Part shown: one piece after another, positions 1 to 64,000 of the stretch
Numbering within the stretch: the first letter of the stretch is position 1
Layout: each line of letters starts with the position of its first letter
Assembly: GCA_036785375.1 (NCBI GenBank)
Contig: JAWMAR010000726.1
Coordinates: 372,001-436,000 of the forward strand
DNA from: Leucoraja ocellata
Taxonomy: Eukaryota
DNA length: 64,000 bases
Direction of reading: 5' to 3'
Translations under genes and position numbers: made by a program
Notes under the pieces: model-generated
The model's database searches: none
The model's input: the letters and a program-made list of their open reading frames with translations, nothing else
Told to the model about the DNA's origin: nothing

Positions 1-12
1 ATCCTTCCCCAG

Positions 13-161
13 CTATTCTGCAGGAGCCCGGTGGATATGTGCTGCTGGACGTTTTGAACTCGTTGGAATCGGAATATAGCATTGAGCCGCAGTCAGTCCC
101 CTCCACCATTACATGGAGAAGACAACTGCCTCAGGTCATCTTGGACCAGCTTTCTGAGGAG
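13..161 (+). CDS. EME2: EME2 (MUS81 partner, ERCC4 family) internal coding exon
   Basis: cccAG acceptor and GAG|GTAGGC donor. Translates ILQEPGGYVLLDVLNSLESEYSIEPQSVPSTITWRRQLPQVILDQLSEE, resembling the EME ERCC4-domain start. Synteny with SPSB3 favours EME2 over EME1. Confidence 0.85.
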
Positions 162-635
162 GTAGGCAGATGGGATGAGTTCTCTCTTTCCATCGATCTG
201 TGGAGTACAGGTTTATTATTTTGGATTTTAGGGGCAGCACAAAAGCGCAGCAACAGAGCTGTCCTGGCCTTTTTCTGACCTCAAGTTCCCTTCCCTCTAC
301 TTTCAGTCCCAACCTGACACGTCACCCATCCTCTCTCTCCAGAAATGTTGCCTGACCCGCTGAACTACATCAGCACTTTGTGTCTACCTTTGCCAGCATC
401 TATAGTTCCTTTCTACACAAGAGCTGCTGCCTCCGAGCACCTGAGACACGGGTTCTATCCTTACACGGGTGCTGCATGTGCGGAGTTTGGATGAATCTGT
501 GCTCAGAGGGAACAGGGACATTGGTTTAGGTTCAGAAATATCTTTAGGTTTATTATTGTAATGTGTACAGTGAAAAGCTTTGTTCTGCATGTTATCCAAG
601 CAGATCAGATAATGCTCTACATAATACTATGCATT

Positions 636-1698
636 TCAAGTCAAGAGTCAAGAGTGTTTTATTGCCATATGTCTCAGATAGAACAATCAAATTCTTACTT
701 ACTGCAGTACAACAGAATATGTAAACATATTACATAACGCGAGAAAAAAAGTTCAGTGTGTGTGTGTGTATGTACATGCACACATACTCAATAGATAGAC
801 AAATATAGTGCAATAATAATAATAATCTGTTGTAGTTCAGAGCTTATTTGTTGTTGTGTTTAATAGCCTGATGGCTGTAGGGAAGAAGCTGTTCCTGAAC
901 CTGGACGTTACAGTTTTCAGGCTCCTGTACCTTCTTCCCGATGGCAATGGTGAAATGAGTGTGTGGCCAGGATGGTGTGGGTCTTTGATGATGAAGGCTG
1001 CCTTTTTGAGGCAGCGACTTCGATAGATCCCTTCGGTGGTGGGGAGGTCAGAGCCGGTGATGAACTGGGCAGTGGTCACAACTTTCTGCAGTCTTTTCCA
1101 CTCCTGGACGCTCAAGTTGCTGAACCAGGCCACGATGCAACCAGTCAGTATGCTCTACTGTGCACCTGTAGAAGCTCAAGAGAATCCTCTTTGACATACT
1201 GAATCTCCGTAATCTTCTCAGGACGTATAGGCGCTGATGTGCCTTCTTTATAATTGCATCAGTCTGCTGGGTCCAGGAAAGATCTTCAGAAATATGCACG
1301 TCCAGGAATTTGAAGCTCTTGACCCTCTCCACCATCGATCCGTTGATATAAACAGGATTGTGAGTCCTCATCCTTCCCCTTCCAAAGTCCACAATCAGTT
1401 CCTCGGTTTTACTGGTGTTGAGAGCCAGGTTGTTGTGCTGGCACCATTTGGTCAATCGGTCGATCTCACTTCTATACTCTGACTCATCACCATCTGTAAT
1501 TTGTCCAACAACAGTGGTGTCATCGGTGAACTTGATGATGGTGTTCGCACTGTGTCCGGCTGCACAGTCATGAGTATAGAGTGACTACAGCAGGGGGCTG
1601 AGCACGCAGCCTTGAGGTGCTACCATACTGATTGTTACTGAAGATGAAGTATTTCTGCCAATTCGAACAGACTGTGGTCCGTGGATGAGGAAGTCGAG
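636..1698 (-). mobile_element. Rex1/Babar- or L2-type non-LTR retrotransposon, 3' part, frameshifted
   Basis: Minus-strand ORFs WCQHNNLALNTSKT..KAHQRLYVLRRLRRF and LPSGRRYRS..RFRNSFFPTAIRLLN. Tail with CAATAAA and short tandem repeats. Confidence 0.85.
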
Positions 1699-1714
1699 GA
1701 AAGTGTGAAGCCTT

Positions 1715-2330
1715 GAAAGTGGCTTACAGAACATTGGCCTTGATCGGTCCTATTGACAATAGAAGTTGGGAGGTTAAGCTACAGTTGTACAAGACATTGG
1801 TGAGACCACATATAGAGTATTGTATTCAGTTGGGGCCACTCGGTTATGGGAAAGATTAAGCTGGAAAGGGTGCAGAGAACTTACGAGAATGTTGCCAGAA
1901 CTCGAACGGTCTGAGCCATTGGGAGAGGCTGGGTAGGGTTGGACTTTATTCCTTGGAGCAGAGGAGGTGGACGAGCGGTGATCTTATAGACGTGTATAAG
2001 ATCATGAGAGGAATTGATAGGATACATTCACAGAATTTATTATCCAGAGTAGGGGAATCCAGAACCAGAGGACATTGATTTAAGGTGAAGGGGGAAAAGA
2101 TTTAATATGAACCTGAGGGGCAACCTTTTTTCCCAATAGGCGGTGGGTATATGGAACGAGCTTCCAGGGAGGTAGTTGAAGCAGGTACTATCATAACAAT
2201 TAAAAAACATTTGGACAGGTACATGGATAGGATAGGGTTAGGAGGATATGGGCCATACATGGCAGGTGGGACTAGTGGGGCATATTGGTCGGTGGTGCTG
2301 AATGGCCTGTTTCCATGCTGTATGACTCTA
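1715..2330 (+). mobile_element. Decayed CR1 LINE 3' end
   Basis: Remnants of LYKTLVRPH.EYCIQ and ERVQR, followed by a GGCCTGTTTCCATGCTGTATGACTCTA tail. Confidence 0.8.
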
Positions 2331-2411
2331 TAATTACAATCAAGTCAAATTCAAGTTCAATAGATAGAGCAAAGGGGAAGTATGGACACACAAAAAAACC
2401 TTCTCAGATGT

Positions 2412-2957
2412 ATTTCAAAGGTTTCAAAGGTCTTTAATTGTCACATGTACCAATTAAGGTACAGTGATATGCAAATTACCATACAGCCGTACGGAAAAAA
2501 AGCAACTAGACACACAACTCTATAAAAGTTCACATAAACATCCACCACGGTGGATTCCCCACATTCCTCACTGTGATGGAAGGCAAAATGTCCAATCTTC
2601 TTCCTCGTTATTCTGCCGCGGTCGGGGCAGTCGAACCATCCGTCAGGGCGATCGAAGCTCCCGCAGCCGGCGGTCGAAGCTCCCGTGTTGGGCCAATGGA
2701 AGCTCCTGCGGCTTGGAGTCCCCACAGTCAGTCTCTGAGCAGAGACCACGGGCTCCGTGATGTTAAAGTCCACAAGCACCCACGGTTGGAACTCCGAGGT
2801 CGATCCGCGATGGTAAGTCCGCAAGCTCCGCGGTGGAGCTTCTCGAAGACGGTCTCCAGCAAACGCGCCAACTCCTCGATGTTAGGCTGCAGTGAGGATG
2901 GAGATACGATACGGAAAAAAATCGGATCTCCGTCGAGGTAAGAAATTAGAAAAAACT
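2412..2957 (-). mobile_element. GC-rich non-autonomous retroelement, 3' part
   Basis: Shares the TCACAGTGAGGA..GTGGTGGATGTT block and a GACAAT.AA tail with 29229-30218. Confidence 0.55.
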
Positions 2958-3045
2958 TGAAAGTCTGAAATAATTAGCCAATTGATGCATCATTTCGTTG
3001 TATTTGAAATGCTGTTTATTTGTTAATATTGATTTGTGCTTTCAG

Positions 3046-3138
3046 AGTAAACATTTATACAAATCTAAGGAAGAAAATCAAATTCTGGTGCTACTTTCAC
3101 CAAATTATTTCCTTAACATGGTGTGGTTGCATAAACAG
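3046..3138 (+). CDS. EME2: EME2 coding exon
   Basis: ttttcAG ... CAG|GTAACG, phase 0-0. SKHLYKSKEENQILVLLSPNYFLNMVWLHKQ matches the EME E..LLLL.P.EFL block. Confidence 0.85.
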
Positions 3139-3444
3139 GTAACGATCAACCTCAGGTGTTTGGCCTGCATGATATTTTGCTTAGTGGACAGAGAGGAGGG
3201 AGGGAGGGAGAGTAGTTGAGGGATTGGTGCGGAGGGGGGAGGTGGAGATGGGGGAGGGGAGGGAAGAAAATAACATGGACATATAGGAAAAAACATGCAC
3301 TGGACTGGCAAAGAGCAGAATATTTAGCCAACATGTTTCAGATATTAAGGGAACCAAGGGATGGGGGTTAGTGCTGGAAAGTGGTGCTGAGGTCAAAGAT
3401 CAACAAAGATCTTATTGAGCGATGATGATCTGCACCAGCCCCAG

Positions 3445-3725
3445 GGGCCTCCAGCTGTTGCGGGACCTCCAGCTGTTGCGGGACCTCCAGCTGTTGCAGG
3501 GCCTCCAGCTGTTGCGGGGCCTCCAGCTGTTGCGGGGCCTCCAGCTGTTGCAGGGCCTCCAGCTGTTGCAGGGCCTCCAGCTGTTGCAGGGCCTCCAGCT
3601 GTTGCGGGACCTCCAGCTGTTGCGGGGCCTCCAGTTGTTTCAGGGCCTCCAGCTGTTGCGGGGCCTCCAGCTGTTGCGGGACCTCCAGCTGTTGCAGGGC
3701 CTCCAGCTGTTGCGGGGCTCCAGCC
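3445..3725. repeat. 18-bp minisatellite (GGGCCTCCAGCTGTTGCR) x ~15
   Basis: Direct reading. It explains the repetitive ORFs in several frames. Confidence 0.95.
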
Positions 3726-4249
3726 ATTGCCTTCTTTGACAAGTGATGTTCTTCTCCTCGCCCCTCCACCTTTGTGTCCCGAGGGAGCCTCCCACAGCCG
3801 ACCGACCTCGAGGGTGGGGTAGGCCAGACCCCGGTTCCGTCTCCTCTCCTACCGGCCTCACTCCTCACCCGTCACGTCCAACGTTGTTCCCGGCTCCATC
3901 CTCCTGGTATCTCTCTTGTGAAAAGCTGCAAATCCTTTCCACCTGAACCAGGGGTTCCCTTTCTCCTCTCATTCTTTCTTTGCCTTTTTATTTGTTTTAC
4001 TGCTTGTGTTTAGGAAGCAGACCAATCTTTTGGGATTCCTTTTTTTTGTGTATTTCCCTCCCTAACTCTCTCCCTCCCTATTAATTAAAAAAAAAAAAAA
4101 CCTCTTATGATACTCTCAGAACATTGAAGTTGTGCACATGGATTACCATGGAAATGCTTCAGACCAAGTGTGGATAAATGGGACAAGTAATAGATGGATA
4201 ATTATGGTCAGAATAGACATGGTGGGCTAGTTGTAATTCTTTTATTCTC

Positions 4250-4530
4250 AGAATAAAAGGATGTACCTGTAGAAAAGAGACAAAGAGGAATTTATTTAGT
4301 CAGAGAGTGCTGAATCTATGCAATTCATTGCCACAGATGGCTGTGGAGGCCAAGTCGTTGGGTATTTTTAAGGCATAGATTGATAGGCTCTTGATCAATA
4401 AGAGTGTTAAGGGTTGTGGGGAAAAGTCGGGAGAATGGGGTTGAGAGGAAAAGATAGATCAGCCATGCTTGAGTGGTGGAGTAGACTCAATGGGCTGAAT
4501 GGCCTAATTCTGCTCCCATGACTTATGAAC
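4250..4530 (+). mobile_element. CR1 LINE 3' terminus
   Basis: FSQRVLNLCNSLPQMAVEAKSLGIFKA followed by the typical 3' UTR (GAATGGCCTAATTCTGCTCC). Confidence 0.8.
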
Positions 4531-4630
4531 GTATGATGGGCCATAGGGCCTGTATCTATGCTATATGATTCTATGACTCCTATGTTAGCAAATCAATGGC
4601 ATCAGTTTAAATTATTTCTTTGCTTGACAG

Positions 4631-4755
4631 AAAATGAAAGGCGTTTTCATGGAAGACATTTGTGAAAACTTTGACAGTTTTATAATGAGAGTTCTGGGCA
4701 AGCAGTTTTACAGAAAAGCTACATTGGCTGTCATTGGATTGGATACTTACACAAG
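4631..4755 (+). CDS. EME2: EME2 coding exon
   Basis: gacAG ... AG|GTGAGT. KMKGVFMEDICENFDSFIMRVLGKQFYRKATLAVIGLDTYT contains the LAVIGLD.Y motif. Confidence 0.85.
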
Positions 4756-4970
4756 GTGAGTGTGAGCTCTTGGTTTTATTGCTGGTATTTGCCAGAGTCC
4801 TGGTCTCATTTCAGTCTTACACCAGAATAGATGTGGTGATCAGAAATGTTGAGAACCTCTTTGTAACTTCTTCAACTTCCACTTGTATAATTAGTGAGAT
4901 AAAGGTTGATGTTGTCTGTTTTCCTCTCCAGTGGATAGAAACATTACCGCACCCCATTGATTCATTGTAA

Positions 4971-5155
4971 AGGGCCTGTCCCACTTTGGTGACTCTTTAG
5001 GCGACTGCCAGGGACTAGTTTTAATGGAATTCACCCGCGACACCTGGCGTCAACGTACGACAGCAAAAACTGTCGCCACTGTCGACGAAAAGTTTTCAAC
5101 ATGTTGAAAATTTTGCGGCAGTCGCCTGTAGTCGCCCAAAAGTGGGACAAACCCT
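4971..5155. mobile_element. PIF/Harbinger-type MITE
   Basis: TIRs AGGGCCTGTCCCACTTT / AAAGTGGGACAAACCCT, with a central palindrome TTTTCAACATGTTGAAAA. Confidence 0.75.
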
Positions 5156-5407
5156 AAAGTGTCTACAGTATGGTGGAACTATAAAGGTTTGGGGCTTTTC
5201 TTACTATGGCAATAAGGAGGCATTCCTTTTCCATAGAAAATGTTATTTTCACCATGTTTTGCTGGCTGAGTATATTTTGAAGATATCAAGCACATTGAAT
5301 TGATGTGATGCTAAAACCACCACTGGTATCAATTTTTATGTGAATTGTGCATATTCATTGTTTTGGTCCTTTACGAAGAAAGGTAATTGTCTCCTTAAAT
5401 CATTTAG

Positions 5408-5525
5408 GGAGAAAGGGCTTTATAGTCCAGTGAAACGACAGCTGAATTCAGAAAACACCAGGGATGAAGATTCTGAGTCATGGGTTAGCAAAGAGCTTGG
5501 CTTGACCTGTGCAGATTTGGACGAG
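5408..5525 (+). CDS. EME2: EME2 coding exon
   Basis: tttAG acceptor, phase 2 matches the previous exon. EKGLYSPVKRQLNSENTRDEDSESWVSKELGLTCADLDE, then a GT donor. Confidence 0.75.
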
Positions 5526-5930
5526 GTCTGTGTTGCTTTTCTCTATTAGTTGGTTTCTCTGAGCTTCAAACTTGGTTGACAATCCACTTTGAAGAATAAG
5601 TATTTTGGGCAAAAGTCATAAGTGGGAGAATGAAGAAGGTTCCCATCCTGAAACATCACCTACCCGTGTTCTCCATTAATGTTGCCTGGCCCGCTGAGTT
5701 ACTCCAGCACTTTGTCCTTTTGTGTTCTTAGATTTACCGACGGTGGCTGAATCAACCAGTGCCTTCAAAACAGACCTGGATAAGCCTATGGGGAATGAGA
5801 CTGATGAGATTGGACTGGTAAAAGTGAGGCAGGCTAATGGGGCTAAATGGCCTCCATTTGGTGCCTTAACAATTCTAAGATTCTATGACCAGCACTTTTC
5901 TTGAATAAAAGGTAGATTTATATTCTGGAG

Positions 5931-6257
5931 TAAGAAACATCCAGATGCCGGTTTACACCAAGGATAGACACAAAATACTGGAGTAACGCAGCGGATCAGG
6001 CAGCATTTCTGGAGGAAAGGAATAGGTGACGTTTCGGGTCAAAACCTTTCTCATACATCTAGTTCCCACCGCCACCCCCCCGACCCGAAACGTCACCTAT
6101 TCCTTTTCTCCAGAGATGCTGCCTGACCCGCTGAGTAACATAGAAAATAGATGATGGAGTGGGCCATTCAACCCTTTGAGCCAGCACCGCCATTCAATAG
6201 GATCATGGCTGACCATCCACAATCAGTTCCATTTTGCATTTTGTGTCTATCTTTTAC
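5931..6257. mobile_element. Fold-back Penelope-LTR-derived element with a nested CR1 tail (~6137-6232)
   Basis: Inverted arms, with ATTCTGGAG duplicated at 5922-5930 and 6258-6266. Confidence 0.75.
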
Positions 6258-6437
6258 ATTCTGGAGGCCTTGCTACTTAAATGAATCAGTCCTCCTGAGG
6301 TAAATAGAGGCGTTTACATTTGCAAAGCATGTGCAATTTCCCAGTGCATGTTACTTCAGTGGATAGAATTGGTAAATGTCAGCAGGTTATACTGTCTTAC
6401 TCTGGCTCCAGCTCACTTCTTGCTGGTTTGTGTCCAG

Positions 6438-6553
6438 GTCCAGGTTGCGTTGCAGCTGCAAACACACACAACAGTTTGGTTCTTGGAGAACTGGCAACAA
6501 TTTGCTGATCACATTGCAACTCTTACAAAGGCAATAGCTCGATCCCCGTTCAA
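6438..6553 (+). CDS. EME2: EME2 coding exon
   Basis: VQVALQLQTHTTVWFLENWQQFADHIATLTKAIARSPF(K), donor AA|GTAAGT. Matches the EME LQL...W......TKA.A..P.K block. Confidence 0.9.
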
Positions 6554-7313
6554 GTAAGTCAAACTACAGTGCATACCCATGCAGCAGAAAAATGAACGTT
6601 TAAAAATTGATCTAGAAAATTAATTTTTTCCTGTCGGGTGCAAATTAAAACCTGATATATTACATTTTTTTTTAGCAAATGCCTGCTACAACTCATTTTC
6701 ATTTATGAGGTGATGTTACTGTAAGGTTTATCTCCAAAGCCATAGATTGGTTAGATAGCCATCAATTCACTGTTATAGAGTTGGCTCTGGTGGGTTTTTC
6801 TTTTAGACAGCCTTACTACTACGACATCACATGTCTTTAGTGGAATCTTTAGTCTGACTGCAATACTCTGAGGGAGGAAATGTACACACGTCAGTCTTAC
6901 ACATGCAACGTTAACCCTTGTTTGGTTTATATCGATACATGAATCCTGGTTTACTTCCATAACATTCTGCAGTTGATTGAATAAAGTATTCCTCCTGATA
7001 ACCGTTAATGCAACAACACAACCAATTCAGTTTTCCTACGAGACCGGATAATAAGCATCGGTGGGGTTGCATCTTGCATGCGTTTGGCTGGGTGAACCAT
7101 TGTCTTCCATGGTCACAATACATTGTGTTCATGGCTTGACATTATTTCAATTCTTCATACAAGATACTTATTTATACTATTTATTCAAGGTGCACAGCAT
7201 TTGGCATTGGCCTTTGCATGTCTAAGATGGTGATTGAAGGAATGTGTTTACAAAGCCAAAGAAAAACGAACCTTCTTTTGACAAGACGTTCTTGTGAAAA
7301 TAATTCTGTTTAG

Positions 7314-7503
7314 AAAGCAAAGTGAGAGAATGACCTTCTCCTTCTGCCCTGATGGAACATGGTCCACTGGTGTGAAAGTGGATAAGGATGGAAAGGGGCT
7401 CCTGAAATTGTGGAAAAAACAGCTCCAGCAACTCAACAGGATCACCCAGCCAGTGGCCATGGCAATAGCACAAGCCTACCCCACACCACAGCTCCTCCAG
7501 CGG
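7314..7503 (+). CDS. EME2: EME2 coding exon (start of the HhH region)
   Basis: KQSERMTFSFCPDGTWSTGVKVDKDGKGLLKLWKKQLQQLNRITQPVAMAIAQAYPTPQLLQR, with tttAG acceptor and GTAATG donor. Confidence 0.92.
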
Positions 7504-8114
7504 GTAATGGCAGCTACCTGTACATATCTGCCATTTGTTCTCATTCACATCTACGCTGACACTTTCCATCCATCTTAATAGATTCCACTATTCATCTTGC
7601 TGTGTCATTAACAAACAGTGAAACCTTGATTATCTGTAGTCTTTATCACCTGCCACGGTTTCCATGCAAACCAGGTGACCAGCAAGACTTGTAGCCAAAA
7701 CATTAAGTTTTAAAAAAACTGGTTCCCTCTTGGTCATTGGGTTCTTCCTTCAGCCAGCCAGATAGCTGCTAAATTTCCATGCTTCCCCTGTGTTTAACTT
7801 AAAAACTAACAAGGAATTGGCAGGAAGCAAATACCTTAGAATGTATCATTAAAAAAAAATGAAGTGTTGACATCTAAACATACTAGAAAGTGGATAAGAT
7901 TAAAAAAAGATAAATCATAAAATAGAAACTAAGCTGGGGCTAAGGGGACTTGATCCATTTGCATTTTAATTGTTTCTCAAGGATTAGTTAACAGTTCAAT
8001 TATTATTGCAATATATCTCAAGAGTGAAGAGTTTAATTGTCATGAGTCCCAATTAAATTAAGCACAACAGAATATGCAAACATGGTACTCTGTAAACAAT
8101 ATCATAATTGATAA

Positions 8115-8154
<40 letters not shown>

Positions 8155-8254
8155 AATAGATATACACACACATATACATATACATAAAAATAAACAAACA
8201 ATAATAGTGTAAAAAAACAAAGCAAATGTCCCCAAATGTCTGAAAATATTGGTT

Positions 8255-8352
8255 GCCAGGAGACAAAGGGGGCCCACTTCATCAGGGGCCCACTTGATAT
8301 AGGGGGCCCACTTGCCATCGGGCAAGCTGACACCCTGGCCAGTCCGCCACTG
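8255..8352. mobile_element. Probable hAT DNA transposon terminus
   Basis: Three GGGGCCCACTT subterminal repeats, ending GGCCAGTCCGCCACTG. Confidence 0.5.
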
Positions 8353-8842
8353 GTTGTAGGGAAGCAGCTGTTCTTGAACCTACATGTTACAGTTATCCGG
8401 CTACCTTCTTCCTGATGGCAGGAATGAAATGAGTGTGTGGCCATGGTGGTGTGGGATTGATAATAGAAAGGGACGTGGGCAGCCGTGGCATTTTTCCGGG
8501 CAAATACTCCCTCATTCATTTGGGACATTGTCTTTTTAGGGGGATAATCGAGGTTCTACTGTGTTTGTTTTGCAAGCTTCAATAACAATGCTTCAAAAAA
8601 GCAGTCATCCAAATCGCTTGCCTCTTACTTCAAATGCACATGAAATTCTGGTCGCCCAGTTTCACTTTGCTGACTTTATTAGCTTTAAGTTAAGAAATAC
8701 CCTGTTGTTCAACTCTCATCCTTACTTTAAATTTCCTTTGTGTTCTTCCTCTTTACCTCAATTTTCAGATATATCTTTATGTAACTCTCATATCAATGCT
8801 GCTCTGCTTCTGGGTTCTATCGGCTGTAACCACTTTTTTTGG

Positions 8843-9440
8843 TTTAGTTTAGTTTAATGTCACGTGTACTGAGGTACAGCAAACAGCTTTTTTGTTTTGT
8901 CCTATCCAGTCAGCAGAGAGACTATACATGATTACAATCAAGCTGTCCACAGACTACAGATGCAGGATAAAGGGAATAACTTTAAGTGCAGGATAAAGTC
9001 CAGCAAAGTCCGATTAAATATAGTCCGAGAATCTCCAATGATGTAGTTCAGGATCGCTCTCTGTTTGGTGACAGGATGGTTTTCATGCATGATAACAGCT
9101 GGGAAGAAACTGTCCCAAAATCCAGAACTAAGCTCTCACACTTCTGTACTCTTGACTGATGGGAGAAGAGGGGGTGACCAGGATGACTGTCCTTGATTAT
9201 GCTGCTGGCCTTGCCGAGATTCAGATTCAGATTCAGATTCAATTTTAATTGTCATTGTCAGTGTACAGTACAGAGACAACGAAATGCATTGAGGCTGAGG
9301 CAGCGTGAAGCGCAGATGGAGTCAATGGAAGGGAAGTTGGTTGCATGATGGTCTGGGCTGCGTCCAGAATTCACTGCAATTTCTTGCGATCTTGGGTGGA
9401 GCTGTTTCCAAACCCATGCTGTGAAGCATCCCAATAACTT
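8843..9440 (-). mobile_element. Rex/L2-type LINE 3' end with a nested LINE tail (9217-9290)
   Basis: KASSIIKDSHPGHPLFS remnant and (TTTAG)n tail. The insert (TCAGAT)n..AATTGTCATTGTCAGTG recurs at 29831. Confidence 0.75.
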
Positions 9441-10769
9441 CCTTAGTAGCTTTGTCTTCAGCTACCTATGTCTGAAGATCAGGAATTCCCTTCTATTTCT
9501 TTAACTTCACTTTCCTCAGTGACTTTGCTTATAAAATGTCTCTTTTAATATCTCCATACATACCTCATTTTAATTATTTTTTTTTACTACTACTGTGAAA
9601 TGTTTTAGTATGTTTTGTGATAGTGAAGGTGGTGTGCAAATGGAATTAGCGTCAGTTTTAAAATACAAGCAATTCTTCTTCTTTCGTGTCCATCTTCCAC
9701 GTTTCAAATGTTGACATCGCTGTCATTGTCCATCCTGAAAAGGACGCAAGCTACCGGCGACATTCAGTGGGAGCCATCACTTATTGCAAAAGATGGTGGT
9801 GGTAGCAGAATCAGCTCAGGATACTTCCAGTTTCCAGCCCTGTGACGTGGACGCTTCTGCTATAATTAATACCTTGTTTTACTTTGTCAGTGCATCAGAT
9901 GTAACGGGAGAAGTTGATCCATTAGCATAGAAAGGAACCCATTTACTGCAGGGTGACTTGGGGGGGGAAACATATACCCTTTCTGCCACTCAACCCACTG
10001 AATCTGTGCAAGTTCTCAGAGGGAAATAATAACTGAATACCATTCCCTATTTTCTTCTCTCATTATTTCTTGTAAGGGATACAGTGAATAACAATATACT
10101 GCATTGACAAACACAATATCCCAATCTTCTCTTTGCATTTATGAAAATGCATTATGCTCTACCCAGCCAAGTCTTCTCTCTAAACACAACAGTTTCAGTT
10201 TGATCCTTAAACTGCTCCAAGAGTAAGATTTATGGAGAAAAGGACTAGGTGACGTTTCGGGGTCGGAACCTGTCTGAAGTTCTGAAAGACCTATTTTTAT
10301 CCAGCTTTCCCTCAATATGCGTTGAGTCTCACCCATTCTAAATGTCATACTGATCAAAGGAAATTTGCGTTTACTTCAGGAGTTTCAACAGTAATACAAA
10401 ACAAACAGAAAATTATCAAATCAATCGTTGATTCTCAGCGCCGGCAGCTTGAACTCTCAGTCCCCAAAACCATCGAATGTTCGGGGTCCACGATAAAGTA
10501 CACAAATAGTGAAAACCAAAGAAATGAAACTGAAAAATCAGAATCTAATTCAGGGTAAAGGCTACTGGAAAATTAATCCAACCTCCTATGAAGAGTTAGA
10601 GTTCCACATCCACACACCACTGATCTCAAGACACTTTCTTCAAAAATCTACTTGCTTTTTTTGTTGCTGTAATTACAGCCATAATTGGGAACTTTTGCCA
10701 TTGTCTTTGAAATGCTGCCAGCCTATTGCAAATTTGTTCCAAATCTTTATTGATCTTTTTTAGCACACT

Positions 10770-11012
10770 TACATAGAAATATAGAAACATAGAAAATAGG
10801 TGCATTCGAGCCTGCACTGCCATTCAATATGATCATGGCTGATCATCCAACTCAGTATCCCATTCCTGCCTTCTCTCCATACCCCCTGATCCCTTTAGCC
10901 ACAAGGGCCACATCTAACTCCCTCTTAAATATAGCCAATGAACTGGCCTCAACTACCTTCTGTGGCAGAGAATTCCACAGATTCACCACTCTCTGTGTAA
11001 AAAATGATTTTC
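10770..11012 (-). mobile_element. Young CR1 3' end
   Basis: Near-identical reverse complement of 58345-58590, including the (TTCTATGT)-type tail. Confidence 0.85.
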
Positions 11013-11531
11013 TCAATTTTAACTTTTCTCAACTTTAAAGAATACATTTACTTGCATAGAGAATAATCAGGATTCACTGATTTGTTTAGTGGCATTTAAT
11101 TTTAGTTCACTCATTGAGTGTTTCTAATTAAAAAAATAGCAAGGCCATTTATCCACAATCACAATGTTGGATATTTCAATGCTCATGTCACACACTTCTA
11201 GAATAAGAAGAAACAGTGGTGTGAAACAAAAAGCAAATATTTGAAGATAGCAAGCAGTCTTGGACGGGAAACATTCCATCACATTTAGCTGCATCCATTA
11301 ACTCATTAGATAGCTCGTCACCCATTATTTTAGTCCTGCTGTTTCTTAATTCCTTGTTAACCTTGAACAGTCCCCCTGTTCCTTCCCCAAGCATATAAAC
11401 TGTTTGTTTTACAATCACTTTTGTGACCCATCATTTTTAATTGTAACGTGTGAATAAAGCTGAAAAGCAGCTATTACTGCTGGCCAAAAAGCAAACATTC
11501 ACAGACGTGCCTTAACATTCTGCATTTTAAG

Positions 11532-11702
11532 GCTTATAGACATTGTACGACAGAGTGGGAGAAGCAGAATCTGCTATCAGAGGTGAAAGTACAAGCTGGA
11601 GGAAAACGTGTGGATCGACGCGTTGGACCAGACATATCTCGCAGGTTGTATATTTTCATGACTTCAGAAAATGCTGACATAGTCTTGGATAAAAGTGGGT
11701 GA
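11532..11702 (+). CDS. EME2: EME2 last coding exon
   Basis: AYRHCTTEWEKQNLLSEVKVQAGGKRVDRRVGPDISRRLYIFMTSENADIVLDKSG*, containing the RRVGPD.SRR C-terminal motif. TGA at 11700-11702. Confidence 0.92.
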   Translation, partial: AYRHCTTEWEKQNLLSEVKVQAGGKRVDRRVGPDISRRLYIFMTSENADIVLDKSG

Positions 11703-12049
11703 ACAGAGATGAAAACTTGCGACATTTTACCATTTGCCTTTATGATTTAACACAAAGAAACACACATGAACAAAGTTTGGCTGAATTTGAAACAGTTCAG
11801 CGTCAGAGTTGCCGTTACAGTTTGTGTGAGCTCGGAACCGATTGTTATTAAACCAAAATTAGTCTTAATTCACTATTTCATGTAATGGGTTAACAACTAT
11901 GAGCAGGATGTCAAAAACTAGCCAGTTTTTAAAACAATCAGGTTTTTCTGCTCATTCTATATTCCAAACACAAATGGCCACATGCAAGATTATATAATGG
12001 AAAGAAAATACGTTGTATTTTAAAGTAAGTTACAACTCTCGAATAATAT

Positions 12050-12901
12050 GGTAAACCCTCGTTATAACTGACCATGGGGAGGGGGGATGGTGTCCGTTAC
12101 TGCCGATTGACCGCTATAACAGAGTAAAGGATTACCGAGCAAGAGTATCATTGCACGAGAAGTAGAAAAAAAAACTGCAGATGCTGGTTAATACACAAAA
12201 GCGCTGGAGTAGTGGATTAACTCAGCAGGTCAGGCACTGTCTCTAGAGAACATGGATAGGTGATGTTTCACGTCGAGACCCTTGTTCAGACTCTCGGTGA
12301 GCTGGCGGCCGAGGGAGAAGTGAGGATCGGCGGAGTCATTGGTCGCGGGGTGTGGGCAGCCGGACAGGTGTGGGTTGGCAGTGGTGGTGGCAGTGGTAAG
12401 CGTGGCCTGGAAGCGGCCGAGGAGGCTGAGTGGGCCGGCAGTGGCGTCAGTAGGTCCGGCCTGGGAGGCGGCGGGGAGGCAGTGCGGGCCGGGTTTGTCT
12501 GCGGCAGTCCAGCCTGGCTGTGAAGGTTGGTGGGACTGGTCTGGAAGCAGCTGGGGCGGGGGTGAGGATTGGCGCCAGCTTCGGTGGTCCTGGCCTCAGA
12601 GAGGCCAGGTGAATGTTGGCACTGCGTCTCCGAGTGCCGCTGCGGGTCTGGGGTATTGTGGCAGACAGATGCGCGGCGCAATCCAGCGGTGGGTCCGAAT
12701 CTGAAACGCCACCTATCCATACTCTCCAGAGATGCTGCTGAGCCCGCTGAATGACTCCAGCACGTTGTGTCATTCATCATTGCATTGTAACCAGCAACCT
12801 GCGTTCTCAAAGAGACAGCGGTGACTGATTATTGTGGAGATGCACCACCCACTAGAACTGAAATCCATTATGAGGAGGTCTGCAATAACAAGGGTTTACT
12901 G
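12050..12901. mobile_element. Tc1/mariner Tigger-like MITE with nested insertions
   Basis: TIRs GTAAACCCTCGTTAT / ATAACAAGGGTTTACTG, followed by TA. Related copy at 25868-26240. Confidence 0.6.
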
Positions 12902-13539
12902 TATTTTCACAAAGTTCAGGTTCAGCAGAATGTGATAAGGATAAAATAATTGCCAGTTAAATGATTAGAAAAGTCAAAATTTATGGTAGATAAATAGAAT
13001 ACCATTGAAACACTGTGATCAAAAGTCTTTAATAGGAAATGAGCAGAATGGTGACATGATGCAGCCAAACGTTGCAGTTTGATCGAATGGGTCATTTGCA
13101 ATGATCATTTTTAAATTAGTCAGCGCACATTGAAGGTTGTGATTATTCCAGGCTCACAATATCAATGTTCCTTAGATCAGTGTGTAGGTTCAACCATTTT
13201 CAGCAGCTCATCTTTTCCATCAAAGGGTCCGATGTAGGGACATTCACCAAATGCTTACACACTGTTCATTTTTATTTGCTACTCTTCACCTTCAGCTACT
13301 GACGCATTTCCAGATTGTGTGCAGTTTAACGGAGGTAACATTCAGCCATGGGCTCAACAGTGGCAAGGAGCATTCACATTAGGCAATGACTACCTCCAAC
13401 AAGAGTCTACCCACTTACTCTTGACATTCAATGCCATAAGGAGTGCCAAGTTCTCCTAACATCTGAAGCGATGGGGGAGGAAAGGGGGGGGGGGGGGGGG
13501 GGGGGAGAGGGGAAAGTCATCATAAAGTCAGTTGAATAA

Positions 13540-13960
13540 GCTAAACCGAATAAGGATGTGTTGGCATTGGAGAGGGTCCAGAGGTGGTTCATGAGAATGA
13601 TCCTGGGGTGCAATTGGCTTAACGTATGGTGGACAACTGATGGCTCTGGGCCTGTACTTGCTGCAGTTTAGAGGCACAACCTCAGAATAGAAAATACATA
13701 CCTTTAGAAAGGAGACGAGGGGGAATTTCTTTAGCCACAGTGGTAAATCTGTGGAATTCATTGCCACAGGTGGCTGTGGAGGCCATTGGGTATTTTTGAA
13801 GTGGAGATTGACAAGTTCTTGATTAGTAAGAGTGTCAAAGGCTACAGGGAGAAGGCAGGAGAATGGGGTTCAGATGGAAAAAGAGATCACCCATGATTGA
13901 ATGGAGCCGTTATCGAATGGCAGAGTAAGCTCGACGGGTAATTCTCCTATGACTTATAAA
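13540..13960 (+). mobile_element. Decayed CR1 3' end
   Basis: Remnants of KDVLALERVQR.F.RMI.G and VNLWNSLPQVAVEA. Confidence 0.75.
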
Positions 13961-14615
13961 TGTAATATGGCTACCAGAGCATGTCAGAAGCTGGGTATAG
14001 AAAGAGTCTGAGGTAGGCAAAAGTGCTGGAGAAACTCAGCAGGTGCAGCAGCATCTATGGAGCGAAGGAAATAGGCAGCGTTTTGAGCCGAAACCCTTCA
14101 GAGTCTGAAAGGTTGTTGAAAACCAGGTGACGTAGGTATAAATACCATGGCTATACGAGGCTGGGTATTCTGCAGAAGCAATTCACCTTGTGACACCACA
14201 AAGTCTTCCTATGAAGCACGTCAGTGGTGTGACATCATTTTGCCACCTGTCTGGAGGAGTGCAACATCAGAAACGCACTCAGCTCAGCACCATCCACAAC
14301 ACAGCAATCTGGAATGTCTGTAGCCAATTCCAACACCACAAATATTCATTTCTTCCACATTTAACACAAAAATACACTTCAGTCACTCACCCAGGCTACT
14401 GCCAAATGTACGACCTTTACCTGAAACCTTTTGCCTGCAAAGGTATGTGGAAAATTCCTGAAAGATCAAAGTCACACACAATCCCAACATGGACAATAGA
14501 CAATAGGTCCAGGCCCTTAGGCCATTCAATGTGATCATGGCTGATCATCCCCAATCAGTACCCCGTTCCTGCCTTCTCCCCATATCCCCTGACTCCGCTA
14601 TTTTTAAGAGCCTTA

Positions 14616-14847
14616 TGCCCCTGTCCCACTTAAGAAACCTGAACGGAAACCTCTGGAGACTTTGCGCCCCACCCAAGGTTTCCGTGCGGTTCCCGGCGGT
14701 TTTTGTCAGTCACCCTACCTGCAACCTCCGGAAACCACCTGCAACCTCCGGGAACCACCTGCAACCTCCGGGAACCTCACGGAAACCTTGGGTGGGGCGC
14801 AACGTCTCCAGATTTACCGTTCAGGTTTCCTAAGTGGGACAGGGGCA
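14616..14847. mobile_element. Harbinger MITE inserted in a CR1 tail (~14495-14960)
   Basis: TGCCCCTGTCCCACTTA / TAAGTGGGACAGGGGCA TIRs extending ~70 bp. TTA target duplication. Three internal 20-bp repeats. The CR1 sequence is continuous once the MITE is removed. Confidence 0.88.
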
Positions 14848-17819
14848 TTATCTAGCTCTCTCTTGAAAGCGTCCAGAGAACCCGCCTCCACCGTCCTCTG
14901 AGGCAGAGAATTCCACAGACTCACCACTCTCTGTGAGAAAAAGTGTTTCCTCGTCTCCGTTCCAGTGATGGAGCCATCACCGTTCCTTTCAGTCCAGGAC
15001 TCATTCCCTGTAGTGCCATGGAAGTACCCTTACGAGGATTGCAACAGTTCCGGGGAACAGCTCACTAGCCTGAACACAAGACACAGCCAGGTTAACAAAT
15101 AGGATCCACGAACAAAACACAAAATGCCGGAGTAACTCAGCGAGTCAGGTAGCATTTGTGGAGGGAATGGATTGGCAAAGTTTCAGATCAGGACCCTTCT
15201 TCAGGCTGATTATGGCGGGAAAAAGAGAGGTGGGGAGAGGACAAAGTTGATGAATTTGAATTGCAGATGAGATTTATGCTTATGAAACATGTAAGGAATC
15301 ATTAGACGGCATCTTTGAATTCTTCCAAGTCAAAGTATACAAGGAAGTTGCTGTATTACCACCCAGTAGAGCACAAGGGAGGGGAAAGCTAATCAACTAT
15401 AAATTGTAAGTCACTAGCAGGTAGCAAAAGTAGCAAAGAAGCATCACAAAGTTAATAACTGGAGGTCTTGATAGATACATGGACAATACTTTTCAGTTAA
15501 AAAACTTTAATCCTCCATGGAAATTATACGACACCATGTTAAAAACTTAAACTAAGCACTTCTGTAAAAACCCTCAAAGGTAAATTGATAAACTATGTGT
15601 AGTTTTAAACATAATTTAATCTCATAGACTAGTGGTTTAGACCGAGTGAAAAATCATGTCCTCAGATTTAAAGTTTAAAAGAGTAAATTAAATTAAAAAA
15701 AAAAATGAATAAGAGAACAAACTTGACTAAACACATTTGTCTATAGAATAACAATTGGGTCAAATGGCCTACTTCTACTCTACTGATTCATTAACTAAAT
15801 TGCTGTCCAAATACTTCAGTTAGGCTTGGAAAACCAAATTTGGATAAGGATTAAAAAATAAGGATTACATGTGAAGGAGGTGAATCAGCATGGAATTGTT
15901 AGGAAGGACGAGTTATAAAAGTTACAATGACATTCAGCGATGTATTCATTTTCATTCCAACAAAGGAGACTAGAAGTCAAAGGACAATTGAGGTACCAGT
16001 TGATTGGTAGTTGTTTAAAGATGTGCTAACAATTATTTTAAAATTGACCTGCTTACTGTGGAGTGCTAATAAATAGCTATAGGTTTTAAATAGACCAGGA
16101 TCAAGTATACACACAGGCAATGCGATGAGAGAAAAACAAACCATGATGTTAATCTCAAAACTGTTTTTAGTTTAGATTTATTTGGGTTTAAAATTAACTC
16201 TGATCCATACCAAACACAGCCAGTCAATGAATTTGACTTCATTTTTTTGTCTGTTCTATCAACTTGACCTGAACCCAAGACATAATCTGAAGCAGGTCTG
16301 GTTAAGTTGCCAGTCTCAATTCTTGGGATTTATGAAACATTGGGGTCCCGGGAAGGAATGATAACAGCTGAGAAGGTTATAAATAAAATTCAAGTGAAGA
16401 ACCCAGTTCCCCATGATTTAAAGCATGAACTGGAGGGAACAAAAAAGACAAAGTGGAAACTTTATGAAGTACAACAAATCCCACTGATATTAATTGAAAT
16501 AAAATTGCCTTTAAAGATTGTTCCAAGAAAATACATAGCTCGGAGAAAAGTGAACGATTAATGAATAACATGAGGAAATCCTCATCTTTAAAGGTGCCAG
16601 GTTTCTTAGAGGGTAAAATGTTCAGGTGTTGTGAATGTCTTTCAGCCTCCATCTATAATTTACTCTGACCTAAACAAATTACAGGAATTGTTTAATACTA
16701 AAATTATCACAGACATACCCTATAGCTACAAGACGCCAGAAAGTTTGCTAATAGTATAGGAAATTTTGACTGGTGTTAAACTGCCATTTAGTGACATGAT
16801 ACCATATTTTCAATATTGTGTGATATTTCTATGAAATGTATATTATTTTATTTAACATTTGACCAGTTCGTATTTGTATGCATAACAATCAAATATGTGT
16901 GTGATGAGTCGATGAACTGATTTAGAATAGTCAAGGTGTAATCGAGTTAAAGATATTTTGCAACATATGCTGGAAGAATGTTTCCTAGAATGAGAAAAAA
17001 AGGTGATTTCTAGCAATTATAGCAAATCTTATACTTAAAAGTATTTTGATTGATATTAGTACCAGAAAGAGGTAATGGAAACTTGATAGTGATAGTTAAC
17101 TAATACAATCAAGGAGAATAAAATCAAATTCTTTGTCTCAGAAAAAAATAAATTGGGACAATAAAAAATAACTTGCAGATTCCACTAAAGATGGACAGAT
17201 TAGATTGTCACTAAATTACAACTACCACTTCAAGATTAAAGGTATTATTATATACCTTTAATTATTATTATAACTTTGATTATATAAAGATTTCACATTG
17301 AACAAACATTCAGCTTTGATAAAATATTACACACCGGACTTACAGTTAGAGTATCAATTTTAGGCTAAGCACAAGGAAGAATTGAGTGTCACACAGCGGA
17401 ACAGACAGAAGGTACATTACAAACAAGCTTGAGAAGCACAAATCAGAGTCTAAGGCATTACACAGAATGCTTTTACATGATTTTAACAACTAAAATCCAT
17501 CCGAGAGCACAAAATGGTTATTACTCTGTACTGACAAAAGTTTGTAGCATATCATTGTAAACTTGAAAAATGAGATTAAGATTTGTGATAGCTTGACAAA
17601 ATGTATTATCTTTGTATTATTGGATGTGGCCAAATAAATAGTTATGTGATGTGCAACGTGTTGCATCAATTCAAATATTATTAGGGGATCAGGTACAAAA
17701 CAAGGTTTAAGTTGCCACATGATGCCATGTTTGCTTCATTGCTATGCCAGAATCTCTTGAGTTATAGATATCACATCCTGACTGTGAAGAAAGTGTAGTT
17801 ACATTTACAGTGCACATGC

Positions 17820-18130
17820 AGTGGTGCATCTGGTAGAGCTGCTGCCTCACAGCGTCAGAGATCCAGGCTCAATCCTGACCACGGGTGCTGCTTGCATGTT
17901 CTCCTGCGACTGACTGGGTTTCCTCCGGGTGGTCCGGTTTCCTTCCACATCCTGACAAAGAGCGGGTTTGTAGGTTAATTGGCATCTGTAAATTGCTCTT
18001 ATTGTTTCTTGTGTCCTATTGTGGATGCAAAAATAACATAGAACTAGTGGGAATGGATGATGGATGGTTGGCGTGGACTTAGTGGGCCAAAGGGCCTGTC
18101 CTCATGCTGTATCTTTCAATCAAGCAATCA
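17820..18130 (+). mobile_element. tRNA-derived SINE (HE1/V-SINE-like)
   Basis: A/B-box-like head, V-domain-like TTTCCTCCC..AAAGAC core, and a GGGCCAAAGGGCCTGT tail shared with CR1. Confidence 0.8.
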
Positions 18131-19995
18131 AAAATCTCACTTTTAAGCAAGTCATTATAAAACACAAGGACAGGATGCTAGACTGTGAGACACAGAGATT
18201 ATAAAGCTAGGAAACAAAATCACCTAAATTAATTTGTTCAGAAAAGGTAGAATATGGAACAGCTTCTGTGAAGTATAGATTTTAATATACATGTCATTTT
18301 TCTTACTAATATCAAAATCCCATTTTAAAAGCACACACACACACACTTCAATCACCATTCAATCCATCTTGCACCAAGAAGGCAGAAAAGACTATAGTCG
18401 GGAAACATAACATACTTGTGTTCCTAGCACACGCAGAATGGATATTTGAATGTGCATCCTTCCAGATTTGTTTATACATTTTAATGGGGATAAAGTAGAG
18501 CAGATTGTGCAATAGGTGTGCTCACTTCTATTTTAGGCAAAGTGGATTCTTACAACCAAATAACCCACTAAAGCCAAAGCTTCCATCACCTGTAGTTCCT
18601 GTGTCTCCAAAGCCAAATGTGTACCGATGTTGGGATAGGATTCAAAGGAACAATTCAGAATGCAAGGCCAACTATTCGAATGGAACTGGAGGTTGCCAGC
18701 AATTACTTGCATGATTATATCTTTAGTGACCACTAACTAATATCAAGTATGTCACACAGTTGATAAGCATTCTGCATGTAAATTTAACAGAATAAAATAC
18801 CAACTAACATTAGAAATCTGCCCAAAGAAAGACACAAAATGTTGGAGTATCTCAGTAGGTCAGGCAGCAACGCTGGAGAAAAGGAATATGTGATGGTTTG
18901 GGCAATGACCCTTCTTCAGACTGAGTCAGGGGAGAGGGAAACTAAAGATATGCACAGAGGGGGAGCAGTGGGTGAGGGTGTTGCAGAACTTAGAGAGGAG
19001 AACTTCTTCAAAATAGGCATATCTTGAGGAGACTTTGCAGTGGAGCAGACAAAATGTGTAGAAAGGAACTGCAGATGCCTGAAATAGGAAAACGTTCTGT
19101 GTTTATAAATGTTAAACCACACATGAAAGCCATTAACATACTTGTTTACTCAATTAATGATTTTAGGTTGCTTGGATAGTAGACACATCTATTGCATGTA
19201 TCAACAAACACAAGTATATATGTTTCTATAATACAAAACATAGGTTTAGATCAGATCTAAAATTGACATTGACAACTATTTTCTACTAATATAACATTTA
19301 CAATAGTATCCATTTCATCTCACTCTATCCTGAAGGGTCAGTTTCAGAACAATACGACTTACTTCAGATCATCTATGTTATAACAAGTGCAACCCCAAAC
19401 TACTGTCGTTTGTCCAATAACTTGACCTGATCCTCACATATTTATATATATTTTAAGCATTGCTTCTTTATTGCAAATGATAATCAATGCATTTTTCCCC
19501 TCGCCTGATGCAAGTTGAACATGATTGATAGAGCATGCTATGTCCAAGCCAAGAACAAGCAGCACAGAAGCAGCAACCAAATGATCTGCCTGGTCGACTT
19601 GGATAAAGACTCAACCAACGAGGTAGAGTTTTTTTAAAAAGAAATAAGATAGACATGCTAGAAATATTTTGGACAAGATGATCATTTAATATTTTTAAGT
19701 GAAAGCACGAAATACCCTACAAAAAGAGTGCAGATTGAGGAAATAAAATTTGTACACAGGTAACTTTATTGAGAAGAACAGCATCTTAAACCATCATCTT
19801 ACACGTCTGCCAATCTGAGTTCACAAGTAACACAGTCCTCGTTAGTTTGCTGCAAGGAGCTAGAACAATTGAAAATGAAGTTGGGAACTTTACACATCTC
19901 ATGTATAGCAGCAATGGTCCATGTCCACACTAAATACAATTTGAACTGCCATACATGCAATAGTCATGATTTAAAAAGGAATCAACCCAGATGTG

Positions 19996-20345
19996 TTAAG
20001 TCCATCGACATTTTTTCCGTTGGCAAGTTTCCGCGTCTGCTGTGGAAGAGCTGTCAGAATCGCTTCCCGATGAGTTGTTTGCAGCCTCATTGCCACTGCT
20101 TTCTTGATTCATTGAGAGAACCCAACCCAACTGATTGCGGAGCATGCGCTTCAGACCTGGGGGTAGCGGAAGAACCTCCAATTTGTCAATGTGTTCAGGC
20201 ACGAGCTGTTGGAGCCGCAGACAGCAAAGATACTGGAGAGAAGTCGGGGAGAAACATGAACGTATCACCTTCATACTACTTCTTGCTGCAGTTGAACAAA
20301 CCATTGGAAAAAACTTTTTGTTTTGCAGTTTGGTGGCTGCCATTC
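19996..20345 (-). CDS. SPSB3: SPSB3 last coding exon (end of SPRY domain plus SOCS box)
   Basis: [55 protein letters not shown]. Confidence 0.96.
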
Positions 20346-21161
20346 CTTTATAAAGAGAAAAAAATCTATTAATGCCAGCTAAGTGCACAGATACTATTAT
20401 TATACAATATTTAACAATACATCAAATATTTGAGATTACTGAAAGTGCAAGTCATTGAAATGCTCGCAGTTAAGATTTTGCCAGGAAGACTCCAAATTTA
20501 AAAAAAAAAAATGCAAATATTGCCAAATTCATAATTTTCTCCATAAACAATCAGGCAGTTTGCCACATAATATGAAACTTTGAAAGGATAAATGATTTTC
20601 AACAGAATAAAGAAATAACGTGATCAAAAATGTTTTCAAAACTTTAAAAATCTGCAATCAAAACTGAACATTTACTCCCAAAATCTGAAAAAAACTATCG
20701 TCCTTTACATAATACATACATTTAGAAAACTTAATTTTAATTTTTTTTTAATATGGAGAGCTGCACTTTTGGAAGTATCTAAAGTGGTACCACCCACCAA
20801 TTTATTGTTTTCACCATACATTACATTTTAAAGTGCAATTGTCAAAGCTGTTCAGTTGGTTTGTTTTCAGGTCTCCAGCAATATAAGGGATTCCATGTGA
20901 ACATTTAAGGTTTTGCAAGTTCATCAGTTATCCAGGCCACTTGGATTGTATATTACAGAAACAAATATCAAACCTTACAGTATCAAAGTCTATCTCATTC
21001 CTGTTGCCTTTGGCGATTACAGAGTATATAATTTAAATCTCTAACGGCAAGTACTTCATTATTTTACATTTTTGAATCAAAATTTATGTTTTTGATCAAC
21101 CATTCCAATAGGTCAGCATCCTAGAGCACCTGATAATAACAATAGATAACACCAGTATTTA

Positions 21162-21306
21162 CTCGTCAGTATTGACCCGTCTGAGGAAGGGTCTCGACCC
21201 GAAACGTTATCCATTCCTTCTCTCCAGAGAAGCTGCCTGTCCCGCTGAGTTACTCCAGCATTTTATGTCTACCTTCGATTTAAACCAGCATCTGCAGTTC
21301 TTTCCT
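21162..21306 (+). mobile_element. Short Penelope-LTR-derived element with a hammerhead core (21181-21209)
   Basis: CTGAGGA-A-GGGT-CTCG-ACCC-GAAA-CGTT. ACACCAGTATTTA is duplicated at 21149-21161 and 21307-21319. Confidence 0.75.
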
Positions 21307-21376
21307 ACACCAGTATTTATTATTTCATTTAAGATTCAGGCCATGTAAAATTAAGCTACATAAAGCTAGGTCATAC

Positions 21377-21502
21377 CTATGCATTTCCTGTTTTTGAAGA
21401 ACGTCAAGACACCATGCCACGTATCCAGATGAATACCTATGATGGAGCCCTGACCGAATCTTGTTGAGAAGTGACTCTTAGCACCTTTGTGATGTAGAAC
21501 AC
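21377..21502 (-). CDS. SPSB3: SPSB3 coding exon (126 nt, phase 1-1)
   Basis: [41 protein letters not shown], with ttgtAG acceptor and GTATGA donor. Confidence 0.95.
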
Positions 21503-22412
21503 CTACAAAAAAATGTACATGTTTTTAAAAAAATCCAAGAAGCTTAGATATTTTTCAAAATGATCAAACACAAGATGGTTAAATAAATATTACACGTAAT
21601 ATATTGCAATGATAATTCGCCGCATTTGAAAAAAACTTGTGGATCTTAACTATGCTCAAAATGTAGAGGTTTCAGATTTTCTTTAACGTGGGTTCGATAT
21701 AAGAAAATGTGGTCCTTTTCTCAAGGATGTTTAAGAGTTACCAGAGAATGGGGACATACATATTTTGGGCAGATAATTTATCTTGTAAGAGCACGATTCC
21801 AATTCATTGTAATCTCAAATGTGAGTTTTGTCAAAAGAACACTATTCTTAGAATATAGCTTTATCAGTGCTCAGTTGATTCCTTTCACAGTTGGACTCCG
21901 AGTGTGCTGACAGTGGAAACAATTTGCACAACAAGAAGATTGAAATAGATTAGTCAGGTGAGCAACAAATGGAATTCAAACCTGAAGAAAAGGCATCTGG
22001 TTAGGGCAAGTATGTTGAAAGAATACATCGCACATGATTTGAAACTGAGACTTATCAAGGAACCGAAAACAAGAGATGTACATGTTGGCAAATCTCTTTA
22101 GAAGGCAGGGCTAATGGATGACATTGATGGCTTCAGGCAAGTTACAGGATGCTTTATCAAAAGGGACATTGGAATAACTGTAGGGAGGTCACGCTGATAT
22201 CAAATAATGAACTATTTTACTTAATTACATTTGTTTTGATTATAGTATCACAAACAGAAAGAGATGGTTGCAAGATGTTGGCAAAATTGAAAAGCATTTA
22301 GTCTAAGCTGGTGTTCGTTAATTACAATAATAAAGGAGATATAATCAAGGCATAAGATGATGTGGCTAATATGATGTAAATAGCAAGGATCTTTCCCCCC
22401 ACAGATGAGTAG

Positions 22413-22720
22413 TGGTGGCACGATGGTGCAGCGGTAGAGCTGCTGCTTTACTGTGCCAGAGACCCGGGTTTAATACTGTCTACGGGTGCTGTCTGTACAC
22501 AGTTTGCATGTTCTCCCTATGACCACATGAGTTTTCTCCGGGTGCTATGGCTTCCACCCACACTCCAAAGACGTACAGGTATGTAGGTTAAATGGCTTCG
22601 GAAAAATTATAAATTGTCCCTAGAATGTAGGATAGCGTTAGTATATAGGGTGATCGCTGGTCAGCGCGGACTTGGGTGCTCTGAAACGCTTGTTCCCACG
22701 CTGCCTCTCTAAAGTCTAAA
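22413..22720 (+). mobile_element. tRNA-derived SINE (HE1-like)
   Basis: Same head, core and tail as 61083-61397. Confidence 0.85.
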
Positions 22721-23195
22721 GAGTAGTTAGTGAATCACTGAGGGATAGCCTGAGTGATTCACTACTCATCTATGAGAAATAGCTCCTTGCTAATTATCCC
22801 ATGTTGCCCATCCATAATTTATATAATAATTAGACGGAACAGTGCCAATTGAAATGTTTTTAAATATATTTAAAATATTAATAATTAAAATATTATTAAA
22901 AACGGTTTAACAATTCTGCCTGAAAAGGTCATCACATTTAAATGACAACTGCTTTAGCACTTGAAGAGCAATAACCTATATGGCTTTGTAACAGTAGGCA
23001 CAGGTAAGAGTTAACATGTCAATGAGTCAACACCAGTGTGTATTCTAATTCTCTAAAGATACGCCATTTTAAATATAAAATGGGGGACTGGTATTCTCCA
23101 TTTGAAAACGGACAAAGTTTTCCATAACAGTAGGTAGACAAAATGCTAGAGTAACTCAGCGGGACAGGCAGCATCTCTGGAGAGAAGGAATGGGT

Positions 23196-23223
23196 GACGT
23201 TTCGGGCAGAGACCCTTCTTCAG
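23196..23223 (-). ncRNA. Minimal type-I hammerhead ribozyme core within a Penelope-derived insertion (23133-23229)
   Basis: Minus strand reads CTGAAGA-A-GGGT-CTCT-GCCC-GAAA-CGTC. All core nucleotides are present and helix II has 4 bp (one G-U). Helices I and III are very short, so activity is unproven. Confidence 0.6.
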
Positions 23224-23240
23224 ACTGATCATAATAGTAC

Positions 23241-23343
23241 CTGTATAGGAGAGACCCCAACTATTTTCATCCTTTCCCAATAAGCTGCAAAAGGTGTGGC
23301 GAAATTTGTCCAGTTTGACATCAGTTGTTCCTATTCCTACCAT
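23241..23343 (-). CDS. SPSB3: SPSB3 coding exon
   Basis: [34 protein letters not shown], with tttAG acceptor and GTACTA donor. Confidence 0.95.
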
Positions 23344-24276
23344 CTAAATGGTGCACAAAAATGAGAGGTTAGGCAAACTAACAAATATTCAAGTTGCTAT
23401 GGTTGGAGGTACTCAAAGAATGCAATTGAAAACATTGTCACAGCAATCATAAAAACATAATTTTCCTGCATCTTTCTTTAACAGAAACCATCATTTATTT
23501 GATGCAATAGTAATTGTAAACAAATTTATTGCAATCAAATATTACAATCTTAACACACGCAAACATTTGACAATATTAAAAATTGACCAAAGGCTTGATC
23601 AGAGGAGGTCGATTTTAACGAACAACTTGGGGTGGAAAAGCTAAAATGCAGCTACTTTCAGAGTCAGGATAAAAGAGGGGAAATTCAGACAAATGACAAA
23701 CATGAACAGGGATTAATTGCAGAAAATTCCCTTAAATTTTTTTATGTGCAAAGGCTTAATAAAAACTTAATAAAAGGCAGCCAAAACATCAAGAGACTAA
23801 CATTAACATCAATGGAACTTTAGATTCACTTTTTTTAAATTAACATTTTATTGAACCTTAAAGATCCAAGTTGAGTCACTCAATATCAAAAACATTTCAA
23901 CTTGATGTTAGTTTTCCACAAATGTTAAATAACAACTTGATATCTCTCACTGCTTACAAATATATTAAATTATTTGAATAGATTCCAGATTTAAGTTCAA
24001 ATTGGATTGTTTTATTTGACCAAATGTGTATTACTGGGCAGCCAAAGACCTTTCAACACTAATTCAGTGTTAAATTCAGTTCTGATAAATCTTGGACTGA
24101 AGGTAGAATATTATAATCTTCTGATGTTGATAAATTGGCCGTGCAATATAGAACTTTAGCTTACAAGTTGAAATTGAACATTCATTTTAACTGACTATAT
24201 TATGATAACTAATGTCAAGACTGATGCAAATATTATTACAATTTGATTAAAATATATATTTATATACACACACACA

Positions 24277-25847
24277 CAGTGCCCTCCATAATGTTTGGGA
24301 CAAAGACCCATCATTTATTTATTTGCCTCTGTACTCCACAATTTGAGATTTGTAATAGAAAAGAATCACATGTGGTTTAAGTGCACATTGTCACATTTTA
24401 TTAAAGGCCATTTTTTATACATTTTGGTTTCACCATGAGCAGCTGTGGTTTCACAGCTGTGTTTATACATAGTCCCCCATTTCATGGCACCATGTTTGGG
24501 ACACATGGCTTCATAGGTGTTTGTAATTACTCAGGTGTGTTTAATTGCCTCCTTAATGGAGGTATAAGAGCGCTCTCGGCAACTTGTCCTTCCTCCAGTC
24601 TTTCAATCACCTTGGAAACTTTTATCGCTGTTTATCAACATGTAGACCAAAGTTGTGCCAATGAAAGTCAAAGAAGCAAATATGAGACTAAGAAACAAGA
24701 ATAAAACTGTTGGATACATCATCCAAACCTTAGGCTTACCAAAATCAACTGCAATCAAGCACAAAGGGACTGGCAGGCCAAGGAAGACCTCCACAGCTGA
24801 TGACAGACGAATTATCTCTATAATAAAGAAAAATCCCCAAACACCTGTCCGACAGATCAGAAACACTCTTCAGGAGTCAGATGTGGATTTGTCAATGACC
24901 ACTGTCCGCAGAAGACTTCATGAACAGAAAAACAGAGGCTACACTGCAAGATGCAAACCACTGATTAGCCACAAAAATAGGATGGCCGGGTTACAGTTTG
25001 CCAAGAAGTACTTAAAAGAGCAACAACTGCTTTGGAAAAAGATCTTGCGGACAGATGAGCCAAAGATTAACTTATATCAGAGGGATGGCAAGAGCAAAGT
25101 ATGGAGGAGAGAAGAACTGCCCAAGATGCAAAGCATACCACCTCATCTGTGAAACACGGTGGTGGGGGTGTTATGGCCTGGGCATGTATGGCTGCTGAAG
25201 GTAGTAGCTTAATTAATTCTGAAGTGTATCCTATTCTATCTGCTCAAGTTCAAACAAAAAAACTAATTGGCTGGCGGTTCATTCTACAGCAAGACAACGA
25301 TCCCAAACATACTGCTGAAACAACAAAAGAGTTTTTCAAAACTTAAAAAATGGTAAATTCTTGAGTGGCCAAAGTCAATCACCTGATCTGAACCCAATTG
25401 AGCATGCCTTTTATATGCTGAAGAGAAAACTGAAGGGGACTAGCCCCCAAAACAAGCATAAGCTAAAGATGGCTGCAATACAGGCCTGGCAGAGAATCAC
25501 CAGAGAAGATGATGATCACAACTGGTGATGTCCATGAATCGCAGACTTCAAGCAGTCATTGCATGCAAAGGATATGCAACAAAATACTAAACATGATTAC
25601 TTTCATTTACATGACATTGCAGTGTCCCAAACATTATGGTGCCCTGAAATGGGGGGGGGGACTATGTATAAACACTACTGTAATTTCTGCATGGTGAAAC
25701 CAAAATGTTTAAAAATGTCCTTTATTAAATTCTGACAATGTGCACTTTAACCACATGTGATTTTTTTCTATTACAAATCTCAAATTGTGGAGTAGAGGCA
25801 AATAAATAAATGATGGGTCTTTGTCCCAAACATTATGGAGGGTACTG
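24277..25847 (+). mobile_element. Full-length decayed Tc1 transposon of IR/DR type (1571 bp)
   Basis: ~230-bp TIRs starting CAGTGCCCTCCATAATGTTTGGGACAAAGACCC, with an inner direct repeat. TA follows the right end. Frameshifted transposase with GRPRK, TDEPK, QQDNDPKH and PDLNPIE motifs. Confidence 0.95.
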
Positions 25848-25867
25848 TACAAATACACACACACACA

Positions 25868-26240
25868 CAGTAAACCCTCACAATAACAGATCACGGGGGG
25901 GGGGGGGAGAGAGAAGACGATGATGTTATTGCTGATTGTGAGCTATAACCAAGTGAGGGGGGTAAAGTTTAACACAAGGCCAGGAAGACAGATAAGCAAC
26001 GTAATGGGTGGGGTTTAAACAAGCAGGAATTCAAAGGTCCGGGAGCTGCAGAGCCCACAAGCGGTGCTCCAGGGATGGGTCTGTTACTCACGCCGCCTTC
26101 ATGCTGCTCACTCTCTCCGTTCCCGCAACAGGAAGTATGCCACGTGACGCCAACTTGTCGAGGTCGGGTGCAACAGGAGCCTCGGTCCACTATAACCGAG
26201 ATCTGCTATATAGAGGTCCGTTATAGAGGGGGCTTACTGT
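25868..26240. mobile_element. Tigger/pogo-like MITE
   Basis: CAGTAAACCCTC..ATAAC / GTTATAGAGGGGGCTTACTG-TA. Confidence 0.6.
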
Positions 26241-26295
26241 ATATACACATACCAACACACACCTCATCCCATTATAGCCATTTTACTATACCTAC

Positions 26296-26483
26296 CATGT
26301 CTGTACCATATACTGGAGAGGTCATTTTTATTTCCCAAAAGTGCTGTCCCTCACTCATTTCCTTGTCTCCACGAACAGCTGCAGTTCCACAACTGTAATC
26401 CATGTGGAAATTCACTTCTCTGTTCTCACAGCTCAACAGTGTGTTAGAAGACTTGGTTGAATCATCCCACATCCATTCAAAAT
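26296..26483 (-). CDS. SPSB3: SPSB3 coding exon
   Basis: (Y)[62 protein letters not shown], with ctgcAG acceptor and GTAGGT donor. Confidence 0.95.
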
Positions 26484-26669
26484 CTGCAGGGAGGACTTGT
26501 TTTTAAACTTAAGATAAGCAATAACAGTCATATTTTACTGGAGCTGACATTACTTGCAGCAAATCAGACCCGTTTACCCACATTTGCCTTTGTTACAATA
26601 CACACAAAGAGGTTCAGTGAGATCTATTAATGATTTGATTACGCTCATGCTGAAGAACCTGTTGAAAGC

Positions 26670-27435
26670 CTAACAACACCATACACCTCTGCACATCGAT
26701 GGAGCTGATGTGGAAAGGGTCAGCAGCGTGAAGTTCCTAGGACTCCACCTGTCAGATGACGTGACGTCCACGACCAACATCACAGCACTGGTCAAGAGAG
26801 CCCAGCAGCGACTACACCCTCTCCGAAGACTACGTAAAGCAGGTCTCCCCACTACACACCTACGAACTTTTTATAGGGGGTCAATCGAGAGCACATTAAC
26901 CTACGGCATCACTTCCTGGTTCGGGAGCTGCAAGGCGTACGAACGGCACCAACTAGACAGGATTGTGAAGACCGCCAGCAGGATTATTGGTGCTCCACTC
27001 CCTTTCCTGCTGGACATATACAGGAAGAGATGTATCAGCAGAGCCATCTCCATCATCAAAGATCCCTACCACCCATCGCATCACATATTCTCCATCCTGC
27101 CATCTGGGAAGAGGTACAGGAGCATTAGCTGCAAAACCAGCAGGATGTTCCTCAACTTCTTCCCGCAGGCTATAAGACTGCTAAACGGACTTTGCCCCCT
27201 GCCAAAGTATCGCGCACCAACCACCAACCTGGACACACTGCAGCAGAGCCACTGTCGTGCCGCTGCCGATCGGAACGCCTGTTGATGTCTAGTAGAGTGT
27301 TAATTTGTTCATGATATATGTATTTTTATTTCTATTTATTTTTAATGCACACTGAATGGACACTGGTTGAGCAACGTTTTTTTGTTTCCTCTGGGTATGT
27401 GAATACTCAGGAAATGACAATAAAGATATACAATA
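26670..27435 (+). mobile_element. Rex1/Babar- or L2-type LINE 3' end with an open C-terminal ORF
   Basis: 191-aa ORF ERVSSVKFLGLHL..KRAQQRLHPLRRLRK..LPSGKRYRS..FFPQAIRLLN, and tail AATGACAATAAAG. Confidence 0.88.
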
Positions 27436-27484
27436 GATGTGATGCATGTAGTTCCCCACAGCTAGAAAATAATCAAGAGTTATT

Positions 27485-27775
27485 TTAGTTTAGGTTAGAG
27501 GTGCAGCATAGAAAGAGTCCCTTCTGCCCATCGAGTTCATGCTGACCATCGACCACCTGTACACTAGTTCTATGTTGTCCCACTTTCGCATTCTACACAC
27601 TAGGAGCAACTAGAAGCCAATTAACCAACAAACATGTACGTCTTGGGAATGAGGGAAGAAACTGGTGCACCTGAAGAAAACACACGTGGACACAGGGAGA
27701 ACGGACAAATTGCATCCATAGTCATGATCGAACCTCCGTCCGATGCTGTGAGACGGCAGCTCTACCACTGTGCCA
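27485..27775 (-). mobile_element. tRNA-derived SINE
   Basis: Reverse complement of the HE1-like consensus. Confidence 0.75.
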
Positions 27776-28776
27776 GTTATGGTGGCGCAGATAATAGAAC
27801 AACATTTAAGTTCTTTTAAATTACCACACAATTCTTCATTTGCATTCTTTTGATTTAAATATGAAAAACCTACAGTGGCTATATAACAATTATTGCAGGA
27901 GTAACTCAGCGGGTCAGACGGCACCTCTGAAGAACATGGATAGGTGGCTTTTTGGGTCAGGACCCTTCAGACTTGCTGAGTTACTCCAGCACCATGCTGC
28001 CTGACCCTTGGAGTTTCTCCAACACGTTCTGACATTTTGTGTAAACCAGCATCTTCAATTCCTTGTTTCTACAATTTAGTTTCTAAATCATTGCAGGTTC
28101 TTCAGTTTGAGTGCAATTAAGGCAGAATAAGATTGTGCAGATCTTATAAATGGCTAATAAAGTAAACAGAGCAAAAATAGATGGCAATAAATTTAGATTT
28201 CCTGCACAATAACACAGCAGGAAAGATGGTGAAAATGTACAAGGGCAAAAAGCTTGCAGAGTAAAAAAACACACATACAGACCAGCATCAGAGTCCTTTC
28301 AAAACCTTTTACAATAATGACTGAAGTGTAATCTTTTAAAATATCATTATTAGCCGAAGACAAATTCAGGCTATTTGTCATCAGCTTTATTATTAACAAT
28401 AGCTAAATGAGATTTAAAGTGTATCTTAGGATGTAGGTTTATTAATGTTGCATGTACTGAGGTACAGGGAAAAGCTTTGCATGCTATCTGAGTAAATCAG
28501 ATGATACTATACATAAATATAACCAAGCCAAACTCAAGTACAACTGATAGAGTGAAGTAAAAAATAGAGTCCAACGGAACAACCCATCTCTGCAGGTATC
28601 TTCTGTTGTGAATATTTCTTATGGATGGAAGCATGTGGTATCCTGGGAGGACCTGTAGTCCAAAGAATCTGCTAGTCTAGAACCGAAAACCCTGAAGTGC
28701 TGGATTATCAGTTTTTACTATGCATCCTTAAATAATCTGCAATCCAACAAAAGAGATGACAGCAAATGAAACTTAC

Positions 28777-28951
28777 ATTCATCTTTTTCTCCACAGTGAC
28801 AATCTTTCATACGATGAAAACTGCGCATGCTCCTGCAGTATCTGGTGTCATTTTGGCTTACACAGCCACAGTACGATTCCCCTGTCACTGGTAATGCTGT
28901 TGGTATTGATGGCGGCAAGTGGAATTCTGGCTCAGAATCAGAATCACTGTG
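28777..28951 (-). CDS. SPSB3: SPSB3 coding exon
   Basis: [30 protein letters not shown]...DCHCGEKDE, with aaAG acceptor and GTAAGT donor. Confidence 0.95.
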
Positions 28952-29228
28952 CTTTAAGAGATGAAAATAAAAATCCACTTCAAACAACATTGTAAAACAA
29001 AATGAATTGCTCACTTGCAAAAACAAAAGCTTAGCTTCAAAGGAGTAGAATCAAGAGGGCAACTGAAAAATAATTTTTTGATCAAGTATACACAATTTGA
29101 AAAATGCAGCCCAGGCTCCTCAGTGTTGTTCTACAATATTGAAATGAACAACTTGTATATTACTGCGATGATCAGCTCTTGTGCACTAATCTACAGACTG
29201 AACTTGTCTAAACTAATAGACTAATCGC

Positions 29229-30218
29229 CCGGAAGTGGCAGCGCTGCCCTAGCAGCTGCGGCTCGCCTGTAGTCGGTCTGTTTTTTTCTTTTTTTGTTGT
29301 TTTCTTGTCTTGTTTTAGTTAGTAAATTTTAGTTTATTAGGTTGTGTATGTGTGTGCGGGGAGGGGGTGGGAGAAACTTGTTTTAGTCTCTTCCTTCGGG
29401 GGAATGCAACCTTTTCTTGTCGTATCCCCCGTCTCCGTCTGCGCTGAGACCTAATGGCGGAGCTGGCAGCCTCCAACTGGGACCGACCTCGAGGCTCCGG
29501 AGGCACAGCCAGCTGGGACTTACCAGCGCGAGGCTGGCCAACTTCGAGACTGTGGTGAAATTCCGGCTTTGGGGCTGTGGCGGCGCAAGCGACCCGACTT
29601 CGAGGCTGTGGTGGCGGCGACCCGACTTCGGTGCCTCGGAGGATCAGCCGCGGGCCCAGTGGGCGACATCGTCGGGAGCTCGCAGGTCACAGGTTGATGA
29701 ACTGTTTTTCCGGAGCTCCCGCACCAACAGCTTCGTCCGCTAAACTGGAGGGTGGCAGCTTCGACCGCCCCAGGCCGTGGAGTTTGAACCGGCCCGTTCG
29801 CGGAGCTCGGATTCAGCCGCGGGACTGACTTCAGTTTCAGATTCAACTTTAATTGTCATTGTCAGTGTACAGTACAGAGACAACGAAATGCAGTTAGCAT
29901 CTCCCTGGAAGAGCGACATAGAATATGATTTCAATAAATAAATCTTTACTAACCATCACCCGGCGGGGTCACAGCATCAGAAGCCTGGATCGCCTCCGAG
30001 CAGAGGGAGAACAAGGAGGGAAGAGACAAAGACTTTAAGACTTTTGTCTTCCAGCACAGTGAGGAGGTGCCTGGTGAACTCACTGTGGTGGATGTTAAAT
30101 TTGTGTTTATTTGGGGTTTTTGTTATTTTATTATAAGTATGACTGCAAGGCACAACATTTACTTCAGATCGGAAGGTCTGAATGACAATAAAGGATACTT
30201 TACTTTACTTACTTTACT
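29229..30218 (+). mobile_element. GC-rich non-autonomous retroelement with a LINE-type tail; nested LINE tail at 29831-29950
   Basis: Starts CCGGAAGTGGCAGCGC and ends GAATGACAATAAAG + (TTACT)n. Homologous reverse copy at 33712-34431. Confidence 0.7.
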
Positions 30219-30664
30219 ACTAATGTTCAAAAGATGGGCACAAAGAAAAAAAAGGCATAAAAATATTAAATATAGATTGAATGAAATAATTTTTACTATG
30301 CTTTTCATTGCTCCAGTTGATAAATAAGGCACCTCTTAATTACACCCATTACAGAAACATCTGAAATTTGCAAAGGGCAAAAATATATTTTTTAATTATA
30401 TGTGTTGCACCGTGACCAAATTTGGTACCACAAAACCAAAATTAACCGAGACCAAAATGATGATATTCAATACTACTAGTCTATTTCCGGTCAAGGTACA
30501 CGTGTCATTTTAGTTTCTTCTGGACAAGAATACAATGCCTTCTTTCTCCCCATTGATTGCGTGACATGTTGAGAATCTCCAGCATTTTGCTGCTATTTCA
30601 GATTTCCAACATCTGCTGCATACTGATGGGAAACAGGGAACAAGATTGTATTTTATTGACTTAC

Positions 30665-30796
30665 CTGACCATCCGAGTCATAGCCAGGGTTAGGACCTGC
30701 TGAACCTTCGGGCAATACCACTGCCACAGTATCAGCTTCTCGAACACCACTGTACACATACCGCCAGGCACGATTATTTCTGTTACTCCGTGACAT
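30665..30796 (-). CDS. SPSB3: SPSB3 first coding exon (ATG at 30796; exon begins at 30802)
   Basis: MSRSNRNNRAWRYVYSGVREADTVAVVLPEGSAGPNPGYDSDGQ|GTAAGT. Resembles human MARRPRNSRAW...GYDSDGQ. The joined CDS is 1074 nt. Confidence 0.93.
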
Positions 30797-30922
30797 GTTT
30801 TCCTAAAATTTGCTCTGTAATGAGAAATGTACAATAGGTTAGCCAAGTGCTGGACAGTTTTTATGCATTTCAAAAAAGTAATTTTTTAAAAAAATGTCAA
30901 GGTAAACAACCATCCAATTGTG

Positions 30923-31138
30923 GACACAAGATGCTGGAAAAAGTCAGCACGTTGGACAGCATCTCTGGAGAACATTGATAGGCAACGTTTCGGATCGGGA
31001 CTCTTCAGACTGATTGTAAGGGGGGTACCCGAAATGTTACCTGTCCATGTTTGCCAAAAATACTGCCTGACCCGCTGAATTACTTCAGTAATTTGTGTCC
31101 CTTTTTGTAAACCAGCAAGTGCAGTTTCTTGTTTCTAA
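30923..31138. mobile_element. Fold-back Penelope-LTR-derived element
   Basis: Inverted arms, with a 15-bp duplication AACCATCCAATTGTG at 30908-30922 and 31139-31153. Confidence 0.8.
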
Positions 31139-31459
31139 AACCATCCAATTGTGCTGTTTTGATGAAATACTTTCTGTGGCCACTGTACACGGAGCAGAAG
31201 TTAGGGTACAATTACAATTCAAAGCCTGAAGAATTGTCAAATTAAGTATTTGGTTACTTATATGCCAGATTTCAGTTGCACTGGACATTACATCATCTTT
31301 TCTCTTTTTAAATCGTAAACCTTTCCCACTTGATTCAAGGCAGGTGAATGACGCTCAAGTGCCAGTTGGAACCAAGTCTATTTTTACACAAAGTGCTGGA
31401 GGAACACAAGAGTGCCAGGCAGCATCTCTGCAGGACATGGATAGGCGTGCGGAGAGAGA

Positions 31460-31990
31460 TGGAGGGGAGGGGGTGGGGAGAGGGGAGGGGGGGGAAGAGG
31501 GGAGGGGGGGAAGAGGGGAGGGGGGGGAAGAGGGGAGGGGGGGGAAGAGGGGAGGGGGGGGAAGAGGGGAGGGGGGGGAAGAGGGGAGGGGGGGAAGAGG
31601 GGAGGGGGGGAAGAGGGGGGGGGGAGAGGGGAGGGTGGGGAAGAGGGGAGGGGGGGAAGAGGGGAGGGGGGGAAGAGGGGAGGGGGGGAAGAGGGGAGGG
31701 GGGAAGAGGGGAGGGGGGGAAGAGGGGAGCGGGGAAGAGGGGAGGAGGGGAAGGGGGGAAGAGGGGAGACGAGGGGAGAGCAGAGGAGGCGGAGACTCGA
31801 GGCGTGCAGAGAGAAGGAGGGGAGGGGGTGGGGAGAGGGGAGGGGGGGAAAGAGGGGAGGGGGGGAAGAGGGGGGGGGGGATAGAGGGGATAGAAGGGAG
31901 TGGGGGACAGGGGGAGTGGGGGAGAGAGGGGAGGGGGGAGAGAGGGGGAGGGGGGAGATGAGGGGAGGGCAGAGGAGGTGGAGACTCGAT
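31460..31990. repeat. Homopurine G-rich tandem repeat, ~(GGGGAGGGGGGGAAGA)n
   Basis: Direct reading: almost purely G and A over ~500 bp. Confidence 0.95.
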
Positions 31991-32149
31991 CAAAGGTTCC
32001 AGGTCAGTGTGGTGCACCAGTGCGGGAGCTGATCACGGGTCACCCTCACCGGGGGGGGGGGGGGGGGGGGAAGACCGCTACCTAGTTACCCTGCCACCAA
32101 CTAGGTCCCCCCTCCGCTCCACACAACTTGCCTTTGCAAACACAGGTGC

Positions 32150-32397
32150 AGTGGCACGGTGGCGCAGCAGTAGAGTCACTGCCTCACAGTGCCAGAAACC
32201 CAGGTTCCATCCTGACTACAGATGCTGTCTGTACAGAGTTTGTACCTGCGTAGGTTTTCTCCGGGTGCTATGGATTCCTCCTACTCCACGTTTGCAGGTT
32301 AATTGAGTTTGTCCCGAGTGTGTGCAACATAGTGCTAGTGCGTAAGGGCATCGCTTCGATGGGCCGAAGGGCCTGTTTCCACGCTGTATCTCTAAAC
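32150..32397 (+). mobile_element. tRNA-derived SINE
   Basis: GGCACGGTGGCGCAGCAGTAGAG head and GGGCCGAAGGGCCTGTTTCC tail. Confidence 0.8.
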
Positions 32398-32454
32398 CTG
32401 CGCTACCACAGAACCCGCTAAATAGCCCGCAGCACAGAACGTGTTAAGAGCTTG

Positions 32455-32521
32455 CTGCGGGCCGGATAAAATGTCATGGTGGGCCAGATGTGGCCCGCGG
32501 GCCATAGTTTGGAGACCCCTG
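32455..32521. mobile_element. hAT (Charlie-like) terminus
   Basis: GCGGGCCGGAT...GGCCCGCGGGCCATAGTTTGGAGACCCCTG is a typical Charlie-family end. Confidence 0.65.
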
Positions 32522-32529
32522 TTCCATGG

Positions 32530-32975
32530 GTAAGCCAGTTCAGAATCCAAACTACCAAATTACTGTCCATCCCATGTATTTAAATCTTCTGGCCTACCAT
32601 GAGGGACCATCAAATGCCTTACTATAATCCCCATATACAGCATTCACTGCCCATCAATCACTATTTTCTCCTTCTGAAAAACCTCAATTAAGTTAGTATG
32701 ACACGGAATGCCTTGGGCAAAGCCATGCTGGCTGACCATAACGATCCCATTTTCTCCGAAGTGCAAGTAAATCACGTCTCGAAGAATAGCTCTCCATGGC
32801 ATCCCTATCGCCGACATGAGGTTTACCAGCCTATAATTCCCCAGATTATCTCTACTTCCCTTAAACAAATAAATATTGGTCATTGTCCAGGACCTCGCCT
32901 GTGGCTAGAGAGGTTACAAAGATCTTCTCAGTGCTCCCTCAATCTCCTTTCTTGCCTCTCTCAAAACCTGGGATA
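32530..32975 (-). mobile_element. CR1 RT-domain fragment
   Basis: FKGSRDNLGNYRLVNL..SQHGF..CHTNLIE. Confidence 0.8.
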
Positions 32976-33149
32976 GATCCAATTAGGGTCTGATCCCAAA
33001 ACAAATCAAGGCATTTCACCAAATAATAGTAAATTGTTTAAAACATTGTTCAGATTTTGAATAAAAGTTAAATGAAAGAACAAAATATTAACCTTCTATG
33101 TAATAACGCCTTCATAATGCATTGCATATCTAATTTGTGTCTTTAAGAT

Positions 33150-33420
33150 CATATGACAAGATTCATCGTTTCATGGTATTTCAACGATTGCATTCGATCC
33201 AATTTGTGATTCCAGCTACCAAGACAGATGTGTACTGCAATTCGTTCTTCCCCCGCACAATTAAAGCATGGAATAATCTCCACCCTACTATAGTTACCTA
33301 ACCACATGCAACTAACTTTAAGGTAGCTCTTTCTTCCCAATAACCATTTCAGGCTGAAGTCCTCCCTCCACCACCTCCAATTTAAATTCCATGTGGAATA
33401 TTTTGGAGGACCAAGAACGA
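33150..33420 (+). mobile_element. 3' end of a divergent CR1/L2-group LINE
   Basis: HSIQFVIPATKTDVYCNSFFPRTIKAWNNL..FKVAL. Confidence 0.6.
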
Positions 33421-33631
33421 TAAATAAAACTATGTAAACAAGCTGATATCAGTACATCAAAAGATTAAGGTTAACAATATCCACCAATGTATCCTGACAT
33501 TAAAATTGACATCTTAAGTATTCAGGTAACTGATGTCACTAAGCTACGTGCTCGTGTTTTGGGGATGAAGTTTAGATTTGGGAGAAACATGAAACAAGAC
33601 AGGGAGAAGCTAAGGCATTATGGGCCAGTTA

Positions 33632-34658
33632 TGGGGCTGTCCCATTGTAGAAGCTCATTCAAGAGCTCTCCTGAGTTTAAAAAAAAAACAAACTCGTGGT
33701 AAGCACGTAGATTTGGTTTGATTCAATTTATTGTCATTGCACTTTTCAGTGCAACAAAATGGTTTAGCCTGCAGTCATAACATAGAATAAATAACAAACA
33801 CTCAACACAGTTTAAAGTCCCAAAGTCATTGTCTCTTCCCTCCTTGCTCTCCTTCTGCGCTGAGGCAATCCAAGCCTCCGATGTTGTGACCCCGCCGAGT
33901 GATGGTAAGTCCCGCGGCTGAATCCGAGCTCCGCAAACGGGCCGGTTCAAACTCCGCGGCCCGGGGCGGTCAAAGCTGCCATCCTCCAGTCCAGAGGACG
34001 CAGCTGTAGTTGCGGGAGCTCCGGAAAATTCGAGCTCCCGATGATGTCGTCCACTGGCCCGCAACCGAGCCTCCGAGGCTCCAAAGTCGGGTCGCCACCA
34101 CCACCGCAACGCCACTACAGCCCCGAAGTCGGCCAGCCTCGCGTTGGTAAGTCCTGGCTCTGCCTCCGCAGCCTCGAGGTCGGTCGGTCGCAGTTGGAGG
34201 CCGCCAGCTCCGCGATAGGCCTCAGCGCAGATGGACACGGAGACGGGGGATACGGCAGGAAAGGTCGCACCCCACCCCCCCTCGAAGAAAGAGCCATAAA
34301 ACATGTTACACCCATCCCCCAACACATACATAAACAAATAAACCAAAATAAACTGTAAAAACGGAACAAAAGAAAACAAAAAACAGAAAAGACAAACGGA
34401 CTGCAGGCGAGCCGCAGCTGCAAGGCAGCCACAACGTACGTAACGGGTTTGTCAGAGCTCGGAAGGTCTCTTAGTGGTTCATAACGCTAACGGCAGGTAC
34501 TCGGGAAACGAGGTAAGCTCGGGAAGACTTTTCAACATGTTGATAAATGTCCACAAGAGCCCCGAATACCTACGAGCGGCCATTACCGTAAATCTCCGAG
34601 TTTGAATCAGGGCAAACTCAGAGGAACTGTTGAATGAACTCGTAGTGGGACAGGGCCA
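33632..34658. mobile_element. Harbinger MITE interrupted by a GC-rich retroelement (33712-34431, minus)
   Basis: GGGGCTGTCCCA / TGGGACAGGGCC ends. The body is homologous to 63101-63447 on both sides of the insert. Confidence 0.8.
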
Positions 34659-34791
34659 TTCGTCCTCAATTGCTACTGGGACTTATAGAATTCCCTTCTA
34701 AGTCACGAAAAGTCACCTATCCACGTTTTCTAGAGATGCTGCCAGACCTGCTGAATTACTCCTTTTAGAATTTAATATAGAATGAAAATTG

Positions 34792-36280
34792 ATATTACTA
34801 AAAGTCTGATCTTGACCACTTCCTATTGTTCTGTATATTGATTTTAGAAAAAACGCTGCCACTTACAGCTTTAATATTTGGCCATCTTACTCAGTCCCCC
34901 TCCGCTGCGCAGGGCATGAGGATTTTTCCCATCGATGAAAAATAAGAGTTATTAGTGTTTAAAAAATGTTGAGATTCGCTCTCCTGAAGGCCATGCCCCT
35001 TCCGGAGGGATTATACAACCTTGAAGTGTTGAGTGCCTCAGTCAGTCTCTGCAAGATGGGGGAAGCGAGAGGGTCACGTCTCTTAGTCTGAGCTGTGAAT
35101 AGCACTGAACACATATCTACTAAACTGTGAATGTGGTTTTACTGCCCTTAAAGGATGCCCCAGTAAAGGGCATCCTTTACTGCCCCAGGACTACTGCCCA
35201 TAATGTGGTTTGCAAATGAAAATATGGTTGGTTTGAAATAAAGCACAGCAAATGGCTGGAAGTCTAAACTTGACACTGTTTGCACACTATATTGATCTTA
35301 GATAAAACGCTACCACTTACGGCTGTGATTTTTGGCCATCTTACTCAGTCGCCCTCCGCTCATGAGGTGCAGAGGATTCTTCCCATCAATGAAAAATAAG
35401 TGCTATTAGTGTTTAAAAAATGCTGAGAATCTCTCTCCTGTCAATCATGCCATGAAGGCCACACCCCTTCCCGTGGAAGGATTATAAAACCCAGAAGTAT
35501 GGGTGTGGCTCAGTCTCTGCAAGATGGGGGAGGGAGCGGTCACGACTCTGTCTGAGCTGTGAATCAACTGAACACACTGAATGTCTACTGAACTGTGAGT
35601 GTGGTGTTTATGTGGTGTTTTTATGGTGGTTTCACCCGGCATGAAATGGTATGAAACTGCATTTGAATGTGGTGGCCTTGCACCTGGCATGAAATGGTCT
35701 GAAACTGCATTTGAATTTAGTGGCCTTGCACCCGGCATGAAATGGTCTGAAACTGCATTTGAATTTAGTGACCTTGCACCCTGCATGAAATGGTATGAAA
35801 CTGCATTTGAATTTGGTGGCCTTGCACCCTGCTTGAAGTGGTACGAAGCTGCACTTGAATTTGTTGGGCTTGCACCCTGCTTGAAGTGGTATGAAACTAC
35901 ACTTGAATTTGTTGGCCTTGCACCCTGCTTGAAGTGGTATGAAACTGCACTTAAATTCGGTGGCCATGCACACTGCTTGAAGTGGTATGAAACTGCACTT
36001 GAATTTGGTGGCCTTGCACCCTGCTTGAAATGGAATTTTAAGGAATAGCCGTGAGTCAACTGCCAGCCCACCAGCCGTGACCAGCCCACATCAGGCTTGA
36101 GTGACTAAGCTACCACCCCATGAATCCATTTGACCCACAATGTCCATACTAGCCCTTTGGAAACCAGTCCCTTCAACCCACAACGCCCATACTAGCGCTC
36201 CAGAAAGCCACCACCCCACTGGCCACCAATATTGGAATTGGTGGAGAGGTGGAATATTGCTTTGGGGGACCAGCCCTCCC
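34792..36280 (+). mobile_element. Non-autonomous Helitron-family element, 3'-truncated, with internal duplication
   Basis: Starts ATATTACTAAAAGTCTGAT like the two complete copies. A ~300-bp block is duplicated (34830-35140 and 35290-35610). Stops at CCAGCCCTCCC, just before the terminal hairpin seen in the 54267 copy. Confidence 0.7.
35641..36035. repeat. 48-bp minisatellite x ~8 inside the Helitron
   Basis: Unit TGAAATGGTATGAAACTGCATTTGAATTTGGTGGCCTTGCACCCTGCT. Confidence 0.95.
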
Positions 36281-37429
36281 CTTCCTTTTGCTGCATGCTA
36301 ACCAGTCAGCATAAAGACAATATACAATTACAATTGAGCCATCCACAGTGTAGATACATTGAGGGAAGTAAGGAACAGACACTCTGGCCATAATCTTCTT
36401 TACATCTGCAGATTCAGTGGTAATATTTCAGGACTGGAAATCTGTCAAAAACATAAGAGTTTATGGATGAACCTTTAACTACATATTAGCAAGTTTGCCT
36501 CCAATGGTGGGAAACGTTCTTAAAGGAATAGTCAGGGACAGAATTAGAGGTCACTTTAACCAAGTGTTGATTTATTGGAGATGCCAGCATAGATTTGTCA
36601 ATGAATCATTTATTCATTCAAGGGATGTGGGTGGTGCAGGCTGAGCCAGCCTTTCATTGTACATCCCTAATTGCCCTTGAGAAGGTGCTGATATGCCTTT
36701 TTGAACCGTTGCAGTCCTTCAGCTGTGAGTATACCCAATTGGTGTTGAAGAGGGAGCTCCAAGGGAAAATTTACCCAGTGACAAATGAATTCAGTGCATC
36801 CTGTAGACGGTACAAACCGCTATGACTAAGCGAATGGTTGTGGACAGAGTACCTATATCAAGCAGCTTCCAAGTTCTGTATGTTGTCAAGCTCCTTGTCT
36901 TGTTGAGGCTGAACTTATCCAGGCAATTGGAGAGTATTCCATCACACTTTAATTTTATTTTTTAATGCAGTTACAATGAGTTAGAGAGAAATGCAGATTG
37001 TGTATGGATTTCCAAAAAGGCATTTTGATAAAGGCGACACAAAATGAAGTCGACTTCAAGATCTAATGTGTTGGAATAAAAGGATTAAACACATCGGTCA
37101 AATACAGGGAATATTAGGATTGTATCATCAGACTAGATAAGAAGTGCAGTGTAGATATCCTTGGACTTACCAGATCTCTTAAAGTTTGAAATAAGGACAA
37201 TACACTGTTTAGACTTTCTAAAAACTTTATCTGTATGTAAACGTTCATGGGTTGTCTGAAGAAGGGTCCCAACCAGAGATGTCACCCATCTTCTTTCTCC
37301 AGGAGTGCTTGCCTGACCTGCTGAGTTACTCCAGAACTTTGTGTCCATCTTCAGTACAAACTAGCATATACAGATCCTTTCCACACGTTATCCTTCAGTG
37401 TCTTGGGTACAGCAAAACTTTTCAATCAC

Positions 37430-37705
37430 TCATCATTTAAAAATACTTGCACTTCTATTTTGTCCTTCCAAAATTAATGACATTAATTTTCCACGTCATA
37501 ACCTCTCCCATTCCTTTAAGCCATCTATATGCCTTGAAGCTGCTCTGCATTTCCTTCACAGCCCACGCTACCATTAGCTTTGTACCAGCAACAATGTTGG
37601 ATATATTACATTTGACCTCTATATCGCAATCACTGAAACACATTGTGAACAGATGAGGGCCCAGCATCAAGCCCTGCAACACCCTATTAATCACAGCCAA
37701 TCTAA
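37430..37705 (-). mobile_element. Old CR1 RT fragment
   Basis: VLQGLMLGPHLFTM..D.D...CNIS..TKL, a decayed GVPQGSVLGP/FADD region. Confidence 0.7.
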
Positions 37706-39418
37706 AAATATCACATTATTCCAAATGTCCTTTAACTAATCCTCAACCCACAATTTATAGAATACCCTGACAATGTGCAGTCCAACCCAATACCTGTAGC
37801 AACTTGTTGAAGGTCTAATTTAAAGGCCCACACGTCCAAATTAACTTATCCAATTGTTTATTGCCAAGGTAATAATTTTAATAGATTGCAGAAATTTCCT
37901 ACTACATGTGCCAGGCTTACATAAGAAATAGAAGGCTATTTGGCCCTTTGTTCTGAAATTCATTACAGCGAGATAGTCAAATATTCAATAATAATGTTCA
38001 AACCAGCATTTTTTTTCTTTTTGCTTGTTGTCCAAACGGCTTTTTGTGTACAAGAACAAGTAAGCCCCTTTGAACATCATCCAAACATTACCCCAAAACT
38101 AACCATTTAGCAATATATTCCACCTTCCATTCTATGCACCAAATATTTCCACATTATATTCCATTGATATGATTTATAGCTTCCTATTTTCTTTATGTCT
38201 CCTCAATTAGTGGTCTCCTTACATGTTAATAATTTGTACTTGAGTATACAGGGTTCAAATTTATAGATGAAAAATGAATGCATAATGAAATATGATGCAA
38301 TAAATTGCAAGGTGGATAGTAATAAATAAGTGGCAGATGAAATTGGAATAGAGGAAGCTGCAAGGAGATTTGATGGAGAATAATATCATGAAGGGTCAGA
38401 AGACCAAGTAGTGTTTCATTTTAGTGATATAACTTCACAAAGAAGGGAATAATAAAAGTTCAAAAGCAAAATAAAAATCATATCTAGATAAAGACCATGT
38501 TTGCCATCAGTTGTTTATATGTTATATAGTACAATGAAATTCAAGAAAATTCTGAATTACACCCTCAAGCTGATAAACAGATCTGCGTTTTATTTGAACC
38601 ATTATCATCAACTTCACAAACATATTGGCAAAATAAGGATGCTGCTCATCTGAAACAAAAAAAAGAGGGCAATCTTCACCAACTATTGCCGTGCCCTCGT
38701 CACCTAGCAGGATTGGGACAAGCCCTCGCTACATTATGAAGACATGAAATGTGCAGCTATTGTAATTTAAAGTAAAAAGGGAGACCGGTGGTTTTTTGAT
38801 CATTATTTAGAGACTAAAAAATAAGGACAACACTCTGCCTCCAAGCACTCGATTAGAAAGGCCAAGTATCCATTATTACAATTACGTTGCGCAAGTTCAT
38901 TATGCATTTGTTCACTGGTGACTGACTCTGCCTTGTAAACAAAAACTCAGCAAAGGATCCAACCACCTCTCTTTCTCTCCTCCAAATTAAATGGTGGGCG
39001 GTGCATTTATCCCGAGTTGATCAGGAGGGTGAATCCCAATGACTGCAGCTTGTATGAAGCTGCCGTGGGTTGTGGAGTGGAAGAGGGGGACGGGGACGTT
39101 GTGACAAGCAGCTGGCTGGCCGCAGGAAAGAAGGACAAGCGGACGTGAGAGGGATAGCCGGGCGATGGGGATATGGGGGGAGAAGGAGGGGTCGTTTTAG
39201 GTGGTGAAGTGGAAACGCGGGAGGGGGGAGAGTGGTGTTGGGGAGGCGATGGGTGGGGACTGGAGGGAGACGGGTGGTCGCGGAAAGGCGATGAGTGGGA
39301 GATGCACCCGGGGGTGCGGGGCGGAGGTGAGAGGAGGGGCGGCCCCGGTTCCGCAGGCCCGAAGCACCGCCATCACCACAAACTTCCCCCAGCAGCCGCC
39401 CGTGACTGACTGACTCAC

Positions 39419-39620
39419 CCACCTGGGTCAAGGAGGTGAACTTTCGCCGCCTTGCGAATGTGGAATTAATATTGCAGCAGCCGCTAAGGGCGGGGGTCGT
39501 ATTGTCGGGGCCGCTGTGTTTGTTTATTGTGCACCGAGCGAAGCTTCTCAACCCAACTTCAACGCCCGCCCCGGTCACGCGCCCAGCCGCCCTCTGATAC
39601 GTCCGCCAGGGCCCGACGTC
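39419..39620 (-). other. SPSB3: Probable non-coding first exon of SPSB3
   Basis: Lies in the CpG island with a strong minus-strand donor GTGAGT at 39418 and an alternative GTGGGT at 39422. I saw no minus-strand ATG. The 5' end is approximate. Confidence 0.55.
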
Positions 39621-39985
39621 ACAGCGCTCCGCCCTGTGAGTGGACGACAGGCGCGTCAATCACGTAAGGACCCGCCCATCCCCGGCGCCGACGGCCGTCC
39701 AGTTGCCGGTTTTGACGCCGGCGCCGTGACGTTACGGGCCAGCGCGCGCGCTCGTGACGTGGACAGACCGTTGGGTTGGGGGTGGGGGGATGACGCGTGA
39801 ACGTGTACGCCAGCGCGTGATGACGTCAGTGGACCGTCGGGTTGGGTTTTGAGGAGGAGGGGGCGAACGCACGCAGCCGCGTGATGACGTCCATGGGCCG
39901 TTGGGGCCGCGCCCGCGCACGCTGTGACGTACGGGTCCGTCGGGACCACGCACGTTCCCGTCGTCGCGCTGAGCAAGCGGGCGAC

Positions 39986-40001
39986 ATGGAGATGGCGGAA
40001 G
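39986..40001 (+). CDS. NUBP2: NUBP2 first coding exon (16 nt)
   Basis: gacATGG Kozak context; ATG GAG ATG GCG GAA G|GTAAAG. A 5-codon + 1 nt first exon, as in human NUBP2 (MEAAA-E). Confidence 0.7.
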
Positions 40002-40704
40002 GTAAAGAGAAACCTCTTCCCTTCGGCCCGGCGTCGTGAGGAGGAGGAGGGAGGGGGAATTCAAGGTCAGGGGAGAGACGTGTAGGAACTGCAGATGCTG
40101 GTTAACACCGAAGGTAGACACAAAATCGTGGAGTAAGTCAGCGGGCTCGGCAGCGAAACTTTACCCGTTCCTTCTCTCCAGAGATGCTGACTGACCCACT
40201 GAGTTACTCCAGCACTTTACCTATCTGCATATGAGAGACTGCAGGTCACTGACAGAAAAAAAGGGAGACGTGTTGCGTTTGATCATTGTTGTCGACTGGC
40301 TAAGAGGGGTTAGTGGGTCGAACGTGGTGGGGGGTGGAACTACATTTGGGTATCTTGGTCAGCATGGACGTGGGCCGAAGGGCCTGTTTCCATACTACGT
40401 GACCCCTTCCAAGCTTTTTGCTCTACAATGGTGGTTATGTCAGGGGTTATGGGGTGAAGGCAGGAGAATGGGGTTGAGATCAGCCATGATTGAATGGTGG
40501 AGTAGACTTGAGTGGCCAAATGGCCTAATTCTGCTCCTGTAACTCATGAACATGAATGGGTGAGTGAAGACCCATGTGCATACATACACACACAGACCAA
40601 CGTGATGGTTGTCAAAATGGGAACTCAATCTTTTTAAGCAATTTTACATTGGTTGATGTAAAAAAAAATCTTACTTAGACTATCTAAAGACAGTGATATC
40701 TATA

Positions 40705-41025
40705 AGAGTAGTAGCTCAGGTCAAGCAAGGACAGTGGATGAACAGGGAAAGTAGATAAGAGGATATTTAGCTGGAGGGACCTTTGGTGCATGGAGGTGGG
40801 TCATGTAAGTTCCCTTATAGGTACTATTTATGATGATGCTACCATCACCACAGAACCTCAAACAGTGGGTAGGTGGAGACCTGACGTGTCCCTGTGTTCA
40901 GAGGTGGCAACGTTGAGGCATATTTTGTCGGGATGTAAGACTAGACTTTCGCGGGGTCGGTATACTTGGCAGCATAACCAGGTCTTGAAGTGAATGGCTG
41001 CAGCAATTGAGAGGAGGAGAGCTTA
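40705..41025 (+). mobile_element. HERO-like (RLE-clade) non-LTR retrotransposon fragment
   Basis: VAQVKQGQWMN..SWRDLWCME and LCSEVATLRHILSGCKTRLSRGRYTWQHNQVLK, a CCHC knuckle plus R/QHN motif preceding an RLE nuclease. Confidence 0.7.
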
Positions 41026-41212
41026 TTATTCCATAAGTAGTTAGATATTGTCATTAGCATAGGTGTATTTAAGCAGTTCAGAGCAGTACAGCTTTTGTTT
41101 TTTTGGTTGAATGTTTATAGCACAAGTACTTTGTATTTTAATTGTAATCATAAGACATCAGCACTAAAAACTGAACATGTTTGAAGAAAGGACTTGACCC
41201 AAAACATCACGT

Positions 41213-41797
41213 AGGGCTCCGTAGTTGGACAGAGCCCTAGTGAGACCACACCTGGAGTATTGTGTGCAGTTTTGGTCCCCTAATTTGAGGAAGGACATTC
41301 TTGCTATTGAGGGAGTGCAGCGTAGGTTTACAAGGTTAATTCCCGGGATGGCGTGATATATGCTGAGAGAATGGAGTAGCTGGGCTTGTACACTCTGGAG
41401 TTTAGAAGGATGAGAGGGCATCTCATTGAAACATATGAGATTGTTAAGGGCTTGGATACGCTAGAGGCAGGAAACATGTTCCCAATGTTCGGGGAATCCA
41501 GAACCAGGGGCCACAGTTTAAGAATAAGGAGTAAGCCATTTAGAACGGAGACGAGGAAACACTTTTTCTCACAGAGAGTGGTGAGTCTGTGGAATTCTCT
41601 GCCTCAGAGGGCAGTGGAGGCGGGTTCTCTGAATGCTTTCAAGAGAGAGCTAGATAGGGCTCTTAAAAATAGCGGAGTCAGGGGATATGGGGAGAAGGCA
41701 GGAATGGGGTACTGATTGGGGATGATCAGCCCTGATCACATTAAATGGCGGTGCTGGCTCGAAGGGCTGAATGGCCTACTCCTGCACCTATTGTCTA
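41213..41797 (+). mobile_element. CR1 LINE 3' end
   Basis: [43 protein letters not shown], plus the 3' UTR. Confidence 0.92.
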
Positions 41798-43383
41798 TTA
41801 TCACCCATTCCTTCTCTCCAGAGATGCTTCCTGTCCTACTGAGTTACTCCAGCATTTTGTGTCTATCTTCGGTGTGTAACCAGCATCTGCAGTTCCTTCC
41901 TATACAGACTTAGTAGCTATATAATACAAGTCAGTGCCACCCTTCACCTGTTTCTATGGATTACAACTGAATGTAAAATTGTGTATGCATTGGGCTAAGC
42001 AAAATGAGAAATGTACGCTGTAGTTTGGGAATTTCTGGCCAGTTAAGCGTGCAACTTAAGGCCGTGTCCTGATCGTGGAATTGTGTGTACCTGAGGCCAT
42101 AGTGCAAAATAGCTTGAACTTTGTCTCTACTCCTCTCAAATACAATTCCAATTCCTTTTGTGCTGCAACAAAGAGGCTCACATCATCTTTCAAGATTAGT
42201 GGCAATTGAACTCCTGAACAATTGAAAGCTTAATTTAGTAATTTGATGGTAATCTCATTTTCTTTTTAAGAAGAAGTGCTGTAGTGTTTTCTAATCCACA
42301 CTGTTGTCCTATAAAATCACCATGAAAATTTTATTGTTGGAGTTAGATCAAATGTTGACATGGTCAGTGAGTGTACATCACTGAAGAAGGGTCTGTCCCG
42401 CTGAGTTACTCCAGCTTTTTGTGTCTGTCTTTGGTTTAAACCAGCATCTGCAGTTCCTTCCTACACATTTCTGCTGCTTGACTGGCTGTTGTTCCAGTGT
42501 ATTTGTTTCAGATTCTGGCATCCATGTATTTAGTATAGTTTAGCGATACAGCGCCCAAAAAGACCCTTTGGACTACCAATTCCACACCAACCACTGATCC
42601 CCACTTGCTATCACTATCCTGCACATTTCTTTAGCCCCGTTGAGGCTGGATTACTCCGGAAGATCTATATTCCTCACACTATCCCGTGTAATCTTGCCCA
42701 TTAACTTCTCACATGGTTTGAAATATCTGTTTTTTTAACCCTATCCTATCCCATCATTTGTGTTCCTGATATAGGGCATGTTCATCTGTATTATTTTAAA
42801 TGTTATGGAGGTATGGTCGATTTTTATTCAAGAGTCTACAGTTATTGTGAATCTGGCAATATTTCCCATAATTTTCTACTTTGATTGTTTAAGATGTCAG
42901 AAGATCGTCTGAGTTGCACTGATCTCCGTTGGGGCAGAGCACTTCAGCCGCACCCACTCTCCTTGACAGGGAAATAGATGGGATCTACTTTCCGTGTTTT
43001 GATTGTTGACTAGTCATTCTCTTGCTGAAATTATGTGAATCTAGAAAAGTTTGTTGAAGTTAATTGAGTTCTGCAAGGGAATGATGCAGTCAGCAACTTA
43101 GAGATAATCTAAAGTGGTCAGAAAAGAATCATTTAATCATAATTTTCTTTTACCATTTAAAGGTGCACAATCTTTATTTTAAAAGGTAGATTAATTACTA
43201 ATGGCGAGGCAAGCAATTACAGATGGTGGAATCTTGAGGAAAACAAAAAGTGCAGGAGTAACTCAGCGGGTCAGGCAGTATCTGTGGACGACATGGATCA
43301 GTGACATTTTGGATTGGAACTGTTCTTCAGTGTAATATTGTTTGGAAAGGAAGAAAACCAAAAATTACATTGACACCAAAATC

Positions 43384-43583
43384 NNNNNNNNNNNNNNNNN
43401 NNNNNNNNNNNNNNNNNNNNNNNNNNNNNNNNNNNNNNNNNNNNNNNNNNNNNNNNNNNNNNNNNNNNNNNNNNNNNNNNNNNNNNNNNNNNNNNNNNNN
43501 NNNNNNNNNNNNNNNNNNNNNNNNNNNNNNNNNNNNNNNNNNNNNNNNNNNNNNNNNNNNNNNNNNNNNNNNNNNNNNNNNNN
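43384..43583. other. Assembly gap (200 N)
   Basis: Round-number run of N, suggesting the true size is unknown. Confidence 0.99.
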
Positions 43584-46500
43584 AGACAGCCGCCTGAACA
43601 GACCTGCCCCCCGCTCGACTCTACGGAGGAGCGTTCCATCTGGGGGGGGGGCAGCAACAAGGCGGTAGGACTGCTTACAAGGCGGTCCGCTATTCCCCGA
43701 CACCGCGTCCGAGCCCAGCCCGCTAGCGCCTGAGCAGCGGGCTGGAAGTAAAGCCACGGAAGAGGCGACCGGCCGGTGGCTTCCGACTTGTCGGACGGGG
43801 ACATCTTTCCACCCGCCCGGGGGAGAGACAGCCGCCTGAGCCGCTGGGGCGGCTCCTGGAGCAGGAGCTCCAGCGAGACGCGCTTCGTGAGGGGCGCTCT
43901 CGCAGGGGGGAGTTCAGGCACTCCCTCTACAGTGCCTTCTGCACTGTCCATTGCTTCCTCCTTACCCGAGGGTAGCTTTGGTGACCAGGACTGGGCTGGT
44001 CAAGAAGAGGGGACGATGGCTGAAGATCTCGGGAGTATGCATGGGGTGCAGGAATAGGAAGAGCTGCTAGGTGTGGTGGACCGCTACGTGGCAACTCCAC
44101 GTGCAGGAGGCCGTTAAAGGCCCTACAGGAGAGGTGGTCAATGAGGTATACAGCTCCAGAGAACTGTTAGTCCCTTAAAGTGCCGGCTGTAAACAGCCAA
44201 AAGTGGGGGCACGTTGGGGCAAACATTCGGAACCAGGAGCTAAAACTGCAGCGGTCCTCAGGCTCCTCACGTCAGCCATCACATCGTCTGCTCGTTCCGT
44301 GGACCAATATGGAGATCATAAGACCTGCCGTAAAATCTTAAATTTGCGGGGTTGTGCAAAACCCCAGCCACTGAGCCAGACCCACTGCTCTCTGGCAAAA
44401 ACCTCACAAAGCATATGAAGGATATGGAGAGGCCTTAACAAGCTTTCGGTCTCATGAGGGCAGGCCCCGCGACGAGCAAAACCAAAAACAATAAGCAGCA
44501 GCACCCCATCGAGTCCATCAGTCAACGTCTACCATATGGGACTGATGAAACCTCGGGGTCCACATGCTATCACCGAAAGTCTTCTTTAGACCAGGGCCCA
44601 GAGCGGACCCCATGGAAAATGTGCCACCCCCCAAAGTCACCGCCACGTCAGACGACGTGCAACACTCGTTGGACCGGCAGGAAACAAAAGAATACCCATA
44701 ACCATGGAGGTAGGTGGGTCTGGTTCCTACCAGCATATAGAGTAATACTAACACACGGGAGTCTATCATGAGTGATCAGTATATACTCAATGGCATTAGT
44801 GGATACAAATACAATTCATACTAGAAAAATTGCCACCAGGTCAACATTCACCCCAGAGGGTATTTTCCCTTCTCTGTTAAAGAGACGAGAGGGACAGGCT
44901 GAACTGGTGAGACCAATTACTAAGGGTATCATGGGAAAACCTGAACCCTTGCAATGTATTCACTAAACCCAAACAAGATGGTGGATGCCGCATCATCATT
45001 GACTTAACTTCACTAAATATGTTTGTTGAGTATATACATTTCAAAATGGAAACAGTTGTTACTGCCAAACAACTACATTCCAAAGGATACTTCATGGCAA
45101 GCATTGATCTTAAAGATGTTTACTATTTAGTACCATTCACAAGGATCATCGCAGATACCTGAAATTTACCTGGATGGGGCAGCTATAACAGTTTAAAGCG
45201 ATGCCTTAAATGGTAGGCAAGACCATGGAATTGACTATGTTAGCTGTGTCAGCTACAAAACAGTTATTCGAAACCTTGGGATTGTCTTACATCCAGATAA
45301 TTCTTAGTTTAAGCATCCACAATCATGGACTACTTGGGCTTCACAATTAATTCAGTCTACGTGACTAACATTGCCAAGAGACAAAATAGTTGAATTGGCA
45401 CAATCATGCAACAATTTAATGGTCAACAAACTACCAACTACTCAACAAGTAACAGAGTAATTGGAAAAATGGTAGCAGCATTTTCCGGCTACATAATTCG
45501 GACCTTTGCACCAAAAACAACATACAGGTCATTATGATCGTGTCATGAAGTTACCCACTGAAGCAATATCAGAACTACAGTGGTGGGCAAAAAACGTTTG
45601 GCATAGTTTACAGCCCTATTATCATCACTAACCCTATGCTAGTTATCCAAACAGATGCCAGTGCTCAAGGCTGGGGAGCAACTAAGTATATCTAGCACAG
45701 GTAATAGATGGACTAACCCGGAGTCATCATTACCACTTACACTGGGCATTAATTATCTAGAGATGGGTGACTTTTATGGTTTAAAGCATATGCACAAATA
45801 TGCATCACTTGCATGTACGGTTACAAATAGATAAATACTACGGTGGTGGCCTACATTAACCATATGGACGGCATAAAATCGGTATCATGCGACAAGTTGG
45901 TCAACACAATTTGGCAATGGTGTGTCGAAAGACATATTTGGCTATCAGCAACTTACCTGCCAGGTAAGCTAAATACAGTGGCAGACACCAGGTCACGTTT
46001 TTCGCAAAAATTATCAAGCAATATGGCACGCCAGATATCGATTTATTTGCATCAAGGCTAAATCACCAGGTACCTATGTATGTCGCTTGGGAAACAGACC
46101 CTGAGGCAACAGTTGTAGATGCGTTTGCGCTGGATTGGTGAAATTCTTCTTCTATGCATTTCCTCCCTTCTGCCTCATCAGTCGGGGACTACGCACAATA
46201 CAAATGGACTCTGCTTCAGGTACTTTGATAGTACCCGACTGGCCTACACAGCCATGGTTCCCAATACTCCATGACATGGTTGTTGAAGCTCCGATGGTAT
46301 TCCCCAGTGACCCAGAGTTATTAGCACCCAGTTTCGGGCACAAGCCACCCGTGCCATGAACAAATCAAACTCCTGGCTTGCAGATTCTGCACAAACCACT
46401 TCTGGGACTGGGATTATCATAACAGACCGTTGACACCATGTCAGCATCCCTCCGAACATCCACTAAAAAACAGCACTTGTCCAGCATCAAAAAATGGGAG

Positions 46501-47874
46501 AAGTACTGCTTGGATACAGGGACCACCTACTCAACCGCTACAGTTACCAACGTACTGGAATTCCTGGCGAACCTTCACCACGATGAAGGACTCAGCTACA
46601 GAGCCATCAACACAGCTAGAAGTGCCCTGCCTGTCTATTTAAAACCAGCTCCAGGACAACAGGCTATGGGGTCCCACCCGCTGGTGGTCAAACTAATGAA
46701 GGGTATTTACAACTCTAACCCCCTAGACCAAGGTACACCCATACATGGGATGTCAGTGTGGTCCTGACATACCTCGGGATGGCCACCAGCCAGATCCCTC
46801 AACCTGGAACAATCTATGCTCAAAACACTCATGTTGATGGCACTTGTATCTGCACAGAGGGTCCAGTCACTACACCTATTGCGACTGGACAGCATGCTCA
46901 CAGCTCCAGACCAGATCTCTGCCATTATCCAGGGACTGATCAAACAGAGCAGACCAGGAACACCTAATTCAGTCGTGGAATTCCGGGCTTACCCGCCAGA
47001 ACCACGGTTATGTGCCATGACCCACCTACTATCCTACATAGACACAACCAAAATATTCGAGGGAGATGAAAAGCCTTGTGGGTCAGTCATAAAAAACCTT
47101 ATGGTCGGGCGACGAGCCAAACCATTGCGAGATGGCTCAAGCAGGTGCTAAAACTGCTGGGATAAACACTAACATGTACAAATTTTATTCCACCAGGGCA
47201 GCATCCACGTCAACGGCTAAAAGAATGGACGTGCCTATCGACCACATCCTGGCTACAGCAGGATGGTCGGGGGAAAGACCGTTCAGAAATTTTATAATAA
47301 GCTGTTGGCAAAACCTGTTTTATTTGCAGGAAAGATTTTACAGACTGCAAATATTTAATTTAAGCCCGGGGGAGCAATTTAATTTCTTTGTTGTTATTGT
47401 TAAAAAATACCATTGTGTTTTTCTACAAACGGATTCATTGGTTGATTACGATAACACACTTCCTCCCTCAAGGACTTCGGCAGTGCGTGAAGTAATAACT
47501 GTTACACGGTTTGAAATCACAGAGCTTTGAAGTCTTCACGGAATCACTCGCGTGACTCCGAAGTAAAATAGTAAGATTAAACGAGAACTTACCAGTTTGA
47601 AGTTTGATCTGTATTTTACGAGGAGTTACGATGAGGGATTACGTGCCCTCCTCTCCCACCCTCAATAATATGGATCAAACTGATAAACTGATGTCTCCTT
47701 GTCTTTACTATGTTTACTTCAGTAACTGTGTCTATCTGTGATTCCACACCGCTGCTTTGAAGTATGCCGCGCATGTGTGCTGAGCGGGTTCTTCACGTAA
47801 TCCCTCATCATAACTCCTCGTAAAATACAGATCAAACTTCAAACTGGTAAGTTCTAGTTTAATCTTACTATTTT
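43584..47874 (+). mobile_element. DIRS1-type tyrosine-recombinase retrotransposon, decayed; 5' end lost in the gap
   Basis: RT (KPKQDGGCRIIIDL, HFKME, SIDLKDVYY), RNase H (QTDASAQGWG, VAYINHM, YLPGKLNTVAD), methyltransferase-like segment (IDLFASRLN, YAFPPF, IVPDWPTQPWF), tyrosine recombinase (INTARSAL, SAQRVQSL, STRAASTS..ILATAGWS). An 81-bp inverted pair 47565-47645 / 47794-47874 ends in TTTT. Confidence 0.95.
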
Positions 47875-47951
47875 ATTGCTCTTTCATGGCTTGTAAAGGG
47901 ACATTGTTTAGTTTCTTCAGATTCTTGACTGAATAACTAATTACTTTTCAG

Positions 47952-48021
47952 GAATGCACTAATGTATTTTCCAAAGGAGGTGGAGAAGGACTTGCTGAGC
48001 AGTCTGGGGTCCCCTTTCTAG
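47952..48021 (+). CDS. NUBP2: NUBP2 (cytosolic Fe-S assembly factor) penultimate exon
   Basis: ECTNVFSKGGGEGLAEQSGVPFL(G), with ttttcAG acceptor and GTGAGC donor. Confidence 0.93.
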
Positions 48022-48383
48022 GTGAGCCTCCAAGTGAACATTAAAGTCTAATCTCTTGTCTAATCTCCTCCAATTATCTTGATAATATTTATGTAAAAGT
48101 AGATTTCTTTGCAAATAAGATCCATTTTAAGAACTTTGCAATTAAATCACGTCAGAATTTCTATTGATTTAAGGAATAACATTGAGAGAGATACATTTTG
48201 TAATTGATACGATTTTCTGTCTTATTTTCTTATTTATTTTGTCCTATTAGGGCTCTGCCGGCTCTCAGAGCAACCGCTGCTTATTTCCCCTGTAACATAT
48301 TCTCTTCTGCATACTCAGCAATTGATCCCCTGTCCTCCCAAACATGGCGACAGGGAGAATCCAAGGTCAAGATTGAACCAAGG

Positions 48384-48604
48384 TTAGACACAAAATGCTT
48401 GAGTAAATCAATGGAACAGGCAGCATCTCTGGAGAGAAAGAACGGATGACGTTTCGGGTCGAAACCCTCCTTCAGTCTGAAGAAGGGTCTCAACCCAAAG
48501 CATCACCCGTTCCTTCTCCAGAGATGCTGCCTGTCCCACTGAGTTACTCCAGCATTTTGTGTCTACCTTTGATTTAAACCAGCATCTGCAGCTCTTTCTT
48601 ACAC
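48384..48604. mobile_element. Fold-back Penelope-LTR-derived element with two divergent hammerhead-like cores
   Basis: Palindrome centred on CTTCAGTCTGAAG, with a 12-bp duplication ATTGAACCAAGG at 48372-48383 and 48605-48616. Confidence 0.85.
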
Positions 48605-48754
48605 ATTGAACCAAGGGTGCTGGAGCTCTGTGACTTGAGGTCCATATGTCATACCTGTTTAATAGTTATAGTCATAAAGTCATACTGCCGGGAAACACAG
48701 CCCTTTGGCCAAACGTTCCATTTAAGCGGGTCCCATTTACTCACATTTGACCCA

Positions 48755-49690
48755 TTAGAATAAAAGGACAAACCTTTAGAAAGGAGATGAGGATTTCTTT
48801 AGCCAGAGGGTGGTGAATCTGTGGAATTCATTGCCACTAATGGCTATGGAGGCCTAGTCATTGGGTATTTTTAAAGCAGAGATTGACGAGTTCTTGATTA
48901 GTAAGCTTGTCAAAGGTCACGGGAAGAAGACAGGAGAATGGAGTTGAGAGGGGAAGATAGATCAGCCACGATGGAATGGTGGAATAGACTTGATGGGCCA
49001 AATTGCCTAATTCTACACCTATGACTAATGAATTTATGAACATATTCGTCCAAACCTTTTCTATCCATGTACCTGTCCAAATGTCTTTTAAAATTGTTAT
49101 TGTACCTGCCTCAAACTTTATTTGATAGCTTTTTCCATATACTGTACCCACCAGCCTCTGCATGAGAAGGTTTCTCCTGGAGGTTTCAATTAAACCTTGC
49201 CCCTCTCACCTTAAACCTATGCCCTCATGTCCTGGACATCCTTACCCTGGGGAAAGAATATGGTTGTTCACTTTATCTGTGCCTCTCATGGTTTTGAACA
49301 CCCCTTTGGTCATTCCTCGGCCCCCCCCACACTCCAGTGAAAAAAAGTCCGAGCCCATCCAGCCCCTCCTTACAACTCAAGCTGTGGAGAACTGGTAACA
49401 TCCCAATTAATTTTTTAATGCTCAATGACATCCTTCCTATAGCAGGGTGACAAAACTGCATAATACTCAAAATGTAGGATATTTCTACAACTAACATGAT
49501 GTCCCAACTCCTGTACTCAATAGCTTTACCAATGAAGGCAAGTGTGCCAAACACCATCTTTCCCACCCTGTCTATCTATACAATTACTTCCAGGGAACTT
49601 TGTATCTATCCCTCTAGGATTCTCTGCCTTGCCATCCTTTCCAGGATCCTATGATTTACAGTTTAAATTCTGCCCTGGTTTGACTTAACA
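48755..49690. mobile_element. Cluster of CR1 fragments on both strands
   Basis: Plus-strand 3' end at 48755-49030 and minus-strand FGTLAFIGKAIEYRSWDIML remnant. Confidence 0.75.
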
Positions 49691-50770
49691 TTCATACAGG
49701 TACATGGATAGGAAAGGTTTATAGGGATACGAGGCAAACAAAGGCAGGTGGGGACTAGTGCTGATGGGGCTCCTTGGTCGGCATGGCAAGCCGGGCTGAG
49801 GGGGCCTGTTTCCGTGCTGTATGACTCTAAGACTAATCCCTTGTAATGATCTGGTTCACTGCAACGATAACTCTTATGCTCTAAATTTCCAGATCTAAGT
49901 TGCACCATGTGCTCCACTCACAGAAATGGGAAAACCAAACAGAATGTTGTCTAATTATTACAACACAGAACAGTACAGCTCAAGAACAGACCCATCAGCC
50001 CACTATGTGTCAAGTATGATGCCAAGGCCAACTATTATCTGCCCACACATAATCTGTTTCCTGCATATCCACATGCCTATCCAAAAGTCTCTTAAACGCC
50101 ACAATCACATCTGCCTCAATCACCACCCCAAGCAGCACGTTACAGGCACTCACCACGATCGGTGTGTTTAAAAACAAATTGTGCTGCACATCTCCTTTAA
50201 ATGTATCACCATGAAGCTATTCGTATTTGAATTTCCTATCCTAGGTAAAAGGTTCTGACTGTCTATCCTCTCTATGCCTCCATAATTTTATATACTTTTA
50301 TCAAGTTCCCCTGCAATCTCCAGCGTTCCAGAGAAAGTTATCAGAACTCGGCGGGTCAGACTGCATCGTGCAGTCTCTTGTGTTTCTGTTGCTTTTTCTT
50401 TTTCACTCCAGCAACCATTCAGAAGTTTAAGTCAGAATAGGACTGAGACGGACAAATGCAGAGATGAGAGAAATTGCAGGGAAATTCAAAGCTTTTAATG
50501 GAAACAGACATTAAAAAAAAATATGGACATAATCACATGAAGACCTAGTGAGTTCAGATTTGTACGGGCAGCTCCTGCCCGGGATGTTCAAACCCATTAA
50601 TTTTAAGTTTAATTTTGAAGTTGGAGAGTCTATGCCCTCTCCTCATTTGCAGCTATTCTCATGGTCAATAGCAATGTCTGTATGTGTTGCTTTATTGAAG
50701 AAATTGAATTTGATTTAATGTATGTCCTCTTATTCTTAAAATATCAATGTATATATTTTCTTCTTCTCAG

Positions 50771-50925
50771 GGTGTGTTCCTCTCGATCCACAACTGACGC
50801 ATAGTCTTGAAGATGGTCGAGATTTTATCCAAGCCTTTCCAAAGAGCGCAGCCTTTGATGCCATTAATAAAATAATGGCAAAGATTTTAAACAATGATAA
50901 TGAATTTTCTGCACACAACACATGA
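50771..50925 (+). CDS. NUBP2: NUBP2 last coding exon
   Basis: (G)CVPLDPQLTHSLEDGRDFIQAFPKSAAFDAINKIMAKILNNDNEFSAHNT*, preceded by a polypyrimidine tract and AG. Confidence 0.92.
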
Positions 50926-50926
50926 A

Positions 50927-51161
50927 TACACAAAGAACTGTAGATGCTGGTTTACTAAAAAAAAAAAGACACAAAGTGCTGGAGTAACCAAGCAGATTAG
51001 GCAGCATCTCTGGAGATCATGAATAGGTGACGTTTTGGGTCGGGACCCTTCATCATACTTCAGTGGAGTCTGAAGAAATATCCCAATCTGAAACGTCACC
51101 TATACATGTTCTCCATATAAACTGCCTGACCCACTGATTTACTCCAGCACTTTGTGTCTTT
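50927..51161. mobile_element. Fold-back Penelope-LTR-derived element directly after the NUBP2 stop codon
   Basis: Inverted arms, with ACATGAA duplicated at 50920-50926 and 51162-51168. Confidence 0.75.
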
Positions 51162-52589
51162 ACATGAACCTAGAAACGAATCTGTCATTTAAGCTTTCAA
51201 GCTTGTTCTACAGTTCAGTGATACTATCGCTGACTTGAGAGCTAATGTCTTTGCCCAAAATCTCGTGATAATAATCTCATGATAATGTATCAAAATCTGT
51301 CACGGCATTTAAAATCAATAATTGACTTGGCACCAGTTGGCATTTGTGGAGGAGTTTTTTGTACCTCCATAATATTTTGAGTGGAGAAGGATATCTTAAC
51401 ACTTGAAAGAACTGCCTTAATTTTCTAGACTGTCCCTGACTCTTAAATCACCAGAAATAGTTTTTGTCTGTCTACATCGGTCAATTCCCCAATAATATCT
51501 TGAAAACAATCATGTTTTCTCATCATTCTTAACTTCCAGGGAATACAATCATTCCTTACTAGCAATAAATATCAAATATTGTTCTTTGTAAAATTTTTAT
51601 TGGACAGCACGAATGGAGGATTGGAGAGCAGAAGCATTTGGATTCCCTGGGATGTAACATTCCTGGGATATAGCAATATGATGATGAATATTTATTCCAG
51701 AAATGGAAATATGTTTTATAAATACTGGAACACAAATATCTTTGTAATGCTGACTGAAAATGTATATTAAAAAATAAATGCTGTGCACCCAGTTAATTTT
51801 ATGAATATGCTTGAAGATCTGTAACTTGAGCTTTGTGGTAAAGACTACAAGACATTCTGTTCTAGGTGCTAACATAAGTGCACGAGGCTTAGCTGTGTTG
51901 CCCTACGAGAGGCTAAATCTGGGAGTTATCTGCTTGCGCAGAATTGGCCTGATATTTTTAACATCGGGTGTATCGCGTAGAACAGTGGTTCAACTAGCAA
52001 TTTGAACTTTTTCAAAATAGCATTTTTAAATTGATATAAACATCAGGCATTAAAGTTATATGGCAATTGATTTCTAATTGCAGGCGCTCCCTGACATACA
52101 TAATAGGTGACATAACGTAAACTGTCACATAAGCAATTCTTTAAGCCCACTGGTTTATTTCCAAGTTGTGTGCCTTGGTGGTCTCTGTAGCAGCACGCTA
52201 CTGCACATGCAGCTGTTTCTGCATGCCAGTCTTGTGGATACTCGTATGTAGTCTCCACGTTGGAGCTTCCCCAGTGATCTCTGTGTCGGAGCTCCCATCG
52301 TGGTCTCCACGTCGGAGCTCTTCCCACCCATTGGTCTTGCACTGGGCCTACACAGTGCAAATAGTAAATTTACGCGTACGCTGTACCACTCCCATTTCGA
52401 CTTGCGTAACATGACTTGCGCAAGGGTCCACGAGATGTAACTCTTGTCGAGGAGCATCCGTAATAGGCTTTCAAGTTAGATTTAATATCACTTTCTATAT
52501 TCAAAACTTTCCTTGATTGAAGCATATGTAAAAATAGCATGTTATTTGGTAGACTACATTGTACATATCTCTTATTAAAAAAATAATAA

Positions 52590-52788
52590 GATCCCACCAC
52601 TGACCACATTTTCCCATCTCCTCCCCTTTCGGCTTTCCGCAGAGACCGCTCCCTCCGTAACTCCCTGGTCAATTCATCCCTTCCCACCCAAATCACCCCC
52701 TCCCCTGGTACAGGAAATGCTACACTTGTCGCTTTACCTCCTCCCTCGACTCCATCCAAGGACCCAAGCAAGCTTTCCAAGTGAGGCA
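52590..52788 (+). mobile_element. Penelope-like element ORF fragment (RT-endonuclease linker)
   Basis: DPTTDHIFPSPPLSAFRRDRSLRNSLV..., then C..C..TSSLDSIQGPKQAFQVR. Confidence 0.75.
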
Positions 52789-52789
52789 A

Positions 52790-53253
52790 TATATGATTAC
52801 AATCGAGCCATTTACAGTGTATCAATATGCGATAAGGGAATAATATTTAGTGCAAGGTAAAGCCAGCAAAGTCCAATCAAGGATAGTCTAAGGGTCACCA
52901 ATGAGATTGATGGTAGTTCAGGACTGTTCTCTGGTTGTGGTAGGATGATTCAGTTGCCTGATAACAGCTGGGAAGAAACTCCCTGAATCTGGAGGTGCGT
53001 TTATACACTTCTATACCTTTGCCTGATGGGAGAAGAGGGAAAGGCCAGGGTGCGACTCGTCCTTGATTATGCTACTGGCCTTGCCAAGGCAGCGTGAGGT
53101 ATAAATTGACTCAATGGAAGGGACTTTGGTTTGTATAATGGTCTGGGCTGCATCTACAATTTGCTGCAATTTCTTGCGGTCTTGGATGGAGCTGTTCCCA
53201 AACCATGCTGTAATTCATCCTGATAAAATGCTTTCTGTGGTGCACCTGTAGAA
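52790..53253 (-). mobile_element. Rex/L2-type LINE 3' end
   Basis: Homologous to 8925-9440. Confidence 0.75.
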
Positions 53254-53428
53254 TTGACGGTGATGGAATTGAATTGAAGGTGTAGCTACTATGGTGTCAT
53301 ATTCCCTGAATGACTGATTACGATTTGAAGGTTGAGTTCCAGTTATGGCTCATTTGCAACTGGTTTCATTTGAAGGAATATTTTGCTGCACTTACGCTAA
53401 TGTATTTGAAAGTGAAGTTTAATTTATT

Positions 53429-53668
53429 TTAGAGATACTGTGCAGAAACAGGCCTTTCAGCCCACCAAGTCCATGCCGACCAGTGATCCCTGTGCACTAG
53501 CATTATCCAACACATTAAGGACAATTTACAATTTTTACCAATGTCAAACCTGTATGTGTTTGGAGTGCGGGAGGAAACCCACGTAGTCACGGGAAGAACA
53601 TACAAACTCTTTACAGACAGCATGATCGAACCCTGGTGCTGTAAAGCAGCAACTCTACCGTACCGCCC
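53429..53668 (-). mobile_element. tRNA-derived SINE
   Basis: Reverse complement of the HE1-like consensus. Confidence 0.8.
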
Positions 53669-53955
53669 TAGGAAGGAAAATAAATCGCCTATGCAGTCCT
53701 CGAGTGGGATTGAAGAAAACTTTGATTTGGCATTGAAATTCATTCTCATGTCTCGGTGAATGAAGAAGCAAAAAGTAAGAATGAAAATTGAGCAACAAAA
53801 GAGGTATCTCACGTTAAAAAGAGGAAATGATGGAAATGCTCAGCAGATTGGGGAGCTTCCATGGAAGGACTGGAGGTGACTTAGCAAAGGAACAATTTTT
53901 CATCGAGGCCAAGTATTAAGACGCAAGGAAAAAAGGAAATTCTGCAATAGTGTAT

Positions 53956-54190
53956 AGGGCCTGTCCCACTTTCACGACCTAATTCACAACCTTTTTTACT
54001 CAACATTTTTCATCAGGCTCGAAAAAACTCCCAGACCTACTTGATGCCACGAGTACCTACGGCTAGCATCAGGGCCTGTTGCGACCTACCTACGACCTCC
54101 TACGACCTCGTGACAACCATGCTGCGAGTATGAGTCAAGGGAAAACTCGGCAAAGGTCGTGAATTAGGTCGTGAAAGTGGGACAGGCCCT
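53956..54190. mobile_element. Harbinger MITE
   Basis: ~33-bp TIR AGGGCCTGTCCCACTTTCACGACCTAATTCAC / GTGAATTAGGTCGTGAAAGTGGGACAGGCCCT. Confidence 0.85.
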
Positions 54191-54266
54191 TTAGACAAGA
54201 TTTTTCTCATTGAATTCCAATGTAAATTTCCATCGAAATTAGATTACAACTAAAAAGTAAAAATGA

Positions 54267-55178
54267 CTAGACTAAGTGGGACCCGTTGGGTCCCAGCATC
54301 ACACGGGAGGGCTGGCAGTTGTCACTTACGGCTGGTGTGCTGGCAGTTCACCCCTCCTCCCTTCACCCCCCCCTCCCCACTCTGCTCCTTGTCATTCACA
54401 CACACACACACAGACTCAGTCACACACACAGACACANNNNNNNNNNNNNNNNNNNNNNNNNNNNNNNNNNNNNNNNNNNNNNNNNNNNNNNNNNNNNNNN
54501 NNNNNNNNNNNNNNNNNNNNNNNNNNNNNNNNNNNNNNNNNNNNNNNNNNNNNNNNNNNNNNNNNNNNNNNNNNNNNNNNNNNNNNNNNNNNNNNNNNNN
54601 NNNNGACTCATACACGCACACATACACACACACACACTCAGACTCATTCACTCACCCACACTCACCCAATACTAAAATGCCAAGTAACTTCAGAACGTGT
54701 TGAATATACAGTGTGTAAAATGAATATTTAAAGCCTCCTGTAGAGGTTGCTGGTGATGAAGCAAAACCGTGCTTTAAATAACGTCCAACAAAAACACTCA
54801 CCAGGGACAGAGCATTTTAGAACCACATTAAGGGCACTCACCGTGAAGTAGATGTGCGTTCAGTGTTATTCGCAGCTCAGAGAGCCGTGACCCTCTCGCT
54901 TCCACCACCTCGCAAAGACTGAATGAGGCACGACACTTCCGGGTTTTATAGTCCCTCCCCCCTGCCGCCAGCGGGGGCAGCAGAGAGAATGGCGATAAAA
55001 AAAAACATTAATAGCTCCCTGATTTTTCATCGATGGAAAAAATTCTCCGGTCCAGTCCGGCGGAGGGGTACTCTTGAGTGAGGTGGCCAAAAATGACAGC
55101 TGTAAGTGGCGGCGTTCTCTCGGAAATTACAGCACGGTAAGTCAAAAGCGGTCAAAATCAGACTTTTAGTAATATAGA
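54267..55178 (-). mobile_element. Non-autonomous Helitron containing a CA microsatellite and a 168-N gap (54437-54604)
   Basis: Minus strand: A|TCTATATTACTAAAAG ... GGGACCC-AAC-GGGTCCC hairpin, then ACTTAGTCTAG|T. This gives 5'-TC, 3'-CTAG and an A-T target with no TSD. Confidence 0.85.
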
Positions 55179-56549
55179 TATGTGTTATTATTTTTCTGCA
55201 GAATATTGGTCTTGAATAGGTTAAATTATCCGTTATATCTCTTCCTTGAACTCTGGATGATCTTGTAGTGGTTCTGCCTCCCCTTCCACCTTCCCCATTC
55301 CTTCCTCCAACTTCACAATTTGCAACTTTTCTATCCTTGAGCTTCACAATTTGCAACTCTATCCGTTTGGCTCACATCTGTTTTTTTTTTTTCATCTCTG
55401 GCTTTCCTTCAACAATCTGTCTATCAACCCCCCTACCCCCTTCCCCTTGCCTGTGTTCCCCTATTACTGCCCCTCTCTTCCAACTTTATCCTATACTCTG
55501 CAATCAGTCACAGGAAGGGTCCCGACCCAAAACATCATCTATCCATTCTCCAGAGATGTTGCCTGACCCACTGAGTTACTCTGGCACTTTATGTCTTTCT
55601 TTGATAAGCCAGCATGTGCTGTTCCTCATTCTTAACTTATCCCTTGATTTTTTTTTGTTGCAGTGATGTTAAGATCCATGGGTGTATTGGTGTCTTTTTC
55701 ACTATGTTCAAACCTTACTCCATAATCTAATTTCTGGGACCTCTCTGTTAAGGATGAGACTACAAACGATCTGGAACTTCCAAAAGACGACAAATGGGAA
55801 AAATTAGGCAAAACAGTAAGTGGATGGGGAATTTAGATTTTAATTAAATTCTGAGCTTTATTCTGTTTCAAAATTGAAGCAAAGACCAATGCAATCGGCA
55901 CGACCCTTTGTCAAAAAGCAAAGATCTCATACATATTTTTACACATACACATGAAAGATAACAATTCTGTTCAAAATTTTCACAAAACTCCACTTAATAA
56001 ATAATTTAGACATCTAAATTTGTAATGCGGCTGAAATTTGCTTTTAGATTTAGTGGAAGTATAGGCTTAAAACTGAATTTTTAAAAATGAAATAATGTGT
56101 AATTTCCTTTGTGTGTCACTAATAGGTGTGTTTAGTTTTGGAGTAACTTAAGTATCACCGATGATTTGATTTCTGATTTACAACTTCATGGGAATGTCAT
56201 AGATTACTTCCATGGATCTTTTCTTTCTTTGCTCAATACTGCTCTTTTAGTCGTCTGCCATCCTACCACTGACCCACTCTTTTGACTTTCTCGGCATCTT
56301 AAAACTCATTTAGTTAAGGTTTTCCAGTGTTAATAAAAGGCAAAATCCTGCAGTGTTGCCTCCATGATTCTACAAATGTTCTCTGACATGCATAGCACAT
56401 CCAACACTTCCTCCTTTTATTTAAGGTTTCTAGTATTTCACAGTATTTTGATCTAGTAACGCATTTTGATTCATAATTAGAACAATTTAGCAATTTTTCT
56501 GAGAACTTAGAACAACACAGGAACCACAATTTCTATGCCGAACATCTCC

Positions 56550-57660
56550 TGTCTGCATGTGATCAACATCCCTCCATTCCCTGTATATCCATATACATAT
56601 CCTAAAGCCTCATACATGCCGCTATTGTATCTGTCTCCATCACCACCTTCAGGTAGTACTTTCCAGGAACCCACCACTGTGTTTTAATAAAAACCTGTCC
56701 TGCACTTCTACTTTAAACTTTGCCACGCTCATATTAAAGCCATGCCTTCTCGTCCTTGACATTTCCATCCTGGCGGAAAGAGGTTCTGATTATCTATGTA
56801 TGCCCCATAATTTTATATGCTTATACCAAGTCTTCCCTCAGCCTCTGATGTTGCAGAATAAAACAGTGCAAGCCGGACCAATCTCTCTTTATAGCTGATA
56901 CCCTTGAATACAGGCAGCATTCTGGTAAACCTCTTCTGCACCTTCTCCAAAGCCTCCACATCCTTCCTGTTAGGGCTGACCATAATTGTACACAATAAGC
57001 TATACAGCATGTAACCGCATCAGCAATACTCTAAATGCGGCCTAGCAAAGTTATATAATCATACTAGACCAAGTGCAGACCCGTTGGGTCTGTTCCCCCA
57101 ACGTGCGGTTGTGGGGGGGGCACGCAGCGTCACACACACTAACTATCCCCCCCCGCACTCACGTTAATTACCCCCTTGATATTATATTACGTGACCCTCT
57201 GCCTTCCTCCAGCTTGCAGGCACTGATTGAGGCACACCACTTCCTGGTTTTATAGTCCCTCCCCCTGCCAACAGCAGGGGCAGCAGAGAGAATGGGGAAT
57301 TTTGTAAAATCATTAATATCTCTGTCATTTTTCATCGACGGGAAAAATCCTCAGCACACATACGGCGGAGGGGGGCTCTGAGCAAGGTGGCCAAAAATGA
57401 CGGCCGTAGGTGGCAGCGTTCTCTCGGAAATCGCAGCACAGATGGCCAAAACCGGTCAAGAACAGACTTTTAGTAATATAGATATAGCTGGAACATGACT
57501 TCCTGCCTCTTGTACTCAATGCCCTGATCTATGACAGCAAATATGCCATGCGCCTTCTTTACATCGCTATCTACTTGTGTTGCCACTTTCATGGAGTTGT
57601 GCACTTGGACCCCAAATTCCCTCTGTTTACCAATGCAGTTAAAGGTCTTGCCTTTAACTT
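56550..57660 (-). mobile_element. CR1 LINE fragment split by a Helitron
   Basis: VKKAHGIFAVIDQGIEYKRQEVMFQLY continues as RKDVEALEKVQKRFTRMLP on the other side of the insert. Confidence 0.8.
57064..57482 (-). mobile_element. Non-autonomous Helitron
   Basis: A|TCTATATTACTAAAAG ... CAGACCC-AAC-GGGTCTG hairpin, then CACTTGGTCTAG|T. Confidence 0.85.
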
Positions 57661-57927
57661 GAGTCATTGAGCCATAGAGTGATACTTGCCCACACTGGCC
57701 AACATGCCTGCATTTGGTCCCTATCACTGCAAACCTATCCTATCCTGTACAATTTCCCCTAAAGTGCAATACTTCGCATTTGCTTGGATTAAACTCCATC
57801 TGCCATTTCTCCGCACATTTTGTAGCTAATCTATATCCCGCTCTATACTTAACAATCGTGCACAACTCTCAACTTACTAAACTAAACCCATCTTCATTTA
57901 CGCCTAGGTCATTTAGATATATTTAAC

Positions 57928-58592
57928 AAAGAAAGCGAATGATATGTTGGCTTTCATAGCAAAAGGATTTGAGTATAGGAGCAGGGAGGTTCTACTGCAG
58001 TTGTACAGGGTCTTGGTGAGACCACACCTGGAGTATTGCGTACAGTTTTGGTCTCCAAAACTGAGGAAGGACATTCTTGCCATAGAGGCAGTACAGAGAA
58101 GGTTCACCAGACTGATTCCTGGGATGTCAGGACTGTCTTATGAAGAAAGACTGGATAGACTTGGTTTATACTCTCTAGAATTTAGGAGATTGAGAGGGGA
58201 TCTTATAGAAACTTACAAAATTCTTAAGGGGTTGGACAGGCTAGATGCAGGAAGATTGTTCCCGATGTTGGGGAAGTCCAGGACAAGGGGTCACAGCTTA
58301 AGGATAAGGGGAAAATCCTTTAGAACCGAGATGAGGAGAACTTTTTTCACACAGAGAGTGGTGAATCTCTGGAACTCTCTGCCACAGAGAGTAGTTGAGG
58401 CCAGTTCATTGGCTATATTTAAGAGGGAGTTAGATGTGGCCCTTGTGGCCAAAGGGATCAGAGGGTATGGAGAGAAGGCAGGTACGGGATACTGAGTTGG
58501 ATGATCAGCCATGATCATATTGAATGGCGGTGCAGGCTCGAAGGGCCGAATGGCCTACTCCTGCACCTAATTTCTATGTTTCTATATTTCTA
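57928..58592 (+). mobile_element. Young 5'-truncated CR1 LINE with an uninterrupted ORF2 C-terminus
   Basis: 183-aa [41 protein letters not shown]..., intact 3' UTR and TTCTATGT-type tail. Confidence 0.95.
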
Positions 58593-59055
58593 TTCAGCGG
58601 AGTTCCCATCACAGATCCTTGCAGAACACTTTTTCTTGCATTCCTACTGACACATCCACCAGTTCCAATTCCGTTTCTGGTTCACCTAACAAGTAAAATC
58701 ATTTCCCTGATCACTGTGAAAACTATGTAGCACTTGTACTTCTTTTATTTTGCTTAATGTTCAAGTCAGTGCATTTACTGTTATTTTAGACCGGCCAGCT
58801 AAACATTATTTGCAGAAACAATCATATTAAGCTTATTTACTTACTCGTTCACTGAGCCAAGCCAAAAAGAAATATTATCATGATAATAAATTGCACTGGC
58901 CAGAATTGTCTGGCATGTATTCCTTAACTAATATTTTATTTATTGTTGTTGTAGTAGTATATAGTATGTGCTTGTGAGAGATACAGCAATCATGATATAG
59001 CTATTTGAATAATATGTGTAATAATTGTAGGCAGGCTCACATAGTGCACTTGACT

Positions 59056-60869
59056 TTAGCAGTTAACAAAATAGTCCTCACTAATGTCTCTCAGGTCTGT
59101 ACTAGCAATAGCTTGCGGGCTTGCACATGAGATGTTATTGTATGTATACACCGTTGTATGACTTTCATCTTTTTCTATGGTTGATTGAAAGTAGCGGGGT
59201 ACCACTTGGGGGTTCTCCAAACAGTAATCCCTGAGAAACTTCAGCAAGCAGTCGCAATGCCACTTGTTTCCATCCAGTAGCAACTGTTCGAGTTCTGATG
59301 ACTGTTTCAAAAATTGGACGGAGAAGTTCCTTAGACAATTGCTCTCGAGGTTCAGGTATTTTAACCTGGTCAGAGGCTTAAAAGTATGATTGTAGAAAAA
59401 CTCAATAAAGTTTTCCGATAAATCAAGCCAGGACAGTTGCTGGAGGGGCTGAAAGGTGACGTCGGGAATGTGTGCAAGTTTATTGCTCTTTAACAGAAGA
59501 TATTCCAGCTTTGATATTCCTGTAAACGCATGGGGGGAGAGCTGTATCAGTTTATTGTACCTGAAATCCAGTTCCAAAAGCTCTCGTAGATCACTGAGGC
59601 TCCGGTTATCAATAACTGAAATATGATTCTTTTGCAAGAAGAGTCTTCGAAGGCTGATCAATCCAGAAAATGTGTTTGGTAAAATTCTAGTGATTGCATT
59701 ATTTTCTAAATGCAAGCTATGAAGATGAGGCAGACCTTTAAAGGTATATTCTGGTAAGTTCCTTAGAGAGTTGCTCGATAGATTCAGTACAGCTACATCG
59801 CAAAGACCAACAAATGCCCCTGGTTTAATCTCCTGTATCTGATTGTTATTCAGTGTGAGGATCTCCAAATGGACCAGGCCATCAAATATATTTTCAGGAA
59901 GGCTTTTGATCTTGTTGGAACCAAATTGGAGTTCCTGCAGAAACTGGAGTTCTTTGAATGTCCTGTGCTTTAAGCCTGTGATGGAATTGTTGAGCATTCG
60001 AAGCACATGGAGGTTTAGGAGCCCAGAGAATGTTTCTTCGTGTAATATGGCAATGCGATTGTGGGACAAGTCCAACCACCTGAGAGATTTCATCCCCATG
60101 AAAGCTCTGGGCACGATGGTGCTGATTTGATTGTAGCTCAAATAAAGTTTCTGAAGCTTTTGCAGTTTCACAAAGATGTTCCTCTTTATGATCCTCAGCA
60201 AGTTTCCAGACAGGTCAAGTTCCTTCAGTTCTGTCAAGCTGCTAAAAAGTTGTGGCTGCAGGTAAATCAACCTATTTCCGGCCAAAATAAGCTCCTTTAA
60301 CTGGGACAAGTTATGAAAGCTTGCCGTGGGCAGCACAGCAAGGTTATTCCAACCCAGGTTCAGGTACCAGAGATGGGCGAGGACAGAAAATAATGCTTCC
60401 TCGATTTTGCCAAAATTGTTGTTGTTCAGACTAAGCGAGCCAAGAAACGGAGTGTGAAGAAACACATTTGGTGCCAGACTTTTCAGTTTGTTCCTTTCTA
60501 AATGGAGGTGAACTAGATGGTTCAGGCCGTAGAAGGCATGTGGCTCGATGGTAACGATATGGCCTTTCTCCAGGTTCAGGAAGTCCAGATTTGACATGTT
60601 TCTGAACATATGGGATGGAAGAACTGTGAAGTTGTTGCAATCAAACCAAATGGTTTTGGTGTTAATCGGTACATCTTTGGGAATGCTGGTAAGATTATGG
60701 GAACTGCAATAGACATTCAATTCTTCACTGTAGTCATCAAAAATGCAGGTGCACATTCGAGGACATGAGACATTTTCGTTATATGTTTGCCCCTCTGGTA
60801 GTAACTCTGATTTTGTTCCCAGCGGTGAAATGAATCTCAGACAAGCAATAACCAAGACAAAGCAAGTTT
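59056..60869 (-). CDS. IGFALS: IGF-binding protein acid-labile subunit, main coding exon
   Basis: T-tract + CAG acceptor at 60870. Hydrophobic signal segment, LRRNT (CPRMCTC), ~20 LRRs, LRRCT (GNKWHCDCLLK), ending DLRDISEDYFVNC*. Syntenic position after NUBP2. Confidence 0.95.
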
Positions 60870-60902
60870 CTGAAAAAAAAAAATGCAATGTTATATTCTC
60901 AT

Positions 60903-61700
60903 CCAAAGATAGGCACCAAGTGCTGGAGTCAGTCAGTGGGTCAGGCGACATCGCTGTAGAATAAGGATAGGTGACTTTTTTCGGTCGGGACCCTTCTTCA
61001 GACTGAACGTAGGGGGTGGAGGGTGGGGTGAGGGGGTGAAGAGCAAGAGGTGAGAAAAGATCAGGACCAGCTACACAGATCAGGGCGGCACGGTGGCACA
61101 GCAGTAGAGTTGCTGCCTTACAGCGCTTGTAGCGCGGGAGACCCGGGTTCAATCCCGACTACGGGTGCTGTCTGTGCGGAATTTGTACATTCTCCCTGTG
61201 ACCGCGTGGGTTTTCTCCGAGATCTTCGGTTTCCTCCCACACTCCAAAGACGTAAGGTTTGTATGTTAATTAGCTTGGTGTATGTGTAAAATTGTCCCTA
61301 GTGTGTATAGGATAGTGTTAATGTGCGGGGGTCGCTGGTTGGTGCAGACTCAGTGGGCTGAAGGGCCTGTTTCCGCGCTGTATCTAAACTAAACTAACCA
61401 AATGACCTCAGGCAGGGTGGTGCCCTGGTGGGCTCATTGTTGGTCAGGGAAGGTAAGATCTGAAGAGGGATACAATGTGGAGAGCTGAGGAACTAGTTAA
61501 ATGACTAGGGGGAGGAAGGGGGAGAGGGGAGAGGGCAGGGTAGACGTTACTTAGCAAATTAGCAAATTCAGCATTCATACCGCTGGGTTGTAAGTTGCCC
61601 AAGCGAAATATGAGGTGCTGTTCCTCCAATTTGCATGTGGCCTCACTCTCTGTGGAGGAGGCCCAGGACAGAAAGGTCAGAATGGGAAGGGGATTTGGAA
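60903..61700 (-). mobile_element. Penelope-like element 3' end (GIY-YIG C-terminus plus pLTR), split by a SINE
   Basis: EATCKLEEQHLIFRLGNLQPSGMNAEF is followed on the same strand by the pLTR, which contains CTGAAGAAGGGTCCCGACCGAAA at ~60980-61001. Confidence 0.8.
61083..61397 (+). mobile_element. Full-length tRNA-derived SINE (HE1/V-SINE-like)
   Basis: A box GGTGGCACAGCAGTAG, B box GGTTCAATCCC, CR1-like tail and (CTAAA)n. Confidence 0.9.
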
Positions 61701-62117
61701 TGATTGGCTACTAAGAAATCCCGTAAGCCTCAGTGAACTGAGTGTACAACTTCTTATATTCTCATTCCCTTTGGTTGAAATAAGACAAATAATTAACTTC
61801 TTCATTAGATATTAATAAAGAATAACTATTCACCAGTTGAATTATGAAATATTCAACTAATTCAATGGAATAGAAGGAACTGCAAATGCTGGTTAACAAA
61901 TAAAGATATAAAGTGCTGGGTTAACTCAGCGGGTCAGGCAGCATCTGTGGTGAACATAGATGTTTTAGGTCCGGACCCTTCTTCAGACACAAGACGGGTT
62001 TCTTCACAGTATGAATAAGGGTCCCGACTTGAAACATCACTTATTCATGTTCTCCAGAGATGCTGTCTGACCTTCTAATGAACCTTACAATTGACCTTAC
62101 AATGAACTTCTAATTAA

Positions 62118-62422
62118 GGGCAGTCATGGTGGCGCAGCAGTAGAGTTGCTGCCTTACAGCGCTTGCAGCGCCAGAGACCTGGGTTTGATCCTGACTACGG
62201 GTGCTGTCTGTATAGAGTTTACAATGACCTGCGTGGGTTTTCTCCGAGATCTTCGGTTTCCTCCCACACTCCAAAGACGTCCAGGTTTGTAGGTTAATTG
62301 GCTTGGTGTAAATGTAAATTGTCCATAGTGTGTATAGGATGGTTAAAATGTGCGGTGATCGCTGGTCGGCGGGGACCCAGTGGGCCGAATGGCCTGTTTC
62401 CGTGCTGTATCTCTAAACTAAA
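62118..62422 (+). mobile_element. Full-length tRNA-derived SINE
   Basis: Highly similar to 61083-61397. Confidence 0.9.
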
Positions 62423-62530
62423 ATTTACTGGGGCAGGAGAACTCTCTTTGTACAGCTAAGGTACAATAGTGCAATGTGTCTTGTTGTTTTAACACCACGT
62501 TGGCTTGCGACACATCCTGAAGCAATAAAA

Positions 62531-62687
62531 TGAATTCAGAGATAGGTAGTTTAGTTTAGTTTATTGTCTCTTGTGCCGAGGTACAGTGAAAAGCTTTTGT
62601 TGTGTGGTAACTATGGAACAAAAGCTTTTCACTGTGCTTCAGTACATGTGACAATGAACTAAACTAAACTACCTATCTCTGAATTCA
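62531..62687. repeat. 157-bp inverted repeat (71-bp arms, 15-nt loop)
   Basis: The outer 31 bp are perfectly complementary. The inner parts are two LINE-tail fragments in opposite orientation. Confidence 0.9.
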
Positions 62688-62722
62688 CCTCAGGTAAGGT
62701 ATGATTGTCCCACTGGAGATAC

Positions 62723-62732
62723 CTTTTCCCAT
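62723..62732 (-). CDS. IGFALS: Candidate IGFALS first coding exon (MGK + 1 nt)
   Basis: ATG GGA AAA G|GTATCT supplies the phase-1 junction the main exon needs, giving MGKETCFVLVIACL. It lies in non-repeat DNA. The donor is weak. Confidence 0.45.
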
Positions 62733-62862
62733 CACAATGCTTCCCGTATGTCCAAACAATTAACTGCCATCAGGCAGTTATAATAACATTTCTGTTTGAA
62801 AATAATTTTACTTCGAAGACAGAGCTTATTTATACCACAATTGAAAATCACAGCATTTTTAT

Positions 62863-63485
62863 TTAGTTTAGTTTAGAGATGCAGCGTGGAAACAGGCCCT
62901 TCGGCCCATCGACCAGCGATCACACTAGCACTATCCTACACACAAAGGATAATTTACAGAAGCCAATTACCGTACAAAACTGCCTGTCTTTCAATGTGAA
63001 AGGAAACTGGAGCACCCGGAGAAAATCCACATGGTTACAGGGAGAACTCTGTACAGACAGACCTGTAGTCAGGATCGAACTCAGGTCTTTGGCGCTATAA
63101 AGGGCCTGCCCCACGATGCGAGTTCACCCAAGAGCTCTCCCGAGTTAAAATAAAAAATCAAACTCGTGGTAAGTACGTAGAATGTACGTAGGACCGCGTG
63201 GATGTCCCGTAGCGGCTCGTAATGCGAACGGCAGGTACTCGGGAAACACGGTAACTCTTGGACATTTTTCACAGTGTTGAAAAAATTTCACGAGTTACCG
63301 CGTTTCCCGAGTACCTGCCGTTAGCATTACGAGTCGCTACGGGACATCCACGCGGTCCTCCATACCCGCTACGTACATACCACGAGTGATTTTTTTTTTT
63401 AAACTCGGGAGAGCTCTTGGGTGAACTCGCATCGTGGGACAGGGGCTTAAGGCTACGACACTCCCTTGCACCACTCTGCTGCCTA
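62863..63485 (-). mobile_element. SINE split by a Harbinger MITE
   Basis: SINE body at 62863-63100; its head resumes at ~63450-63485. Confidence 0.75.
63101..63447. mobile_element. Near-fully palindromic Harbinger MITE (347 bp)
   Basis: Arms are complementary over ~165 bp, with a TAA duplication at 63098-63100 and 63448-63450. Confidence 0.9.
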
Positions 63486-63769
63486 AGAATAGGTTTAGTT
63501 TTAATTATACTGGTTTTAGAGATACAGCATGGAATCAGGCCCTTAAGCCCACAGAATCCACAGTTATTTTAATTTTTCAGTTCCCATTGATATATTTTTT
63601 TAAATCAAGAGATGTTACTGGATTTATTAAATCCAATTTAAGATTAAAAATTGTCCCATCAGTGCCATTGTGATCCTTAAAAATGGTAATAAAAATGAAT
63701 GACACACTGATTTAATCCTTGAGGTCCCATTGAAACGGTTTAGGTGGATGTTAAATTGATTGATTAAAA

Positions 63770-64000
63770 GATTCAGCATGGAAACAGGCCCTTCGGCCCA
63801 CCAAGTCTGTGCTGACCATTGATCACCTGTTCACATTAGTTCTCTGTTAACCCAATTTTGCAACCATTCTAGGGGCAATTATACAGAGGCCACTCAACCT
63901 ACAAACCTGTAGAACTTTGAGATGCAGGAGGAAAGCGGAGCACTGAAGGAAACCCACAAGGAGAATTTTCAAAACTTCACGCAGAGCAGCCGAGGTCAAG
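63770..64000 (-). mobile_element. tRNA-derived SINE running off the window end
   Basis: CAGCATGGAAACAGGCCCTTCGGCCC tail in reverse complement. Confidence 0.75.

Follow-up and report, generated by a model that had tools for sequence, protein, structure and literature searches.

The short repeat scattered over the 64-kb window (the whole 64,000-nucleotide stretch of Leucoraja ocellata DNA analyzed here) represents the pLTR/5′ leader of autonomous Penelope-like elements (PLEs), probably of the Neptune type. Its short copies likely arise afresh from the RNA of these elements each time, as dead-end reverse transcripts. Using nhmmer (E < 0.01), 35 repeat matches were found in the window and none in the reversed window used as a control; after merging seven head-to-head pairs, about 27 insertion events are counted. 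All 20 positions listed in a preliminary description of this DNA overlap an nhmmer match, and its consensus agrees with the one built here; the seven pairs had been overlooked in its inventory. In a genome sample of 994 kb, the repeat density was 0.49 hits/kb. From a sample of 488 matches, 41 were dropped (near stretch ends, or with no reference alignment over the match) and 447 were analyzed, the counts leaving out second-haplotype and targeted loci. Leader-only stubs of the ~130-base unit make up about 93% of the copies and about 4.7% of the sampled bases, and long, variably truncated copies the remaining 7%. The short insertions number on the order of a million in the genome, for an assembly that contains haplotype duplicates.

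In five of six full-length loci the element has a unit on either side, the two copies spaced by about 3.95 kb, and this position at both ends of RT/GIY-YIG elements upholds the Penelope origin proposed earlier for the repeat. The upstream (5′) copy is itself preceded by an EN C-terminus, and 85 of 100 EN C-termini have a unit at most 420 nt downstream (these loci include haplotype duplicates). The parent element thus carries direct pLTRs in a partial tandem structure. Its open frames (745–815 aa, plus one of 998 aa) encode an RT followed by a C-terminal GIY-YIG EN, and none of the six full-length loci holds a fully intact ORF from the ATG. The RT matched PF00078 with 30.1 bits (above the cutoff of 29.6) and the GIY-YIG domain matched PF01541 with 21.3 bits (just under the cutoff of 22.6); PF00078/PF26215 are present in the homologues and PF01541 in some of them, the nearest named relatives being shark and ray proteins. 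A Pfam scan of three decayed fragments gave no match. In all six full-length loci the ATG lies at C3+163/164, the unit standing 164 nt ahead of it. A role of the unit as a coding N-terminus, in the manner of the Poseidon element of Anolis (PAc), was ruled out by this downstream ATG; PAc belongs to a different clade, and its ORF starts inside the hammerhead (HHR) (PMC11167929).

Translations from several loci show a C-x4-C-x2-C motif in the RT-EN linker, which fits the C-x(2-5)-CxxC motif described in PMC8557442 as a Neptune feature shared with Nematis. This motif and the vertebrate host suggest that the parent belongs to the Neptune clade. According to PMC8557442 and PMC3846280, EN+ PLEs of this clade likewise have an ORF for RT and C-terminal GIY-YIG with a Cys-rich linker, direct pLTRs, an inverted 5′-truncated pLTR, a 30–40-nt tail at one end, a 7–17-nt target-site duplication (TSD) and heavy 5′ truncation. 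Unlike in the Neptune elements described there, pLTR-only stubs predominate here; their 5′ edge is sharp, and a long/short rule can be measured in the pairs. Literature searches turned up no paper with these stub, edge or pair figures.

In the window, one unit (60868..61014, − strand; nhmmer) forms the 3′ terminus of a longer, 5′-truncated element. Contrary to what had been stated for 60.9–61.7 kb, it is not immediately adjacent to the GIY-YIG end: about 230 nt of 3′UTR lie between them (61015..61554, −), together with a ~315-nt SINE-like insert (about 61085–61399, + strand), before the decayed GIY-YIG C-terminus with a frameshift and stops (61555..61768, −; tblastn E 5e-13). A fragment of the RT-EN linker with the Cys motif region, from the same element type, was found at 52590..52822 (+; tblastn E 6e-14).

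Every sequence subfamily of the repeat has long, ORF-bearing members, found for eight of nine reference groups in the random sample and for the ninth in targeted loci. Short copies are equally near long copies and one another, and none of 65 young short copies is closer to another short copy by more than 4 points (90 nt compared, so of limited power). The preliminary description had proposed a retrozyme-like non-autonomous family mobilized by a Penelope RT. Spelled out, short copies or inverted pairs would be transcribed, processed by the hammerhead and reinserted by that RT, propagating themselves in a SINE-/retrozyme-like manner. Fixed ends, TSDs, a very high copy number, an initiator-like motif at the 5′ edge and the abundance of the unit in RNA reads could all be read this way, although passive transcription suffices for that abundance. 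Against it stand the 65 young copies, the rarity of tandem copies (9/447), ends that lie off the cleavage site, junctions that vary among pairs, and a core that is intact in 34 of the 217 copies spanning the motif, with a helix I of two contiguous pairs. We consider such a family improbable, and the label does not apply to a unit that is an autonomous pLTR/leader, rarely tandem and not ending at the cleavage site.

Non-LTR retrozymes are likewise non-coding, contain a type I HHR motif and are kin to PLE pLTRs, but they form tandem 150–450-nt repeats with canonical HHRs and yield circRNA (PMC7229834; bioRxiv 2026.07.22.740005). The copies here are solo or inverted, their motif is minimal and the cleavage site does not delimit them; tandem repeats each with a canonical type I HHR were not found, and the RNA reads of a related organism showed no end peak.

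The 5′ ends of the copies are clustered, so truncation is not random. The 5′ stop rate (n = 374) reaches 0.154/nt at −5..−1, that is 1–5 nt before CUGA, against 0.006–0.017 at +5..+59 and 0.004–0.006 beyond −30, an excess of about 10–25-fold; the peak recurs in those subfamilies that have enough copies. The 3′ ends fall at two sites, about +92 (short) and +130 (long, or tailed) from C3 of CUGA. No excess of ends was found at the ribozyme cleavage site (+25..+29, 0.008/nt), and ends defined by ribozyme cleavage were rejected on this ground. An alignment artefact at the poly-C tract was also rejected as the source of the 5′ peak, since none of 106 peak solo copies has a pyrimidine-rich upstream flank. 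Among 192 solo copies, 28 have a nearby TSD (11 among the 38 youngest); 22 of the 28 start at −9..−1, mostly abutting the TSD, which again speaks against an artefact.

Solo copies with flanking repeats in the window include 21149..21319 (+, tailed end, core start at 21181), with a 13-nt exact TSD (21149–21161 / 21307–21319) separated from the unit by 14 extra nt; 14003..14108 (−, short end, 5′ end within the CUGA box), with a 9-nt exact TSD at 14003/14100; and 23129..23234 (−, short end, intact core at 23223), whose 11-nt TSD is imperfect (1–2 mismatches), as is that of the partial copy at 34704..34763 (+; 11 nt, 1–2 mismatches). For the tailed solo copy at 12162..12302 (−), a 7-nt flanking repeat lies about 20 nt upstream and may be due to chance. 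TSDs had been reported at six or more copies; they do exist, and three of them enclose a complete inverted pair instead of one unit.

Other solo copies start 2 nt before CUGA (37244..37387, +) or at CUGA (43202..43336, −), and two copies include about 30 nt of the pyrimidine-rich UTR (15111..15217 and 18818..18931, both −). Tailed ends are also present in a solo copy (55501..55630, +), a copy lacking the core (41800..41908, +) and a copy with an internal deletion (42392..42470, +; nhmmer). The remaining nhmmer matches are solo copies at 306..421 (+, without the CUGA box), 5621..5749 (+, old subfamily) and 12687..12808 (+), and partial ones at 10228..10276 (−), 30525..30627 (+, old), 31340..31447 (−) and 41178..41212 (+, weak, E 0.0045). 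In a filled/empty-site comparison with the second haplotype, the indels, placed from alignment coordinates, overlapped none of the window units, and two haplotype-specific stretches contained no repeat unit, so this comparison gave no direct empty-site proof.

For the preferred reading, dead-end reverse transcripts of the autonomous RNA, the insertion route would be as follows. The RT-EN protein would cut the target in a staggered fashion, and the cut DNA would then prime cDNA synthesis at sites within the RNA, as found in vitro for Poseidon (PMC11167929); that paper calls the subsequent steps of PLE insertion unvalidated. If priming falls in the 5′ leader, RT run-off would occur where the RNA begins, at the initiator-like (T/C)CAGT that immediately precedes the motif, which would give short copies their fixed 5′ start; read-through RNA primed in its 3′ pLTR would give the long, variably truncated copies. 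In PAc, two 3′ ends likewise correspond to two internal RT start sites, about 100–130 nt past the HHR, and HHR cleavage likewise does not set the insertion ends (PMC11167929). The low share of solo copies with a nearby TSD counts against this route, as do RNA reads of a related organism, in which no common molecule start was seen and the strand skew looks antisense to the element.

The run-off step also has a competitor of the same origin, in which the 5′ edge would mark a stall of the RT on read-through RNA and not the RNA start. A 3′-pLTR-primed RT would be blocked at a polypyrimidine tract/3′ splice site, by splicing factors or C-rich RNA, and the stubs would represent a truncation hot spot. 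Indeed, a pyrimidine tract with CAG 1 nt before CUGA is present in all subfamily references, and this CAG coincides with the end of the D. virilis Penelope intron, which ends at helix I (PMC4209133, PMC2377424); a splice-acceptor-linked stall therefore also fits. The stop rate is moreover still elevated at −10..−30 (0.066 and 0.024/nt). However, the 5′ peak persists in subfamilies that have other UTRs and no adjacent C-run, no GT-AG joint is present among the best-supported RNA joints listed, and none of 161 peak copies has the UTR spliced out at a common donor, all of which makes the stall rather unlikely in our view. An origin from a spliced template was rejected: the 161 peak copies share no common upstream exon (4 body matches, at differing places), distant TSDs were found in 3 of 64 copies versus 3 in the controls, and the listed joints contain no GT-AG.

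Head-to-head pairs account for 166 of the 447 copies (37%, 83 pairs), where about 2% would be expected by chance. Their end classes are strongly uneven (p = 1.4e-6): 46 pairs combine a long and a short end against 11 other classed pairs (2 long+long and 9 short+short), and 26 are unclassed. A single exact flanking TSD of at least 7 nt was found for 27 of the 83 pairs versus 0.8% of controls. An inverted 5′ copy with an optional 30–40-nt tail at one end, as found here, is a published PLE trait (inverted pLTRs and one-sided tails; PMC8557442, PMC3846280). Three of the seven window pairs have exact TSDs: 48372..48616 (12 nt, 48372/48605; the minus arm has the short end and the plus arm the tailed end, and the arms meet at a CAG-T-CTG palindrome), 30908..31153 (short + tailed; 15 nt, 30908/31139) and 50920..51168 (tailed + short; 7-nt exact repeat, 50920/51162). 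The four others were identified by nhmmer at 5927..6139 (plus arm shortened by an insertion that follows it), 27855..28073 (short + tailed, three hits), 40081..40257 (tailed + short) and 61864..62078 (tailed minus arm, decayed plus arm). Weak Rfam MIR matches sit on inverted pairs.

Under target-primed insertion, a separate cDNA would start on each of the two cut strands, using the long 3′ site on one and the short 3′ site on the other; the 3′ ends of the two products would then be linked, in many cases by way of short palindromic microhomology. Many pair junctions are centered on short palindromes, which would also suit self-priming on an antisense template or the fold-back of one cDNA at those palindromes (the model of PMC3846280), as would, weakly, an RNA strand skew that seems antisense. 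Yet many other junctions contain unrelated filler or join arms of unequal length, the two 3′ ends match two internal start sites on sense RNA in vitro (PMC11167929), and solo copies have the identical 5′ edge without any fold-back; we regard fold-back as the least probable of the explanations weighed here.

Returning to target-primed insertion, it is possible, though we would put it short of probable, that the stubs are “strong-stop”-like cDNAs mapping the transcription start and that the pairs reflect an RT-EN dimer priming both strands, with an obligatory division of labor between the two sites. If true, the PLE tail, the inverted pLTRs and the TSD would be explained by one mechanism. In PAc in vitro, start-site use was equal between strands, whereas the pairs here are asymmetric (PMC11167929). 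The repeat is unremarkable as a ribozyme or a new element, since one-sided tails, inverted pLTRs and minimal hammerheads located in PLE pLTRs have all been published. Its value is mechanistic: the stub ends form a dense record of the likely PLE insertion route and yield two sharp, testable predictions, the position of the RNA start and different start sites for each cut strand. Annotation should assign stub sequence to PLE pLTRs and avoid calling it miRNA precursors or functional ribozymes.

Three raw RNA runs from a related organism were searched. The unit is abundant in the reads, for which passive transcription accounts, and no site where many molecules begin was seen. Two single-cell runs showed a several-fold strand skew, seemingly antisense to the element, with an uncertain strand convention (the IGFALS-like ORF chosen to calibrate strands had no reads).

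The hammerhead-like motif is probably a passenger, its cleavage setting neither insertion end. What stands of the earlier hammerhead claim is a minimal-HHR-like motif in which one more nucleotide follows A9 ahead of G10.1, as described for PLEs (PMC4209133); an Rfam scan of the window, extended to E ≤ 1, matched no hammerhead family. The core boxes, the extra 9/10.1 nucleotide, G10.1-C11.1 and the palindromic 15.2-16.2 are invariant in all eight subfamily references, with C or U at position 17 and a helix II of 4 bp. For the minimal type I hammerheads of metazoan PLEs, PMC4209133 likewise gives CUGAnGA and GAAA boxes, the additional nucleotide, G10.1-C11.1 and a palindromic 15.2-16.2 without loop 3; these are mostly single dispersed motifs, some of them lying close together on opposite strands, and the consulted text of that survey does not mention chondrichthyans. 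Helix I differs: all eight references have two contiguous pairs, a 2×2 mismatch and then 0–2 pairs, as in the D. virilis variant, instead of the 4–5 bp of other PLE minimal hammerheads (PMC4209133). Catalytic activity is doubtful because of this helix I. In the window, 2 of the 35 matches (cores 21181+ and 23223−) keep intact boxes, the 4-bp helix II and the 15.2-16.2 pair. MFE folds formed no hammerhead (z-scores −0.7 to +0.9). Variation in helix II across subfamilies is limited to a one-sided U-A/U-G substitution and to the loop, and the metagenome search pattern had pre-fixed three of its pairs. In relatives on metagenome contigs, 57 contexts were compared: helix I positions 1–3 are paired in 53, 47 and 36 of them (shuffle means 37, 26 and 29), and double changes occur. 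The contrast between core and flank conservation is weak, the 3′ flank being also well conserved, and individual copies show neutral decay with CpG hot spots.

An iterated nhmmer model of the ~150-nt repeat gave 35 matches in the window at E<0.01 and none in the reversed window. These coincide with all 20 of the coordinates listed in the preliminary description, and the short hammerhead-motif repeat of the window is real. Because seven head-to-head inverted pairs (two units 5′ to 5′) are among the 35 matches, they amount to ~27 insertion events. The short flanking direct repeats described earlier were recovered as exact repeats of 7–15 nt at five window sites and as imperfect 11-nt repeats at two more, three of the flanking repeats enclosing an entire head-to-head pair and not a single unit. 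The very high abundance claimed for the repeat also held across 994 kb, made up of the window and 93 stretches of 10 kb from arbitrarily chosen round positions on large contigs, with 488 unit matches (0.49/kb, 4.7% of bases). This extrapolates to ~1.7 million matches assembly-wide, haplotype duplicates included; the HMM under-samples very short copies. End and pair analyses used 447 of the 488 matches, the other 41 lying near stretch ends or having no reference alignment over the match.

The unit was found within 420 nt after the C-terminus of a GIY-YIG domain (EN) in 85 of 100 cases, haplotype duplicates counted, and walking 5′ from the EN end led to reverse transcriptase (RT)-bearing frames with a C-x4-C-x2-C linker, a motif type given as a Neptune/Nematis trait in PMC8557442. 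Full-length loci run in the order EN end, pyrimidine-rich UTR, unit, ATG, ORF, UTR and second unit. In the six such loci the ATG lies 163–164 nt downstream of C3 of the hammerhead CUGA box and the ~3.7-kb ORF is frameshifted in every case. The repeat is therefore the pLTR/5′ leader of autonomous Penelope-like elements (PLEs), and the Penelope origin proposed earlier stands, the unit being found at both ends of RT/GIY-YIG elements, with the second unit after the 3′ UTR, in five of the six loci. The unit is common to at least eight subfamily references, which diverge upstream of the CAG, and the named proteins nearest to the element protein are from sharks and rays. At 60903–61700, where the unit had been said to follow the GIY-YIG end directly, a UTR and a SINE-like insert intervene after the EN remnant (61555–61768). 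An isolated second Penelope-like ORF fragment (RT-EN linker, 52590–52822, plus strand) was absent from the preliminary list.

The unit had been proposed to form an independent, retrozyme-like non-autonomous family. None of 65 young short copies matched a fellow short copy better than a long one by more than 4 points, which speaks against independence and argues, with limited power over 90 nt, for repeated production of short copies from autonomous elements. Identity between short and ORF-bearing copies is 96–100% in the youngest subfamilies. Retrozymes are defined by tandem units with hammerheads (HHRs) in PMC7229834 and bioRxiv 2026.07.22.740005, whereas the unit here is tandem in only 9 of 447 copies and does not qualify as one. 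At one locus (L128, ~5120–5460 in element orientation, locus minus strand), an internal 66-nt segment of the unit (model positions 36–103), without the CUGA box, is tandemly arrayed.

The Rfam scan suggested earlier as a check returned no hammerhead family in the window even at E≤1, and only two window copies keep the full motif. Both boxes, the extra nucleotide at 9/10.1, G10.1–C11.1 and the palindromic helix III are shared with the minimal PLE HHR of PMC4209133. In vertebrates, that paper already counts such motifs in the thousands, dispersed singly and in part on opposite strands, and takes them for probable truncated PLEs. Helix I of the Leucoraja ocellata unit has only two contiguous pairs, helix II changes on one side only across subfamilies, the core is intact in 34 of the 217 copies spanning the motif, copy decay shows CpG hot spots, and MFE folds did not give the ribozyme fold. 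From what PMC4209133 and PMC11167929 describe, we infer that cleavage would be weak, and dimer- or protein-dependent at most. At least 120 stretches of metagenome contigs (L291–L410), apparently animal host DNA, carry the identical minimal motif with the extra A; in them helix I is better paired and covaries, although the sequences are related and the covariation therefore does not translate into a probability.

Counted from C3, the 3′ ends are bimodal (~+85–100 and +120–133). This bimodality is the optional 30–40-nt PLE tail, known from PMC8557442 and PMC3846280 and linked to two internal RT start sites in PMC11167929. The 5′ ends, for which clustering or scatter had been left to be checked, are clustered: 99 of the 175 copies reaching −5 to −1 stop there (0.154/nt), against 0.006–0.017/nt at +5 to +59 and ~0.005/nt beyond −30, and just 32 of 447 copies reach further than 60 nt upstream. 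No 5′ end excess was seen at the predicted cleavage site (+25 to +29, 0.008/nt). An alignment artefact does not explain the peak: none of 106 solo (unpaired) peak copies has a pyrimidine-rich upstream flank, and of 28 solo copies with target-site duplications (TSDs), 22 start at −9 to −1, mostly abutting the TSD.

Head-to-head pairs hold 166 of the 447 copies (~2% by chance); ten copies are tail-to-tail and nine tandem. Exact TSDs of at least 7 nt surround 27 of 83 pairs and 0.8% of controls, so pairs are single insertion events. Among the 57 pairs classable by 3′ end, 46 were long (tailed) plus short, 2 long plus long and 9 short plus short (expected 28, 11 and 18; p=1.4e-6). At higher search sensitivity, the corresponding counts were 54/2/12 across 99 events, with 25/403 control matches. 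Nearby TSDs are rarer at solo copies (11/38, 9/87 and 8/67 by age class; controls 3–4.5%), and no distant TSD was found at the remaining ones.

The pLTR/leader identity, two 3′ sites, sharp 5′ edge and asymmetric single-event pairs are direct observations, and the unit copies are a mechanistic record of insertion, of modest value. We infer two-strand priming with head-to-head joining and run-off at (T/C)CAGT. Both cut strands would prime cDNA by target-primed synthesis, one RNA start site each; the two cDNAs would then be joined head-to-head into an inverted pair, and RT run-off at a transcription start within the initiator-like (T/C)CAGT would fix the 5′ edge. We take this motif at the unit 5′ edge to resemble the initiator consensus. 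Inr-like motifs have been pointed out in pLTRs (PMC3846280, PMC2377424). Self-priming on an antisense template (PMC3846280) is a less favoured source of the inverted pairs. The main rival to run-off is a stall at (T/C)CAGT, which would then function as the 3′ splice site of an intron, like its counterpart in D. virilis; no GT-AG joint was present among the best-supported RNA joints listed. Raw RNA reads from a related organism give the unit deep coverage, with no read start or end peak over it. In two single-cell runs from it, most bins over the EN end (locus L250, 800–1300; window 61538–61725) were skewed several-fold towards one strand, while the strands were balanced there in a bulk RNA run. 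The skew, a lead only, is probably antisense to the element, as it runs counter to the A-rich end of the SINE.

In literature searches, neither this unit family in cartilaginous fish nor its fixed 5′ edge and long/short pair statistics had a published description; Repbase, Dfam, subscription papers or the supplements of PMC4209133 and of bioRxiv 2026.07.22.740005 may cover them. That preprint sampled one chondrichthyan; PMC6155905 and PMC9977147 give general background only.

The second-haplotype contig (G000:C90) is 97–99% identical to the window, with several indels of 60–1570 nt (e.g., 26673–27432 and 45087–46653) that are candidate recent insertions of other elements. A 700-aa open frame with leucine-rich repeats (59056–61158, minus strand) presumably resembles IGFALS, and a separate frame (19996–20421, minus strand) presumably the SOCS-box end of SPSB3. 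A dispersed SINE-like repeat (61085–61399, 62120–62420, 17830–18120, 22430–22710 and 32170–32400) is one we take to be of HE1/V-SINE type. There are also many CR1-like LINE 3′ fragments (e.g., 41359–41800 and 57917–58580), 18-nt and 48-nt minisatellites together with a 123-nt inverted repeat made up of SINE pieces (3391–3772, 35582–36109 and 63149–63400), and 87-nt inverted arms 1.3 kb apart (24329–25797) that enclose a Tc1-like transposase fragment (24646–25152).
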